A stretch of DNA of 64,000 nucleotides. Origin: Macrostomum hystrix (taxonomy: Eukaryota > Animalia > Platyhelminthes). The stretch is taken from contig CATNEN010000010.1 of the NCBI GenBank assembly GCA_950097015.1, positions 2,108,001 through 2,172,000 of the forward strand, read 5' to 3'. Every line of letters begins with the position of its first letter. The stretch's first letter is position 1. Under the pieces are notes generated by a model. The model ran no database searches, had not been told where the DNA came from, and saw only the letters and a list, made by a program, of their open reading frames with translations. Both the position numbers and the translations under genes were made by a program. This document shows, in pieces, positions 1 to 64,000 of this stretch.

Positions 1-47
1 CTTATTCCGTTCCCCGATCCTGTAGTTTAGCTGTGGAGATATTGAAC

Positions 48-2431
48 CTGCGCGGTGCCAGCCGAAGCTCATCGACTTCGTGGCGGGCCGGGCAGCCAGG
101 TAGACAGCCAGTAGGCTGATCATGAAGCTGGCGAAGTCCGTGAGCAGGTGCGCCGCGTCGGTCATGATGGCCAAACTGCGGGCCATGGCTCCGCCTGCGG
201 GTGAAGGTGACGATTGAGCAGCATTTGCTATTCACCGCGACACCTGCTCACCCAAACACCTGTTCTCCAAGATGAACAAGTCAACTGCTCTTGAAGGACT
301 ATTCCTACAAACAAATTTTCTCTAAAGCACCAACGGTTCGCAATAAAACGCACAGATCACCAAAACACCTGTTCACTAAAACACCTGTTCACTAAAACAC
401 CTGTTCACTAAAACAACTATTCACTAAAACACCTGTTCACTAAAACACCTGTTCACTAAAACACCTGTTCACTAAAACACCTGTTCACTAAAACACCTGT
501 TCACTAAAACACCTGTCCACTAAAAGACTGGTTGTCGCAAGGTCTATTCGTGATCTCGATACACAATGATTCCTTGCCAATCTAAGGCTAAAACTAAGAT
601 CAGATCGCAGCTACAAATGAGAAAGCAAATGCTAAACTGAGCTTCGCATGAAAAGTACAGAGAAGAGAATGCTACGCATGCCTGACTCCGCCTATTCTAG
701 GCAAGCTGTGCCGACTTCGGTAGCGCAGACAGACGGGCAATTAGGGCCCCAGCCAGTTGGGGTAAGACGCCAGTCACTGTCACCAAAGAGAATCAAATTA
801 CACTTCCCACTGACCCTGCCTCTCGACTCTATCTGATCCCGACATCGTGAAGATCGCGTTAAAAATGCTTCAAATGAGTTCTCATCCACCTAAATGACTT
901 GAGTGCATTCTCAAAAATGTGTTCTCAGCTGCTTTACCGACAATCTCTCCGGACATGAACAGCAGGCAGAGCCCGCTGGCGATCAGCAGCTTCTTCCTGG
1001 CCTGAGTGTCCACGCTGGCGGTCTGCTCGACGCCTCCGTGACAGTGGTCTGCGGACAGGTGCGGCAATGGAGAGCGACCATTGGGACACAAACTATTAAA
1101 GGCAATTAGACCCAATGAGATGAGAACCACCCAATGCGATGAGAACCACCCAATGAGATGAGAACCACCCAATGGGATGAGAACCACCCAATGAGATGAG
1201 AACCACCCAATGAGATGAGAACCACCCAATTAGATGAGAACCACCCAATGAGATGAGAACCACCCAATGAGATGAGAACCACCCAATGAGATGAGAACCA
1301 CCCAATGAGATGAGAACCACCCAATGAGATGAGAACCACCCAATTAGATGAGAACCACCCAATGAGATGAGAACCGCCCAATTAGATGAGAACCAACCAA
1401 TGGGATGAGAACTGCCCGATTAGTACTAATAGATGAGAACTACCTGATAAGAACTACATGATTAGAAATGCCTGATGAGAACTGCCTGATGAGAACTGCC
1501 TGATGAGAACTGCCTGATGAGAACTGCCTGATGAGAACTGCCTGATGAGAACTGCCTGATGAGAACTGCCTGATGAGAACTGCCTGATGAGAACTGCCTG
1601 ATGAGAACTGCCTGATGAAAACTGCCTGATGAGAACTGCCTGATGAAAACTGCCTGATGAAAACTGCTGAGAAATAACTGATGAGAACTAACTGATGAGA
1701 ACTAACTGATGAGAACTAACTGATGAGAACTAACTGATGAGAACTAACTGATGAGAACTAACTGATGAGAACTAACTGATGAGAACTGCCTCACAACAAA
1801 ATCAGCTGAATCAGAGCTTCCTCAAACCAAGTAGGCCCCCCAAACAACTCTTGCGTGATCCATTTGACTTTCCGGCATCGAGGCTCTGACCCAGATGGAG
1901 CCCAGAATTTCTAAAGTGCTCAAAATTTGATTGACGGCACGTTGCAGCTGCAGATCCCATCCATCCCATCCATCCCATCCATCCCCATGAAACATTTAAG
2001 TGCTCAGCTCTCGCAAGGTGTTTGACAAACTGAAAGAAGGCTTTGACAAGGCCTCACTGTCGTGATCCATCTGCAGCGTGTCGTAGCTCTTCCGTCTGAA
2101 ATGTTTTATAAAACAGCGAATTTGCATTTCGACTATCGCCGGCTGGCCCTAGAAGCAGAAGAACTTAAGGCGAAGAAATTCTTTCTTTGAAAAAAACTCA
2201 AAAAGAGTCAATTGGTCCGGGCGACCAGGTCCCTCGAGACAGTCACAGAGCTGAAGCTTAATCAGATGGAGTCTCCACCTCCTTCATGCCTCATCTAGCG
2301 GCCAAACGCTACGAGATGTTGGGGATCTGGGATCATTTCCTCCCCCCCATCGACCTGCTCACGGATGAGATGACCATGGTGGACCACTGGATGAAAGTTA
2401 AGTTTATTATCGTTATTTTTGCTTATCTATT

Positions 2432-2483
<52 letters not shown>

Positions 2484-2484
2484 C

Positions 2485-2526
<42 letters not shown>

Positions 2527-3160
2527 CCTAAAAAACTCGATAAGGATAAGCCTAAGAAGACTAAAATATGCAAATGAACTTCTGTGGCGGCCTCACTAAG
2601 AAGGCAGGCAGGAGGGCTGCTCATGGATCAGCTAAATCGATGTGTCAGTTTGCACATCCCATCATCGCATTGAAGCTTAGAACTTCAAGCTAGTCAGAGC
2701 TGCTATAGTATTATAATAAGAGCTGCTCAACTCAAGGCCAAACACCACCTTCACTAAAATATTAGAAAGCAACTGTGAAGCGCTGCCTGACTAAATGAAA
2801 GTCCTGTCCCTGCTGCTCTCGGTAAACACCGAGGGAACTTCCCTACTAGGCGGGCTTGCTTGACCCGAGTTCTGGGGTCCAGGCTTGTCCCCAGAATCCC
2901 AGTTAGTTCATGTCCGTGTATTCATTAATTTTCCCCCCGTGTGTCACTCATCCCCTGCTAGTTATCCTGAGTTGTGACAGATATTAATAGCTTGCCTTCC
3001 TGGAGCAGACAGAAGAAGAAAATGAGAATTTCCGAAGATTGGGATCGCTTCCCGAGTCTCACCCCGAAGCCGCTGGGTCCTCCGCGCCACCCGAAGCGAT
3101 CAGGTTGGTTTTGTCGCCGCGGCCTCCGCCGCTGACTCGCTCAACAAGCCGGCTGAACAT
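48..3160 (-). CDS. SLC30A2: Zinc transporter, CDF/SLC30A (ZnT2/3/8-like), 5' part; gene continues beyond the left edge
   Basis: Spliced exons 3160-3063, 2095-2058, 1048-938, 194-48, all GT-AG with matching phases. They give MFSRLVERV...DHDNHCHGG...ARKKLLIASGLCLLFMSGEIVGGAMARSLAIMTDAAHLLTDFASFMISLLAVYLAARPATKSMSFGWHRA: N-terminal HCH motif, TM1, the TM2 HLLTD zinc-site motif and FGWHRAE typical of ZnT2-type CDF transporters. The first two exons are less certain than the last two, and the exact paralog assignment is approximate. Confidence 0.85.
362..525. repeat. 17-bp tandem repeat (AAAACACCTGTTCACTA)n, about 9-10 copies, in a ZnT intron
   Basis: Directly visible periodicity. Confidence 0.9.
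530..800 (+). mobile_element. Possible degenerate RTE-like LINE remnant
   Basis: Broken frames read ..FLANLRLKLRS.. and ..LRMPDSAYSRQAV.., resembling the endonuclease end and C-terminal motifs of RTE-type ORF2; stops present. Confidence 0.3.
1111..1412. repeat. 19-bp minisatellite (GATGAGAACCACCCAATGA)n
   Basis: Visible periodicity; the ORF track shows a 19-aa repeat (3x19 nt). Confidence 0.9.
1471..1790. repeat. Two abutting 14-bp minisatellites: (GATGAGAACTGCCT)n at 1471-1667, then (GATGAGAACTAACT)n at 1676-1790
   Basis: Visible periodicity. Confidence 0.9.
2423..2527. repeat. (TATC)n microsatellite
   Basis: Direct reading. Confidence 0.95.
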
Positions 3161-3229
3161 TGCTCTCTCTGACCGAGGCTGTCAAAGTCCGCCGGTTCCT
3201 AAGTTGGTAGGACTTGGCCAGTCGCTTGC

Positions 3230-3230
<1 letters not shown>

Positions 3231-3272
<42 letters not shown>
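3231..3272. repeat. (GCT)14 trinucleotide repeat just upstream of the ZnT start codon
   Basis: Direct reading. Confidence 0.95.
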
Positions 3273-3273
<1 letters not shown>

Positions 3274-3596
3274 GGAAAGCTCACGCGAGGTGTGCTCATG
3301 AGCCAGGCAGTTACAATTAGGCAATAGCAAACTGCGTGTGCACATGAGGGGCCGATTGTAGCGGACCAATCAAACCAGTGCCTGCCCGGACCAGCAGCAG
3401 GGAAATACTGATGGGGATGAGAAGCTGGCACTCCTACAGAGCTGGGAAGCCTGAGTGGCTGTGGGGAGTTATGGAGGCTGTGAACATTGCGCTCTGTGGC
3501 GTGAGATGATAGCAGTCAGGCTTGACAAAATATGGAAATATTTCTTTTGAGAATGGCCTAAATTGAAGGTTTGGGGATGAAACACATGTCACACTG

Positions 3597-4742
3597 GACT
3601 GAGAAGTAGAGAGCGGAATGAGAAGTAGAGAGCGGGATGAGAAGTAGAGAGCGGGATGAGAATTTGAGAGTGGAATGAGAAGTAGAGAGCGGAATGAGAA
3701 TTTGAGAGCGGGATGAGAAGTAGAGAGCGGGATGAGAAGTAGAGAGCGGGATGAGAATTTGAGAGTGGAATGAGAAGTAGAGAGCGGGATGAGAATTTAA
3801 GAGTGGAATGAGAAGTAGAGAGCGGGATGAGAATTTAAGAGTGGAATGAGAAGTAGAGAGCGGGATGAGAAGTAGAGAGTGGAATGAGAAGTAGGAGCGG
3901 GATGAGAATTTGAGAGTGGAATGAGAAGTAGGAGCGGGATGAGAATTTGAGAGTGGAATGAGAAGTAGAGAGCGGAATGAGAAGTAGAGAGCGGAATGAG
4001 AAGTAGAGAGCGGAATGAGAAGTAAGAGCGGGATGAGAATTTGAGAGCGGAATGAGAAGTAGAGAGCGGGATGAGAAGTAGAGAGTGGAATGAGAAGTAG
4101 AGAGCGGAATGAGAAGTAAGAGCGGGATGAGAATTTGAGAGCGGAATGAGAAGTAGAGAGCGGGATGAGAAGTAGAGAGCGGAATGAGAAGTAGAGAGTG
4201 GAATGAGAAGTAGAGAGCGGAATGAGAAGTAAGAGCGGGATGAGAAGTAAGAGCGGGATGAGAAGTAAGAGCGGGATGAGAATTTGAGAGTGGAATGAGA
4301 AGTAGAGAGCGGAAAGAGAAGTAAGAGCGGGATGAGAATTTGAGAGCGGAATGAGAAGTAGAGAGCGGGATGAGAAGTAGAGAGTGGAATGAGAAGTAGA
4401 GAGCGGAATGAGAAGTAGAGAGTGGAATGAGAAGTAGAGAGTGGAATGAGAAGTAGAGAGTGGAATGAGAAGTAGAGAGCGGGATGAGAATTTGAGAGTG
4501 GAATGAGAAGTAGAGAGCGGAATGAGAAGTAGAGAGTGGAATGAGAAGTAGAGAGCGGGATGAGAAGTAGAGAGCGGGATTAGAAGTAGAGAGCGGCGGG
4601 ATGAGAAGTAGAGAGCGGAATGAGAATTTGAGAGCGGAATAACAAGTAGAGAGCGGAATGAGAAGTAAAGAGCGGGATGAGAAGTAGAGAGCGGAATGAG
4701 AAGTATAGAGCGGAATGAGAAGGTGACAATGGAATGAGAATG
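3597..4742. repeat. Purine-rich 18-19-bp minisatellite (GATGAGAAGTAGAGAGCGG and variants)
   Basis: Visible periodicity; ORF 3558-4763 is its by-product. Confidence 0.9.
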
Positions 4743-5193
4743 AACTATTTTTTCAATAAGCACGTGGATTTAATGATTGCCGTCCATCTAATATATAAAT
4801 ATATATGTGGGTACATAAGGGGCTAATTGACTTATAACTCAGTCGCTGACAGTAAATCAAATAAAAGTGCACGGCTGCTAGCACACCTGGGTGGCCATGG
4901 CCAGGCTGGGCCAGTGAAAAATATCTCCTGCCGGATGTCTGCTGCCTACCTTACCGATTTTTGTGGCATGTGCACGCGAGTGGAACTATTTAATTTAGCA
5001 ATTTGTTCCTCTAAATTGGCACTTGAATCGTTGAGGCTAAGCGATGCCGGGACTTTTCACTTGGCCTGCATAATTCAGTACTGGCCGACAGGTCACGAAC
5101 TCCAACCTCTATTCCAAATTCTGAAATTTATGGATTATCGATTTCATGGCCCGCTGAAGTTGGGCTGAACCTAAGGCGAACTGAGGGACTGGA

Positions 5194-5685
5194 GCAACCC
5201 ACAGAAAGATACGTGAGGCCGTTGCAACCCACAGAAAGACAGGAGAGGCCGTTGCAACCCACAGAAAGACAGGAGAGGCCGTTGCAACCCACAGAAAAAT
5301 ACGTGATGCCCTTGCAACCCACAGAAAGACAGGAGAGGCCGTTGCAACCCACAGAAAGATACGTGAGGCCGTTGCAACCCACAGAAAGACAGGAGAGGCC
5401 GTTGCAACCCACAGAAAGACAGGAGAGGCCGTTGCAACCCACAGAAAGACAGGAGAGGCCGTTGTAACCCACAGAAAGACAGGAGAGGCCGTTGCAACCC
5501 ACAGAAAGACAGGAGAGGCCGTTGCAACCCACAGAAAGACAGGAGAGGCCGTTGCAACCCACAGAAAGACAGGAGAGGCCGTTGCAACCCACAGAAAGAC
5601 AGGAGAGGCCGTTGTAACCCACAGAAAGACAGGAGAGGCCGTTGTAACCCACAGAAAGACAGAAGAGGCCGTTGCAACCCACAAA
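5194..5685. repeat. 30-bp minisatellite (GTTGCAACCCACAGAAAGACAGGAGAGGCC)n, about 16 copies
   Basis: Visible periodicity; 10-aa repeats in several ORF frames. Confidence 0.92.
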
Positions 5686-6227
5686 AGAGCATGGGATAAA
5701 GTTCCCAGTTTTTGGGAACTGTCCCGTCATCAACTACGGATCAGATGATTACCCTGATTTAATTCCCAAGTTGATGCAATGAGCTCATTCTAGTGAGTCC
5801 TCAGTGATGCCATTGTTTCTTCGGTCGTGAATCAACATCAATGGGATTTAGAATCAATAATCTGGTGATACCTCTCCCTGGTAGGGTAACCACATCCCGG
5901 TCCATCCCCATTACCTCTCTTTGTCTCCCATACCGAGGCAGAATGAGAAAGAGTAACTGAGAGGGCGCCATTGAAGGGTCAATAGGCAGTCGATTCCATC
6001 GCCTCCAATGCTCTGGGAGTGCACAGAAGTTGAGCTTTTATGGTCCCAGCAGCCAAATCTCGTGGATTGCTGGACAAGCTGGATCAATAATTGAATGGTC
6101 TGATGCCAGCTATATATCCCATAGCCATGTTATGCTCTGTACACAGCTACCCCGCTTTGCACAAAGTTAGCCTTTGTTTTTAAAAACTGATTCCATTCTC
6201 TCTAATGATAGGTGATTTGATGGTCAG

Positions 6228-8680
6228 GCTCATTCTCATTCAATACTCCTCAGCTCATTCTCATTCAATACTCCTCAGGTCACTGTCATTCAATACTCAG
6301 GTCACTGTCATTCAATACTCCTCAGGTCAGTCTCATTCAATACTCAGGTCACTCTCATTCAATACTCCTCAGGTCACTTCATTCAATACTCAGGTCACTG
6401 TCATTCAATACTCAGGTCACTGTCATTCAATACTCCTCAGGTCACTCTCATTCAATACTCAGGTCACTGTCATTCAATACTCAGGTCACTGTCATTCAAT
6501 ACTCAGGTCACTGTCATTCAATACTCAGGTCACTGTCATTCAATACTCAGGTCACTGTCATTCAATACTCCTCAGGTCACTCTCATTCAATACTCCTCAG
6601 GTCACTGTCATTCAATACTCAGGTCACTGTCATTCAATACTCCTAAGGTCACTGTCATTCAATACTCAGGTCACTGTCATTCAATACTCAGGTCACTGTC
6701 ATTCAATACTCCTCAGGTCACTCTCATTCAATACTCCTCAGGTCACTGTCATTCAATACTCAGGTCACTGTCATTCAATACTCCTCAGGTCACTCTCATT
6801 CAATACTCCTCAGGTCACTGTCATTCAATACTCAGGTCACTGTCATTCAATACTCCTCAGGTCAGTCTCATTCAATACTCCTCAGGTCAGTCTCATTCAA
6901 TACTCAGGTCACTCTCATTCAATACTCCTCAGGTCACTGTCATTCAATACTCAGGTCACTGTCATTCAATACTCAGGTCACTGTCATTCAATACTCAGGT
7001 CACTGTCATTCAATACTCCTCAGGTCACTCTCATTCAATACTCAGGTCACTGTCATTCAATACTCAGGTCACTGTCATTCAATACTCAGTTCACTGTCAT
7101 TCAATACTCAGGTCACTGTCATTCAATACTCAGGTCACTGTCATTCAATACTCCTCAGGTCACTCTCATTCAATACTCCTCAGGTCACTGTCATTCAATA
7201 CTCCTCAGGTCACTCTCATTCAATACTCAGGTCACTGTCATTCAATACTCAGGTCACTGTCATTCAATACTCCTCAGGTCACTCTCATTCAATACTCCTC
7301 AGGTCAGTCTCATTCAATACTCCTCAGGTCACTCTCATTCAATACTCCTCAGGTCACTGTCATTCAATACTCAGGTCACTGTCATTCAATACTCCTAAGG
7401 TCACTGTCATTCAATACTCAGGTCACTGTCATTCAATACTCAGGTCACTGTCATTCAATACTCAGGTCACTGTCATTCAATACTCAGGTCACTGTCATTC
7501 AATACTCAGGTCACTGTCACTCAATACTCAGGTCACTCTCATTCAATACTCAGGTCACTGTCATTCAATACTCAGGTCACTGTCATTCAATACTCAGTTC
7601 ACTGTCATTCAATACTCAGGTCACTGTCATTCAATACTCAGGTCACTGTCATTCAATACTCCTCAGGTCACTCTCATTCAATACTCCTCAGGTCACTGTC
7701 ATTCAATACTCCTCAGGTCACTCTCATTCAATACTCAGGTCACTGTCATTCAATACTCAGGTCACTCTCATTCAATACTCCTCAGGTCACTCTCATTCAA
7801 TACTCCTCAGGTCAGTCTCATTCAATACTCCTCAGGTCACTCTCATTCAATACTCCTCAGGTCACTGTCATTCAATACTCAGGTCACTGTCATTCAATAC
7901 TCCTAAGGTCACTGTCATTCAATACTCAGGTCACTGTCATTCAATACTCAGGTCACTGTCATTCAATACTCAGGTCACTGTCATTCAATACTCAGGTCAC
8001 TGTCATTCAATACTCAGGTCACTGTCACTCAATACTCAGGTCACTCTCATTCAATACTCAGGTCACTCTCATTCAATACTCAGGTCACTATACAATACTC
8101 AGGTCACTCTCATTCAATACTCAGGTCACTCTCATTCAATACTCAGGTCACTCTCATTCAATACTCAGGTCACTCTCATTCAATGCTCAGGTCACTCTCA
8201 TTCAATACTCAGGTCACTCTCATTCAATACTCAGGTCACTCTCATTCAATACTCAGGTCACTCTCATTCAATACTCAGGTCACTCTCATTCAATACTCAG
8301 GTCACTCTCATTCAATACTCAGGTCACTCTCATTCAATACTCAGGTCACTCTCATTCAATACTCAGGTCACTCTCATTCAATACTCAGGTCACTCTCATT
8401 CAATACTCAGGTCACTCTCATTCAATACTCAGGTCACTCTCATTCAATACTCAGGTCACTCTCATTCAATACTCAGGTCACTCTCATTCAATACTCAGGT
8501 CACTCTCATTCAATACTCAGGTCACTCTCATTCAATACTCAGGTCACTCTCATTCAATACTCAGGTCACTCTCATTCAATACTCAGGTCACTCTCATTCA
8601 ATACTCAGGTCACTCTCATTCAATACTCAGGTCACTCTCATTCAATACTCAGGTCACTCTCATTCAATGCTCAGGTCACT
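6228..8680. repeat. 22/25-bp minisatellite (CAATACTC[CTC]AGGTCACT[G/C]TCATT)n, about 2.45 kb
   Basis: Visible periodicity; heterogeneous left part and homogeneous right part. Confidence 0.95.
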
Positions 8681-9263
8681 TTTCAATCTCTTCAATAAAA
8701 GTTCGTCTTAGCATAAATGCAGGTGAATCTCGTCTACTTCCGGTAGTATAGTTAGTAAACATTTTAATTAGTCCCAAGTCTATGGGCTGTTTGATGATTG
8801 TACCCGTGGACGGATCCGTGTGTGTGCTCAGGAGTCAGTGGAATGGGCAGAATCGCCATGTCCACTGTACGTAGTCGCTGCGACCGTTGCAAATGTGAAA
8901 ATTAATTTTTAGTCACAATATCTGTAGTGATGACGGGCACACATACTATAAAATGAAGCTTTAGGCTATCAGGCTTTTGTTTCATTTCTGAGAAAAAAAA
9001 TTGTTCTCATAAAGATTGTTCATATGCATAAACGAAGTTGCTGGTTTTGGCATTTCTGACACGTCTTAAATGAACAAATTATTTAAGCGTATCATGGCTA
9101 CTAGAACTCGCACAGCCATCAGCTAAAGTGCCATTATCCTAAGTACTCGTAAGTGCACATACATTAGACTCAATCTAAGAGAGCATCTCTGATTGAAAAT
9201 AGTTGTCACCTCGGCAAGTCAGAAGGCCCACCACCCAGATGCTTGGTCGCCGGGGATTAGCGC

Positions 9264-9264
<1 letters not shown>

Positions 9265-9297
<33 letters not shown>
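9265..9297. repeat. (AGC)11 trinucleotide repeat upstream of the DEG/ENaC gene
   Basis: Direct reading. Confidence 0.9.
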
Positions 9298-9452
9298 TAA
9301 TTAGTTGAAAGCTGTCGAAGTTTCAAGACGCTGCTCCCGCGGTCCTCATAAAAGTGGGATATAATCCCATAAGCCAAGGACAGGTCTCATTCCTCGGTTA
9401 TCCGAGAACTCCCTAATTTGACAACCAAAGATCCCAAATCGCCGCCACAGGC

Positions 9453-11777
9453 ATGTCCAACATCGGGCACATCAGCCGGAGCTTCTCCCAGACGACCACC
9501 ATCCACGGCATGCGGCGCCTGAATGACGGCCCGCTGATCTACCGCCTCGTCTGGATGCTGTTCGTCCTTGGCACCTTCACCGGCTTCTTCATCCACCTCG
9601 GCCAGCTGCTCAGCCGCTATGCTGAGTATCCTGTCAACACTGAGAACTTCGAGGGCGTCGACGACTTCCAGTTCCCCTCGGTAACCATCTGTCCTAACGA
9701 CTACATGCACTACGACTACCGCTACAACCCCATCCCCAGCAGCCTGGATGACGCCCGCTCCCTGTACGACATGGTCTACGACCTGGCCAGGGTCTGGCAC
9801 CGCATCAAGAACAACAACACCTACATCCCCGTCTACCCCTACAGCGAGTATGACGATGGCAAGAACTCGCTGAAGCAGGTGGCCTACAGGTCCCGGCAGT
9901 TTCAGACCCTGCAGGACACAGTGGTCTACTGCCGGTACAACTCTCGCGACTGCTCATACGATGAGTTCCAGGTCTACAAGGACCCACAGAACTTTCTCTG
10001 CTTCACTTTCACTCCAAAGAACCGAGAGGGCCTACAGACCGACGAGGGCAACGGCATGTTCCTCATCCTGTACTCAAACTCCAACAGCTTCCTGACTGAG
10101 GAGGAGGAGATCAACCACATCCCGGGATTTTCTGTCACACTGCACGAACCGGGTGCGCTTCCACTCTTTAATACTGGCATAACACTGGGACACTTGATGA
10201 TTAACAACGCTCGAGACACTCGAAAGTTCCGATTTCTAAGATACTTAGCAAGCTAGTTGCTTAAGATTTTAAAGGACGAAAAACTGATATTAGCGCCAAA
10301 TAATGCTCCGAAAGCTGTAAAATTAGCTAATTAGCCAGATTTGTTTCATTTATTAACAGGTAAAGTTCCGGAAGTGAGGCAACCCTGGACAAATTAGATG
10401 AAAGCTGAAAGAGCTTTGGAATACCATAGGAGCTGAGCCATCGATACTTTTCCGCTTTTTAAGCCCATTTCCTAATAGCATTGTGAGGTTGTCACTTACA
10501 CAACGCTCTTCCACCACAGATATCACACTCGGGCCTAACTTCAATCCCTTAAATCACACCATGCCGAATGCTTCCCAGAGGTAACAAAATATCCTACTGC
10601 TTCCCAAAGGTATAAAATTATCCATAATGCTTCCCGCAGGTATCACTCCTAACCTGGCCTCGGCCATCGCGGTGCCGCTGCAGCAACGCGTCAGTGTCGA
10701 GGTCCGGCAGCGCACGGAAATTAAGCTTGATCGCAGCGCCTACCACTGCAGCGCTGATCTCGGCAAAGTCACCTACGTAAGCGACTTCAGCCGCTCCGTC
10801 AGCAATCCGGAGCTCGTCTCGTTCCGAGCCAAGCAGCAGGACTGCCTGCTGCGCCATCGCCAGTTGGAGTTTCTTCACGAATGCGGCTGCCTTGCCGAGC
10901 ACCTGCCGATACCTGTTGACCTCATGTCACTCGGCCGGCCCTGCCACGAGATGTGGGAGCCGATGTTCTTCATGGACATCAGGCCGCCAACTGGCAACGG
11001 CTCGACCGGCATGACGATCAAGAATGGAAGCGTCGTGCTCGACTTCGAAGAGTTCTTTCAGGCCAACTCGGCACGCTGGGAGCCGATGCGGCAGGCGGCC
11101 CTCTGCTTCGATCGAGTCGAGAGTCGCCAGTCCAACCTGCAGGCTGCGAACGGCGAGTGCATTCGCCTGTGCCAGCGCACCGAGTTTCCCGTCTCCATCA
11201 CGGCCACCCGCTGGCCCATGGACGTTGGAGTTGGCTACTCAGCGACCGCCATCAACAGCTCCTTGGATCTTTTCCTCGACAGGGCGATCGCCAAGGCCGA
11301 GGCAGCCACCAACGACACGCTGAGAAGTTTGCGCATCGCCAAGAAGCGGCAGGTACCGGACAAGTTCCAGTACTTCTGCTTGCTGGATTTGCACCTGTCA
11401 AGCAACGGTGCGTTTCACTCGCGTGAGGACTGGGTCTATCCGCTGCGGAACCTGCTGTCTGATCTCGGCGGGATTCTCGGTGAGTTTATGCTCTACTGGA
11501 ACTCGGGCCCTTAGGATCGCAGCCTGCATGAGATGTTACATTTTAGGAACTTGAAATTCATAAGTGATAAGCAATAATATAAGCTTAAAGTCAGGCCGTG
11601 TCATGAGTACCCCGAATCGCCGCAGGTCTGTGGATCGGGGCCAGCATCATTACGGTGGTCGAGCTGATGGAGCTGCTGCTGCGCATCGCAGTTTCCCTGT
11701 CTTGGCGCCTTCGACCGGCTGAGAAGGCCCCGCCAACAGTGGACGAGAAGGTGTCTACTCCAGACACGCCAGTCTAA
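9453..11777 (+). CDS. DEG/ENaC (ASIC/degenerin-family) amiloride-sensitive-type cation channel subunit, about 563 aa
   Basis: Exons 9453-10152, 10640-11479, 11626-11777 (GT-AG, 1692 nt, in frame). Motifs: FSQTTTIHG (pre-TM1 HG), TM1, FPSVTIC, cysteine-rich thumb (CGC), WP, LLSDLGGILGLWIGASIITVVE (TM2 with the GAS filter). Confidence 0.92.
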
Positions 11778-13273
11778 AGAATTTGAAGACTTAGAGATTT
11801 AATTTATTCTAAATATTGGTGACATTATATTAGAACTGAGTCTCGGAACAACCTTGATGAACTAACTCTCGTTGAGTATCTCGATGTTTTGTGATTCTGG
11901 GAGTAGATTGATCGACCAAAAAAATGTATGTTACTTTCTGGATTTTTTATGGAGATTGGTTGAATATTTTTGGAGATACAGAAAAAAGTAAAATGAGTGT
12001 TTAGAAATACTTTCTTCTGTTTTTATCAGTCATTTTTTTAAACTATCATTTTTTATAAAAAACTAGGATGCTTTTTTTACAGATGGCAAAGATTCAAGCA
12101 TGCTACACTACACAGTACGCTGAATGGTGATAATGCGATCGCGTCTCGCGACACTCTACTACGAGTAGTCTAGGGCGAAATACATATAGGTAAAAATGCA
12201 ATATCCATTCTTTCCCAGTCTGCCCAAAGCTTTTTCTTAGGGTCGCAGGTGTCCTCTTATCAGACCATCAGCCGAATCGAAAGTGTCCATTCAACAGCAA
12301 TCATTATCTACCTCAGCAAAACATTCTGTTTATTATTTATAAGCCTCCTATCCTGTCCACCTCCTGTAGTATATTAGCACATGATAGCGACTCATGGAAC
12401 TTGGCTAGAAAAGAAGAGATGGCAAAATACAATTAATTAAAAAATATTTTATACTTGCTGAGCTCTTTATCAAGGAAAAATTCTCTCTTTAAACAATCCA
12501 TTGTATTTGCCTTTAGCAGAGACACAGAAACGCAGGACTGTCAATTAATGAAAGCATCGATAGCAAAGTACTTTTAAGCGATATTCAGGCTGAAAATCGA
12601 ATGGAAAAATATTAACTATCTATAAATATAACGTAGACTCAGGTAGCCATCTTGTGACACAGCCAAAACTCGTACACCGCCAAAAAGGAAAGTCGTGGCT
12701 GTGCCACCGTCTCGATTAGACAAAATCACAAGACTCAAAGCTATCAGCTTTGAGTACGGAAATGTATGAGCATTGAAGCCGAGCCACGGCGCATGTGTAC
12801 TCTTGGAGGGTGCAGCGGATTCACCAAACAACAATTCACTTTCGCAAACCGTGGCGCAGTAGACTAAGCATGACCAAAGCAGGACAAAATACTGAGACAA
12901 ATGGCTCGAAAAGCCTGACTAAGCATGACGGACGAAGAAAATAGGAGTACGCTTGAGCAAAGACGTGTGTTAGCAAAGGGATCAATTGCTTAAATACCCA
13001 ACGGGTAAATAGTGTAGTTCGGCGCAGTGGGAGAGTGGCAAGTGATTCGTAGCTCGTACGTTACAACGCTGGAATAAATCGAAACGATCTATACAAACCA
13101 TGCTGAATGATGATTGGTAGCAAGCATTATCTGAAGCACGTGTTACAGCAGTGAATGTGAATGCACAGGTGACTACTTTGAGCTTGTACTCTCGTACGAA
13201 TGACTAATGAGTTTCAATGCGAGTACTCAATCAGTACTGCTTCAAACATTCGGGACAGACTGCACGGGCGGGT

Positions 13274-14383
13274 TTACAAGAACCTGGCCAATGTGTCATC
13301 GTCGGATCCTTCCCAGCCCAAGGGCAGACAGTCGAACGCGTAGTTCTCGCCGTAGTTGCTGTCCCAGAAGGTCTGCCCGAGGGTGTCGTAGCGAATACAC
13401 AGAGCGGCTCGATTGCCTGCTGCAGCGCCGAAGCCCGCAGGTAGAGGCACCTGGAAGACGAACTGGTCCGTCATGTCCGCGGCTTTGTTCGTCGACTCAT
13501 AGACAGCGGCGACCTCGCTGCAGCTGCGCCACGCATCGAATGTGACGCGAACTGTTACTCGCTTCTCGAAGTGCAGGTTGCATACCCGGATTTGTCCCGA
13601 CAGCATGGAGCTGCCAGCATCGACCCCAGCTCGCTCCAGCATCACCTTCTGTGACATCACGCGCGAAATGAAGCCCGCGCAACCGCCCGGCTGCGGGAAG
13701 CACGGGCTCACTAGGAGGCGGCGCTTCGGCTGCGGAGCTGGAGCCAGCGAATCGCGCCGATAGCCCAGCTGTCGAAGAGCGGGTTCCGTCTCTGGCGGCG
13801 ACTCGAAGTTGAACACGTGACGCACCTTGATGAGATCCAAGCCCAGCGAGTCCGCGAAGCGCACGACCTTCTTGGTGCGCCTTCTTCCATCGCTGCTGGC
13901 GCTGTCAGTTGAGCAGTTACTTCTTAGCGACGAGCAACGCTTAATGGCTGATCTAGATGCCCAGGGTTCCACCTCCTCTTCCTCGTCCTCATCTGCCTCA
14001 TTCTCTTCACCAGGTTCCAGGGTTTCAGTTTCTTCTCCAGCTTCCATGGCCTCATTGTCTTCGCCAGCTTCATCTGAAAAGGCCTCGTCAACATCTTCGA
14101 CTTTCTCCACGGCCTGAGAGCAGCTGCGCTCCACCCAGCCGCCGACGTTGGCTGCCTTCTGGATGTCCACGCCGCTCTCGCGCAGTCCGAGCTCCTGGAA
14201 CGCCCTCGTGAGGCTGTCGCAAACTCCGGACTCCAGGCTAAATATCCCGGACGAGGTTTCACTCATTTGCGATGTTGTGGATGAATTCCTGTACGCATTG
14301 GCCTCTTTGGCTGTAACAGACGACGTTTCTTGCACGTCGTGCAGCACTTCGCCTTGATCATCGCCAGTACGATAGATACTCAT
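13274..14383 (-). CDS. PPP1R3: Protein phosphatase 1 glycogen-targeting regulatory subunit (PPP1R3 family, CBM21 domain), 369 aa, single coding exon
   Basis: PP1-docking KKVVRFADSLGLDL (RVxF) motif followed by CBM21 motifs GQIRVCNLHFEKRVTVRVTFDAW...DQFVF...CIRY...FWDSNYGENY. Confidence 0.92.
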   Translation of the reverse strand: MSIYRTGDDQGEVLHDVQETSSVTAKEANAYRNSSTTSQMSETSSGIFSLESGVCDSLTRAFQELGLRESGVDIQKAANVGGWVERSCSQAVEKVEDVDEAFSDEAGEDNEAMEAGEETETLEPGEENEADEDEEEEVEPWASRSAIKRCSSLRSNCSTDSASSDGRRRTKKVVRFADSLGLDLIKVRHVFNFESPPETEPALRQLGYRRDSLAPAPQPKRRLLVSPCFPQPGGCAGFISRVMSQKVMLERAGVDAGSSMLSGQIRVCNLHFEKRVTVRVTFDAWRSCSEVAAVYESTNKAADMTDQFVFQVPLPAGFGAAAGNRAALCIRYDTLGQTFWDSNYGENYAFDCLPLGWEGSDDDTLARFL

Positions 14384-15407
14384 GGCTGGCTATCAGGGTT
14401 GTGGACTGAAATTTTACAGCAGGGGCAAGGCTGTTTTCCGTCTGCTTTCGACTTTTCACACATTTCTACTGGCAAGTAGTGAGGACGGAAAGAACTCTTA
14501 GCTTAACTGATCGTACACAAAATGCATTCCAGAATAAAACTACATTCCCTAGACCCGGGCGAGGGTAAACAATTCTGATCGCCAGCCTTCCAGTGAAAGG
14601 CGCAGATGTTGTTGCTGCCAAATGATTCCTTTGTCAAGCGAAGCCGGCAAAACTTACAGAAGAAACGAACCCACGTTATTGAGTTCAAAGTGTACTTTTT
14701 AGTGACTGTCCTACATTTTTAGAGACTTGCAAATGAGGTAATCATTTTAGAAAGCGATACTTCTTGTTCTAGGAGAACACATTCTGTGCAGTAATTTTGT
14801 TAAAAACCAAGCACATTATTATGTCTTACCGGTTGCAACGCGGATACTCTGTTGTAGGAATAGACAGCAAGGGCAAACGAGGAGATAAATCCTGTACACA
14901 GGCAGAGCCCTGCCTTCGTAGTCTGTAAAGCGATCTTCTGGTGTTACAGGGAGAGAATCTAGGTTCAGTTTGCGTTTCTGTCGGGGGCATTCTGTGCTTA
15001 TAAACTTTTGCTACAGTCCCCAGTCTCTCCCCCAAGGCTGTCCACGCAGCATCTGATTTCATTGGACTGAGCGGGCAGACTTTCTGGGTTCAAACTGAGG
15101 TCGCTGCAGTCTGAATGAACACTGGGCAGGAATTGAGATTCTCTGTACCCTGTGAGTGTGTTCGTGTGCGCTCTGTCCCGTCTCCTCCTCTTCCTCTCTC
15201 TCCGCTGCTCTTCCTCTCTCCGTGACTGCGTACAAAAATGTTCTTAGAGAGCGTTTTATAGCTCGTACTGGAATTTTTTCAACTCGTATTGACTAGTCGT
15301 GCTAACTTTGCAACTCGCAGTTTTAGGGTGTAAACAATGCTATTCAGATAAATTGCATGGTGCATATAAAAGCTTAACACGCTTGATTTACTAGTTTAAT
15401 GCATTTT

Positions 15408-18037
15408 TCTGTTCTTTTCCTGTTCTCTCCCCTCACACTTCTGTTCTCTCCGATCCGACTCCTGTTCTCTCCCCTCACACTCCTGTTCTCTCCCCTCACA
15501 CTCCTGTTCTCTCCGATCCGACTCCTGTTCTCTCCCCTCACACTCCTGTTCTCTCCCCTCACACTCCTGTTCTCTCCCCTCACACTCCTGTTCTCTCCCC
15601 TCACACTCCTGTTCTCTCCCCTCACACTCCTGTTCTCTCCCCTCACACTTCTGTTCTCTCCGATCCGACTCCTGTTCTCTCCCCTCACACTCCTGTTCTC
15701 TCCCCTCACACTCCTGTTCTCTCCCCTCACACTCCTGTTCTCTCCCCTCACACTCCTGTTCTCTCCCCTCACACTCCTGTTCTCTCCCCTCACACTCCTG
15801 TTCTCTCCCCTCACACTCCTGTTCTCTCCCCTCACACTCCTGTTCTCTCCCCTCACACTCCTGTTCTCTCCCCTCACACTCCTGTTCTCTCCCCTCACAC
15901 TCCTGTTCTCTCCCCTCACACTCCTGTTCTCTCCCCTCACACTCCTGTTCTCTCCCCTCACACTCCTGTTCTCTCCCCTCACTCTCCTGTTCTCTCCCGC
16001 CACACTCCTGTTCTCTCCCCTCAACTCCTGTTCTCTCCCCTCACACTCCTGTTCTCTCCCCTCACACTCCTGTTCTCTCCCCTCACACTCCTGTTCTCTC
16101 CCCTCACACTCCTGTTCTCTCCGATCCGACTCCTGTTCTCTCCGATCCGACTCCTGTTCTCTCCCCTCAACTCCTGTTCTCTCCTCTCACACTCCTGTTC
16201 TCTCCCCTCACACACCTGTTCTCTCCTCTCAACTCCTGTTCTCTCCCCTCAACTCCTGTTCTCTCCCCTCACACTCCTGTTCTCTCCCCTCACACTCCTG
16301 TTCTCTCCCCTCAACTCCTGTTCTCTCCCCTCACACTCCTGTTCTCTCCCCTCACACTCCTGTTCTCTCCCCTCACACTCCTGTTCTCTCCCCTCACACT
16401 CCTGTTCTCTCCGATCCGACTCCTGTTCTCTCCGATCCGACTCCTGTTAGCTCCCCTCAACTCCTGTTCTCTCCTCTCACACTCCTGTTCTCTCCCCTCA
16501 CACACCTGTTCTCTCCTCTCAACTCCTGTTCTCTCCCCTCAACTCCTGTTCTCTCCCCTCACACTCCTGTTCTCTCCCCTCACACTCCTGTTCTCTCCCC
16601 TCACACTCCTGTTCTCTCCGATCCGACTCCTGTTCTCTCCGATCCGACTCCTGTTCTCTCCGATCCGACTCCTGTTCTCCCCTCACACTCCTGTTCTCTC
16701 CGATTCGACTCCTGTTCTCTCCGATCCGACTCCTGTTCTCCCCTCACACTCCTGTTCTCTCCGATCCAACTCCTGTTCTCTCCGATCCGACTCCTGTTCT
16801 CTCCGATCCGACTCCTGTTCTCCCCTCACACTCCTGTTCTCTCCCCTCACACACCTGTTCTCTCCCCTCACACTCCTGTTCTCTCCCCTCACACTCCTGT
16901 TCTCTCCCCTCACACTCCTGTTCTCTCCCCTCACACTCCTGTTCTCTCCCCTCACACACCTGTTCTCTCCCCTCACACACCTGTTCTCTCCCCTCACACT
17001 CCTGTTCTCTCCCCTCAACTCCTGTTCTCTCCCCTCACACTCCTGTTCTCTCCCCTCACACTCCTGTTCTCTCCCCTCACACTCCTGTTCTCTCCCCTCA
17101 CACTCCTGTTCTCTCCCCTCAACTCCTGTTCTCTCCTCTCACACCCCTGTTCTCTCCCCTCACACACCTGTTCTCTCCTCTCAACTCCTGTTCTCTCCCC
17201 TCAACTCCTGTTCTCTCCTCTCAACTCCTGTTCTCTCCCCTCAACTCCTGTTCTCTCCCCCCACACTCCTGTTCTCTCCCCTCAACTCCTGTTCTCTCCC
17301 CTCAACTCCTGTTCTCTCCCCTCAACTCCTGTTCTCTCCCCTCACACTCCTGTTCTCTCCCCTCACACTCCTGTTCTCTCCCCTCAACTCCTGTTCTCTC
17401 CCCTCACACTCCTGTTCTCTCCCCTCAAACCTGTTCTCTCCCCTCACACTCCTGTTCTCTCCCCTCAACTCCTGTTCTCTCCCCTCACACTCCTGTTCTC
17501 TCCCCTCACACTTCTGTTCTCTCCGATCCGACTCCTGTTCTCTCCCCTCACACTCCTGTTCTCTCCCCTCAACTCCTGTTCTCTCCCCTCACACTCCTGT
17601 TCTCTCCCCTCACACTCCTGTTCTCTCCCCCCACACTCCTGTTCTCTCCCCTCAACTCCTGTTCTCTCCCCTCACACTACTGTTCTCTCCCCTCACACTC
17701 CTGTTCTCTCCCCTCACACACCTGTTCTGTCCCCTCACACTCCTGTTCTCTCCCCTCACACACCTGTTCTCTCCCCTCACACTACTGTTCTCTCCCCTCA
17801 CACTCCTGTTCTCTCCCTTCACACACCTGTTCTCTCCCCTCAACTCCTGTTCTCTCCTCTCACACTCCTGTTCTCTCCCCTCAACTCCTGTTCTCTCCCC
17901 TCAACTCATGTTCTCTCCCCTCACACACCTGTTCTCTCCCCTCAACTCCTGTTCTCTCCCCTCAACTCATGTTCTCTCCCCTCACACACCTGTTCTCTCC
18001 CCTCAACTCCTGTTCTCTCCCCTCAACTCATGTTCTG
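15408..18037. repeat. Pyrimidine-rich 19-21-bp minisatellite (CTCCTGTTCTCTCCCCTCACA)n, about 2.6 kb
   Basis: Visible periodicity; the long ORFs across it are repeat translations. Confidence 0.95.
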
Positions 18038-19611
18038 CTCATTTGCCATTACCTCATCTCGCTAATCCACTTGTCTTGCGCTTTTTAGAATCTGCACTTT
18101 TCTCACTGCTGCTGAAATCACAGCAGTGGAATCTACTACTGCCAGAAAGGCACATCCATCACTTCTACGTCCGCTCGCTGTACTTTTGGTATCCAAAAAT
18201 ATTTATTTTCTATTATTTTATTTTTTTCCTATACACATTTCATTTGCATGTGTTAGCGCAACGGGCTGTGTCTAGGCTAGGACAAATTCAGAAATAATTT
18301 AGTTCATGAATGCACTTGCCTGTAACTTTCCACAGGGTCTGCGCCAGTGCACTTTTGTCTTTGGCAGATTTTTTCAGAAGAAGAAGTACACAAATGTTAA
18401 TAGTAATATTATTGTGTCCCCAGAGACAGGGCTTGGCTGGCACTGCCGGCCGCACCCCCGAGTACTCCACTAAAGCCCCAGCCCCCTATCTCTATTCGAC
18501 TTTCTGCTTGGGTCTTCCTCCAGCAGAGCGAACCGATACTGTCATTTTTCTGCAGTTCGAACACTCATTCTCACTGTGCTCTGTTATCTCCGGGGCCAAG
18601 TCCTCAGGTTGAGTAGAATAGCTAAACATTAGAATGAAGAATTTGGTTAAAAGTATTGCGAGCGTTGAGTAGCGTTAAAACTCTGAATTTTCTGCCCTTT
18701 TGCATAGTTATCAGACTCATAGATAGGATGAACCTGTTTAACCAGATGTACAGTCTGTCAGTCAGTGGCACAGCCCATTGCGTACAGGCTGCATGCAGTG
18801 CAGCTGCTCAGTCTAAGCAATGGGGTCAGCGGCACCCGCCAAGCGTGAAAGAAACTAATATTTCCTGATTACTGACACAGAAAGTTTTAAACACTTCATT
18901 CGAGCTAATGAAAGAATAAAGCGAACTTTTGAAACGGTTGAGTTGATTCTACGTGCCTGTTTACTCACATTGTGTGCGCACCTGTGACGGCAGCGAGGAG
19001 TATCAGCTGAATTTACTGCTTAAAAAATTATCTAGAAAGTTTTCTGGAAAATTATCGCAAACTTAAAAACTGGTTGGCACTTGAAAATTGTCTCAGACAA
19101 AGCTGAAAGTGTGAATAACAACTCGGAGGGTGTCCCTGTTTAGGTTCGTGAAGAGGTCAGCAAGCGAAGAGAAATTCACCTAATTGGTGCTGCTAATTTG
19201 TTGCCTCCGAGTTTCGGTACGAATAAGAAGCTAGAAATAAAAAATTCACAATTTCCTGAACTGTGTTAAAGTCTGGAAGCAGATTTCGGAAGACCTAAGA
19301 GTTAATTGCGATTTAGCGTCAAACTTTCTGCTTAGACAGACGAAACAATTTTCGGAAATTGCTCAGTCCAAGCTGGGGAAACTGGTACAGCTGACCTGAA
19401 ATTTGAGCGTCAGTAATTTTGCTGGTGGCTGCCAAACCTGACGATCTTTTCGAATCGGAGAAGACTCCACTAAGAGGTGCTTTATAACACGGTTTTAAGC
19501 TAATAAAGCGTGCTTAAATGCTTTTGGTAAATGAAAAATGGGGAGATTAGTTTTTAGTCTATGTACCAGACCATGCGGGAGTCACGAAAGCAATGGTGAT
19601 TACCATGGACG

Positions 19612-19920
19612 TCATCCGCTGGGTCCGCGACCTGTTTACGAACCGGCGCGCTTTCGTCCGCTCATGCGGCTCGGCCGGCCAGATCCGGATTTTCCGGATG
19701 GGCTTCCACAGGGATCGGTCCTGGCGCCAACCTTCTGTATCATCTTCATAGACGGCCTCATGGAGGACCAGCTCATCCCACGAGTTGGACGCCGCTCCGC
19801 CTGTCTACCTCGAGGGCTCTGCGCTTATTTACTGCTCTTGCTAGAAGCTACTGGGCGTCACTTTTGACCCGCCGCTGAAGCTCCACCGCCATACATAGAC
19901 CTTGTACCGCACCTACGCCG
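19612..19920 (+). mobile_element. Degenerate non-LTR retrotransposon reverse-transcriptase fragment
   Basis: Frameshifted pieces WVRDLFTNRRAFVR, GLPQGSVLAP..IIFID and KLLGVTFDPPL match conserved LINE RT motifs. Confidence 0.7.
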
Positions 19921-21949
19921 AGACGGTGGTTCTGGATGGGGTTTCATATTTCTAACATTGTAGCTGTTTCAGATTAGTTCACAATAGATGAATTTGGCTA
20001 AAAATTACATTATCCATATCCATAATCCATATTCGCTTAAAAATACCTTCAACAATTGTTCTCCACGAGTCGAGAGCCTTGCGTACTTCTCATTTAGTAG
20101 TTTTTGTAATCACAACTAACCCGAGCTATAGGATAAAGCTATATGAAAATCTGGCTCGCAACAGAAAGCTATCGAAAGGACAGAGTCACGACCAGTCTGT
20201 TTGTTCGAGCGAAATGACGACAAATAAGAATTACGGTAGACAAACACAAACGGACCCACATTTCGTCAAATCCAATGCTGATTTAATAATTATTTAGCTT
20301 AAAATTAAAATCAGATGCAAAGCATTAAAAGCAAAGTCGGATCGAACATCAGTGGCTCTAACGCAGGGCTGCAATTAAACCATCTCATTTCCAATCTTGG
20401 CTAATCGGCGTACCTATTAGGTGCCTATTTTCTAGTGCAATTTTCTCTTTAGAGATGTTCACCGAAGAATTGAAATCCTCAGATCGCCATGTCTACTCGC
20501 TCGGCCTGTCTACAGCTCCAGCCCTACGAACATTGAATTGGCTGTTGAGTTTGGCAAAAAAGTCTCACGGACCAGAGTTGTAGAGCACCACATTGCACGT
20601 ATTCAAACACAAAGGGCTTTGGAGCCACAAAGCATCACAACTAGAATGCTGCCGGAGCCCAACACGGTAGGAATTATGACAAAAAAGATAATTGCTGACA
20701 GTTTGTGTGTTCTTGGAAATCCATTATCTTAATATCCAAATCATTGGGCCTGTAATTACATTCGATACGCAATACCGACGTATTCCGCACATTCTTTCGC
20801 TCGTTGGTCTAATTGACCTTCTGAGAGAACCATACGCCCCTACCTAAATATTCCCATTTAATAAAACTCGCTAGGTTCTGATGAAAAGTATCGACCATGA
20901 GCTATGAGCTAAGATGCCAAGGCACAATAAGGAGGCTAATTCGACTGGAACGCTAAGATAGCAGGAGGACATAAAAGGACAGGTATTTTTTTACAGATAT
21001 GTAATGCAGTATCTTTTTGGCTCTATGAATAAAATTGCAAGAACGGTACGCTAAGGGTTCATTGAAGGTGACTTATCTCGCTAATACAGGTTGACATTTA
21101 AGTGTTTTGAACAACTGTATTCTTGCTTCACTCCTGAGGCACAAGGCAAAAAGTAACAAACAAAAAACATTATTTTAGAGCGTGCAGTTTACAAACCTTT
21201 GACATTCACTGTCCTGCAACTAATGCACAGTGCGCACATTTTTGAGATGCGCTTTTTTCCGGATTGTTTCGGAGCCACAGAGCCCAGACGTGGAGTGCAA
21301 GCTGTTTAGTAGAGACAAGGAATTCTCGTTCTCTAGCTAAATTTGAATTGACTGGTCATGGTTGAAAGTTTTCTCTCGTTACAACGCTTAATACCAACAT
21401 GGTATGGGCCTACTATTAGTAGACAGAAAGCAAAGGTATTGCCTTTCATTTTCAGCTGATTCCGCATTTTTTCTGTTGCAACTACTGTTGTGGCCCTTTC
21501 GCGAAATTGAATAAACAAAATAAGCAGCTATGCTCAATCGACACTGCTCGTGCTCAGTGCATTATGATTCGAGACACATTCTTGACATAATGTACACTAA
21601 AATTGTTATATTGTTTCGTTGAAGGCAATGTTTGTGAGTTCGCTTGAACTAGACAGAAAAACCCAACGATCGATACCCAACCCAACAACGATAAGAAACG
21701 AGCAGCCCAGCCAATAATAATGAAAACGACATATATTTTTTCACTAAAACGGCTCTTTTAGGGGCCACAACAAAAATGATTACAAATAATCGCGTGACAT
21801 CCTCGCTTAAAGCTTGATATTCATGCGACATCCTATCATCCAATAATATTTCCTTAATGATCCCAATTAGAACCGTCTGCTACTGCTATATCAACTGCTA
21901 CAACAGTTGATATAGCATCCGGCGATGCCGATAAGGCCGGAAGTTAGAG

Positions 21950-22930
21950 TCGCCCGATGAGCACCGCTGGGGAGTCCATCAACTCCTCCGATTAGAGACA
22001 GCTCGGAAGCCGTCGCCTCTTGGACAGTGTCCACCTTGCCGCAGTCTGGACAGAGGGGCCAGGGGGAGTCGTCGATGCCGAGCTGATGGCGGGTGCTTTA
22101 GTTGACGGTACTGGCGCCGGCGCGCAGCCGATTGATGAGCACCTGCTGGCGTCTGGGTAGTTCCGACGGCAAAGTCCAGGTCGGCCGAGCGCTGAGCTAG
22201 CTGTCTGTGGCGATCGTGACAGGCCTAAGGGGGTCAGGCAGGGAGCGACAAAAGCTAGAACCTTCAATGCTGGTCGTGAGTTCGGCGGTGAAGCCACTGC
22301 AGAACGCTCCTGCCACCGCGAGATGCTCCGTACCGGGCGGGTCCCACTCGGCGATGGCGGCGCCGCCTCCGCAGCGGACGACTTCGAGGACGGAGCCGCC
22401 CGTCCAGATGATTTGATATCCGGATCTAAGCTGGTCGATTCCAGTCGGCGGGAGCACTAGGTGGCATCGACTGCTGGTGACCTTGCTGAGGCTGATGTCA
22501 AAGCAGATCAGCTTCGTGAAGTGCTTCCCTGGTCGCAGCTTGGTGTCGTGGAGGATAACAGCACATGGTTGGATGGTTTCGAGTCGCGCAGCCATCTCGG
22601 TGTGACGGGCGAGCAGCCCGTTGCAATCGAGCTGCAGGACCAGGAGCTCTGGGCCGGGTCTCTTACGCCTTCTGCGACGCCGTTGTCTCGTCTGGTTGGC
22701 CAGTACCGGCTTCTGGTTGTCCGACTGGCTGTCCCCGCCTCTGAAGCGCATCACGTTGTGAAGCTTAGCCAAACTGCCAAAGTGAAGGTGAAGCTCGTCG
22801 CATAGAGCGGGCTGGTAGTTCGGGCTGTTCTGATATTGTTGCAGCACCCCTAGCTGGTGCGACACTTGTCGGCAGCCGATGGAGTTCGGTGCCGTCCTTG
22901 GAGGGGATCGCGTGCCACGTGGAGATGAAG
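21950..22930 (-). mobile_element. Internally deleted, degenerate LINE (APE endonuclease start joined to the C-terminal Cys-rich region of ORF2)
   Basis: LQLDCNGLLAR...VILHDTKLRPG and RCGGGAAI (endonuclease-like); ELPRRQQVLINRLRAG...LGIDDSPWPLCPDCGKVDTV (ORF2 C-terminal zinc-knuckle-like); stops and frameshifts present. Confidence 0.6.
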
Positions 22931-24682
22931 GTCTCCACTGACCATTACGTCTCACAACAGGTTTTAGTGATATATATATTGTGATATATATGCAACAGCT
23001 ATTGCTACCGCTTCTGCTTGTACCCTTACATCCCTACTACCACCACTACTACGAGCGTATTATTGTTCCATTCATTGCTAAGCAGTCGCTATTCTATGCA
23101 GTCCAGGAAGTCATAAGAATGCTCAATCGCAGTTCTACCTCGAGCTACGCCCACAGTATACTCAATGCAGCTGAAAACTCCAGTGCTGATTCGGTGGGAA
23201 TTTCTCATGTGGCCATAAAGCCGGGGCCATCCACACTCGTCAAGGTCAAAGCCAGCTGGCAGAACAGTCAGCAAAGAGCGCTCGGAACGGAGCATCCAGT
23301 GCGGGCTGGCCATGACCCGGTCTAATCTAGATTCCTGTGCCGAGGAGCACAAAATTTTTTTCCGGCAATAAATTAACTTTGTTCTTTAGTGGTTGGAGAT
23401 TATTCATAAAAAGTCTCGGAAATTGAGATGAAGTTTCATAAGAATCATTGTTGATCGTAAGGCTTCATGTAAAGTGTCTGCAGTGAAATATATGCAACTA
23501 ATATTGAAAGCAACCAGGTGTATCTCAGTGAGGTTATATATAGTAAACAAGTTTACCATGCAAATTTTACTGAGTTTAAGAAGTCCTCTGGAAACTGTCT
23601 GAAATCACTGACTAGAAACATTTTTAAGAAGCATTGTACACCGGTGGCATTGTTGTCCTTCCTTCGTATTTTTTTCTTACCTCAAAGAAGAATTTAAGGG
23701 AACTTGTTGCAACTTGTCAGTCAAACCCGGTGCACCGTACACTTGTTTCCGCAGAGTGAGAACGCCTCTGTGTACCTGCCGTGATTAATCTAAAAAGCAC
23801 ACGGGTATCCCAAGAAGTGCATGAATCACACTTAGCTATCGGAGGAGCCCAGTCCGCTTTGAACCGGCATTTAGGGAGGCCGGGCCAGAAGATGCGGTCC
23901 CCAAACGTCCCAGCCTCTCCCTCCGCCCCTACCGCTCCTCCTTTCCTCACCATCAGTTTGCTACCAGTGGCAACGGAATGAAGGTGAGGGTGTGAGAGTG
24001 AGTGAGTGAGGGCAGAACAAGCACAGGAGAGAGACTGCCAGATGTTGGGAACAATGGCTTGTACTAGTAATATGCACTCCGAAGTCTGCAACTGTGGCAC
24101 AGATAGCCTGAGACCAATTAGGGCAAGCGGGGAGCCCAGGCTCGCCACTTAAGCTGCATTTAAAGATTCCAAGCACCAGCGGGCAGCTCGGTAGGCTAGT
24201 TTTTTCGCCAAGCGTCTGGACTGCCAAGTACTCCATTGCGCATTCAATCTACAACTGCCCTACAATAGTTGAAGAAGCTTCATACTTCATTATTTACCTG
24301 CTTAGCAAAGGGGCCAGCCATTGTCAGTGAAGTGAAGCTCTCTGTTTGGCAGCTTTCATCGCGTCTCAGATCAGTGCGCTCAATGCTTCCCGCCTTCTAA
24401 CTCACAGGCTGCAGTGTTGCGGGGGAGAAGATTGCCGGCTACATACTCCCGAGCTTCGGCCCTGCTATTTAACTGAGGGCCACTTGGCTACGAAAAGCGC
24501 CGCTAGCAACGACCAAATTAGATATCATTCGACAAGCCGATTGCTCCAGTATTTATTTCTATGTTAGCTGCCTTGTAAACATTCCCCTGAAGTGCCTGAA
24601 GCTCGTGATTCCAGAATATTAAACCGGGTCGCTCAGTCTGTCCCCGGCCAAATCTTAAAGATTCCCCCACCTACGCTTGTTA

Positions 24683-27600
24683 ATGGCGACTGAAGACGTT
24701 CTCTGCATCGGTGACACTATCGCCCTGTACTCAGACGATGTGCTCGGATATGTATTCGCCATGCAGTCCAGGTGAGTACTAGATTATCTGTCTGATCAGT
24801 GTGCTGACTTAGTGTTTAAAACGTTTAGTTTCGAAACAATTTTCAACTTGTTAAACTTAAAGCCTAATTACCATTGAAAAATTTTCCATCATGCCGCTTT
24901 TGACTTAAACTTTGACTTATTTTGACAAGATAATCCTTGCTTGTTGAATTGCAGCTCAGCTCACGCCTACCTGGCAGTGAATAGTAAGGAGGACAAAGTG
25001 CAGCCGAGATGCCCGGATGCTCAGGGTGAGTTCATACTCACGATACTTTATAATAGTTGATAAGACACTAAAGGTTATAAAAAATCACGACGCTCCTTCC
25101 AGTGCTCTCCTTCAGGATCTGCGCCGCCAACCGGTACAAGCTGCAGAAGGCCTACCGAAAGCTGGCGGCCTCGTGCCTAGATGACTCCGGAAATGTGGGA
25201 CAGATGGCCCATTTGACTCAGGCCCGGGTGGGTGCCGCTGAACTACATGTGCTCATTCGAACTTCATGTTGTACTTATTCTTGCATTAGATTTGGTCGAA
25301 TCCTCACGTGTACTGAGACCCATAGACTGGTTCCATAGATATAGGTCTGGGCGACCACTTTGGCTAAGAAATGCTGACACCCGCCTTATGGCCACACAGA
25401 TCGCGGCAGCGGCGGAGGAAGAGGACAACGCCGTTGAGCAGCGTCGCCAGAAGGGAAAGAAGGTGCTGTACGGCCAGGTGGTCCAGCTGCAGCATGTCTT
25501 CTCGGGCAAGTTTGTGCATATCAGCACGCAGAACACGTCGCCGACAGAGAGCAGCAACATGCAGGTCACTCTGAGTGGCGACAACGCCGCCTTCGCCCTG
25601 TTCCGCGTGATGCCGCGGTTCAAGGTGAAGGGCGAGGGCGACCTGGTGCAGATCGAGGACCAGGTGGTGCTGGAGAGCGTGAAGAGCCCCGGCCAGTTCC
25701 TGCACGTCAGTCGGCACAAGTTCGAGAGCCACGTGCCGGTGTACGCGGACTCGTACGAGCTCAACCTGTCCGTCAGGTTCAGCGGCTTCACACTGATCAG
25801 GCGCTTCCACGAGACCGAGGACGAAGCCAACAAGATCAGAGCGGGCCAGCCGGTCAGGTTCTTCCACACCGAGTTGGAGGCCTACCTGGTGTGCGAGGGC
25901 ACTTTCAACGAGCCCGAAGTCGAGGACGTTCACCTGCGGGTGCGTGCGGTGGAGCAGACCAAGCCGAAGACCATGTTCCCGCCGACCTCCGCCATCTGCT
26001 ACTGGCAGCTCGAGTTCTTCGAGGGCTGCGTGAGCGGCGACATCATCAAGTGGGAGCAGCAGGTGCGCATCCGGCACATGTGCACCAGGAAGTTCCTCGT
26101 GATCGACAAGGACGGCCGACTGGCGCTGACGGAGGACCGCACGGACGCCAGGGCCGTGTTCCGGCTGCACCCAGTGCTCAGAGTGAGAATTTTCATCCCT
26201 GCTTTATGATTATTGGGGTTCATAGAAGTTTATCAGCAAATCTGCCACACCCCAGAAAAAGTAGTCTTCAAAATGTTCTCATTGACTTTAAATTACTCAA
26301 AGTTCGCATCGGCAGATAGCAGTAGGAAGCAGCTAACTTACAATGTAAGTACATGAAAAGATGGAACATCGCGCACCAACTGTATTCTGCAGCACAGAAA
26401 ACATACATCTGCTTCTCGCTTTGACTGAGAAATATGTACTTATTACTTTTTACTCAGTAACCTATAGCTTATTATTTTGCGACGCGTTTTCAGCCAAAGT
26501 TTAATGACAGATTTCTAAAAAATGTAAAGTCATTGAGTGCATGTGCTTTGCACCGCTACTTTCAGAAGTGTTTTTACACCAGTGGCATACATAATGAAGC
26601 GCTTTTAGTTAAATATGTTGCTCTGGCTTTTGCTTTTAATCCATAAAGGAGCGAGACGAAATTGAAGACGCAACTTACTGCCGCATTGAGCACGTAGTTA
26701 CTGGGGCCTGGCTGCATGGGAGCAAAGGTGAGTTGAGACCTAATTTAATAACAAAATTTAGCTGAATAAGGAATTTTCAGAGATTTCTCAGCTCTGAAAA
26801 AACCTGTTCAATCATTTTCAGAGGATTACATGCGCAAAACTCTCAAAGAAGATGCTGGCAGCTCCAACTCAATGGCTGGACTTGTGTGGTCGCAGGCGCC
26901 TTTGAAAAAGGTGATACAGTCGGTCTGTCTAGATAGGCTTTGAGAATACCAAGCCGACTTTTAAAGCCCTGAATTCTGCTTGGCTTATATTAGCTTGAGA
27001 GGTGTCCATTTAGCTTCAACTCACTGTTTTAACACCTGAGAAAATGCACCATACAAATTATTTCTCAGGTGAGCATCGTTCAAGAAATGCAGTTCGACGA
27101 CGCCTTCACAATCTACGCAGTGGAGGAGGACCTGGTGAAGATCTTCAACTACGCGGCTGGCTCAGTGCCATTCATCCAGAAACTCTGCCAGGAGGTGAGA
27201 TGGGTGTTGAAACACTTCCAATTTCAGTTTGATAAGTTTAAATCTTGCCTGTATGGCTCATGTCATTAGCTAACTTCTGGCTTAGCTGGCAGTTAAGGAT
27301 TCTCATTGATGAAGGATGCTCTGGCTGAAAACAGCAGTCTGTCAGTGTGCGCTAAGTCGCTACTTGCTGGTGTTTTCTAGATTCGCGGTTCAAACACAGC
27401 TAAGACTGCTGGCGCAGCAGCAGCAGCAGAGGTAACACTGGCGCGTGAAGCTTGAACTTATTAGAACACATCTTTTATCTGGCTTTTTGCGAGTGTTTTT
27501 ATACCTGAGTGAAATGCATGCTTTAATGTATACCTATGCTGATTTAAGTCATAATGTGGCCAAGCAAGTCCAAATAACAAGCCAGTAGGGACGTGCGCGC

Positions 27601-30600
27601 ATATTCTTATTCACAAAATTCACGTTTTGATCTGTAGAAATTTCACTTGAATGAATGTAAAGCACCGTTTAATACATCTATAGCGATATTTTAATTATGT
27701 TGAGAACATTTTATTTGGCAAGCATTTCGTATTGCAGAATCCTTCAGCAAAAAGCGTAAAATTTGTACATTTTTGTAGCTTAATGTCTGATAGGACTCGA
27801 GCTTATTTTGGGCGATACCACAAAAAAATTGTCTGCCACCTCGCTAACTCAAGAGACTGATATAAAACGATCGATGAAAATCAAAGTGAAATGAAGATTC
27901 TAACCGCAAAATTGCTTACGGCAAGTTATCACCAACTGTGCTTCACGCCCCCGAAAACTTCAGCGCAAGCAGCAGGGTGCAGCAAACACCGGCCTGAATG
28001 CGTACCGCAGCCACACGATCATCACTGCGCTGACCGAGCTGCGCGACTTCATGATTGTCAACAGCGAGCCGAACAAGAAGCGTCAGAAGCTCCTCAGGAA
28101 CCTGCGGGTGCGTGTTCGGCACCATGGAAATGCAGAACTCTTTAAGCGCATAAAACTCTGCTTATAATTTGGGGCAAATAGTTTGAGTGTACTTATTAGT
28201 TTAGGCTTTCACTCGCCAGCACGTGATCTCAGGATGATTGAAGAGGGTAAGCCCCTCTGGCTGTGAGGCTACATCAACAAGGTATCCACAGACCCTAAAG
28301 GCCACGAGACCCCTACCTGCATGGTTGGCTCAAATATTGCAGATCGTGGAGTTGCTGGTGCGGCTACTGCAGACGCCGTTTCGGGGTGCCACCGACCAGC
28401 AGTACCTGGTGAAGATCTTCGTTGAGTGCTACGAGGTCCTGTACACCTACCTGATGGGCGACTGTCGCAAGAATGAACTTTACATTGCGAAGCATATCGA
28501 CTTCTTTCGCAGCCAGATAATTCTGGAGGTGAGGCGTTCGTTGACAGATTTTCAACAAAACTATTCGTTTTTCTGACTGAGATGTAAAAATGACAATCAC
28601 GAACTGAAAAGCTCTCAACAATTTTCTCATACTGAGTCGGACTCATTTCTGATGAAATCGAGTCAAAATTAAGCCTAAGCCTAGTTCTCAGGCTTCTTCC
28701 AAAGTCATAGCCGGGAAAAAGGAGCATGAATTCAACATTGCGCATCGCATTTTATCTTTACAGACGTCAGCGGAATGCGTAAGTAGACTTGTCAGTGCGT
28801 GTGGTCGGTGGGAGGAGCATGAAAGTCTAACAAATTGCCTTACTTTTTGGCCTTTTCTTTTCTTTAATTCTCGAGCGACAAAAACTGGTCGACTTAAATT
28901 AAATAGAAGGATAGATTTTGAATTTTTTTAATAAATTAGCGATTAAACTCAGTAACAACTCAAGCACAGCTGAAATAATGTAGATAACTCGACAAACTCA
29001 AGGATAGAATAGAGACGCTGCCTCCGGCCCCAGTGTGCTCAATATATCAGCTTCTTTAGGCTGATGCTTTGTAGGCACTCAATTAGTGATTAACCAGGAC
29101 GGGTGACGTTGATGGTGGGCACTTGCATTTGTTCGCTGCCTCCATCTTCTTTATAAACGCATAAATGTGTGTAATCCTTACCAGTGTTGTGTTAGAGTAA
29201 CTAGCTCGTAGATATCTAACACCTGATAGTACTGATCGAATTAATCTTCGATAATCTATTAGCTCTGAGTATTATCGTAATATACTCAGAGCGGTCTTTG
29301 CTTACTTCATCGATCCATCTGTTAAAACTCCATCGACCAGGAGGAGGTGGGTCTTAACGCCGCTCACATGATCATGGAGCTCATCAAGGACAACCGGAAG
29401 ATTGTCGACCGAATTCCTACCAGCTACGTCGACGAGATCATCGAGCTTCTAAAGCAGAATCGAGTAGGAATCACTTAGACCCTTTCCTTATAAATTTTAA
29501 ATATAAATTCTGGTAAATAAGTACTTACTGATAAACCCTGATCACGTTGCAGAATTTTCGCTACCTTGAACTGCTCAGCGTTCTATGCGTATGCGATGGC
29601 TTGAGTATGCCGGAAAACCAGAACTACATCACGGAGAAGTGGTTGGTGCAAGGCAAAAATTTCTGCTTAGTTTTCTTTACTGATCTTGGCCAGGTGGTCG
29701 GCATGGAGAAGGACAAGGTGTTTGTGTCCGTTGACAACAAGAGGCACTGGGTTTCTCTTGCAAGTTTCGCTAAAGACGTACGTAAAATAAAATGATATTT
29801 TCGTTTGCCAATAGGATGCTTTAAGAGGGGAACAAAATAGGTAGCAGTTGTGTCTACAATAAATATAAAAGACAGGAATATTTAAGGAGATTTTCTAAGA
29901 AATTACTAAAGTGACAGGGGGCTGCGAACTTGGGTCGCACAGCCGCAATGTGACAACATGCTGGTATGATTGCGCGCTTGTACGTATTCGTGTGTGATCA
30001 GAGTCAGTGGGCAGAATGGCATCCCTAAATGTTGTTTGTAGCTCAGCAGTGCAAAATCAAAATGAAAACTTACAAGAGAAGCTAAAAAATGGAGTGCCTG
30101 CACGCCAAAAATGTCAAAATTGCAGTACCAGGCTGCCGTGGCCGCCTCCAAGTTGAACTCGGATGGCTCAGTGCAGCTTACGCACGTGCGGTCTCGGAAG
30201 AAGCATCGCAATCTGCGCAAGCTCAGTCCGGAGGAGGTAAGCACGTAATCGTCTAGGCCTGGAAATCTATTTATATTGTACTGTATATATACCGAGTTAC
30301 ACCAGAAAAGAATCATCAAATAAATAGCTATAAAGTAGAACGCTTCGACTCCACTTACGAGCTCGTAGTGAGAAGTTATTCCAAAATCTTGTAGATAGTG
30401 TCTAACTTGCGTTTGTAAACACTTTAACGCTAAGCGGTTTAAGCCCGAACGCTTTCGCATTTTTTTTCTGCTGCAATGTCCCGCAAATATTCATGCTTTT
30501 TATTTTTAACAAAAATAATTGACTTGCAGCAAAACTCAACGATAATAGAAGAATTCCTGTTTCTGCAGCATCAACTAGACCTCTTCGGTAAATTGTGTCA

Positions 30601-33600
30601 GGTAATATTTGTTGCTTGCCTGAATGGATTTTTTTTAAACGTGCCATTTTGCTCACTACAAACAAGACAAGTAAAAAACGCAGGGAAGGAACGCGAAGTC
30701 GATCGAGGTGATCACAAAGCGACTCAATTACCTCACCTGGGAGGAGGCCTTCATCTGTCTGACTGACGAGGAAATGCCGGACCAGCTGCGAGCCAAGTAC
30801 TGCGAGCTCATCACCACAATGTTTGTGGACGTTGACGACAACATCAGCGTGCTGGACAAGATCGACCTCACGTTTGTCTACGACGATATTTCCAAGGGCA
30901 ACAAGGAGCAACAGACAAAAGTAGTTGAGATGGTAAATCAGCCGAATTGTGCTTTTGACACTTCATGAGTGTTTAATTGAATGCAATTAAAGTTTTATTC
31001 TTACTGACTCTAGGGCATATTTACCCATTGAATCCCCGAAACCAACAGGAAACGGGCAGGAAGGCCTCAACTCAGAGGTACTTTCCGGCACTGCGAGACT
31101 GGTTGGAAGGCTTCCTGGACCAGAACCACGACATGACCGCCTCGGAGGTTGGGCACAATGTCCTCCTTGCCCACGTCATGCAGATGCTGCACTACTTGGT
31201 CAGGTTCGGTTACTACAACTCCAGCACCGACATCAAGAAGCTGCTGAAGCCGCTGCTGGAGCTAGCTTGACGGACGAAACGACAAGCCGCTGCCGAGAGG
31301 TGATTTTTGAACTGCTCAAGATCTCTCAGGCAGTGTACGCTGTGGGGCGGGGAATAGTAGCGACATAAAATAGAAAGCATTCAATTGCAGCGAATTCATG
31401 CCTGTATCTGCTCATTTCAGGCGTGTTGTCAAGCGAAATGGTGGCGAATGTTGCAGGATGTAATCAAAATCAATTTCTTGCGTCTCACATTATGCACTAT
31501 ACTGTTTGATCGAATACAGTTAGCACGCACTTTCCGCATAAAAACTATCCTCAATACTGACCTACGTTTGCGACTGTGGTAGACAATGTATTTTTTATTA
31601 TAATAATCTGAGTTGATTGTACGGAAAGTGATCCTAGGAGCAAAGGTAGGGTAAAGTTTAATTTAGCCCTAGTGGCTATTGCACTAAAGTGCAATCAGTG
31701 CAATGGTCGCTCACTTCTAAACTTCATCTGACTCTGGAATACAGGCCGCTCGTTCTGTGTGGCCTGGTCTTTACGAGTAGCAACTTAGTTTGTCCTGTGC
31801 TTTGGGCTTTCCAATTCCTAAATTTGAATAAAAATCGTCTGGTAGTTGTGTTTGTTGTTTGGTCAATCATTTTTTGTTGCAAGCGTATGTTAACACAGAA
31901 ACAATAACCGATCTTCTCTAATTTTAACCCTAACCAGCCGCATCATCGGACTATGAAAAGGTGCTGCAGCATTATCAAACCGTCGATCGATTCAAGCAGT
32001 CAAGAGAAACGAAGGCAGTTGTGGACGCTAAGTTTCAGTAAGGGATTCCTTACTGACTGGTACATGCTTGGTATACTTACTTGCTTTCAACTTACTTGGT
32101 ATATTGTCTAATAGCATTTCACTGCAATGTAATTTTCTGCAGAGCCATGCGCGTGCTGGACCTGTTCTTCAACTTCCGCTTCAATGTACGGCTGAAGCGA
32201 TTCGTGGCAGAGTTCAAGGATATTCACCGGGCGGCCCAGAGCACCAGCTCCACGAGCCAGGATGTACTGTCTGCGCTGCTCAGCGAGACTTATGAGCTCA
32301 ACGAGCAGTGAGTTCAAATATGGATTCCTGAATGACGGTTCTTGAGTATATGCCATTGTCTGATCCAACCTTAAGCATCACATCAATTACTATTTTATAT
32401 CCCAGTGTGGACTCCGTCGCTGGGCAACGCCTTTCGGACATGTTTGCTGAGTCCGCCTACTTCAGGAACTTCGACATTGTTGATGTCCTGCTGGTAAGAA
32501 GACTTTGAGTTGATTTGAGTAGTGTCCGTGCAAATTTAAACAGCCGGTATGTAACATGAGAACCAAAATCACGCGGACTTCAGGATCTGAGCCACTACGA
32601 GTACCCGAAGATGGTCCAGATGTCGATGTGGCTTCTGAACCGCTATTTCTCCGCATACAATTTGCTGTTCAAGCGAGCCGTGCTGGCCCAGGTGCTCATC
32701 ACTGATAGGTCCGTTGCAGTGCACAAGATGATCGAGGATGAGAGTCACGTGATGCACCGGATGATCGGCTCAAAGATGACCGACACGGACGTGGAGAAGA
32801 TGTGCTCAATTTTGTCTAAATTTTGCAAGTTAGTGAGAATCATCAGCATATGCAATTGATTAACATTATTTTCACCCTTCTTTTCATTTAATTTCAACTG
32901 AAATTCCGATTATAAACGGTTCAAAGAAATCCTCATGTCATACCTGCAGGGTCTGCCACCTGGACGACGAGCCTGAAGAGAGGCACCCAATGAACCAGGC
33001 CATTCTGTACAATAATGGAATATTAAACGATATTTTCGATTTGGTGTCTCAAGATGTGGATATTAACTTGCTGGTAAGATTCAAGTCCAGGTGGATACGG
33101 TCAGTCACGTGGCGTTTATAAAATTACTGGCGCCTCTAATAAAACAATTTTCAAGATGTTCCGTGAATCATCCAGGATGACAAAACGGGTACAAGCTCAT
33201 CACCGCATATCTGATTTGTTTATTCTGTTTCCTCCTTTTACAGTTGGCTAAAATTTAGTTAATAAACACAGTAGCCATTCATTCCTAAGAAAGCTTAAAG
33301 AAACTTAGACACCACTTTATATTTCATTTTCATTTCAAGTAGAGTACAGAAACGATGCACTGCAGAAAAAATAGAATAGTATTATTCGAGAAATTGTTTT
33401 ATTTGACTTATCAACTAAATAGCACGGTTTTCTCTAATAGATTACAATGGATTATCTCTACGCGCGAGTATATTCTAGCCACTGAACTGCAGGACGAGTA
33501 CAGCGGCCTCCGCCGAGTCTTTGCAAAGTGCTTCACCTTGTTGCGACTTATGGCTAGAGGCAACACCGTGGTGCAGAACCATTTGTTCGACCGGCTGGAT

Positions 33601-36600
33601 ACTCTGCTGAGCTGCGTTGGTGCCGAGTCCGAGCTGGCGTTGGCTCTAGCCGAGGTCTTCACTGGCAACAAGAACACCTGCATGAAGGTCCTGCCGCACC
33701 ACATAGCAAAGTCTATGTCTTTAATAGCGCAACACGGATCTAAAGCACCAGAATTTCTCGACATGCTAAACGCTCTGGTGAAGGTCGAGGAGCTGGATCT
33801 ACCACTGAAGCGCAACCAAGCCTACGTCATGAAGTACTTCATGCAGCAGAGAACCGAAGTGGCTCAGTGCCTCGACCAGAAGAAGGACGCCCAGCTGCGT
33901 TTGCTCAGGTCTGCCTCTCACTCGCCAGAGTCAGACTACATGATCGCTCTGGTCGACCTGCTGGCCACCTGCGCTGAGGGCGAGAACCGCTTCATCGAGT
34001 CTATCAACCAGACCATCTACCGAGTGAGCGACGTGCTGGTGATACTGACGGACCCCGCCATCCCGAACCACAACAAGCGGCCCTTCGCACGCTTCCTGCT
34101 GTGGGTCTACCTCAACACGGCCGGCGGCCTCATCGAGAGCGGCGCCGGCGACCTGCCGCACGATGGCAATATGTGGCAGCTGTTCGGCATGGTCAGGGAG
34201 GACCTGCGGCGCATGGCGGAGCTCGCGATGGAGAGCCCGCAGCTCGTCCGTCAGCTGATGAAAGTTCGAGTCTACAAGAAGTAAGTTGGCACACCTAAGT
34301 CGGCTTCCAAGTGTCAAACACAATGTCTAGTATGAAGTAGGAGCTTTTTGCAGGTTAATGGGGTTTGAGTTATTGTGCTGTGGTCGTCCTTTAGCAAATA
34401 CTTTGTGAATTGTTTTTAGATAAACCTTTAAATTTAAAACTGGGTGCTGGATCCATTAAAAGATAAACTAGATATAACATCACTGATTGCGTTGTCGTTA
34501 TGGACACAGAGTTATGGACACTAATCAATATTTTTAACAAACTCACTGATTGCGCCTTTTATATATACTCGTACTTTGCGGCGTATTTCATACTGTATTG
34601 CGCAGCACTCAACCAAATAATGATTTGTGCCACGATGCGTGAAATTTTCAGACCAAAGACTGCCTCTGCAAAGAGTGCAGATGAGCGAAGAAAAGTGGAA
34701 ACCCTGCCGCAAGTGTACGTTGACGATGAAGTGTAACTGCACATTTTTGACGCGCTAACATTTCATGAGGTTCATTGGTTTTGCATGAGTACGGCAAACT
34801 AATTTATTCGAGTTGGGGCTCACTCACTGCAGTGGTAAATGCTTAGTAACGGAAAAGATGCGAGTAGATTAGATAGACTAAGCGCCTAGCCCTTGTAAAC
34901 ATTTCAGAACCATTGAGGACTCTGGGAGTAGCCGAAAGCAGAATATTTCAGACGAGACCGTTCATGGCACGCTGAAGTTTCTGTTTGAAGGGGCTCTGCC
35001 AGTCATTAGTGTGAGTTTAACTTCATCGCTTTAAATTAGAATCTGTGCTAATGACTTGCAATGGAATCGGCTTAACTTCAGGTTTTCTTCAAGACTATTT
35101 TCCTGAAGGACTTGGAGGAACATCCCAAGGAAATTGACGAAATCAACAAGCTTGCACAAGCACTGATGGTGAGTGTTGCAGTTAAGTACTTTTTGTAGAA
35201 GCAATATTATGGAGACAAAAGTTATCACAGTTTCACCTTCTCAACTTGAAGACCTTCGTTGATGCCGTCATGCCTTTGGCATCTGATGAGAAGTACGTCA
35301 AGGCGCTCCTGGGCTGCACATCTTCCCTGCTAACTGTTAGCACCCTGCCTTCAAAGGTAAATGAGCTTGTATGTACGCTGACTGACAAGCATAAAAATGT
35401 ATTTTGCCCTATGCCCAATAAAAATAATTATAGACTATCGAAGATTTTCAAAGCAAGTACGGCTCAGGAATTCAGCTCAACTGGGATGCTCGAACTGAGG
35501 GCAGAAAGGTACGTCTATGGAATGAACAATGCACAAAGTTCGAGTTTTACATATCGGAAAGCAATTGTTTTCAGCGCTACGAGGAATACTACAACACGGA
35601 GGAAGAGCTGAACGTGCAGCTGAACGTGTTCGCCACCAACTTTAACATTTCCTACGGCGGCGAGAATACTCTCCGAGCCCAGATCGGCTTTCCAAGCGAC
35701 TTGGGTAAGCGCAGTAGGACTCTGGCACTACTGTACCAAAAGTACAAAATTAGCGAAAGTCCCAGTCGTTAGAGGCTCAGAGGCATGGTTTCGACTTTCA
35801 GCCAGGGAAGCAATTTGTGTCCTTCAGCAAGTTCTTCAGTTCCCTATTGCTTTCGTTCACCTAGCCGTAAAATGGTAACCAGCACCAGTTAGAAACGTCA
35901 GTGGGTGTGGCGGCCTCCGCAGACCACTGCACTGCACTATAGCTGCGGCTGTGGCACTGGTTGTACTGGGTAAGGTGTAAATTATGAATTCTTCAACTCG
36001 ACTAAAAATCTCCGCCATCAGACTACACTGTGATTGGCAGTGACGAAGAGCTGCCGCTGGGCAAGGAGTTTCAAAACCACATGGCCTGCTTCATCAACCC
36101 GGACCTGGGCGTATCGGATCCACTGAAGTTTAAATTGGCCGGCAAGCTGGTCGAGCAGCTGCAGTGAGTAGAAATGCCATTGCGGTAGAATAATAATAAT
36201 AATTGTAACACACTAAAAGTGGGGAACGAATCTCGCGCTGGCAGACCGAGACCGGTTTCTGGCTTGTTTGCCTTCGTCAGTCAGCCATAGCCACACGCAG
36301 TCCTCTCCCACCACTCTTAGTGTGCACAGAAGTCTCTTATAAGCTTGCCATTTTTATGGCGATACTTTTTTAAGTGTTATGTGAGAGTTTTGCAGCCAAG
36401 TCTTTGCTGTTCTACTGTTGTCAGTAGTCTTAATTTTATCTCTCACAATAATAATAATAATTGATTACACCTGGCCGAATTGGGTCAGATGTGCAGATGA
36501 TAGCACAGTCCATGGACTGGGGACGCCACACCCACCTTCAATTATCCCAGCAAATGCTGGTACCTAGCTGGGTGAACTAAAGCAATGCAGAGTTAAGTGT

Positions 36601-39600
36601 CTTGCTAAAGGACACAAATTTTTCCAGTGAAGTCAGGAATCGAATCCCCGACCCTTAAGTCGTGAGTCCGATGCCCTAACCACTAGGCTACCTCTTCTAC
36701 GGTAGAACTTAACCAATATCAGCCGAATCCTGCAGCTAGGGAAGATTATCAGTCCCGAGTTTGAGACAGCTGGTAGTCAATTCTGAGCTCACCTAAATCT
36801 TTGTTACACCTGCAGCATCTCGAACCAGATGGAGGTAACGAACGAAAAAGAGCGAATCGAACAGGAAATCCTGGATGTGAAGTGCCTGCAGCTCCTGCGA
36901 GCCATCATCCACAACGAGATCGTCAAGCTGCCTGACAACTTTGACAGCGCTGACACAAAAGAGTAAGCGTGTAGTGTCAATAACGCAATCGCATGCTCGA
37001 TATTTTTGCAGACTCATTGTAATTTGCTTAATATGGCAACCCTATGTCCATAACAATGCAACCTTATGAAAGTGGACAGCAGCATCAACTGCTTCGACGA
37101 TTAGTTTCCCTGTGATGATAGGTTAACCAAGGAAGAATATGAGAAGCAATGCGGGAAATTAATGAGGCATGCAAAAATATTTTAATCTAATTTTCTTCAG
37201 CATCATGGCCAAACTTACTGGTAAGTAGTGCAAGTTCCAGAAAGTTGGTTCTCTTGGGCTACATTGCGCACCATAGCGCTTCACTTGCTGCTCAGGAATA
37301 TTCGATTGACAAGCTGTAATACCAAGTGCTGAATTGCCTCGGTTTCAGGCTGACTCGAATGGGACAAAGTGATCTTGCCAGGTATTTACAAGATAATGTA
37401 CAGCTTCCGTTGCGAAAATGTTTCGTGCTTTTGCGTTAAACTACCCGCTTGAAGCATTTAATGCATGTGCTTAACGCGCTTTTTTCAGTTTAACATGAGT
37501 GCTTGATGTAGCTTGAAATTCATTTTTTATCAACGTTATGCATTTTGAGCATGGCTTGAGTCTCAAATTCAAATTTGAAGTGTTTTAGAGCGTCTACAGT
37601 CGTATACTCGTAAGTGTTACGAGTATTAGCTTGCTTTCCTCTGATTAATCTGGGCATTGCAGTTCCGTGTCAAAACACTAGCAGTTGTGTCACGGCCGTC
37701 TTCGGTCGTTAAAGGTTTTAATTTCTCGTAATTTCTATTTATTTCTAAAAATGACCTTTCATAACATAAAGGTTGTACTGGGTTACCCAGTTAAATACAT
37801 TTTATATTTATTAGTCAGTGGCTTGACAGCGTAACTTCTTACTTCTTTACAATCCAGACTCATTGAGGTGATCTCACAAGTCCAGAACTCGCTTAACAAG
37901 CACGACGCCATGCTAAAAGTGCTGCCACACCTGTCGAAACCGTCCGACGAGATCGTGCGAGAAGTACTGGGCTTCCTGGCCAACATGCTGTTCAACGGCA
38001 ACGAGGAGGTGCAGGGCAGCCTGATTGAGTATTTCTACGGCACGCGCGAGGAGAAGTTCTTCATGGCTGTTAAGAACCGCATCAGCTTATCGTCAATGGC
38101 CTGGAAGGAGAAGCAAGTACTACTCGACTGTTGGTTATAGGCTGGTGTAGCTATGAGAGTTGAAATTATTTTGGCACACAAATGATGGGGCTCAGTCTTT
38201 CTTGTGCCATTCTCAGCTACTGTCTTTTAATGCTGTTTAAATAAAAAATACAACTTCAATGATTGCCTTAGCAATAGGGTTATTCGATCCACTTTTACGT
38301 TTTCAGTCGAGCGCTAATAAGTCAGCATCAGGCAAAAATCGAGGAAGCCATCGCTGAAATGCGCGACCTCCAGCAGGCGATCAAGGAAGGCCGGGTCTCC
38401 GCAGAGGCGATGCAGGGCAGCAAGCTGGGCTCAATGTTGATGAGCATCCAGGCCAGCAGGACCAGCGTCGGTGGAAGCGCATCCAGAATGCGGGGCAGCA
38501 CTGCGGAATTGCGTCGGCGACTTCAACGAGCGGAGGGCTCCACGCCACAGATCCGCGGATCGCAGTCCAGCCTCCACGCAAATGGCGCTCAGACAAGCAC
38601 GGCAGCTGGCACAGGTGCCGGTGGATCGAAGGCCCTACTGGTCAAGGGTTCTCAGCCGCCCAACGGCCAGGCGGTCGGATTCCTGCCGGAAAATCGGGTC
38701 GCTCCCGTCCAGCAGAGCATTGTGGGAGCCGCATCAGCTATTGACGATGCTGAAATCGAGGAGTTGGCAATGAAGGTCGTGATGGAGAACGAGAATTTGC
38801 AGATGAAAGATGGTGGCTATATTGAGCTGGTGCTTCGAGTGCTTGCTTATATATGTGACGGACAGAACACTCAGCTGCAGGACTACCTTCGAGAGCAGCC
38901 CGACAACATTAAGTCAATCAATCTTGTGGCAGAAACAGCTCGCTTTCTAGGCCTAACCTACACGTCGATCAACAAAGCAAACATTTCACTGATCATCCAG
39001 ATTTTTGATACTTTGGTTGAATTCACGTCAGGCAACTTGAGCAATCAGGCGGTGTGCTTCGACAACAAAGTGTGCGACTATATGAACTATCTGTTGCGTT
39101 CCAAGCAGTCCTATGCAAAGTTCGGTCTTCAGGACGAAATGAGCATTAAAAGATCAATCGCCAATTTGATCATTGCGATGATTGAAGAAAATGTCAAGCG
39201 TGCAAAGGACCACGACCCGGCTGAGCTGCTGGGAAGCAACGGGCTGAGCGCCGCGCACATGGAGAATAAGCTGAAGGCAACTGCCGGAGTTGCCGACGAG
39301 GTGAAGGACACAATCGACGCGGAGAGCATTCGCAACGTGTTCTACGACTGCTACCGGCGCCACCTTGACGAAAGTCTGACGAAAGAGTCACGAGAGATGA
39401 TTATCACGGTGGGATTCAAATACTTTCTCATATTTCTGCGATTTCAGGACCTGGATAATCGAGAAACGATTAACTTCGAAAAGATGATAGAAAGAGATGT
39501 CGATGCAGAAGACCAGCAACTTGCGTGGGATTTCTATCAGTCCAACACCATGTCGATTGAGGTGCTAAAAGACGATAACCTGCAAAAGGTCTACTTCCGC

Positions 39601-42431
39601 GTCAAGGACAGAAAGGTTCTTCGAGAAGAAGTGAAGGAGCGCTTCAAATATGAAGTGGATCGGTAGGAAATTTATTTGTTTTTTCTTCATTTATTTAGCA
39701 TCTACAAAATACGAAGTGTAATCTGTAAGGGTGAAAATCAAACCTTAAAACGCACAACAGGACATCTCCGACGAACAAGCTGCGCGACTTCTCCGACTGG
39801 CTGCGAGAGATCATCAAGGACATCAAGTGGCAGAAGCGAGTGCTCAGCAATCCTCTGGGCTCATTCTTTGTGCACGGCTGGAAGGCCTTCAACATCCTGT
39901 GCATCATCCTGAGCCTGGCCATCAGCATCGTGGTGTTGGTCACTTGGACCAAGCCTGACGATAACAGCGATCCCGTGCCAGTTCGCACAGACGCGGCAAT
40001 CTATGCTACCTATGTGCTTGGCATTCTGCACAATATACTCAGCATGTTTGTACTAATTAGTTTCTTCCTGTGCAACAACCCATATGTGCCGAGTCCCCGT
40101 CAGATTCGCACTTTCTGGTCGTAAGTTAATCGTTTCATATTACGAGCTACTTGCTTATTAAAAATATAGCTCCCGCTTATGTTTTTGTTGTCTCTAATCC
40201 TTGCATAGGAAACTGATTGGGGTCACTCCAAAGGACGTCGAAGAGGACGTAGAAGAATCTGGTGGCAAGCTGCAGGTGTCCGTATTCAGCTTTAGCACAT
40301 TCTACTACCTGATCTTCTTGGGCTTCTCTATTCTGGGGACGGTCTTTTACGGCTACTTCTTCGCGTTTCACCTGCTGCACATTGCCAGGCACAACCAGCT
40401 GCTCACGCGAGTTATTCAGGCCGTTACAAAGAACGGTGAGTCAGTTCCGCTTTTATGTCATTTGATATTTAGTGCTAATATACTGTTTCGAAATATTTTG
40501 GTCTGAAATGTATTCCTACAAGAAACTGTTTTGTCAAACATTAGGCCTCTCGTTGCTGTGGGTTCTTATCTACTCCATGGCATTCTTCTTCATTTACGCA
40601 CTGCTGAGCTTTGCGTTTTATCGGAGCATATACGACAGCACGACAGGAAACTTCTGCGAGACCATGTACCAGTGCACGGTGACCGTCATTCACCGAGGCC
40701 TAATAGCTGGAATCTACGATGTGAGTCGCGCTTGTGAGAACTGGCGCTGCACTAAAGCCATTGTTTTTTTAATTAAGAATGGACTTCAAATCGTAACATC
40801 AACACGATCTCAGTAGAAGTACGAGCGTATCTTCGCCCTACGTTCTCAAGTATTTTAATGAACGGTTTAATGCCACACGCCTCATTTTAACCTTATGACA
40901 GGAAAATGTAAGTACCCCAAATGTTATAATGCATGCCACATATAAGCATGCACGGACGGTAATGTCAAAGTACCATAAAAATTACTCATTTCATTTCCTT
41001 GCTTTTCCACCTCGCAAGCAACACATCGCCTTTTGAAGAAATTACCACAGCACTCATTAGCCCGCTCCTTGCTCTTGCTCGAATTTTCTCAGTTTTTAGT
41101 CCTTTTTATAGCTGTTGTGGTGATTTTAGAGCCTTTCTGATGAACCTTTCTTCTGCATGAGTTTTTATCAGATGATTAATGTCCTCAAAGTGACATTTTT
41201 GTGAAAGAGCAAATTTAGCCCATGACAATTAGCTTGTCTTGCAAGTGATCGATTAAAGGATACTTTGATCTAATGTGAAATCATATTTATTGCAGTACCT
41301 TCCCGTGCCCAGCAATGAGTCGTTCACGTATCATGTTGTGAAAGGCATCTTCGACATTTCCTTCTTCATCATCATCACCACCATCGGCCTGAACATCATC
41401 TTCGGCATCATTGTCGACACATTCAGCGAGTTGAGGGACTCCAAATGGCAGATCGACCAGGACATGACCTCCGTGTGCTTCATCTGCTCCAGGAATGCCT
41501 ACGACTTTGAGCACCATGGAGAGGTAAGACACTCATTTGGATACTGCAAGCAGCGACCTGCCGTCTGCTCAATTCTGATGCCTCCAACCAAGAAGGTTCT
41601 ATCAGGCCAACATTGATCGTTCAACTTTATTTATTGCCAGGGATTCGAGAAGCATGTCAAGGAAGAGCACAACCAGTGGGCCTATCTGTTCTTCATTCTC
41701 TACCTGGACGAGACTCGATTCAATGACTACACAGCCATCGAACTGTTTGTCTGGCGACTGGTGAGCCGAACTCCCTCCCTAAATTTAGAGTTTGTGTTTG
41801 TGTTTGCTTGCCACGCAAAACTGCAGCAGCATGAGTTACATAAGAGCTTGACTCCAATAATAACAAAGGTGGCCTAACATGAGTTTCTCCAATCAACAAT
41901 CAGTTTTTTTGTTCATTCCTTCTCCAGTTTGAGAAGGAAAGACTGGACTACTTCCCGTTGAACAAGTCCATCACGCTGGAGGCGGCTGAGGACAACCGGG
42001 AGGAAGCCAAGCTCGAGACCCTTCTCAGCCAAGTGTCCTTCCTTGTTCGCAAGTGGAAAGAGGAGGTGAGTCACGTTTCAGTCTCAAAAAGCCAGGTGCT
42101 GTTAAGTTCCGGGCTTGCTGAATCGCTAATAAACCAGTTCAGTACTTTGGAAAGTGAGCAAGCGAATGCTAAATCGATCCCTTGTTTACAGGAGCTAGCC
42201 AAAGAGCGCGAGCGCGAGAAGCAGAGGCAGCAGAAGTGGGAGGAGCAGCACAAAAAGAGTGGCGACAAGGCCACTTTGGGCCGGCTGGTTCCGCCCCGGC
42301 CGATGACCGGCAAGCAGAAGACTGGACATGGCGAGTGCAGTGGTCGAGGCTGCCTTCAAATGACCCGCGAAGCCTCTGACTTAAAGTGGCTGCCTTTTGT
42401 GCCGACTGTTTTCATAATTGACGCCTCGTAA
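24683..42431 (+). CDS. ITPR: Inositol 1,4,5-trisphosphate receptor-like Ca2+ release channel, non-canonical lineage (copy A), about 2750 aa; one apparent +1 frameshift at 31264-31265
   Basis: Exons: 24683-24771, 24955-25025, 25103-25227, 25400-26182, 26649-26727, 26822-26910, 27069-27194, 27964-28107, 28343-28528, 28764-28778, 29341-29463, 29553-29777, 30126-30236, 30530-30601, 30684-30932, 31049-31299, 31421-31459, 31938-32037, 32143-32307, 32406-32493, 32584-32828, 32950-33073, 33493-34280, 34652-34714, 34908-35010, 35082-35168, 35252-35356, 35434-35508, 35575-35704, 36022-36163, 36816-36962, 37349-37381, 37858-38112, 38307-39662, 39761-40120, 40209-40435, 40545-40720, 40902-40907, 41296-41523, 41641-41760, 41928-42065, 42192-42431. 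Phases are continuous once the single extra base is removed. Motifs: [37 protein letters not shown]-associated LQDYLREQ, six TM segments, [18 protein letters not shown]2H2 CFIC...H...EH. The length of the C-terminal tail is less certain. Confidence 0.92.
28764..28778 (+). CDS. 15-nt in-frame microexon of ITPR-A (TSAEC)
   Basis: ttttatctttacag|ACGTCAGCGGAATGC|gtaagtagact; counterpart in copy B at 63720-63706 (KSADY) with the same gtaagtagact donor. Confidence 0.7.
35751..35990 (+). mobile_element. tRNA-derived SINE with a Meta/CORE-like central domain (degenerate copy) in an ITPR-A intron
   Basis: Degenerate B box (GTTTCGACT), core TTTGTGTCCTTCAGCAAG...ATTGCTTTCGTTCACCTAGC...GTGGGTGTGGCG, and AGGTGTAA before the tail, all shared with the copy at 36447-36698. 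Confidence 0.55.
36447..36698 (-). mobile_element. tRNA-derived SINE with a Meta/CORE-like central domain and (ATT)n tail in an ITPR-A intron
   Basis: Minus strand: A box GGTAGCCTAGTGGTTAGG, B box GGATTCGATTCC, core TTTGTGTCCTTTAGCAAGACACTTAACTC...GTTCACCCAGCT, 3' ATTATTATTATT. Confidence 0.7.
40902..40907 (+). CDS. 6-nt in-frame microexon of ITPR-A (EN), directly after the pore filter
   Basis: cattttaaccttatgacag|GAAAAT|gtaagt; 9-nt counterpart in copy B. Confidence 0.6.
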
Positions 42432-43904
42432 CTTTCTGTCCAACTGTCTTCCGATTGGCTGGGAGGAGATGGTTTCGTCGAATGTATTTTAGCCACAAGT
42501 TGGCTATCTTATTTAGGCAGAATACCTTTTCTAAGGCCTGTAAATGTGACTAACGCGTTCCTCCTCGCTTTTATATGTATAAGCTCTGAACTCTTTACAG
42601 ATATTTTACTCCCTTTATTGATATTGTTATCTGCCTGTCGCTTTCAAGTCTTGTATTTTGCCTTGGCGTTGCTGGAAGCTGCCTCCGACATGAGTTTTGA
42701 CTCGAGCTCTTACGGTGCCAAATCTTAAACAGTTGTACGAAGTCCTCATGTTAATGCGTGACTGACATAATGCCCTTGTGCAGGGAAGCTTCCAGCAACG
42801 GTCTGACACTCCTGACACTTACTAACTGTTGATGAGTACTAGAACTCGATGAAAGTTGGTGGCAAGTGAAAAAATAGTCAGTAAGATGGAACCGTTGAAG
42901 AACCAATGAATAGAAAAATAGGGATGGGAAGCTTTTAGGTGGTGCTACTGCGCTCGTTTTCCAATTCAGTCGCCACACACTTTCATCGGTGCAAACTCTA
43001 AATTAAGCTAACAGTTTTACCTAGAGTAATCAATTATAATGCTGGTATGTCGCATATTGCCAGACACAGCACTAACTCCTACTTCCATGCCGATGTATGT
43101 GTGATGTATTCGGCTGCCGACCTCCGCTATACTGGCTGTGCGTATCGCAGCTTTTGTGTGCGAGAGTCTTTCCTGTTAAATCAGATGTACTTGTGGATTA
43201 TCTCTTTGATTTAGCCAACTTCTTCCTTGCTCACTGTTATTGCCGGCGCTTTGTCTGAGATTTTTCCAGTTTGAGTTTATAGTTGAGATCTTATGATTAT
43301 TTTGATAAACCAGTCTACTTCGTATTTATTACGAGCTACTATAAACGTTAAACGTTAAATAAACGTTAACGACATATTTTATCTGAAAAATACAGCATAA
43401 AAGTACATTCATGCCTCACCCCTTATATTTTTCTGTTGTGAGAGCCCTTCGATACTATATCAAGTATACGATATCAAAGATTTCTAGATAGTAGTTGTAA
43501 CTACTACTCGTACAATCTGGCTGACGTCAGAGAGCTTGGACGGTAGGGCTTGTGATTCAGTATTGAAGAAACTGAGGTCACCGGCCAAACCTGAGTCTAA
43601 CTGACCGATTTCGCAGCCAAGAGGATGCAAGGTTAATACCGACGCGGCAGTCCTAAAGAAACGGAGGATACTTTAGAGAGCGCTCTTACTCTGCAGCAGC
43701 GACAAGGGCAATCGAATTCAGTGCTCGGTCTACTCCTGGTGATAATGCAAACAAGCACAAATGGGCGTCCCAAGCTTACAGGTAAAATCCGGTGAGCGTC
43801 TGCCACGTCAGTCAAGCTTACTATGAGAATTGGAATCGGGAGACGAGACACGCATAAGGTGGACTTAGGCGAGACTATCGTAAAAAGCAACCAATGATAT
43901 AGTA

Positions 43905-44142
43905 ATAAACGGCTATGAGTGCTGCAATGTTTTTAACCGAGGGCGCGTAGCGCCCGAGGTTTAAAACTTTGCAGTACGAATAGCCGTTTATCACTGGCAT
44001 TGTATACTTTTGGACCACAGACAGTTGGGGCGTGCAACAATCAGTCTCACGGAGCGGATATAGCCAGCGGTCTCGCGGGGCGTGCAGCAATCGATTATTT
44101 TGTCGATTGGTGCACGCCCGAAATGTCTATGGTCCAAAAGTA
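43905..44142. repeat. Two adjacent imperfect palindromes (fold-back or MITE-like element)
   Basis: ATAAACGGCTAT...GGGCGC GTA GCGCCC...ATAGCCGTTTAT (43905-43991) and TACTTTTGGACCA...TGGTCCAAAAGTA with about 38-bp arms (44005-44142). Confidence 0.75.
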
Positions 44143-45626
44143 GACCGCCTGACTTAGGGCAGCAAGAGAACTCAGTTTGGGGAAGGCTGTAAGACAGCGA
44201 GACGAGCCGTGGCATTACCGGGCTGCCTAGAACCATATGTCCAAGAACGGCACCGTCAGTCTACGCGTCTAACTGTGCGAAGTAACTATACCCCGAAGTA
44301 ACTATACCTGTGAGAGTATCGTGTATCTAAAGCGTTGCTGTTTAAATGTTTTCCAGTTCGTGTTACAATTGGTGGTGAAATATAACTGTGGCTTCAGACC
44401 CCGCATAGTGTGGGCGAAATAATCCGAGCTGGCGGGGTTCGGGACATAGACAGTAAAGGCGTGCAACAATCAGGCTTCATTGGTGGCTGGGAAAAAACCC
44501 CTCCAAAAGTGTACAATACGGCAAAGACGAAAGGCTTCGTGCTTTATCTACATTTATTTTACAGAGTTTGTTTGCTTCCTCACAAAAGCGCTGGTCGAAG
44601 TGTAAACGCAGCCCAAGCGTCGAATGCGTCTCCAACAATCGTTATCGTACGGCCAATGACTATCATTCGGTGACTTGCCTATCGGCGGCTCAAGCTAGCC
44701 TGTGTCTTCCGCGTCGTTGAAATTAACTCTAAATTCAAATTTGTTTTGCAAAAAATTACTAAACTTGAGTCTGAAAAACTTAAGACCTGTAGGACTGCAG
44801 TTAGAACAACACAGACAGTTCTAATAGTTTCCGTTGTATTGTAGAACTCCAACAGAACCTTCGGAAACACGGCCCATGCGCAATGAATTTTCGCCTGCTC
44901 ATCATGGAAATATTTCCTAGGAAAGTAACAAAAATAAAGAATTCTAGAACCAAAGCTTAACTCATCGATAAAGCTAGCTAATCTCGTGGCATTAACTATC
45001 TTAAAGACTTAATTGGGGTCTTAATGGGGCCTGTGAAAAACAGAAAATTGCGCAGAAAGTTAGCAAATCTAACAGCATAAGGTGCGCAAAATGAAAGAAA
45101 TTTTGTTTTATTAGCAAGAAGCAGCTTGACATGCACAGGACTGTCGGGGCCACAGGTTCACAGCATTTTCCACCGGGTTGCCCCCAAAACCATGTCTACT
45201 AGGCAGGGCCTCTGTTACGACACAGGCGGTACTAATCCATAGTGTCCGTGTTTTAAGTGAATTGACTAAGCGAAAGCTCGATGTCCAATATTGGCACTGT
45301 CTAACTATGACAATGTGATAGTTAGTCAATTTTTAATCATTTTCAAGTCAATACCTAAGAACCAAGTATTTTTATAGCTTCTAATAGTTCATACAATTTT
45401 TATAGCAGGAAATAAGGACACAACCCGGTAAAAATAAAAAAGAGCAAATGTTCCTTGGTCTAAGGCATCGGTTGAGTAGACTTAATTAAGAAGTGTGCAA
45501 AACCAAGCACGCCAAAATTCTAAAAAACGAACACATTCGACAGACGCAGCTTTCGTCAACCCAATAGGCGCCAGCGATAAAAAACTGTGAATCCTTGAGT
45601 TATGATTTGAACACACGCTAGAACGG

Positions 45627-48600
45627 TCAATCGAATGGAACTTCCAGCTGCTGACTTTCTTCAGTGGGACGTGGCCGGACGACGATGCCGCTGCTGCCGC
45701 CAGCGCCAGCGCTACCACTGTCTCCGCTGCCGCTGCCACCGCCGTTACCGCCGTTACCGCCGCCGCCGTTCTTCTTGTGCTGCTCCTCCCACTGCTGCTG
45801 CCTCCTTTTCTCGCGCTCGCGTTCCTTAGCCAAGTCCTGAGTGAATGTCGTTGCGATTGAGGATGAAAGATAGGAATCTGCAGCTTAATTAGACTTGGTT
45901 TGCAACTAGTCGCACCTCTCTAAATCAAACCGAGTTCCTTAAATACACTTTAAAGACAAACTAGGAACACAGACGCTACGGGTTCTTGACAAACTCTGTT
46001 AGATATATCAGATTTATTTTAAATACACGCCTAAACGTTCAAAAGTTTTTTAAAGCATGCCTCGTTTAGAAACAAAAAAACTGATTCGATCAATAGAAAG
46101 AAAGTTTCACCCACCTCTTCTTTCCACTTGTGCACAAGAAACGAGACCTGCGTCATTAGCGTTTCCAGCTTCAGTTCCTCGTGGCTGTCCTCGGCTGCCT
46201 CCAGCGTGATGGACTTGTTCAGCGGGAAGAAGTCTAGCTTTTCCTTTTCGTACTGAATTAGGATTGGTCACGGTCGGTATGCGAATTGTAATGAAAAACG
46301 TTTGTCCTATCACTTCGCGATTTGATTCAGATTTGTATTTGCTGACAAGTTAGTGCGACCTACCAATCGAGACACATAGAGCTCAATTGCAGTGTAGTCA
46401 TTCTGTCCTAGTCTCGTCCAAGTACAGAATGAAAAACAGATAGGCCCACTGGTTATGTTCTTCCTTCACATGCTTCTCGAATCCCTGAAATTTATTATCT
46501 TGCTATAAAGTATCCTAACAGCATGTAGCCTAAATGTCGACCAAACCAAACTACATGAAATTTCCGTACCTCTCCATGGTGCTCAAAGTCGTAGGCATTC
46601 CTAGAGCAGATGAAGCACACGGAGGTCATGTCCTGGTCGATCTGCCATTTGGAGTCCCTCAACTCGCTGAATGTGTCGACAATGATGCCGAAGATGATGT
46701 TCAGGCCGATGGTGGTGATGATGATGAAGAAGGAGATGTCAAACACCGATTTGGCCAGGTGATAGTCGAATGTTTTATTAGCTGGCACAGGTAGGTACTG
46801 GAATGAGAGTTGTTATGAATCATGAATGACATGTCACATGCAACCACTTTGCACTTTTTTACCGTGTTGTGCAGAAACAAAGGAGAAGCGCACGACAACA
46901 GAAACAAGTAAAAAATATATTGAAGTGCCGAAGAACATAACAGGGGGATTGTGAACCAGTTAAGGCAAACACCACAGAGGAAATAAAATACAAATCTGAA
47001 GATAAAATACAACAGTAAAGCTCTGGTGGATGCCTTTTTAATCCTTTCCAATACTTACATCTGCCTCCTGCGATTAAAAATAAAATTAGAGAATTATTTA
47101 TTTAAAACGTAATCTCACTGATAAATATGAAAATATGCTTTTCTCGCAGAGCATCACAAAGATCAAGTCTTACATCATAGATTCCTGCAATGAGGCCTCG
47201 ATGAATGACCGTGACGGTGCACTGGTACATTGTCTCGCAGAAGTTTCCAGTAGAAGAATCGTAGATTTCTCGGTAGAATGCGAAACTGAGCAGCGCATAG
47301 ATGTAGAAGAAGGCCAGCGAGTAGATGAGGACCCACAGCAGCGACAGACCTGAATGTAGCGACACATATTCAGTAGCAGCTCAGCAAGTACTGTATGAAG
47401 CAGCATAATATACGAGGCTATGAAACTGCCAGCCTATCGGGAGGAGCTAGTTTTCAGCGCAATTGTCTGTCAAAGTCTCACCATTCTTAGTGACAGCTTG
47501 AATGACCCTAGCCAACAACTGGTTGTGATTGGCGATGTGCAGCAGGTGGAATGCGAAGAAGTAGCCGTAGAACACGGTGCCCAGCACTGACAGCAGCAGG
47601 AAGGAGATGTAGTAAAACGTGCTGAAACTGAACACGGACGCTTGCAGCTTTCCTTCAGCGTTGTCTTCATCATCCGTGGATGTTTTGGCACCGACTCCTA
47701 TCAACTTTCTGCAAGCATGGAAGGAAGAAAGCGGAAAGGGATAAAAAATTGAGAAAGCTCGATGAAAGCATACAATGCAAAATGGGATCAAGTTGGTGTG
47801 GTCACTTACGCCCAGAACGTGCGAATCTGCTGCATACTTGGAAAATACGGATGATTGCAGAGAAAGAAGCTGATCAGTATGAAGAGGCTGAGTATGTTGT
47901 GCAGAATTCCCAGCACATAGGTGGCATAGACGGCGCCATCGGCTCGAACTGGCACAGGATCGCTGACTGTTTCTGGGATGTTCCAACTACTCAGCACGAC
48001 GATGCTGATGGCCAGGCTCAGGATGATGCACAGGATGTTGAAGGCCTTCCAGCCGTGAACAAAGAATGAGCCCAGAGGATTGCTGAGCACTCGCTTCTGC
48101 CACTTAATGTCCTTGATGATTTCGCGCAGCCAATCAGTGAAGTCACGCAGCTTGTTCGTAGGAGACGTCCTGTTAAAGTACATGTCTTATGCTCTAATTC
48201 GATTGTTTTTAAAGGACATCTAAACACGAAAGTCCTGAAACAATTTAATCATCAATTTATGAATAAATATTCTATTGCGAGAAAGGATCGTTCTCTTACC
48301 TGTCAACTTCGTATTTAAACCTATCCTTGACTTCTTCTCGAAGCACCTTCTTGTCCTTAACTCGAAAGTACACTTTCTGCAGATTGTTGTCCTTCAGGAT
48401 TTCAATGGACATTGTGTTAAACAGGTAGAAGTCAAAAATAAGGCGCTGCTCGTCAGCGTCAGCGTCCTTCTCAATCATCATCTCAAAATTGATGTTCTTT
48501 TTGTGATCGAGGTCTTGAAAGCGCAGGAAGATGTGAAAGTACTTGAACCCGACAGTTATAATAGTCTCTCTCATGTCCTTGTCGAGATCTGTATCCAAAT

Positions 48601-51600
48601 GTCGTCGATAGCAGTCCATGAAAACATTCAGAATGCTCTCCGCGTCGATGGTGTCCTTGACTTCATCAGCAACCCCGGCAATCGCCTTGAGGCGCTTCTC
48701 GGCCTGCGAAGTGCCAGCAGTGGAGCCTCCCGACTGATCAGTAGCGTCGTGCTCAGAGTCTCGCTTCACATTCTCTTCGATCATGGCGACGATAAGGTTT
48801 GCGATAGATCTTTTCATGTCCATCTCTTCCTGCAGACCGCACTTGGAGTAGGACTGTTTGGATCGCAGCAGGTAGTTGATGTAGTCGCACACTTTGTTGT
48901 CATAGCAGACAGCCTGGTTGCTGAGGTTGCCAGATGAGAACTCGACGAGCGAGTCAAAGATCTGAATTATGAGCGAGATGCTTGACTTATTGATCGACGT
49001 GTAGGTGAGGCCAAGGAAGCGGGCTGTCTCAGCGATCAGGTTGACAGACTTGATGTTATCTGGCTGCTCTCTCAGGTAGTCCTGCAAGCGAGTGTTTTGC
49101 CCATCGCAGACGTATGCAAGCACTCGCAGCACAAGCTCAATGTAGCCGTCGTCCTTCATCTGCATATTCTCGTCCTCCATCACAATTCTTGTCGCCAGCT
49201 CCTCAATGTCGCCCTCGTCGATGTTTGAAGCGATAGTCTCAGCAGGCCCAACTCGGTTCCCCGAACGACTTGGTTCCCCCTGACCCATGTGCTGCATCTC
49301 AGTCGCGTCACTCCGAATCAGTTGCCGAGTAGAGTCGTTAGAACCTGGTCCATTTCTTTCGCCCGTATAGCCACGGTTGTACATTCCACCGCCGCCCAGG
49401 TCATGGAGGTTGCTTCGTGAGGACCGAAGTTGAGCAGCGGATCCTTGAAGACGATTCTGCTTGCGCCGCAGCTCCGCTGTGCTTCCCTGAACATACTGCC
49501 GACTACCGCGCACCCGGGCCCCACTCCCGGATACGCTGCCTTTGCTGGCCTTCAAGTTGAGCAACATGGAGCCCAGTTTGCTGCTCTGCATAGCCTCGGC
49601 AGAGACTCGGCCTTCTTTCATCGCCTGCTGAAGATCTCGAAGCTCCGCGATTGCCTCTTCAATTTTTGCCTGGTGCTGACTGATGAGTGCTCGGCTGTTG
49701 GAGGATAATAGTAAAAGTATTTTTACTTCGGAGCACTTAGCCAGCAAGTTTGAAAGCAACTAACGAGAATCGAGAATCGCTATGGAAATACGCTTACTTT
49801 TCTTTCCAAGCCATTGACGACATGCTGATGCGATTCTTCACAGCCACGAAGAACTTCTCCTCGCGTGTGCCATAGAAGTAGTCTAGCAGGCTGCCCTGCA
49901 CCTCCTCGTTGCCGTTGAACAGCATGTTGGCCAGGAAACTCAGCACCTCTCGAACAATCTCGTCAGACTGTTTGGATAAGTGCGGAAGTACTTTAAGCAT
50001 GGCATCGTGCTTGTTGAGCGCCGTCTGCACGCGGGCGATCGCCTCGAGTCGTCTGGAAGCGCCGTTCAGAAGGTTTTATGTTTCGCTTAAACATTTTTTA
50101 CGGAGCTTTCCATCGAAGGCTCGACTAGGGTCACATTTTAGAGAGACTATGCTCTCAAAGAAAATTTAAACAACAGTTATTGGCGAAAAATACCACAGTA
50201 CTCGTACATGCGATCACTTTAAGTAAAAATAACTACATTCAATTAGATTAAAAATCTGAAAACGAAAACTTGTTATACATATGTATCATGCTGTGAAATT
50301 TGCTATGTAGTTTCACAGTATTGATAAACGTGAAATCAGACAAAGAAACGTAATGACTAAGACTTGAATATACAATCTCATCGAAAATATGGTTTTAAGA
50401 AATCTATTCTTCAGCTAAACGGAAAGCCTGATGTGCTGAAAAATGTTCACAAGAGCCACCGCTCACTGATTGAATCGGTGAAAGTTTTCAATTTTGCTAG
50501 AATTAAACTTCACATGAGTGATAAGTGATTAGTCTGCACTTCTCTATCTATTTGCAGGGGGGCCCGGGGCACTTGTCGCACAAGTGACGGAGCGGCACGC
50601 CCCCAGACCGGCGAACTAGGCGCTTAGCGCCCATCGCGCCGCCTCCCCTGAGCAGGCACCACACAGCAGCACAGAGGCACCCAGAATAGGCGGCAGTGCC
50701 CCCACCCCAGCCCCACACGCACAGAGCAGACTAAGCCTGATAAGAAATCAGTCCTCAGGGGGGCCGGGTGATGAGTGTACACTTATCCAATCGCGGCAGT
50801 GCCCCCCACCCCAGCCCCACACGCACAGAGCAGACTAAGCCTGATAAGAAATCAGTCCTCAGGGGGGCCGGGTGATGAGTGTACACTTATCCAATCGCGC
50901 TGACGGAAATCCAGAAAGCGCGCGGCGGTGTACACCCTCCCCCAGCCACCCCCCGCAAGGCCTCACGCCCCAGCGCCAACGCACACAACTCACTCAACGC
51001 AGAACAGGCACACAGAGGGAAGGAGCGAAGCTATTATTTCAAGCTTTGATTGCACGAAATTTGGTGCACCTCCGCCGGTCGCTACTGTCCAAACCCTCCA
51101 ACAAGTCCCGAAATTAATAGTGACTTAAGGGAGAATCGAAATAGCGTCCATTGGAGTGCGAGGCAGCGACGCTAGCCGCTGACCCACTCGCCCCTTTTAG
51201 TCTGCACTTCAAAATTTGATCGAATTTTACTAAGTAATGAAATCGCAGGTAAATATTAGAATTACGAGTAGAAAAATATGTAATCGGTAATATTCTTTGA
51301 AAGATACTAGTATCAGACAGCTACAAGTGAACACGTAGATTTTTTATGCGTTTGGCTAATCACGAAATGCGTGACTAATTTTTACCTGGACCAGGTTTTC
51401 TTTCCACGACCAATCATTCTGAAACAGTTGTTGCCCAAGGTGTCAGTAGTGTGCAAGCTAGCTACCTTACAGAAATGTGAATTCTCAAGTGCAGGACCAC
51501 CTGGAAAATTGCGAAGAAGAGAAATGCAAAGCAGAAACTCACTCCTTGAAGTCCACGGAGTCAAAGTTTGTTGGCAGCTTGACAATCTCGTTGTGCATGA

Positions 51601-54600
51601 TGGCGCGCAGCAGCTGCAGGCACTTGACGTCGAGGATTTCCTGTTCGATTCGCTCCTTCTCGTTGCTCAGCTCCATCTGGTTGGAGATGCTGCCAGACGG
51701 GGGAAAAATTGTTGAGAGCTTAATCTTCCATTGCACAAAAGACACGAAAGCTCACGACAGCAGCGGTTTGCAGAGAAAATGAGTCTAAACTGGGTTCGAA
51801 AGCTAATTAAAACTGATTTATTTATTTAGAAAATATTATTTCTAACCCTGAGCACTCACAACAGCTGCTCCACCAGTTTGCCAGCCAGTCTGTACTTCAG
51901 CGGATCCGTGATGGGTCGGCTCGGGTCGATGAAGCAAGCCATGTGGTCCTGGAACTCCTTGCCTAGGGGCAGCTCCTCGTCGCTTCCTATTGACGTGTAC
52001 TCTGAACATGGCAGAGGGATACTCGTAATTAAATTTGAGGCAATGAGTTCTCAGCATGCTTTAAGACTGCACAATGCATGGGGCTCCCCTGCTTGGGCTT
52101 GCTTGGAGCGGTGAGTCGGTACACATCATTTGTGTGTTAGTCAGACTGCCACTTTGTGATATTTGGTATTTGATTTGTGATGTTAATCTGAACAGGGATT
52201 TTTAATCAGATTAGTGGGAATTTGTTTCGGAAATATGTGGTTCGAGTTTTGAGTGCGATACCCATACGATTATTGTACTGGCCCATTGTACTCATGTTTG
52301 CCTCCGCTGCTTCCTTTACAGAATGCTTTTCAAACCTTGATCGCTGTCAAAGCCGATTTGATCCCTGACAGTGTTTTCTCCTCCATAGGAGATGCTGTAG
52401 TTGGTGGCGAACACGTTCAGCTGCACATTGAGTTCCTCCTCGGCTGAGTAGTACTCCTCGTATCGCTAAAACAGTTTTACGATGCGCTTAAACTTCCAGA
52501 TTCTTCTGCATCCAGTAAGTGGGATCCAGTCACTCCGGGATCCAGTCACTCTGGGATCCAGTCACTCTGGGATCCAGTCACTCTGGGATCCAGTCACTCT
52601 GGGATCCAGTCACTCTGGGATCCAGTCACTCTGGGATCCAGTCACTCTGGGATCCAGTCACTCTGGGATCCAGTCACTCTGGGATCCAGTCACTCTGGGA
52701 TCCAGTCACTCTGGGATCCAGTCACTCTGGGATCCAGTCACTCTGGGATCCAGTCACTCTGGGATTTCGCCATAATGCAATTCGCAGGCTTACCTTCCGA
52801 GCTTCGCTCCTGACATCCCAGCTTATCTGAACTCCGCCTCCATATTTTCCTCGAAATTCTTCGATTGCCTGAAGTAATTCAGTGAATAAATTAATCAGTC
52901 CACTTTCAGCCTTTGTCATTTTGGCGATCGTAAATAATTTATAGTAAAAAATATTTAGGCATAAAATCTGAGCTGATTACTGATTATTGAATTTGTAATT
53001 AGAAATCGATTACTAATCATTGCAAGTCGATTTCATTGGCCTCATTATCATCTCGAAAATCTGCTGTCAAGAAAAAAATCAGATTAGTTTCTTCGATTGA
53101 TTAAAAGGCCTGGACCCATTCAAAGCTTTTCTTTCACCTTAATACCGCTAATCTGCCTGTCCTGCAAAGTTAATCGCGAATGTCACTCGTATGGTATCTG
53201 CTACTTGAAGTAGAATATGAGAGGCTTTGGCACAATAGATTGGTCTCGAAGTGTTGGAGAGAGTTCAAGTTCTGCTCCTTTGACTCACCTTGGCTGGCAG
53301 GGTGCATACGGTGAGCACGCTGGTGGCACAGCTCAGCAGGTACTTCACGTACTTCTCCTCGGAGATTAGGGGCATGGCGGCCTCGATGAAGTTCTGCCAA
53401 AAAAGGCGATGGTACATTGTCACGGCTCAAGAATTATGAGTAACTATGAAGACGAACTGATTCTTGCAGTTCTGACAGCTTACAATGAGAATCTTGGCCA
53501 GTTTGTTAATCTCATCGATTTCTTCCGGGTGATCTTCCAAGTCCTTGATGTAGATGCTCTTGAAGAAGGTCTGGAAAATTTATAGGCTCGTCGTGGCAAC
53601 TGATTGCCATATAAATGTGGATAGAAAATACCGGTCAAAAGAATAACTTCCAGCTCACATTGATGACAGGTAAGGCGCCTTCAAACAGATACTTTAGCGT
53701 CCCGTGAGCCGCTTCATCAGTTTTCTCCTGCCTCTCCTTGCCAGCCGGGTCCTCCATCTCGCTGAAAGTTTAATCAACGAAAAGCGAATTTGCGAATCAC
53801 TTTTTGGGAACCGCTGATGGATGCTTTCAATGTCACTGTCAATGTCACGAAGTCAATAAGATCACAGATCATTGTGCTGAAGTCAGACTCAGTTGTGTAA
53901 TTCTAATTTAAAAAAATTCTGAATGAAAACGAAGCTAAGATTTTGAAGCTATGAGACACTCTTAAACTATGAACCAGAAAATCTTGCAGTCTATTTAGTC
54001 TACGCAGGTAAAGTTCGAGTAAGAGCTAAAATTTCGGCATATCCATTTTGAGCAGATTGCATTAAATGGAGGCACTCACTCTCTTAATAAAACTTGAGAT
54101 CAGAAGTGCTCACATCTAGGGTGTGGGACGTTGGATTGAAACTGGTGAATCTCATGTGGGTTTCCGACATAGAAGATAGCTATGAACTCGGTGTTCTCAG
54201 TCTAGACTACCTTGGTACGTGTATAAACATCTCACTGCTCTACATCTTCCAGTCATTTTCCTTTGCACTCATTCCCTGCACAAGTCCTCAGGTCCTGATC
54301 CATCTCCCTTTGCACTCATTCCCTGCACAAGTCCTCAGGTCCTGGTCCATCTCCCTTTGCACTCATTCCCTGCACAAGTCCTCAGGTCCTGATCCATCTC
54401 CCTTTGCACTCATTCCCTGCACAAGTCCTCAGGTCCTGATCCATCTCCCTTTGCACTCATTCCCTGCACAAGTCCTCAGGTCCTGATCCATCTCCCTTTG
54501 CACTCATTCCCTGCACAAGTCCTCAGGTCCTGATCCATCTCCCTTTGCACTCATTCCCTGCACAAGTCCTCAGGTCCTGGTCCATCTCCCTTTGCACTCA

Positions 54601-57600
54601 TTCCCTGCACAAGTCCTCAGGTCCTGATCCATCTCCCTTTGCACTTCATTCCCTGCACAAGTCCTCAGGTCCTGGTCCATCTCCCTTTGCACTCATTCCC
54701 TGCACAAGTCCTCAGGTCCTGGTCCATCTCCCTTTGCACTCATTCCCTGCACAAGTCCTCAGGTCCTGGTCCATTTCCCTTTGCACTCATTCCCTGCACA
54801 AGTCCTCAGGTCCTGGTCCATTTCCCTTTGCACTCATTCCCTGCACAAGTCCTCAGGTCCTGGTCTAGTTTACCGACAAGAAATCGGAAACCAGCCATAA
54901 ATTAGAATAAGAGTAAAACTCAACCGATAACAGAAAGTTTTGAAATCTACTGTTCTAAAACGGTTAACAGTAAACGGCAATTCAACCAGAAATCGGCGAT
55001 CTAAAAAATAAACAGCAGCAAAACACAAGAACAAAGGAAATACAGAAGACACGGGCAGCTCAGGCGCAAATGTAATGCAATGCGCAGTGAAATTTTTACA
55101 CTTGAGGCAGCGTCTCCAGCTTGTGCTTGTGCGATCGCCTCCTTTTGGAGGAGTGTCTCTTAGTTCTGAAAGCGGACGTTGCAACTGATGGTTGTGAAAG
55201 CTCAGCGAGAACTGATGCCAAAGTTGGTGACCCCAAGATTAAACAATGCTGAACAGTAATAGTGACAAATGTGAGCGAAAACTACAGCTTCTGCCCAAAC
55301 TGCATGCGAGGTGGCCCAGAATATCTGCCGCTATCATTCTGCATTTTACTCGTACATTTTAGCCATGGCTAGTGAAGGGCTCTGCGACTCGCAGTCGATC
55401 ACCAGCAAGTGCGATTGAAGTGCACCAAGCTTTTTCCTGCAACGTGCCGCAAAATTATCAGCTGACGAAACTAAAAATGGACTGTAGTAGCACTACACTA
55501 GCACACTTAATAAACACCTCGTAAAATGCGCATCAACATGATTTATTAAGACTAACTGAAGTCATTAATTCATTCGCAGCCAGTTTGAGTGTTGTCATCT
55601 TTCCAAGAATTGCACAGTTGCGAAATTATTTGCGAAAAGGCTCTAACAATCACCTAGAATCAAAATAATTTCTTTTGACGAGGCTCTGAAATGTGACTCA
55701 CTTTTTCAATACTCGAATCTTCAGCAGCTGACGGACAAGCTGCGGGCTCTCCATCGCGAGCTCCGCCATGCGCCGCAGGTCCTCCCTGACCATGCCGAAC
55801 AGCTGCCACATATTGCCATCGTGCGGCAGGTCGCCGGCGCCGCTCTCGATGAGGCCGCCGGCCGTGTTGAGGTAGACCCACAGCAGGAAGCGTGCGAAGG
55901 GCCGCTTGTTGTGGTTCGGGATGGCGGGGTCCGTCAGTATCACCAGCACGTCGCTCACTCGGTAGATGGTCTGGTTGATAGACTCGATGAAGCGGTTCTC
56001 GCCCTCAGCGCAGGTGGCCAGCAGGTCGACCAGAGCGATCATGTAGTCTGACTCTGGCGTGCGAGTTGGCGATCGCAGCATGTTCAGCTGGGCTGCTTTG
56101 TCCTGGTCGAGGCACTGAGCCACTTCGGTTCTCTGCTGCATGAAGTACTTCATGACGTAGGCTTGGTTGCGCTTCAGTGGTAGATCCAGCTCCTCGACCT
56201 TTACCAGAGCGTTTAACATGTCCAGGAATTCAGGCGCTCTGGAGCCGTGCTGTGCAATCAGGGACATTGTTCTGGCGATGTGGTGCGGCAGGACCTTCAT
56301 GCAGGTGTTCTTGTTACCAGTGAAGACCTCGGCTAGAGCCAACGCCAGCTCGGACTCCGCGCCGACGCAGCTCAGCAGGGCATCCAGCCGGTCGAACAAA
56401 TGGTTCTGCACCACCGTGTTGCCCCTGGCCAACAGACGCAGCAGGTTGAAGCACTTCGCGAACACGCGGCGAAGACCGCTGTACTCGTCCTGAAGACAGG
56501 CGCACACTGAAGGCAGTTACGAGGTAGCAAGTGCTCGACATTAACTGAATCCTTTCGGTTAAAAAGTTTTTTATTAAGAGGTGTGAAGTTTTACAGCTAA
56601 GACTATTGGCAATAGAGTCGTAGGCATGTGAAAGGAATAAAAAGCACGACATACAAACGCATTAGAAAGAAGCTTTTCAGTGAAAAAAATGCGTGGAATA
56701 CATTCTCCACCACGAAGAGGTATTAAATTTGGTATTAAATTAAACACGTATTTTCGTGTGAAAACGTATATCAAGCGCTCGAAGAAAAGCTTTCACCAAG
56801 ACAGAAAGACAACTATTGTGTGAAGGAAAACAAAACGAAAGTTATTTTTACTCTTAAGGAAGGCTCAATCGATAAAATTAAAGCGGAGTACCTTTTTCTT
56901 CTTTTGCTTTTTCGATGCTCGAGCAGTCTTGAAAGAATGGAATTAGTGGAGAGCATCAATTAACAAGTACAGAAAACCGTCTCCTTCTTGTATTTCAGCA
57001 AGGATTCGGAGCGTTGCGCTTAAACTGTTCAGCAAATATCAAAGCAAAATGTTTTTTTCTGTACGCAAAGCGAAACAAGCCAGCCAAGTCGGCAATGACT
57101 TAGCGATGTTTTTCGACTGTTTATGATTCGGAATGTCTAGGAAAGCTCAGGTACTGACCCCTGACGAAAGACAAGCATCAGTCCATCGCGAATTTCGGCG
57201 GGTATATAGAAATCGAAGCGATGGAAGAAAGTACACTAGGACTGTCAGAATGTGCAGTGGGCTGTAAGCGTTGGTGCACGGGGATAGAGAAAACAATTCG
57301 CCTATTTTACTTCTCCGCTTCGCTTGGCTGTTCTCACCATAGGATCTCACCATACTTTCAATGATCAGTTCAATTTCATTGTTCACTATAGATTCAAGGT
57401 TCGAATCCAGCCAAGCGGGTGACGTGCCAGATGATAAAATATGCCCGACACTCCAGTGCCGTCTGTGCTCATGCGATGAAAGGTGCGCATTCTTGCTCAC
57501 CTGGACATTCAATCTCGTCTCGTTGTCCACCACTACGTTCTTGAGTAATGAGAAATTTAAGCATGGGAAAGTGCACAGGGGATTAATCCTTGAGCAGGCA

Positions 57601-60600
57601 CATCAGCAGGCGGCACTTTACTACTACCGTTACTTTGTAGATACAGTCTTACTGTAAGAGCGATGAGAACGGCTTTGCAAAAAGCGGCAACAGACAGGTA
57701 CAAGTGTTAGCAGGTGTGTCACTGCATAGTAAATACGCTCGTAGGAGTTGGGTGTAATTATCAGTTCGTTTTGTTAAGACAAATCAATAAATACAAAAAA
57801 TATTTCTGCTTCTGCGCCTAATTTTCTTCCAACAATGCAAATGCAAGTAAATTGTAGTAAGTAGTTTAGTTCGTACATTAGCCATACTATATGTTGTTTT
57901 TCTTAAAGTACCTTAAGTACACTAGGACTCAACTAGTGTACACTACACTAGTACACTAGGAATAGGTATAAATCTTAATGACTACATTACCTGACATTCG
58001 AATTCACTATTCAATAGTAGCTCACCAACAGATTAATATCGATGTCCTGGGACACGAGGTCAAATATGTCGTTGAGAAGTCCATTATTGTAGAGAATCGC
58101 CTGATTCATTGGGTGCCTCTCCTCTGGCTCATCGTCCAGGTGGCAGACCCTGTGTGCAGGTCGTTTTCTTTAAATTATGTTTAATGACAAGAAGGAATGT
58201 AAAATACTACTAAAGAAACTGGTGCAGGTGATAGATAGCTGCTGGAGAATGAACTGTTTGACAGTTTGCAAATCATGTAGGAATTTTAGTCTTGCAGTTA
58301 GGCATCAATCTACGAGCTACTACAGCTGTGAGACGAATAAGTAATCCCCTTATCAATCCTCTCATACCTGGTGAACTTAGACAGGATGGAGCACATCTTC
58401 TCCACATCAGAGTCGGTCATCTTCGAACCGATCAAGCGGCGCATCACGTGACTCTCTTCGTCGACCATCTTGTGCACTGCCACCGACCGATCGGTGATGA
58501 GCACCTGAGCCAGGACGGCTCGCTTAAACAGCAGGTTGTGCGCTGAGTAGTAGCGGTTCAGCAGCCACATCGACATCTGGACCATCTTCGGGTACTCGTA
58601 GTGGCTCAGATCCTGAAATTATTGGACGAATATGTCAAAAGATCGCTCATAGGAAATGTGCAATACATCAAGGACCAATAGTAGCACTTCCTTAGCTAGA
58701 AGTCTAGAAGTACTTGTGATACACACTTAGAACTCGAGGATCCAATGACCCGACAAACGATTTGTAAACTGACGATGTAAAGCTCAGGCATACGAGCATG
58801 TTGTTGTTGCTCTGTCAGTAGAAGCTCTGAATGTTCTTAACTAATTGTCTACTGACATTTACTCACCATTAGAACGTTGACGATGTCGAAGTCCTTGAAG
58901 TAGGCGGACTCGGCGAACATGTCGGCCAACCTTTGACCGGCGACTGCGTCCACACTGGAAGACAAGAAGGCAAGTTCGCTGTGACAATTGAAGTCAGGAT
59001 TAAAGTACAATTGAAGCAGTTCGTACGACTTCACCTCTCATCTAAGTCGTAGTTCTCGCTCAACAAAGCAGCCACAGGGTCCTGACTGTTGGACAGAGTG
59101 TTCTGTGCCATGAACTGCACGTCCTTGAACTCGGCTACGAACCTCTTAAGCCGAACATTGAATCGGAAGTTAAAGAACAGGTCCAGGACTCGCATGGCTC
59201 TGCAGTTACAGGTAAAATAATTTGATTCGCTTTCCGTGGAATTCATTTGAAGCAGAACTGGTTAGCAATAACTTACTGGTGTTTGGCATCGACAACAGCC
59301 TTTGTCTCCCGGGACTGCTTGTAGCGTTCAACAGTTTGGTAGTGATGCAGCACTTTGTCAAAGTCTGACGTTGCCGCTGTTCGATTGAAGAGTGAATGAT
59401 GGACCAATTTGAATGCTTGTAGAAGTTTTTACACTTTACAATGGCCCAGTTCGCATTTAGAAATGGAAAGAAATTGGAAAGACAGTTTTATTCACAGTGT
59501 CAAACTGGGCGTGCTCAAAAATCACGTAGAGATTTCGGAATGCAAAACTGATAAAATTAGGATCAATAATATAAGAATGGCAGAGTCGCATCGTGAAGTC
59601 AGTGCCCAGCGACGTACTTTGTTTCATAATATTTATAGTTCCTAGGCAATAATATCTTACTGTAGTTCCTAGGCAATAATATCTTACTGTAGTTCCTAGG
59701 AAATTGAAAACCTGACTGTCTCTCTTAAAGCGTATTTCAAAAATAGCCAAGCTCAGGACAGAAGTACTAAAAGCAAAGATTAAACAAGCAGTAATCCAAA
59801 CACGTCCTCTTTCGCTAGACTTAACGCTAGGCTCGTATAGTGAGCTAGGAATCTGCGAATGCAAAGGCAGACAATTTCTGCATGAGATTATAGGTAGGTA
59901 AATTTATTAATTACTTCCTGCCACATTTGCCACCATTCCTCCACCGAAGGTGCCTGAAATGAGATGTTCAGCGAAAGACGAACTGTTTGAAATATTTCCC
60001 GAGATTTGTTTGAGGACACAATGCGCGATTGGCGAGCTGCATCTACTGCAGAACAATTTACGCTACAAAAAATCGATTTTCCCAATCAAATTACGTGATA
60101 AAATACTAAGTGGTACAGCCAACTGTCCTCACCTCTCGGTAGCGGCTTGTCGTTTCGCCCATCCAGCAGCTCCAGTAGCGGCTTCAGCAGCTTCTTGATG
60201 TCGGTGCTGGAGTTGTAGTAGCCGAACCTGACCAGGTAGTGCAGCATCTGCATGACGTGGGCCAGCAGGATATTGTGCCCAACCTCCGAAGCCGTCATGT
60301 CGTGGTTCTGGTCCAAGAAGCTGGCCAGCCAGTCTCGCAGGGCAGGGAAGTAGCGCTGTGTGGTGGCATTTCTTAGAGTTGTCTGCAGCAGAAGGGATAA
60401 AACAATGCAGTCGACCAAAGTGCACTCAAATTAAGAGCAAGGACATTCATGATCAACACACAGTCTCACCATTTCGCCCATCTTAATCTGCGAATGCTTC
60501 GAAACGTCGTCATAGACAAACGTGAGGTCGATCTTGTCCAGCACGCTGATGTTGTCGTCAACGTCCACGAAACATTGTGGTGATGAGCTCGCAGTACTTG

Positions 60601-63600
60601 GCTCGCAGCTGGTCCGGCATTTCCTCGTCAGTCAGACAGATGAAGGCCTCCTCCCAGGTGAGGTAATTGAGTCGCTTTGTGATCACCTCGATCGAGTTTG
60701 CATTTCGGCCCTGTGGAGCAAAGTCGATCGAAGCTTCCTGATCCCCGATCCTGATCCCCGATCCTGATCCCCGATCCTGATCCCCGATCCTGATCCCCGA
60801 TCCTGATCCCCGATCCTGATCCCCGATCCTGATCCCCGATCCTGATCCCCGATCCTGATCCCCGATCCTGATCCCCGATCCTGATCCCCGATCCTGATCC
60901 CCGATCCTGATCCCCGATCCTGATCCCCGATCCTGATCCCCGATCCTGATCCCCGATCCTGATCCCCGATCCTGATCCCCGATCCTGATCCCCGATCCTG
61001 ATCCCCGATCCTGATCCCCGATCCTGATCCCCGATCCTGATCCCCGATCCTGATCCCCGATCCTGATCCCCGATCCTGATCCCCGATCCTGATCCCCGAT
61101 CCTGATCCCCGATCCTGATCCCCGATCCTGATCCCCGATCCTGATCCCCGATCCTGATCCCCGATCCTGATCCCCTATCCTGATCCCAAGCTTACCTGGC
61201 AGAGTTTCCCGAACAAGTCTAATTGGTGCTGTAGGAACATGAACTCTTCGATGATAGTAGAGTTTTGCTGAAATGTAAATTACATTTGTGGTATGACTGT
61301 GACTGTGACGAGCTTTGCTTTACTGCTTATTTTCTCAATGTCTTATTACTGAAAAGGCGCAACTGAAATGTCAAATTGTCACAATATGCATAGCCATTGC
61401 CTCTGTTAGTAGCAAGTACGTGGGACTTCACTTATTCCTTAACAAATCCACTTTTAAACATAAGAAAAACATGTGATTCTGTCCGGATAAGGTTTGGCAG
61501 GCACGCGTGAACTACTACAAGTAGTGAGCTGAGGACACAAAATGAAAGCGGACCTCGCCTCACCATGGCTTCCATCGCTTCTTTGTTTCGGCCATAGGCT
61601 TTTAGCTTGAGAGGAGAAAGTGCAAAGTTTTTCGCTTACTTTTCTGCTTCTGCCACGTTGCACAAATACTAAAATTCAAGTTGGAGCACCCAGTGGCCAA
61701 CAGAACAAGATTGGGCAAAAAGAAAGAATTCGAAAGAAAAAAGGCTATGTATGACAGTAGTAATTTAGATTATTAAAGTTAGAAGATGGAATCAGCCAAT
61801 AATGAGTGCCTAGAGGATCAGAAAAAATAAAAATATTCGATCCTCACCTCTTCGGGGCTGAGCTTTCGCCTGTTCAGCTGGCGTTTGCGCGACTTGACAT
61901 GAGTGATCTGGACCGAGCCGTCAGCGTTGAGCTTCGATGCGGCCACCGCCTTCTGGTACTGAAGTTGAAGTGGAGCGCAAGTTACTATCTATGCCCATTT
62001 AAACTTGCGCAACTAACAATTTACGAAAGCATGGGGAAGTTCGGCGAATCCGTAAGAAGCGAATGGGTAATTCGGCAAATAGGGATTCGGTGAATAGGGG
62101 GGTAAACAAACTGCTCGATCATACCCTGCCCCTCAATTTCAACTAGCTAAGAGGTGTCTGTCTGGCATGAAGGTCAAAGAGCCCCTTTTCGATCACTCTC
62201 GGCCCGGTGCCAATCGTTGAGGCCTTTTGGCTCGTTGGCTTACATCTTTAGCGAACTGAGCCAGTGATGTCCAATGCCGCTTGTTGTCCACAGACACAAA
62301 CACCTTGTCCTTCTCCTTGCCGACTGTCTGGCCTAGATCGGTAAAGAAGACTATACAGAAGCTCTGACCCTCCTCCAGCCACTTCTGCGTGATGTAGTTC
62401 TGGTTCTCCGGCATGCTCAAGCCGTCGCAGACGCACAGGACGCTGAGCAGCTCCAAGTAGCGAAAATTCTATGGTTCAAAGAAAGCCAATTCTAGGAATG
62501 AATTGCTGGAGGCAATAAGAAATCATGTGATGACAGTAGACCCAGAGCCAGCTAGGAGGCAACTCTGCCCATTTCGCTGAATTCTGAGCACGCACGCACA
62601 CAGATACAGTAGGCAGGCACGCACAGTGTGTTCATCTGCCGTAACTTTCTCATCGTCAGGCAGTGTGCACTTTCCCTGTACCTTGGAGGCTGGCCCTCAT
62701 GGGCATAAATTGCACATTAAGCCCCCAAACTTCTCTCCGCGGCTGCACCCCAAACGAATTTCGCCTCGCCGCGGAATCGGACCTTGCGAGGGACCTTCCA
62801 AGGTCTCCGCGAGGGAACTCGTTTGACCGCTCAACCATTCACCCTGCCCCATAGAAATGCTAAACTCTGTGTGTCTTCTGCTCACCCGATTCTGCTTCAA
62901 CAAGTCGATGATCTCGTCCACGTAGCTGTGCGGAATTCTATCCACAATTTTCCGGTTGTCCTTGATCAGCTCCATGATCATGTGGGCAGCGTTGAGGCCC
63001 ACCTCCTCCTGAAGGTTATTGCGAGCTTGCGAAGTGATTTATCAATCAATCATAGATTTTCTCAGCTTTGCATGCTTTGCATTCTACTGATGGAAGCACA
63101 GGTATCTGTGTTCAATACAGTATAAAAATTAAATTCGAAGCTGAATTCTGGAGTTTTAGCCAGACATAGTTGAGAGAAATAAGGGGCCAGCAGCAATAAA
63201 ACTTTGCTCAGTGAAAAAAATTTCAGCAAAAAGCGATGAGATTGTGCGCTGAAGTTCGTTGGAAATTCCGGTTCCGTTAATAATTGCTTTCTCGTATCTA
63301 GGAAGCAACAAGCAAACTCCATCTAGAACTGGTTCACATGTACATGTAGCACACATGTACGGGAAATTCACAAAGGGTTGCTGAGCTCGACTTACACTCA
63401 AAATGCATAGGTGAATACTTGAAGTGTGTGGAACAAAATGAAACTTGTGACAATGGAACTGGAAGCCGGTCGTAGTCCAAAAATAACTGAATTCTAGATT
63501 TTTTAATTCATTTAGATTTACGAGTATTTAAATTAGCATTAAGGAAATCTACTGGACCTTTAAGGTTTCATAACAGATATTGGCATGGTATGGCAGCACT

Positions 63601-63720
63601 GGGTTGAGATGACGAAGCATTTGGTTGTTTAAACAATTCGAAAAATAGAAAGCGCAAGTGCTTGGCGATCGCAAGCTGACGTGGTCCTCGCTTCAGTCTA
63701 CTTACATAGTCTGCCGATTT
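45627..63720 (-). CDS. ITPR: Inositol 1,4,5-trisphosphate receptor-like channel, non-canonical lineage (copy B), 5'-partial at the window edge; apparent +1 frameshifts at about 60570 and 46403
   Basis: Exons (minus): 63720-63706, 63008-62886, 62468-62244, 61958-61848, 61267-61196, 60710-60470, 60382-60133, 59953-59915, 59376-59277, 59199-59035, 58954-58867, 58612-58368, 58149-58026, 56489-55702, 55165-55100, 53761-53659, 53570-53484, 53393-53289, 52868-52794, 52465-52336, 52001-51860, 51689-51543, 51418-51386, 50052-49798, 49694-48300, 48169-47810, 47708-47482, 47349-47174, 47067-47059, 46797-46570, 46484-46364, 46252-46115, 45836-45627. Intron positions and phases, and most exon lengths, are identical to copy A. 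Confidence 0.92.
47059..47067 (-). CDS. 9-nt in-frame microexon of ITPR-B (EAD), directly after the pore filter
   Basis: Minus strand: ttttatttttaatcgcag|GAGGCAGAT|gtaagt. Confidence 0.6.
50543..51196 (-). mobile_element. About 650-bp tRNA-headed SINE-like insertion with a 14-bp target-site duplication in an ITPR-B intron
   Basis: TTAGTCTGCACTTC is duplicated at 50529-50542 and 51197-51210. The minus-strand 5' end GGGGCGAGTGGGTCAGCGGCTAGC...TTTCGATTCTCCC is A/B-box-like. GC-rich body with an internal tandem duplication of about 103 bp (50690-50899); tail AAATAGATAGA. Confidence 0.65.
52521..52765. repeat. 16-bp minisatellite (GGGATCCAGTCACTCT)n, about 15 copies, in an ITPR-B intron
   Basis: Visible periodicity. 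Confidence 0.93.
54259..54864. repeat. 47-bp minisatellite, about 13 copies, in an ITPR-B intron
   Basis: Unit CTTTGCACTCATTCCCTGCACAAGTCCTCAGGTCCTG[A/G]TCCATCTCC. Confidence 0.93.
59636..59700. repeat. 27-bp tandem repeat, about 2.4 copies
   Basis: TAGTTCCTAGGCAATAATATCTTACTG repeated. Confidence 0.85.
60737..61187. repeat. 13-bp minisatellite (TCCCCGATCCTGA)n, about 34 near-perfect copies, filling an ITPR-B intron
   Basis: Visible periodicity; flanked on both sides by AAGCTT. Confidence 0.95.
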
Positions 63721-64000
63721 CTTAAAAATGGTTTCAATATTGTACGAGACCTGAATAATTGTTTCGAACTCCACATCTGCAATGTTCTCACTCGTATGTC
63801 GCTTTTTATATTGCAAAGCAATACATAGGAACATTATTACATATTAGTTTTTATGAAGCAACGAAAGTTGTGTGCCTAGTAACCATATGCGACCTTAGAA
63901 ATTACTGAATTCTGAGGCTGAACAGTAGAGGGACCACATTAGTCCAAATCCCCACTGCCTACGAGTACTTCACCATAGCTCCCAAACCGAATTAAAGAAT

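Follow-up and report, generated by a model that had tools for sequence, protein, structure and literature searches.

How can two genes be identical over hundreds of coding bases and, directly beside these tracts, differ at almost every third codon position? This question is raised by two ITPR-like genes that lie tail to tail (3′ end to 3′ end), in inverted orientation, on one contig of the flatworm Macrostomum hystrix. An earlier note had described a mosaic of identical and wobble-saturated tracts between the two copies. The analysis presented here, which covers a window of 64,000 nucleotides (the whole stretch of DNA studied), confirms this mosaic and reveals that it is larger than first described.

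Gene pair and layout

Copy A is encoded on the forward strand (24671-42431), with aligned coding blocks from 24671 and a stop codon at 42429-42431; 37 of its exon blocks could be aligned to copy B. The latter is encoded on the reverse strand and extends from its stop codon (45627-45629) to about position 71000. Its window part corresponds to 45627-64000 and its 5′ third lies beyond the window end; 10 kb past this end (64001-74000 in the window numbering) were added to cover it. The two stop codons are separated by a spacer of 3.2 kb (42432-45626), the centre of the inverted pair, in which neither arm-to-arm similarity nor a convincing ORF was detected.

The exons of A and B contain, in this order, the Pfam domains Ins145_P3_rec with MIR, RIH, RIH_assoc and a C-terminal Ion_trans, and their PDB matches are ITPR1-3, at corresponding residues. 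Judged by this domain order, both copies are members of the IP3 receptor (ITPR) family. Their alignment comprises 2688 codons, and 83% of the encoded amino acids are identical. The dN/dS ratio is about 0.1 where measurable, indicating that both copies have been under purifying selection during their evolution, and both are probably functional genes.

No further close copy of A or B was found by a DNA search of the M. hystrix genome. The next paralog (paralog C, on contig C11) is only 71% identical; since a four-sequence test would have required a homeologous second locus, and none exists, it was taken as the outgroup. When single exons were searched against the protein collection, M. lignano fragments (~70-74% identity) and molluscan ITPRs came out as the nearest relatives; the matches included neither a transcript of M. 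hystrix nor a product assembled from its reads. Compared with both copies for dating the duplication, the M. lignano fragments turned out to be equidistant from A and B, with only 69-74% identity across the mosaic exon.

Three divergence classes

The aligned codons fall into three classes: a near-identical class of 596 codons (22%; dS 0.013, with 1.2% of 4-fold sites differing), an intermediate class of 683 codons (25%; dS 0.67), part of which could reflect slower synonymous evolution instead of older conversion, and a saturated class of 1409 codons (52%; pS 0.81, with 67.5% of 4-fold sites differing). Exact runs of at least 30 bp shared by A and B number 17 and sum to 1974 bp. The introns of the two copies are unalignable, as previously noticed; all blastn HSPs between A and B overlap coding blocks and none is wholly intronic. 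The tract borders that were read at base level correspond to splice sites or diverged islands.

Tracts and islands along the pair

In what follows, positions in A are on the forward strand and those in B on the reverse strand. The largest tract (792 bp, with a single mismatch at 25874) fills a whole exon of A (25396-26187; B 69027-68236). Its B arm lies outside the window, and for this reason it was invisible in the earlier note. The acceptor (ACAG) and the donor (GTGAG) delimit the identical sequence, and the flanking introns are unalignable. This tract aligns to ITPR1 residues ~93-319, which we take to be the beta-trefoil domains.

The second tract (A 30699-30880; B 60513-60695) had been reported as identical apart from one extra base; indeed, the only difference is one additional C in B at 60569, an insertion that breaks the B frame. 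Two short identical runs follow, one at A 31211-31254 (B 60177-60220), with an extra base near 31264 that breaks the A frame just downstream, and one of 55 bp at A 32579-32633 (B 58563-58617).

A near-identical stretch (33568-33704; B 56278-56414), composed of exact runs of 33, 41 and 38 bp, is followed by a diverged island (33705-33780) with 22 mismatches, mostly at third positions. The codon strings previously quoted as an example of such differences (ATA GCA AAG TCT ATG TCT TTA versus ATC GCC AGA ACA ATG TCC CTG) were located at A 33703 and at B 56259 on the reverse strand. Then come a tract with 99 of 99 positions identical (33781-33879; B 56103-56201), a hyper-diverged island in a variable linker of the RIH/ARM2 exon (33880-33922; 18 mismatches in 43 bp, with many amino-acid changes) and a tract in ARM2, the second RIH domain, in which A 33923-34244 is the reverse complement of B 55738-56059 at all 322 positions. 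Both perfect identities reproduce those first reported. The exon carrying the 322-bp tract aligns to ITPR1 ~1270-1460.

Further downstream, we found an identical run of 51 bp (37973-38023; B 49887-49937) and a tract of 107 bp with one mismatch (39825-39931; B 47999-48105). The pore-helix/selectivity-filter exon (40544-40720) is unconverted: it is synonymously saturated (pS 0.74), with 93% amino-acid identity. The S6/linker tract (41359-41526; B 46567-46734) runs over 168 bp up to the splice donor, and the single mismatch already noted in this region was found again, at 41490. Its exon aligns to ITPR1 2556-2621, presumably S6 and the following linker/zinc finger. A third apparent 1-nt frame disruption is located at 46402-46410 on the reverse strand (10 nt in B versus 9 in A). 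The three single-base disruptions (B 60569, A ~31264 and B ~46408) correspond either to an imperfect local consensus or to copies that were recently broken.

Significance of the identical runs

Runs of identical synonymous-capable codons reach a length of 156 codons, whereas none of 10000 permutations gave more than 34; when the divergence of each exon was held fixed, the observed maximum was 99, and 5000 permutations did not exceed 55. A two-state HMM was better than a one-state model by about 198 log-likelihood units. The GENECONV test suggested in the earlier note was run as a Sawyer/GENECONV-type test, with paralog C included alongside A and B to define the 2626 polymorphic sites. Five fragments reached a global P<0.01: three of 141, 120 and 50 sites (P=0/10000 each) and two of 24 and 21 sites (P=0.0008 and 0.006). 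Chance is thus excluded as the source of the identical runs.

GC3 footprint

GC3 was compared at codons whose encoded amino acid is shared by all three paralogs. It amounts to 0.89/0.88 (A/B) versus 0.69 (C) in the tracts, 0.82/0.85 versus 0.66 in the intermediate class and 0.64/0.68 versus 0.66 in the diverged class. Discordant sites are distributed 78:15 in the tracts (p=2e-11), as opposed to 94:103 in the diverged class. This graded AT-to-GC excess, specific to the converted parts, is the footprint of GC-biased gene conversion. In principle, local hot spots of allelic recombination, and not the interlocus events themselves, could have produced the enrichment.

Exon length and tract placement

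Near-identical sequence represents 1773 of the 4923 bp in exons of at least 200 bp and only 15 of the 3141 bp in exons shorter than 200 bp. Six of these short exons, the pore-helix/selectivity-filter exon and five others, encode proteins with 90-96% identity and remained unconverted. The tracts are nearly confined to exons of at least 200 bp and skip the 93%-identical pore-helix exon. A homology-length rule accounts for this placement without selection, and is a better fit to it than a selective advantage of matching surfaces between subunits.

Probable interlocus conversion between old paralogs

We consider, with a probability of roughly 85%, that A and B form an old paralogous ITPR pair subject to repeated interlocus (non-allelic), GC-biased gene conversion within their longer exons. 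The old duplication with repeated conversion inside exons that had been proposed from the sequence alone is supported by the saturated background, the five significant fragments, the three tract age classes and the GC3 excess. The earlier note further named the palindromic layout as a possible aid. Conversion between the two copies is probably still ongoing. The process is a known one and the mechanism is not new; the pair is a clean example of it.

Homologous-recombination repair between the two loci would produce heteroduplex DNA, presumably only where enough uninterrupted homology is left, i.e., in the longer and better conserved exons. Heteroduplex extension would be halted by blocked branch migration at unalignable introns and strongly diverged islands, which would account for the sharp borders and for the tract whose two ends coincide with the acceptor and donor of one exon. 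If biased to G/C, mismatch repair of the heteroduplex would lead to a gain of GC at third positions over many rounds. The process may be self-reinforcing, with identical stretches remaining convertible, while short exons and stretches below the homology threshold would have escaped and would diverge further.

Alternative explanations

Exon-length-gated, GC-biased conversion might be pervasive in M. hystrix and, in the ITPR pair, be joined by selection for compatible heterotetramers that keeps the beta-trefoil ring and the S6/linker segment identical. We regard this combination as improbable; if it were correct, the mosaic would map the channel surfaces that must match and those that may diverge.

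The identical tracts could also be an artefact, the reads of both copies having been mixed during canu correction or Arrow/Pilon polishing so that conserved patches were homogenised. The M. hystrix assembly was indeed built from PacBio CLR reads with canu and polished with Arrow and Pilon, the short reads being mapped by bwa mem (PMC10468722), and of the three 1-nt frame disruptions in or near the copies, one lies midway in an identical tract. However, CLR reads cross the unalignable introns and should therefore map uniquely to one copy, and neighbouring exons differ by 20-30% in nucleotides, a divergence (~25%) that cross-mapping is unable to turn into identity. Moreover, averaging of the copies predicts a GC3 near the background of 0.65 instead of the observed 0.88, graded over three divergence classes, and does not predict a tract pattern that tracks exon length. 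At most, some scattered differences may have been lost to polishing within tracts whose two arms were near-identical beforehand. The cross-mapping alternative raised in the earlier note is thus quite unlikely, given the intron-spanning long reads, the ~25% divergence and the rise of GC3 from ~0.66 to 0.88.

Conversion could be real and its placement selected, the beta-trefoil ring and S6/linker being kept identical for A/B heterotetramers and the islands being protected as copy-specific functions. The two clearest tracts do align to ITPR1 ~93-319 and 2556-2621, segments that, from ITPR cryo-EM structures, we assume to make inter-subunit contacts, and the island at 33880-33922, with its many amino-acid differences, sits between two perfect tracts. 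However, the linker that contains this island is also variable in M. lignano and oyster, the pore-helix/selectivity-filter exon and the five other highly conserved short exons escaped conversion, and exon length plus general conservation predict the tracts without selection. The earlier suggestion that the tracts keep assembly or gating surfaces matched for heterotetramers is therefore unsupported, and we consider selected placement to be very unlikely.

Purifying selection at the nucleotide level without any exchange (on RNA structure, editing sites, splicing enhancers or extreme codon bias) appears even harder to defend. Tract codons are somewhat more conserved in protein (A-C identity of 0.68 versus 0.56 in the diverged parts) and GC-ending codons are enriched among identical codons outside the tracts too, but only 1.2% of 4-fold sites differ in the tracts as compared to 67.5% in the adjoining sequence. 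In the tract-bearing exons, paralog C has reached synonymous saturation (pS 0.58-0.70 and 50-69% amino-acid identity relative to A), without GC3 excess, so that constraint does not explain the identity of A and B. In addition, the M. lignano protein exhibits replacements inside the tracts, including the 322-bp one, and we know of no constraint that freezes 782 consecutive coding bases.

Finally, RNA- or cDNA-templated conversion, in which one copy would be repaired from the spliced transcript of its partner, would agree with exon-confined tracts, one of which fills its exon exactly, but it is scarcely credible, since such a template predicts tracts across exon junctions and a tendency to intron deletion, whereas the two neighbours of the fully converted exon show saturation (pS 0.54 and above 1), all introns are kept and exon-exact borders are also expected from a heterology-blocked DNA heteroduplex.

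Comparison with known systems

The preferred reading, interlocus conversion between old paralogs, can be compared with several known systems. In large palindromes, such as those of the human Y chromosome, the arms are more than 99.9% identical over their whole length, non-coding DNA included. The ITPR pair shares with them the inverted-repeat layout and an intrachromosomal conversion that keeps the arms alike, but only ~22% of its coding sequence is near-identical and its introns are unaligned. It is not a classical palindrome with arm-to-arm conversion: introns and spacer do not align and 52% of the codons are saturated. Duplicates in human and Drosophila reportedly undergo GC-biased non-allelic conversion, with short tracts between nearby paralogs and G/C enrichment. 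The ITPR tracts are likewise short, G/C-enriched and exchanged between nearby paralogs; the GC3 shift differs in being large (0.66 to 0.88) and in being directly readable by comparison with a third paralog of this genome that does not convert.

In old pairs from the yeast whole-genome duplication, concerted evolution is limited to coding regions, non-coding homology having been lost (PMC3924837). The situation is similar in M. hystrix, where non-coding DNA is unalignable, coding exchange persists and conversion has ended where homology is gone. Unlike the yeast duplicates, which are homogenised over whole ORFs, the ITPR pair is intron-rich, each exon being a separate homology island, and exhibits a fine mosaic gated by exon length. 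The human RHD and RHCE genes have facing 3′ ends and undergo exon-scale gene conversion in cis (PMC4824203, citing Wagner and Flegel 2000). Both systems consist of two paralogous membrane-protein genes with facing 3′ ends and exon-scale conversion; the RH genes are young and similar throughout, introns included, whereas the ITPR copies are saturated outside the tracts and flank a spacer without evident gene. Our literature search returned nothing specific on gene conversion in Macrostomum.

Implications

The ITPR pair illustrates how conversion between old duplicates fades piecemeal, introns having cut the gene into homology islands of which only those that are long and conserved still exceed the homology threshold, with repeated exchange leaving a measurable GC footprint. 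In practice, dS between A and B is useless for dating the duplication, and the identical tracts may mislead read mapping, polishing and orthology calls of Macrostomum ITPR genes. The third paralog, which does not convert, offers an internal control, so that in a flatworm both the minimum homology length and the strength of GC bias could be estimated from this pair.

Organization and relatives of the gene pair

The Pfam domains Ins145_P3_rec+MIR, RIH, RIH_assoc and Ion_trans occur in this same order in the exons of copy A (+ strand, 24671-42431) and copy B (- strand, 45627 to ~71000), two inositol trisphosphate receptor (ITPR)-like genes. These genes are convergent, with stop codons at 42429-42431 (A) and 45627-45629 (B), and the 3.2-kb spacer between the stop codons contains no evident gene. 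B extends past the end of the window, its 5' exons being found up to ~71000, in the following 10 kb (L007, 64001-74000). Spliced gene models were searched by single exons, and the concatenated codon alignment served only as input for the statistics. Alignment of the stop-free segments of both copies, followed by chaining, led to 37 exon blocks (2688 codons) with 83% amino-acid identity and no in-frame stop; A and B differ at 13.6%, 9.1% and 37.2% of first, second and third codon positions, respectively.

Three exons weakly match vertebrate ITPR structures (25400-26182, E 1e-20; 33493-34281, 5e-9; 41296-41523, 5e-10), and ryanodine receptors score slightly above ITPRs for the pore exon. The A/B pair represents a divergent branch of the ITPR family. 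About ten further RIH_assoc loci are present in the genome assembly examined (42 contigs, 220,453,370 bp), none of them close to A or B; the ITPR/RyR family is thus expanded in M. hystrix. The nearest relative of A and B, with ~71% DNA identity, is paralog C (contig C11, 6426001-6466000, segments L015-L018), in which an additional intron near residue 187 interrupts the counterpart of the A exon at 25396-26187.

The introns of B are inflated by tandem arrays, B spanning ~25 kb vs ~18 kb for A. A 13-nt satellite (TCCTGATCCCCGA, ~35 copies), absent from copy A, fills two different B introns (60736-61187 and ~66500-67500, the latter at ~2500-3500 of L007), and further intronic arrays in B consist of 47 nt x 13 (54260-54865) and 16 nt x 15 (52520-52765). 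The C-terminal tail of B (45627-45765) contains a Gly/Asn/Ser-rich low-complexity insert encoded by GGC/GGT/AAC repeats, which A lacks. Upstream of A lies a C/T-rich minisatellite of ~2.5 kb (~15500-18000; unit ~21 nt, e.g., CTCCTGTTCTCTCCCCTCACA), with ~50% C, 33% T and a GC skew of -0.78 on the + strand.

Near-identical tracts between A and B

The earlier note described near-identical A/B stretches embedded in diverged exons, including a 322-bp tract (A 33923-34244), and all its tract figures were reproduced. It overlooked the largest tract (A 25396-26187 vs B 69027-68236; 792 bp, one mismatch) because the B arm lies outside the window. Identity in this tract runs from the acceptor ACAG to the donor GTGAG, the introns on either side being unalignable. 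Exact A/B runs of at least 30 bp number 17 and sum to 1974 bp. Every nucleotide HSP between A and B overlaps coding blocks; the introns therefore do not align. In the tracts read at base level, borders correspond to splice sites or to strongly diverged islands, e.g., 33880-33922 (18 mismatches in 43 bp) and 33705-33780.

HMM and run tests were based on the 2157 codons specifying the same degenerate amino acid in A and B. A two-state HMM exceeded a one-state model by ~198 log-likelihood units, and a third state added ~12. The resulting classes are near-identical (596 codons, dS 0.013, 1.2% of 4-fold sites differing), intermediate (683 codons, dS 0.67, 37%) and diverged (1409 codons, pS 0.81, saturated, 67.5%). 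Identical runs reach 156 informative codons vs a maximum of 34 in 10000 shuffles; with per-exon divergence fixed, they reach 99 vs a maximum of 55. We also ran the GENECONV-type test proposed in the earlier note (Sawyer's approach, 2626 sites that vary between A, B and paralog C), which identified five globally significant A=B fragments: those of 141, 120 and 50 sites (each P=0/10000), 24 sites (P=0.0008) and 21 sites (P=0.006).

GC3 and exon length

Where A, B and C encode the same amino acid, GC3 in A/B is 0.89/0.88 in the tracts (C, 0.69), 0.82/0.85 in the intermediate class (C, 0.66) and 0.64/0.68 in the diverged class (C, 0.66). Sites ending in G/C in A and in A/T in C relate to the reverse as 78:15 in the tracts (p=2e-11) and 94:103 in the diverged class. 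Under unbiased copying, or a consensus averaging the two copies, GC3 would remain at background. Conversion with a GC bias, acting over a long time, is expected to leave a graded excess only in the parts that exchange sequence. This gradient suggests that the intermediate class corresponds to older tracts that have since escaped.

The 11 exons of at least 200 bp (4923 bp in total) contain 1773 bp of near-identical sequence, compared with 15 bp in the 26 exons shorter than 200 bp (3141 bp in total). Six short exons with 90-96% protein identity, including the pore-helix/selectivity-filter exon (40544-40720), are not converted. This pattern fits an exchange that requires a minimum length of good homology.

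Other sources of identity

The tract exon at 25396-26187 aligns to ITPR1 residues ~93-319, the S6 tract to 2556-2621 and the exon around A 33493-34281, which holds the 322-bp tract, to ~1270-1460. We take these segments to be the beta-trefoil domains, S6 plus linker, and part of ARM2, respectively, and to include inter-subunit surfaces. Selection for matched subunit surfaces, the heterotetramer idea of the earlier note, could have shaped such a placement, but this is very improbable: the most conserved short exons, the pore helix among them, remain unconverted, so tract placement needs no such selection.

The M. hystrix assembly was produced with canu from PacBio CLR reads (Wiberg et al. 2023, PMC10468722), polished with Arrow/gcpp and with Pilon using bwa-mem-mapped Illumina reads, and has a Merqury QV of 42.8 (PMC10468722). 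We consider it highly unlikely that cross-mapping during polishing created the tracts, as alternatively proposed in the earlier note. Exons diverged by 20-30% cannot become identical by cross-mapping, CLR reads span the unique introns, and the GC3 gradient and exon-length rule are biological patterns; polishing could have erased at most a few real differences inside the tracts.

Three 1-nt insertions disrupt the coding frame in exons that are well conserved in other respects: an extra C at B 60569, midway along an identical tract, and extra bases at A ~31264 and B ~46408 (46402-46410). Downstream of A 31264 and B 46408, most differences between the copies remain synonymous when read in the shifted frame, and downstream of B 60569 A and B are identical; these disruptions are thus either very recent or consensus errors. 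They are probably consensus errors, likely residual from the CLR reads, although they could be very recent lesions.

Selective constraint as the source of A/B identity is ruled out by the divergence of paralog C from A (pS 0.63-0.70 and 60-69% amino-acid identity in the 25396-26187 exon; pS 0.58 and 53% identity within the 322-bp tract) and by Macrostomum lignano protein fragments, which share only 69-74% identity with A and B over the 33493-34281 exon and carry replacements within the 322-bp tract.

Gene conversion between inverted paralogs

The significant A=B fragments, the saturated outgroup and the GC3 excess in the tracts support the gene conversion first proposed from the sequence. We conclude that GC-biased interlocus gene conversion, gated by exon length, is real and well supported for these inverted ITPR paralogs. 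Such conversion is a known kind of process: concerted evolution restricted to coding sequence occurs in old duplicates (PMC3924837), and conversion is also described for RHD/RHCE, paralogs whose 3' ends face each other (PMC4824203). At the molecular level, heteroduplex would extend until heterology blocks its spread, so that identical stretches would remain convertible while diverged ones would drift away.

What the first reader, a model, noticed from the sequence alone, without database searches (positions are those of the whole stretch)
40691..40720. Non-canonical selectivity filter: GLIAGIYD instead of GLRxGGG[VI]GD
Seen: both copies encode [22 protein letters not shown] (A 40691-40720; B 47203-47174) with synonymous differences, so the motif is conserved rather than decayed. 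The luminal loop after TM5 is also very short. Known: canonical IP3R and RyR filters are GGGVGD/GGGIGD. Inference: a two-residue shorter loop with Gly replaced by Tyr should change pore geometry, so ion selectivity or conductance may differ from classical Ca2+ release channels.
Basis: partly seen in the sequence, partly recalled or inferred. Interest (0 to 1): 0.7.

Follow-up and report, generated by a model that had tools for sequence, protein, structure and literature searches.

The report
Flatworm IP3R-B channels, glycine-poor pore
Two neighbouring flatworm genes encode calcium-release-channel relatives whose pore lacks the usual triple-glycine filter; this is real and present in the mRNA of copy A, but it is the normal signature of an old, barely studied invertebrate branch of the family, and tiny conserved exons may lengthen the filter.

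Summary
Both copies encode [22 protein letters not shown] at the stated places. The copies differ there by 9 synonymous and 0 amino-acid changes, and dN/dS for the pore exon is 0.018. Spliced transcript contigs from four runs join 40720 directly to 41296. The copy A mRNA therefore reads GLIAGIYD|YLPVP, with no GGG motif anywhere in the pore loop.

The motif is not a one-off. The genes sit in a well-supported third clade, apart from canonical IP3R and from RyR-like rows. This matches the IP3R-B subfamily of the literature. Within it, a clade of 43 animal sequences (placozoan, amphioxus, acorn worms, lophotrochozoans) all carry an 8-residue, GGG-free filter. Macrostomum lignano orthologs carry the identical motif.

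The Ca2+-sensor residues, the S6 gate, the zinc finger and the inner acidic ring are kept. An altered cation channel is therefore likelier than a dead pore, but this is untested.

One result goes beyond the finding. The intron after the filter holds 6- and 9-nt micro-exons (E-N; E-A-D). They are conserved in M. lignano, so the missing two residues may be a splicing option.

This scan reached the same family-level conclusion before, on other DNA of this genome (s1-363646, s1-313516).

The parts
25102..42360 (+). Gene copy A, essentially full length (about 2,500 aa): IP3R-type channel of the IP3R-B clade
   Evidence: tblastn with the Patella protein P0001 covers its residues 52-2565. Pfam finds Ins145_P3_rec, MIR, RIH (twice), RIH_assoc and Ion_trans. 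The 3' half is spliced as modelled in RNA contigs. The stop at 42358-42360 applies after removing the extra base at 42322/3, which the RNA contigs lack.
25424..26200 (+). N-terminal exon (suppressor / beta-trefoil part of the ligand-binding region)
   Evidence: Pfam Ins145_P3_rec 3.6e-17 and MIR 4e-10. It aligns to IP3R1 residues 101-318. R265 is kept, while T266, T267, G268 and R269 are replaced by V, R, A and V.
38307..39661 (+). Exon with the RIH_assoc domain and both Ca2+-sensor glutamates
   Evidence: Pfam RIH_assoc 7e-22. The alignment to IP3R3 keeps E of LVEF (opposite LTEY) and E of AMIEE (opposite ALMES). The exon borders come from RNA joints.
40544..40720 (+). Copy A pore exon: S5, short luminal loop, pore helix and filter
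   Evidence: RNA joints 40434>40544 and 40720>41296. Translation.
40697..40720 (+). Filter motif GLIAGIYD (copy A), the subject of the finding
   Evidence: It aligns to [10 protein letters not shown] of IP3R2 through the family profile.
40902..40907 (+). Candidate cassette micro-exon GAAAAT (E-N), flanked by ag| and |gtaagt
   Evidence: The same hexamer with splice sites sits in the orthologous M. lignano intron, which is otherwise unalignable. None of 200,000 shuffles reproduces it. It is skipped in the RNA contigs available.
41296..41523 (+). Copy A S6 exon: luminal linker, S6 with gate residues, start of the zinc finger
   Evidence: phmmer hits RyR1-3 and IP3R1-3 at about 1e-10. Pfam Ion_trans. 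RNA joints.
41641..41759 (+). C-terminal-domain exon (His pair of the zinc finger; NDYT with the Ca2+-site threonine)
   Evidence: Loose ends and joints; translation; profile alignment.
41927..42063 (+). C-terminal-domain exon (coiled-coil part)
   Evidence: RNA joints 41759>41927 and 42063>42190.
42190..42360 (+). Last coding exon of copy A
   Evidence: RNA contigs. With the base at 42322/3 left out, the tail reads ...SAVVEAAFK*, like M. lignano P0197 and P0198.
45627..63005 (-). Gene copy B, tail to tail with A; its N-terminal quarter lies beyond the window end
   Evidence: blastn of A against B gives exons 75-95% identical and diverged introns. tblastn with P0001 and P0194.
47174..47349 (-). 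Copy B pore exon; GLIAGIYD at 47197-47174
   Evidence: Its splicing was not checked with reads, because the reads call was used on copy A.
47059..47067 (-). Candidate cassette micro-exon GAGGCAGAT (E-A-D) of copy B
   Evidence: The M. lignano ortholog intron has ag|GAGGGCGAT|gtaagt at nearly the same offset. Only 2 of 200,000 shuffles reproduce it.
46570..46797 (-). Copy B S6 exon
   Evidence: Its translation matches copy A except in the luminal linker.
46381..46484 (-). Copy B C-terminal-domain exon with one extra base (near 46403-46406) that shifts the frame
   Evidence: This is either an assembly error or a real lesion; it cannot be decided here.

Best explanation
The window holds two tail-to-tail paralogous genes of a Macrostomum flatworm. 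They encode about 2,500-residue channels with the IP3R architecture. The genes belong to the third, invertebrate-retained branch of the IP3R/RyR superfamily, called IP3R-B in the literature, and within it to one of two lophotrochozoan subclades. GLIAGIYD is their genuine pore filter and is under strong purifying selection.

Shown here: copy A is transcribed and spliced so that the filter is followed directly by YLPVP and then S6. The placozoan-plus-bilaterian part of the clade has replaced the 10-residue GL(L/R)xGGG(L/I/V)G(D/E) by an 8-residue G-L-(I/V)-x-(G/D/S)-(I/L/M/P)-aromatic-(D/E/N/T) motif. Sponge and choanoflagellate members still have GGGLGE.

Inferred: the protein still forms a tetrameric cation channel of internal membranes that Ca2+ co-activates. 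The grounds are that several elements are kept: the pore helix; the hydrophobic and acidic filter positions (I, D); the S6 gate ([12 protein letters not shown]); the inner acidic ring (D, E, D of [11 protein letters not shown]); the C2H2 zinc finger; and the three Ca2+-sensor residues. Its filter geometry, and so its conductance and Ca2+/monovalent selectivity, should differ from canonical IP3R and RyR. Whether IP3 opens it is open, because about half of the IP3-contact residues are changed.

Also inferred: conserved 6-nt (A) and 9-nt (B) micro-exons in the next intron give a second isoform. This isoform would add E-N or E-A-D at the luminal mouth of the pore.
For: Motif and selection. mRNA structure. 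Architecture.

Relatives: the best representative is a Patella protein at 43% identity, and no row whose pore or source name I checked among the best 150 was a canonical animal IP3R or RyR (names for 30 rows). M. lignano P0194, P0197 and P0198 carry the identical 22-residue motif and lie in the same gene layout.

Trees: a careful tree gives the 43-row animal clade 100/99 support, the subclade holding the window genes 100/100, and the Macrostomum cluster 100/100. With canonical IP3R and RyR-like rows added, the family is a separate clade of 56 rows at 100 (quick tree).

Motif census: 153 relatives, of which 16 have GGG; none of the 43 rows of the animal clade does.

Alignment to solved channels. 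Model of the M. lignano ortholog: pLDDT 82.7; pore helix, short turn at I-Y-D, 9-residue loop, S6; best fold matches IP3R3, RyR2 and RyR1 at E about 1e-18. Micro-exons. Residues encoded in-line at the same spot in relatives.
Against: No functional data exist for any member with this filter. In canonical IP3Rs, single substitutions of filter glycines give dead pores (IP3R2 G2498S; IP3R1 G2506R/A; PMC7939385). Conduction through a glycine-poor filter is therefore an inference from conservation, not a demonstration.

The model is a monomer, so pore geometry was not obtained. Inclusion of the micro-exon was not seen in any transcript: four runs' contigs and the M. lignano gene models skip it. Copy B carries a frameshift as assembled, and its expression was not checked. 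The mapping of this clade to the name IP3R-B rests on taxon distribution and on one accession check, because the defining paper could not be read here.
Confidence: 0.7

Rival explanations
1. The proteins are non-conducting. The glycine-poor filter would be a natural dead pore, and the proteins would act as Ca2+ or ligand sensors, scaffolds, or modulatory subunits rather than as release channels.
For: Single glycine substitutions in the canonical GGGXG motif abolish IP3R function (PMC7939385, read). The leech paper states that the physiology of the IP3RB family is undetermined (PMC7992859). From my own memory of Alzayady et al. 2015, which I could not read here, Capsaspora IP3R-B did not bind IP3 or release Ca2+ in response to it.
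Against: Pore-lining and gating elements that matter only for conduction are nearly invariant across the clade: the pore helix cysteines, [12 protein letters not shown], and the D/E/D ring. The filter itself is under strong purifying selection (dN/dS 0.018). The GLIGD(L/M)F(D/E) version is almost unchanged across molluscs, annelids, nemerteans, a brachiopod and flatworms. A dead pore would not be expected to keep these features for several hundred million years.
Confidence: 0.15
2. The filter is a lineage-specific remodelling of a canonical IP3R in this genome, which is the implicit reading of the first stage. It would then be a private novelty of these two copies.
For: The exact string GLIAGIYD was found only in the window and in three M. 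lignano proteins.
Against: The same 8-residue, GGG-free design occurs in all 43 placed animal members, from Trichoplax and amphioxus to molluscs. The genes are separated from canonical IP3R by long, fully supported branches.
Confidence: 0.03
3. The motif is an artefact: a decaying pseudogene pair, or an exon-border misreading in which the true filter continues in a missed exon in every transcript.
For: Copy B has a frameshift as assembled. Conserved micro-exons do exist in the intron.
Against: Copy A is expressed and correctly spliced in four runs, with the direct 40720>41296 joint and an open frame. There are 0 non-synonymous against 9 synonymous differences in the motif. The assembly also has single extra bases, relative to RNA, in copy A at 42322/3 and 42439, so the copy B frameshift may be an assembly error.
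Confidence: 0.03

Closest known systems
IP3R-B subfamily of the IP3R/RyR superfamily (Alzayady et al. 2015, Mol Biol Evol 32:2236; leech ip3rb1/2 in PMC7992859)
   Same: It is a third clade beside IP3R-A and RyR. It is present in Lottia, Capitella, Saccoglossus and amphioxus, and absent from vertebrate rows. The architecture is IP3R-like and about 2,500 aa long. The nearest Capsaspora protein is XP_004347257.1, which is not the IP3R-A accession XP_004347577.1 (PMC9522344).
   Different: Nothing defining differs. Searches of the held library and the four papers I read said nothing about the pore filter of this subfamily. I could not read the defining paper.
Macrostomum lignano hypothetical proteins BOX15_Mlig001198g2, Mlig016571g1 and Mlig001696g3 (P0198, P0197, P0194)
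   Same: They have the identical 22-residue pore helix and filter. They are 90-93% identical to the window genes over about 700 columns. The tail-to-tail layout on contig NIVC01003111.1 is the same, and so are the micro-exon islands.
   Different: Exons are only 84-88% identical in DNA and the introns cannot be aligned, so the window comes from another Macrostomum lineage or a deep homeolog. M. lignano has an extra tandem copy of the A type.
Canonical IP3 receptors (ITPR1-3, IP3R-A)
   Same: The domain order, pore helix (C-x5-C), S6 gate F/I, zinc finger and Ca2+-sensor E/E/T are shared. The family profile hits IP3R2 at 1e-52, and the fold match has E about 1e-18.
   Different: There is no GGGxGD. 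The filter is two residues shorter in the transcript seen. The S5-pore loop is about 10 residues instead of the long glycosylated loop. Five of the eleven IP3-contact residues checked are replaced non-conservatively and one more conservatively (R504 to K). The clade is separate.
Ryanodine receptors
   Same: The S5-pore loop is short. The S6 exon scores as well against RyR as against IP3R (1e-10). The inner acidic ring is the same.
   Different: The protein is half the size. No SPRY, RyR-repeat or EF-hand domain was found in the full-length Patella relative or in the exons scanned. There is no GGGIGD, and the clade is separate.

Membership tests
IP3R/RyR superfamily | N-terminal Ins145_P3_rec and MIR, then RIH domains, RIH_assoc, and a C-terminal 6-TM Ion_trans pore with a C2H2 zinc finger | tested here: met
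   Pfam on copy A exons finds all of them. S6 and the zinc finger align to RyR and IP3R chains. The fold match is to IP3R3, RyR1 and RyR2.
Canonical IP3R (IP3R-A / ITPR) | Selectivity filter GGGxGD after the pore helix | tested here: not met
   The mRNA reads GLIAGIYD|YLPVP, with no GGG in the pore or S6 exon.
Canonical IP3R (IP3R-A / ITPR) | IP3-contact residues of the binding core (IP3R1 R265, T266, T267, G268, R269, R504, K508, R511, Y567, R568, K569) | tested here: inconclusive
   R265, K508, R511, R568 and K569 are kept, and R504 becomes K. T266, T267, G268, R269 and Y567 are replaced by V, R, A, V and C. The alignment near R265-R269 has a gap nearby.
Canonical IP3R (IP3R-A / ITPR) | Groups with vertebrate and arthropod IP3Rs in a tree | tested here: not met
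   IP3R-A rows form their own clade (support 100, branch 1.41). The window genes lie in a separate 56-row clade (support 100, branch 1.21). This is the quick tree.
Ryanodine receptor | About 5,000 aa with SPRY and RyR repeats and an EF-hand pair; filter GGGIGD; groups with RyRs | tested here: not met
   The gene encodes about 2,500 aa. No such Pfam domain occurs in P0001 or in the exons scanned. The RyR-like rows are a separate long-branched clade. Not every exon of copy A was scanned.
IP3R-B subfamily | Third clade, distinct from IP3R-A and RyR, holding non-vertebrate animal and unicellular holozoan members | tested here: met
   The members include Lottia, Capitella, Saccoglossus, Branchiostoma, Trichoplax, sponges, Salpingoeca, and Capsaspora XP_004347257.1, which is not the published IP3R-A accession (PMC9522344, PMC7992859).
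IP3R-B subfamily | Identity of this clade with the one named IP3R-B by Alzayady et al. 2015 (their accession list) | not testable with these tools
   The paper is not held. The leech paper's supplements list no accessions.

The most novel reading that the evidence does not exclude
Alternative splicing of conserved 6- to 9-nt micro-exons placed exactly at the end of the selectivity filter switches these channels between two forms. One is a short, single-acid filter (GLIAGIYD|YLPVP). The other is a longer, more acidic one ([10 protein letters not shown]- or -EAD-YLPVP), and in copy A it has the canonical loop length. This would be a splice-tunable pore in an IP3R/RyR-type channel. More broadly, placozoan and bilaterian IP3R-B channels would conduct through a filter built without the GGG motif, which is held to be indispensable in this superfamily.
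Probability: 0.35. Interest if true: 0.8.

Novelty: new member of a known kind. Interest (0 to 1): 0.5.

Why it matters
IP3R and RyR pores are taught as GGGxGD filters, in which single glycine changes cause disease and dead channels. Here a whole ancient animal branch of the same superfamily has done without that motif under strong purifying selection. The branch is present from placozoans to amphioxus and, according to the leech paper (PMC7992859), was lost in vertebrates, flies and nematodes. Its permeation, ligand and physiology are unknown. The only expression clue in the literature I could read is leech touch neurons.

The flatworm genes give a compact test case. There are two paralogs with an identical filter, a tractable model genus, and micro-exons that may change charge and length at the pore mouth. 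Expressing the short and long forms in IP3R-null cells would directly test which parts of the canonical filter are needed for Ca2+ release.

Tried and rejected
- phmmer of the 57-aa pore exon alone against PDB sequences found nothing. A family profile was needed.
- The defining IP3R-B paper could not be read by DOI or PMC id. A PMC id guessed from memory was a different paper.
- The leech paper's supplements hold no accession numbers to tie my rows to its tree.
- The parasite-channel paper covers only canonical GGGXGD homologues.
- Literature searches for a description of the IP3R-B filter found none.
- I first read the micro-exon candidates as chance. The RNA contigs skip the one in copy A. 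Their conservation in M. lignano made me reverse that reading.
- A search for Macrostomum protein fragments carrying the micro-exon found none. It did find a TARA metagenome scaffold with Q-D encoded in-line.
- The genomic loci of the Owenia and Lineus proteins, wanted to test whether their extra residues are micro-exons, are not on record.
The M. lignano ortholog with the identical pore was therefore folded as a monomer.
Full report
**What is at the coordinates.** Window 40691-40720 (+) encodes [10 protein letters not shown]. With the preceding codons it reads [22 protein letters not shown]. Copy B on the minus strand (47203-47174) encodes the same peptide. The sequence is eukaryotic: the codon for the final Asp is followed by gtgagt in A and gtaagact in B. 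Over the 22 codons the two copies differ at 9 of 66 bases, all synonymous. Over the whole 57-codon pore exon, Nei-Gojobori dN/dS is 0.018, and for the S6 exon it is 0.185.

**The mRNA.** Four public runs of one study hold 62-63% of the sampled words of 38300-42300, which is about the exonic share. Their contigs, laid on 38000-42600, are spliced. The joints are 38112>38307 (a GC-AG intron), 39661>39760, 40120>40209, 40434>40544, 40720>41296, 41759>41927 and 42063>42190. Loose ends show 41523>41641. The 715-nt contig has letters 446-622 on 40544-40720 and its remaining 93 letters on 41296 onward, so nothing is inserted between them. Joining these exons gives one open frame...[22 protein letters not shown]|[48 protein letters not shown]....

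**The genes.** Copy A spans about 25102-42360. It matches a 2,567-aa Patella protein over residues 52-2565. Its exons carry Ins145_P3_rec and MIR, two RIH regions, RIH_assoc and Ion_trans. Copy B lies tail to tail (63005 down to about 45627), and its N-terminal quarter is beyond the window. Exons are 75-95% identical between the copies, and the introns have diverged.

The S6 exon hits RyR1-3 and IP3R1-3 equally, at about 1e-10. The N-terminal exon prefers IP3R1 (72 bits) over RyR2 (53 bits). The RIH_assoc exon hits only IP3Rs, and weakly.

**Relatives and the filter.** An exhaustive search with the 451-aa RIH_assoc exon gave 587 hits. The best was Patella caerulea at 43% identity. No row whose pore region or source name I checked among the best 150 was a canonical animal IP3R or RyR (names for 30 rows). 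A word search with the Patella channel domain gave 135 proteins. They come from molluscs, annelids, nemerteans, brachiopods, Macrostomum lignano, hemichordates, Trichoplax, sponges and Capsaspora.

I read the pore of every relative. Of 153 with a recognisable pore, 16 have GGG. Those I could place or name are a choanoflagellate type (GLLSGGGLGE), the sponge Oscarella, and unnamed environmental sequences. The others carry an 8-residue motif of two main types:
- G(L/F)(I/V/S)x(G/S)(I/M/P)Y(D/N/T/S): molluscs, Lineus, Dimorphilus, Owenia, Lingula (the last two with F for Y), and the window genes.
- GLIGD(L/M)F(D/E): a second lophotrochozoan set that includes another M. lignano gene.

Hemichordates have GLIDGLQE, amphioxus GLMENLHK, and Trichoplax GFLSGFHE. 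Three M. lignano proteins (P0194, P0197, P0198) carry exactly [27 protein letters not shown].

**Trees.** A careful maximum-likelihood tree (57 rows, 721 columns) gives the following clades:
- Trichoplax, amphioxus, hemichordates and 36 lophotrochozoan rows: a 43-row clade with 100/99 support, none with GGG.
- Two lophotrochozoan subclades, each 100/100.
- The window genes inside one of them. Copy B is sister to M. lignano P0194 (93% identity). Copy A is sister to P0197 plus P0198 (90%).

I then added partial canonical IP3Rs (fish, frog, hamster, insects, crustaceans; all GLR(S/N)GGG(V/I)GD) and two RyR-like rows (EF-hands, RR_TM4-6, GGGIAD), found. The family remains a separate 56-row clade (support 100, stem length 1.21). 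It is distinct from IP3R-A (support 100, stem 1.41) and from the RyR-like pair. This is a quick tree.

The result matches the three types (IP3RA, IP3RB, RyR) that the leech paper reports for the bilaterian ancestor. That paper says IP3RB was lost in vertebrates, Drosophila and C. elegans, and calls it understudied (PMC7992859). The Capsaspora member is XP_004347257.1, not the IP3R-A accession XP_004347577.1 listed in PMC9522344. I could not read Alzayady et al. 2015, so the name is assigned by distribution and topology.

**Alignment to solved channels.** A profile of 44 pore regions hits IP3R2 at 1e-52 and RyR1 at 3e-47. It lays [24 protein letters not shown] on the family's C-x5-C pore helix and G-L start. 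One residue of IP3R2 is printed as an insert state (lower-case g) before the acidic position. After the acid, the L-P of YLPVP matches the ALP of GGG-bearing members. GLIAGIY therefore stands against GLLSGGGLG, two residues short. Ile takes the place of the canonical V/I, Tyr the place of the last glycine, and Asp is kept.

The following elements are conserved:
- the S6 gate ([12 protein letters not shown] opposite LNLIFGVIIDTF);
- the D/E/D ring;
- C-F-I-C...H-x4-H;
- the threonine of NDYT;
- both Ca2+-sensor glutamates, LVEF opposite LTEY and AMIEE opposite ALMES.

Of the eleven IP3-contact residues, R265, K508, R511, R568 and K569 are kept and R504 becomes K. T266, T267, G268, R269 and Y567 are changed.

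An AlphaFold2 monomer of the M. lignano ortholog's channel domain was built with 44 sequences. It has pLDDT 82.7. It shows a pore helix running through G-L-I, a coil at A-G, one turn at I-Y-D, a nine-residue loop and then S6, with confidence of about 79-89 over this stretch. Foldseek's best matches are IP3R3, RyR2 and RyR1 at about 1e-18. A monomer cannot give pore radius.

**How it probably works.** Everything needed for a Ca2+-co-activated tetrameric cation channel is retained, and the filter is under tight constraint. I therefore read it as a working channel with a differently built filter. That filter has one acidic ring (Asp) and an aromatic ring beside it, where canonical channels have glycine carbonyls.

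The main rival is a non-conducting protein. Its support is that single glycine changes kill canonical pores: IP3R2 G2498S, and IP3R1 G2506R/A (PMC7939385). I give it 0.15, because conduction-specific elements would not be expected to stay invariant in a dead pore. The ligand is open.

**Micro-exons.** The intron after the filter contains ag|GAAAAT|gtaagt in copy A (40902-40907; E-N) and ag|GAGGCAGAT|gtaagt in copy B (47067-47059; E-A-D). I fetched the M. lignano locus, contig NIVC01003111.1, with genes P0197(+), P0198(+) and P0194(-) in the same tail-to-tail layout. Its exons are 84-88% identical to the window and its introns do not align. Yet the orthologous introns hold ag|GAAAAT|gtgagt and ag|GAGGGCGAT|gtaagt at similar offsets, as islands in unconserved sequence. 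Mononucleotide shuffles of the M. lignano introns reproduce these in 0 and 2 of 200,000 trials.

Relatives encode two residues at exactly this spot within the exon. A TARA metagenome scaffold has one genomic ORF reading GLFD-QD-YVPLP. The Owenia protein reads GIFD-ED-YMTSP. Several nemertean and mollusc proteins have longer insertions at the same point.

These are therefore very probably real cassette exons. Inclusion would restore the canonical 10-residue length in copy A and add negative charge at the luminal mouth. Inclusion has not been observed: the four runs' contigs and the M. lignano gene models skip them, and contigs drop minor isoforms.

**Standing of the finding.** Two earlier follow-ups of this scan, on other pieces of the same genome, reached the same family-level conclusion for the GLIGD-type paralogs (s1-363646, s1-313516). 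I tested that conclusion independently here. Nearly identical proteins are already in public databases as hypothetical proteins. I rate the genes as new members of a known kind. Two things go beyond that: the lack of any description of this filter in the literature I could search, and the conserved micro-exons at the pore mouth.

**Caveats.**
- Copy B has one extra base near 46403-46406, which gives a stop after LDETRTE.
- The assembly also has single extra bases, relative to RNA, at 42322/3 and 42439 in copy A. Leaving out the first restores a conserved ...EAAFK* end. An assembly error is therefore as likely as a lesion.
- The 70-row tree is a quick tree. RyR is represented by two environmental fragments.

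Noticed in passing
window 40902-40907 (+) and 47059-47067 (-); L001 introns at about 17349-17826 and 22176-22596: Micro-exons of 6 and 9 nt (E-N; E-A-D) with splice sites lie directly after the filter exon. They are conserved in both M. lignano orthologs, although the introns otherwise do not align. They are skipped in the RNA contigs seen.
   Followed up: yes
window 46381-46484 (-), extra base near 46403-46406: The copy B C-terminal-domain exon has one base more than copy A and M. lignano P0194. This gives a stop after LDETRTE and would remove the last ~120-130 residues. It may be an assembly error or a real lesion.
   Followed up: partly
window 42322-42323 and 42439 (+): The genome has single extra bases relative to the transcript contigs of all four runs. 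Without the first, copy A ends ...SAVVEAAFK*, like the M. lignano proteins. The assembly therefore carries small indel errors or strain differences.
   Followed up: partly
window 38113-38306 (+): This is a GC-AG intron, used in the contigs of all four runs.
   Followed up: no
window 357-18036; also 52520-52765, 54260-54865, 60736-61187: There are very large tandem arrays upstream of copy A: a 21-mer in 126 copies at 15418-18036, a 22-mer in 107 copies at 6224-8680, and a 19-mer in 60 copies at 3596-4740. I did not test for a link.
   Followed up: no
L002 (TARA metagenome scaffold, 2,234 bp), 1374-1850: An unidentified marine relative encodes S5, pore helix, filter (GMIVGLFD), Q-D and S6 in one uninterrupted genomic ORF. 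It lacks the two introns that flank the pore exon in Macrostomum.
   Followed up: partly
P0294 (M. lignano UniRef A0A1I8JAV8); P0238, P0210, P0250, P0261: Some database proteins read on past the filter into extra sequence at the same intron position. Examples are M. lignano P0294 and Lineus, Tubulanus and Liolophura proteins with 8-20 extra residues. These are either annotation read-through or further alternative exons at the pore mouth.
   Followed up: no

Follow-up and report, generated by a model that had tools for sequence, protein, structure and literature searches.

Does a Ca2+-release channel of the flatworm Macrostomum hystrix carry, directly behind its selectivity filter, a microexon through which splicing could switch acidic residues at the pore mouth? 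The question is raised by a genomic stretch of 64,000 nucleotides (GCA_950097015.1, CATNEN010000010.1:2108001-2172000), referred to here as the window, in which two related channel genes each contain a tiny exon-like element within the intron that follows the filter codons. The original prediction, made from the sequence of the window, interpreted these elements as acidic microexons of 6 and 9 nt in two ITPR paralogs, inserting one or two acidic residues per subunit.

Two convergent genes encode channels of IP3R-type domain architecture

Translated self-comparison of the window identified a convergent pair of paralogs, with copy A located on the plus strand and copy B on the minus strand. Copy A spans at least 25.2-43.4 kb, and copy B extends from 63.0 to 45.8 kb and continues past the window edge. 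An exon-by-exon Pfam scan recovered the domain order of a full IP3R in copy A, consisting of Ins145_P3_rec/MIR, two RIH domains, RIH_assoc and an Ion_trans-type pore (Table 1). The exons compared with Pfam gave no match to a SPRY domain. The C-terminal six-TM pore, including S6 and the Cys-rich region following it, is homologous to solved IP3R and RyR channels. When the S6 exon was compared with the PDB, both solved channels were matched about equally (RyR, 1e-10; IP3R, 3e-10). The filter exon alone returned zero matches as a PDB query, whereas a family profile succeeded, with ITPR2 as the best match at 3.6e-59 and RyR1 at 1e-49. Queries against Pfam and the PDB were single exons, and identities as well as the tree discussed below were derived from two-exon alignment rows merged by column. 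Domain order and PDB profile matches together indicate that, at the level of sequence, A and B are IP3R/RyR-superfamily channels with IP3R-type architecture, in agreement with their initial description as ITPR paralogs. The nearest proteins are found in Macrostomum lignano (P0187, 92% identity, and P0151, 74%), followed by proteins of annelids, an orthonectid and molluscs. An RNA joint connecting 45835 with 46114 documents expression of copy B.

Table 1. Features of copies A and B in the window (positions counted from its first nucleotide; splice boundaries are marked by slashes)
Feature	Position	Strand	Basis
Ins145_P3_rec (1.5e-17) and MIR (7e-10), copy A exons	25217-26206	+	Pfam
RIH, copy A	28238-28573; 33343-34281; 29553-29780	+	Pfam, exon by exon
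RIH_assoc (7e-22), copy A	38278-39663	+	Pfam
Exon A: S5-proximal segment, pore helix, non-canonical filter	40544..40720	+	RNA joints 40434->40544 and 40720->41296; translation; paralog match; ITPR2 profile
Intron A, phase 0, 575 nt, gtgagt...ttgcag	40721..41295	+	GT..AG joint, contigs of 4 runs
Candidate microexon A, 6 nt, acag/GAAAAT/gtaagta, Glu-Asn	40902..40907	+	sequence
Exon A: luminal loop, S6, start of Zn-finger region	41296..41523	+	RNA contigs; RyR/IP3R S6, E 1e-10
Gene-conversion tract, 168 nt, one difference	41359..41526 vs 46734-46567	+ vs -	sequence comparison
Exon B, loop and S6, homologous to 41296-41523	46570..46797	-	sequence homology
Intron B, phase 0, 376 nt, gtaaga...ttccag	46798..47173	-	sequence and flanking-exon homology
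Candidate microexon B, 9 nt, cgcag/GAGGCAGAT/gtaagta, Glu-Ala-Asp	47059..47067	-	sequence
Exon B, homologous to 40544-40720	47174..47350	-	93% amino acid identity, synonymous sites saturated
RIH, copy B	55701-56516	-	Pfam

The candidate microexons directly follow the predicted filter aspartate

The filter of A and B reads GLIAGIYD and does not conform to the canonical GGG[VI]GD pattern. Profile alignment places GLIAGIYD opposite GLRNGGGVGD with a gap of two residues, and the final aspartate alone is retained. In the comparison of the family profile with ITPR2, the row ...hrGliegly--e is set against ...NQGLRNGGGVGD. According to this alignment, the filter of both copies is glycine-poor and two residues shorter than that of IP3R, with the aspartate of GIYD representing the filter aspartate. 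Alzayady et al., in 2015, reportedly used the name IP3R-B for a branch of invertebrate IP3R-like channels. Based on domain order and filter type, we presume A and B to be candidate members of this glycine-poor-filter branch, with which they share the IP3R-type domain order, a non-canonical filter with a terminal acidic residue and relatives in annelids, molluscs and hemichordates.

The exon preceding intron A ends with GGA ATC TAC GAT at position 40720 and the following exon starts with TAC CTT (Tyr-Leu) at 41296. In copy B, the preceding exon likewise ends with GAT, at 47174, and the downstream exon begins at 46797. As both introns are in phase 0, candidates A and B preserve the reading frame, and the predicted inclusion products are GIYD-EN-YLPVP for A and GIYD-EAD-YLPVP for B. 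A tandem acceptor in B (cAG/GAG/) makes an alternative 6-nt form, GCAGAT, encoding Ala-Asp, possible. Each candidate combines an AG acceptor, preceded by a pyrimidine tract and a putative branch point, with a GTAAGTA donor, a length that is a multiple of 3 and the lack of a stop codon. Branch-point-like motifs are located at -15 (UUAAC) in A and at -22 (CUAAU) in B, and the AG-free zones upstream of the two candidates measure 53 nt and 48 nt, respectively. Neither of the two introns is a repeat or a piece of a transposon. The motifs at the center of the original prediction, cag/GAAAAT/gtaagt on the plus strand and cag/GAGGCAGAT/gtaagt on the minus strand, are thus present in the sequence, and its description of them as in-frame, Glu-first elements with a donor and a pyrimidine tract, placed right after the selectivity filter, is borne out for both copies.

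Because the aspartate of GIYD aligns with the filter aspartate of GGGVGD, an insert of this kind would, judging from the alignment, occupy the place of RyR1 E4900 directly after the filter aspartate. In RyR1, D4899 and E4900 have been reported to be essential for conductance and selectivity (PMC2668181). The RyR1 sequence GGGIGDE carries an acidic residue immediately behind the filter aspartate, and the GIYD-E predicted for the microexon-containing form mimics this D-E pair. The RyR glutamate is however constitutive and part of a glycine-rich filter, whereas the GIYD filter of A and B is two residues shorter and its glutamate would be optional. The length of the post-filter loop is variable among homologs, so an insert of two to three residues should be tolerated.

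Assembled transcripts of copy A skip the candidate

To follow the elements into RNA, we examined contigs from four runs of one study over positions 40300-46299, an interval comprising intron A and the 3' exons of B. The contigs are spliced and are therefore derived from RNA. In all four runs, copy A is represented by a direct joint of 40720 to 41296 with no extra letters. The joint is contained in a 715-letter contig, present in every run, that covers 40300-40434 and 40544-40720 and then continues from 41296 onward. All of its letters are accounted for (310 + 135 + 177 + 93 = 715), leaving no room for 6 additional bases. The last 93 letters stop at 41388 because sequence identical to copy B starts at 41359, forcing a unitig end at k=31. 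No second contig with letters between 40720 and 41296 was reported in the four runs. Inclusion of candidate A in mature mRNA was likewise not found in these contigs, which drop rare variants, and a word search across the junction in the organism's own transcript-derived proteins gave no 100% matches. The assembled, dominant isoform of copy A skips the candidate. The outcome for the original prediction is consequently divided: in-frame, splice-competent elements exist in both copies, the +6-nt product sought at the A junction is replaced by direct joining in all four runs, and the proposed switch at the pore mouth stays conjectural.

Splice signals are retained between otherwise diverged introns

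Copies A and B are old paralogs. Aligned exons totaling 2.2 kb give a dS of 0.93, and the exon that immediately precedes the intron is saturated. The best local alignment of introns A and B scores 20, compared with a mean of 21 for shuffled sequences, and a global MAFFT alignment of the two is meaningless. The earlier observation that the surrounding introns do not align is therefore correct. The best local match between them is the candidate itself, in which 13 of 15 bases agree (AGGAAAATGTAAGTA in one copy and AGGCAGATGTAAGTA in the other). This match keeps the acceptor AG and the donor GTAAGTA in both copies. The candidates differ in length by 3 nt and at two of six aligned exon bases, and their shared form can be written as AG/G.A.AT/GTAAGTA, starting with G.A and ending with AT. 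Splice signals are more conserved between A and B than the exon bases they enclose.

Gene conversion has affected the neighborhood, leaving a nearly identical tract in the two copies (Table 1). The tract starts 63 nt past the acceptor and leaves the intron unaffected, which argues against conversion as the cause of the similarity between the candidates. At the divergence observed here, two copies evolving neutrally would not be expected to have both kept ten signal bases, and an independent chance origin of both candidates is improbable. Survival of the signals at a dS of about 0.9, combined with this improbability, forms the main argument for selection.

The intron position is old and an insert is found in one intron-less relative

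Metagenome-derived relatives provide a view of the same intron in other lineages. While an earlier metagenome scan using the filter exon as query returned no loci, the scan from which the relatives' introns were drawn gave 80. Many of the relatives (among them L019, L020, L023, L033, L034 and L050) possess a phase-0 intron at the same place behind the acidic residue of the filter, and the intron is ancient. Two motifs noticed among these loci were set aside. A recurrent cag/AGTCTG/gtgagtca resembling a microexon in oligochaete-type loci was rejected, as the downstream exon genuinely begins there (..SLVSH..). A cag/6 nt/gtgagtc arrangement about 90 nt into the intron of L062 and L064 is uninformative, the whole start of the intron being conserved there.

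None of the annelid, orthonectid and mollusc proteins carries an insert at the junction, nor does the M. lignano paralog P0151, and it follows that the skipped form represents the ancestral protein. Isoforms from Patella show no difference in the pore. The P0151 intron itself (L001, 15832-16164) is 333 nt long and filled by a short tandem repeat. It contains no GTRAG donor, and the candidate is absent. A search of orthologous introns had been suggested as a check, and in the one homologous M. lignano intron available to it, that of the more distant paralog P0151, the outcome was negative. The second M. lignano model, P0187, regarded as the true ortholog, groups with A as its sister in a small tree (support 83/95) and contains 27 inserted residues exactly at the junction. 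This Leu/Phe/Ile-rich insert looks like a mis-modelled intron.

An insert of the predicted size is present in P0209, a protein encoded on a Tara Oceans scaffold (L002) and 75-79% identical to A and B. Here, GLFD-QD-YVPLP is encoded in one uninterrupted exon, with two extra residues located exactly at the junction. The 6 additional bases could be a microexon that became fixed in the course of mRNA-mediated intron loss; an indel confined to this lineage is just as plausible. Chemically, the QD of P0209 is similar to the EN encoded by candidate A.

Chance and non-coding explanations

We assessed how often such elements arise by chance using a strict motif consisting of CAG, 3, 6 or 9 in-frame bases without a stop, and GTAAGT. 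This motif occurs four times in the whole window (128 kb of strand), and two of the four occurrences are candidates A and B. Among 38 distinct homologous post-filter introns of metagenome-derived relatives, totaling 31 kb, it does not occur, and matches to looser motifs in these introns are mostly true next-exon starts. Dinucleotide shuffles of both introns gave joint probabilities per intron pair of 1.2e-5 for the strict motif, 7.6e-4 for YAG with up to 27 nt and GTRAGT, and 0.022 for NAG with up to 27 nt and GTRAG. The window contains roughly 35-40 paralogous intron pairs, which serve as the multiple-testing factor, and correction for their number raises the strict value to about 5e-4. Significance thus ranges from clear to none depending on the motif definition, which was picked after the data had been seen.

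These estimates bear most directly on the possibility that the candidates are pseudo-exons: two unrelated AG...GTAAGT pairs, located in homologous introns by coincidence, that the spliceosome never uses. Such an origin would fit the observation of A in its skipped junction only and the M. lignano paralog that lacks the candidate; under the loosest definition, the probability of 0.022 per pair approaches 1 over the roughly 35-40 pairs, and the match of 13 in 15 bases scores no higher than shuffled introns do. We nevertheless consider it doubtful. Both elements satisfy the strictest definition (CAG, at most 9 nt and GTAAGT plus A, 1.2e-5 per pair), which is matched nowhere in the 31 kb of homologous introns from other species, both begin with G.A and finish with AT, and the relative P0209 carries a two-residue insert at the same site. 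Quite unlikely is a conserved pair of splice signals without a role in the protein, either the relic of a microexon of the A/B ancestor or a decoy or two-step splicing site with inclusion as noise: signals that outlast the exon bases, assembled copy A mRNA that omits the element and an ancestral protein without the insert would all be expected, but introns of 575 and 376 nt are short enough to make stepwise removal unneeded, ten signal bases would not be expected to persist in a disused relic at a dS of about 0.9 (we estimate the chance of retention at about 0.45^10), and both copies keep the frame and a stop-free state with a length difference of 3 nt.

A predicted optional charge ring at the luminal mouth

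We favor the reading that the elements of A and B are candidates for real, selected alternative microexons with low-level or restricted inclusion, and assign it a probability of roughly one half. According to this reading, selection would maintain a homologous tiny exon in the phase-0 intron behind GIYD in both copies. The default mRNA would skip the element, as seen for A, and a minor transcript, or one confined to certain cell types, would contain it. Each of the four subunits would then have Glu-Asn (A) or Glu-Ala-Asp (B) added directly behind its filter aspartate, and the luminal mouth would gain 4 (A) or 8 (B) carboxylates. Extrapolating from RyR mutagenesis literature, one would expect the added carboxylates to strengthen cation binding and increase conductance, or to alter Ca2+ selectivity. 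More tentative is the functional extension of this reading, by which a cell-type-specific microexon of 6-9 nt would tune permeation by supplying, as an option, a luminal charge ring like the D-E ring of RyR; the element would be older than the duplication into A and B and may have become constitutive, as QD, in the intron-less relative.

If true, splice control over the charge of the luminal mouth would offer cells a direct means of adjusting a store channel in its unitary Ca2+ flux or its selectivity, and a natural pair of isoforms would become available for probing ion conduction by the unstudied glycine-poor filter GIYD. If the elements are never spliced, they would serve as a yardstick for how persuasive a pseudo-microexon shared by paralogs can be.

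Known splice variation of IP3R and RyR is, to our knowledge, located in cytosolic regulatory regions; the S1-S3 splice sites of vertebrate IP3R1 are cytosolic, and we know of no fly or vertebrate IP3R or RyR that is spliced directly after the filter aspartate. Short Itpr and RyR exons and TRPM3 pore-loop variants are kinds of splicing already known, to which a filter-exit microexon in an IP3R-family channel would add a new form. In TRPM3, earlier work reportedly identified pore-loop splicing as a switch of divalent selectivity. Its pore-loop splice variants have been described (PMC9290681). The two cases are alike in that splicing alters, or here would alter, how long the pore loop of a tetrameric cation channel is, with consequences for permeation or pharmacology. 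The TRPM3 insert is however longer, arises from alternative splice-site use, belongs to another channel family and is experimentally proven.

The closest parallel among microexons is found in flies, where neuronal short exons dependent on the eMIC domain of Srrm include targets in Itpr and RyR and are recognized through a cis-code of long AG-free zones and strong upstream branch points (PMC8797185). Both systems involve very short in-frame exons, in candidate form here, in a Ca2+-release channel of a non-vertebrate bilaterian. The fly exons are left out of non-neuronal transcripts, and A and B are similar to them in their AG-free zones and branch points. In contrast to the fly exons, A and B are known as sequence candidates, with A being skipped in contigs. 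The acceptor-proximal UGC typical of the fly exons is also weak in A, where it is found at -31 only, and absent from B. Downstream of candidate A, UGCAUG/GCAUG is present at +23/+39.

The pore-coding regions of the two channel genes

Both IP3R-type channel genes of the window, the convergent old paralogs A and B, encode the non-canonical selectivity filter GLIAGIYD, which in a profile alignment is two residues shorter than GLRNGGGVGD. Filters of relatives end in GLFD, GIYS, SLFE or GILE and the sole position kept is therefore the terminal polar or acidic residue. The S6 exons of the two copies share a tract of 168 nt that differs at a single base and ends 3 nt inside the following intron, whereas dS between the copies is ~0.9 outside this tract. 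This near-identity against a diverged background points to a recent gene conversion between copies A and B that would have been confined to the S6-coding part.

Positions of the features discussed, in window coordinates
Feature	Position	Strand	Remark
Cation_efflux (ZnT-type) transporter exon	1-231	-	at window start
DEG/ENaC (ASC family) channel gene	9417-11511	+	two long exons
Long minisatellite arrays	885-1715, 3437-4769, 5112-5745, 6184-8748, 15387-18294, 54091-54902, 60561-61319
Filter, copy A	40691-40720	+
Filter, copy B	47203-47174	-
Rbfox-type motifs, copy A	40931-40951	+	UGCAUG, GCAUG
Intronic contig of run X1, copy A	41150-41268		low depth
S6 exon tract, copy A	41359-41526	+
S6 exon tract, copy B	46734-46567	-
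Interval between 3' ends of A and B	43400-44770

The post-filter intron of copy A

In the phase-0 intron directly following the GIYD codons of copy A, two Rbfox-type motifs are located 23 and 39 nt 3' of the donor of the putative 6-nt microexon; the window average for GCATG is 0.9 per kb per strand. No such motif (UGCAUG/GCAUG) is found near the putative 9-nt microexon of copy B. The contig that the RNA-derived run X1 places within the copy A intron carries two base differences from the window (41203 G>A and 41215 T>G) and likely represents unspliced pre-mRNA from a different allele.

The post-filter junction in relatives

The gene model nearest to copy A, an M. lignano protein (UniRef A0A1I8JAV8), contains 27 additional hydrophobic residues exactly between GIYD and YLPVP. 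This insert is probably a mis-modelled intron; simple intron read-through is ruled out because the first codon is not GTN. A close relative on a Tara Oceans scaffold (1374-1850) has lost both Macrostomum introns flanking the filter exon, possesses an intron after RDSK that is absent in Macrostomum, and encodes QD where the post-filter intron was lost. Within the LIGD-type subfamily, two related oligochaete-type loci from metagenomes, L062 (about 480-500) and L064 (about 770-790), share a cag, 6 nt, gtgagtc arrangement ~90 nt into the same post-filter intron, which is uninformative for now since the entire intron start is conserved between them.

Genomic surroundings

The minisatellite arrays are open in several frames and are located between as well as inside genes, including copy B introns. 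The 3' ends of the convergent copies lie ~1.4 kb apart, and some runs contain additional spliced or odd joints in this interval (44195 to 44429 and 44281 to 44565).
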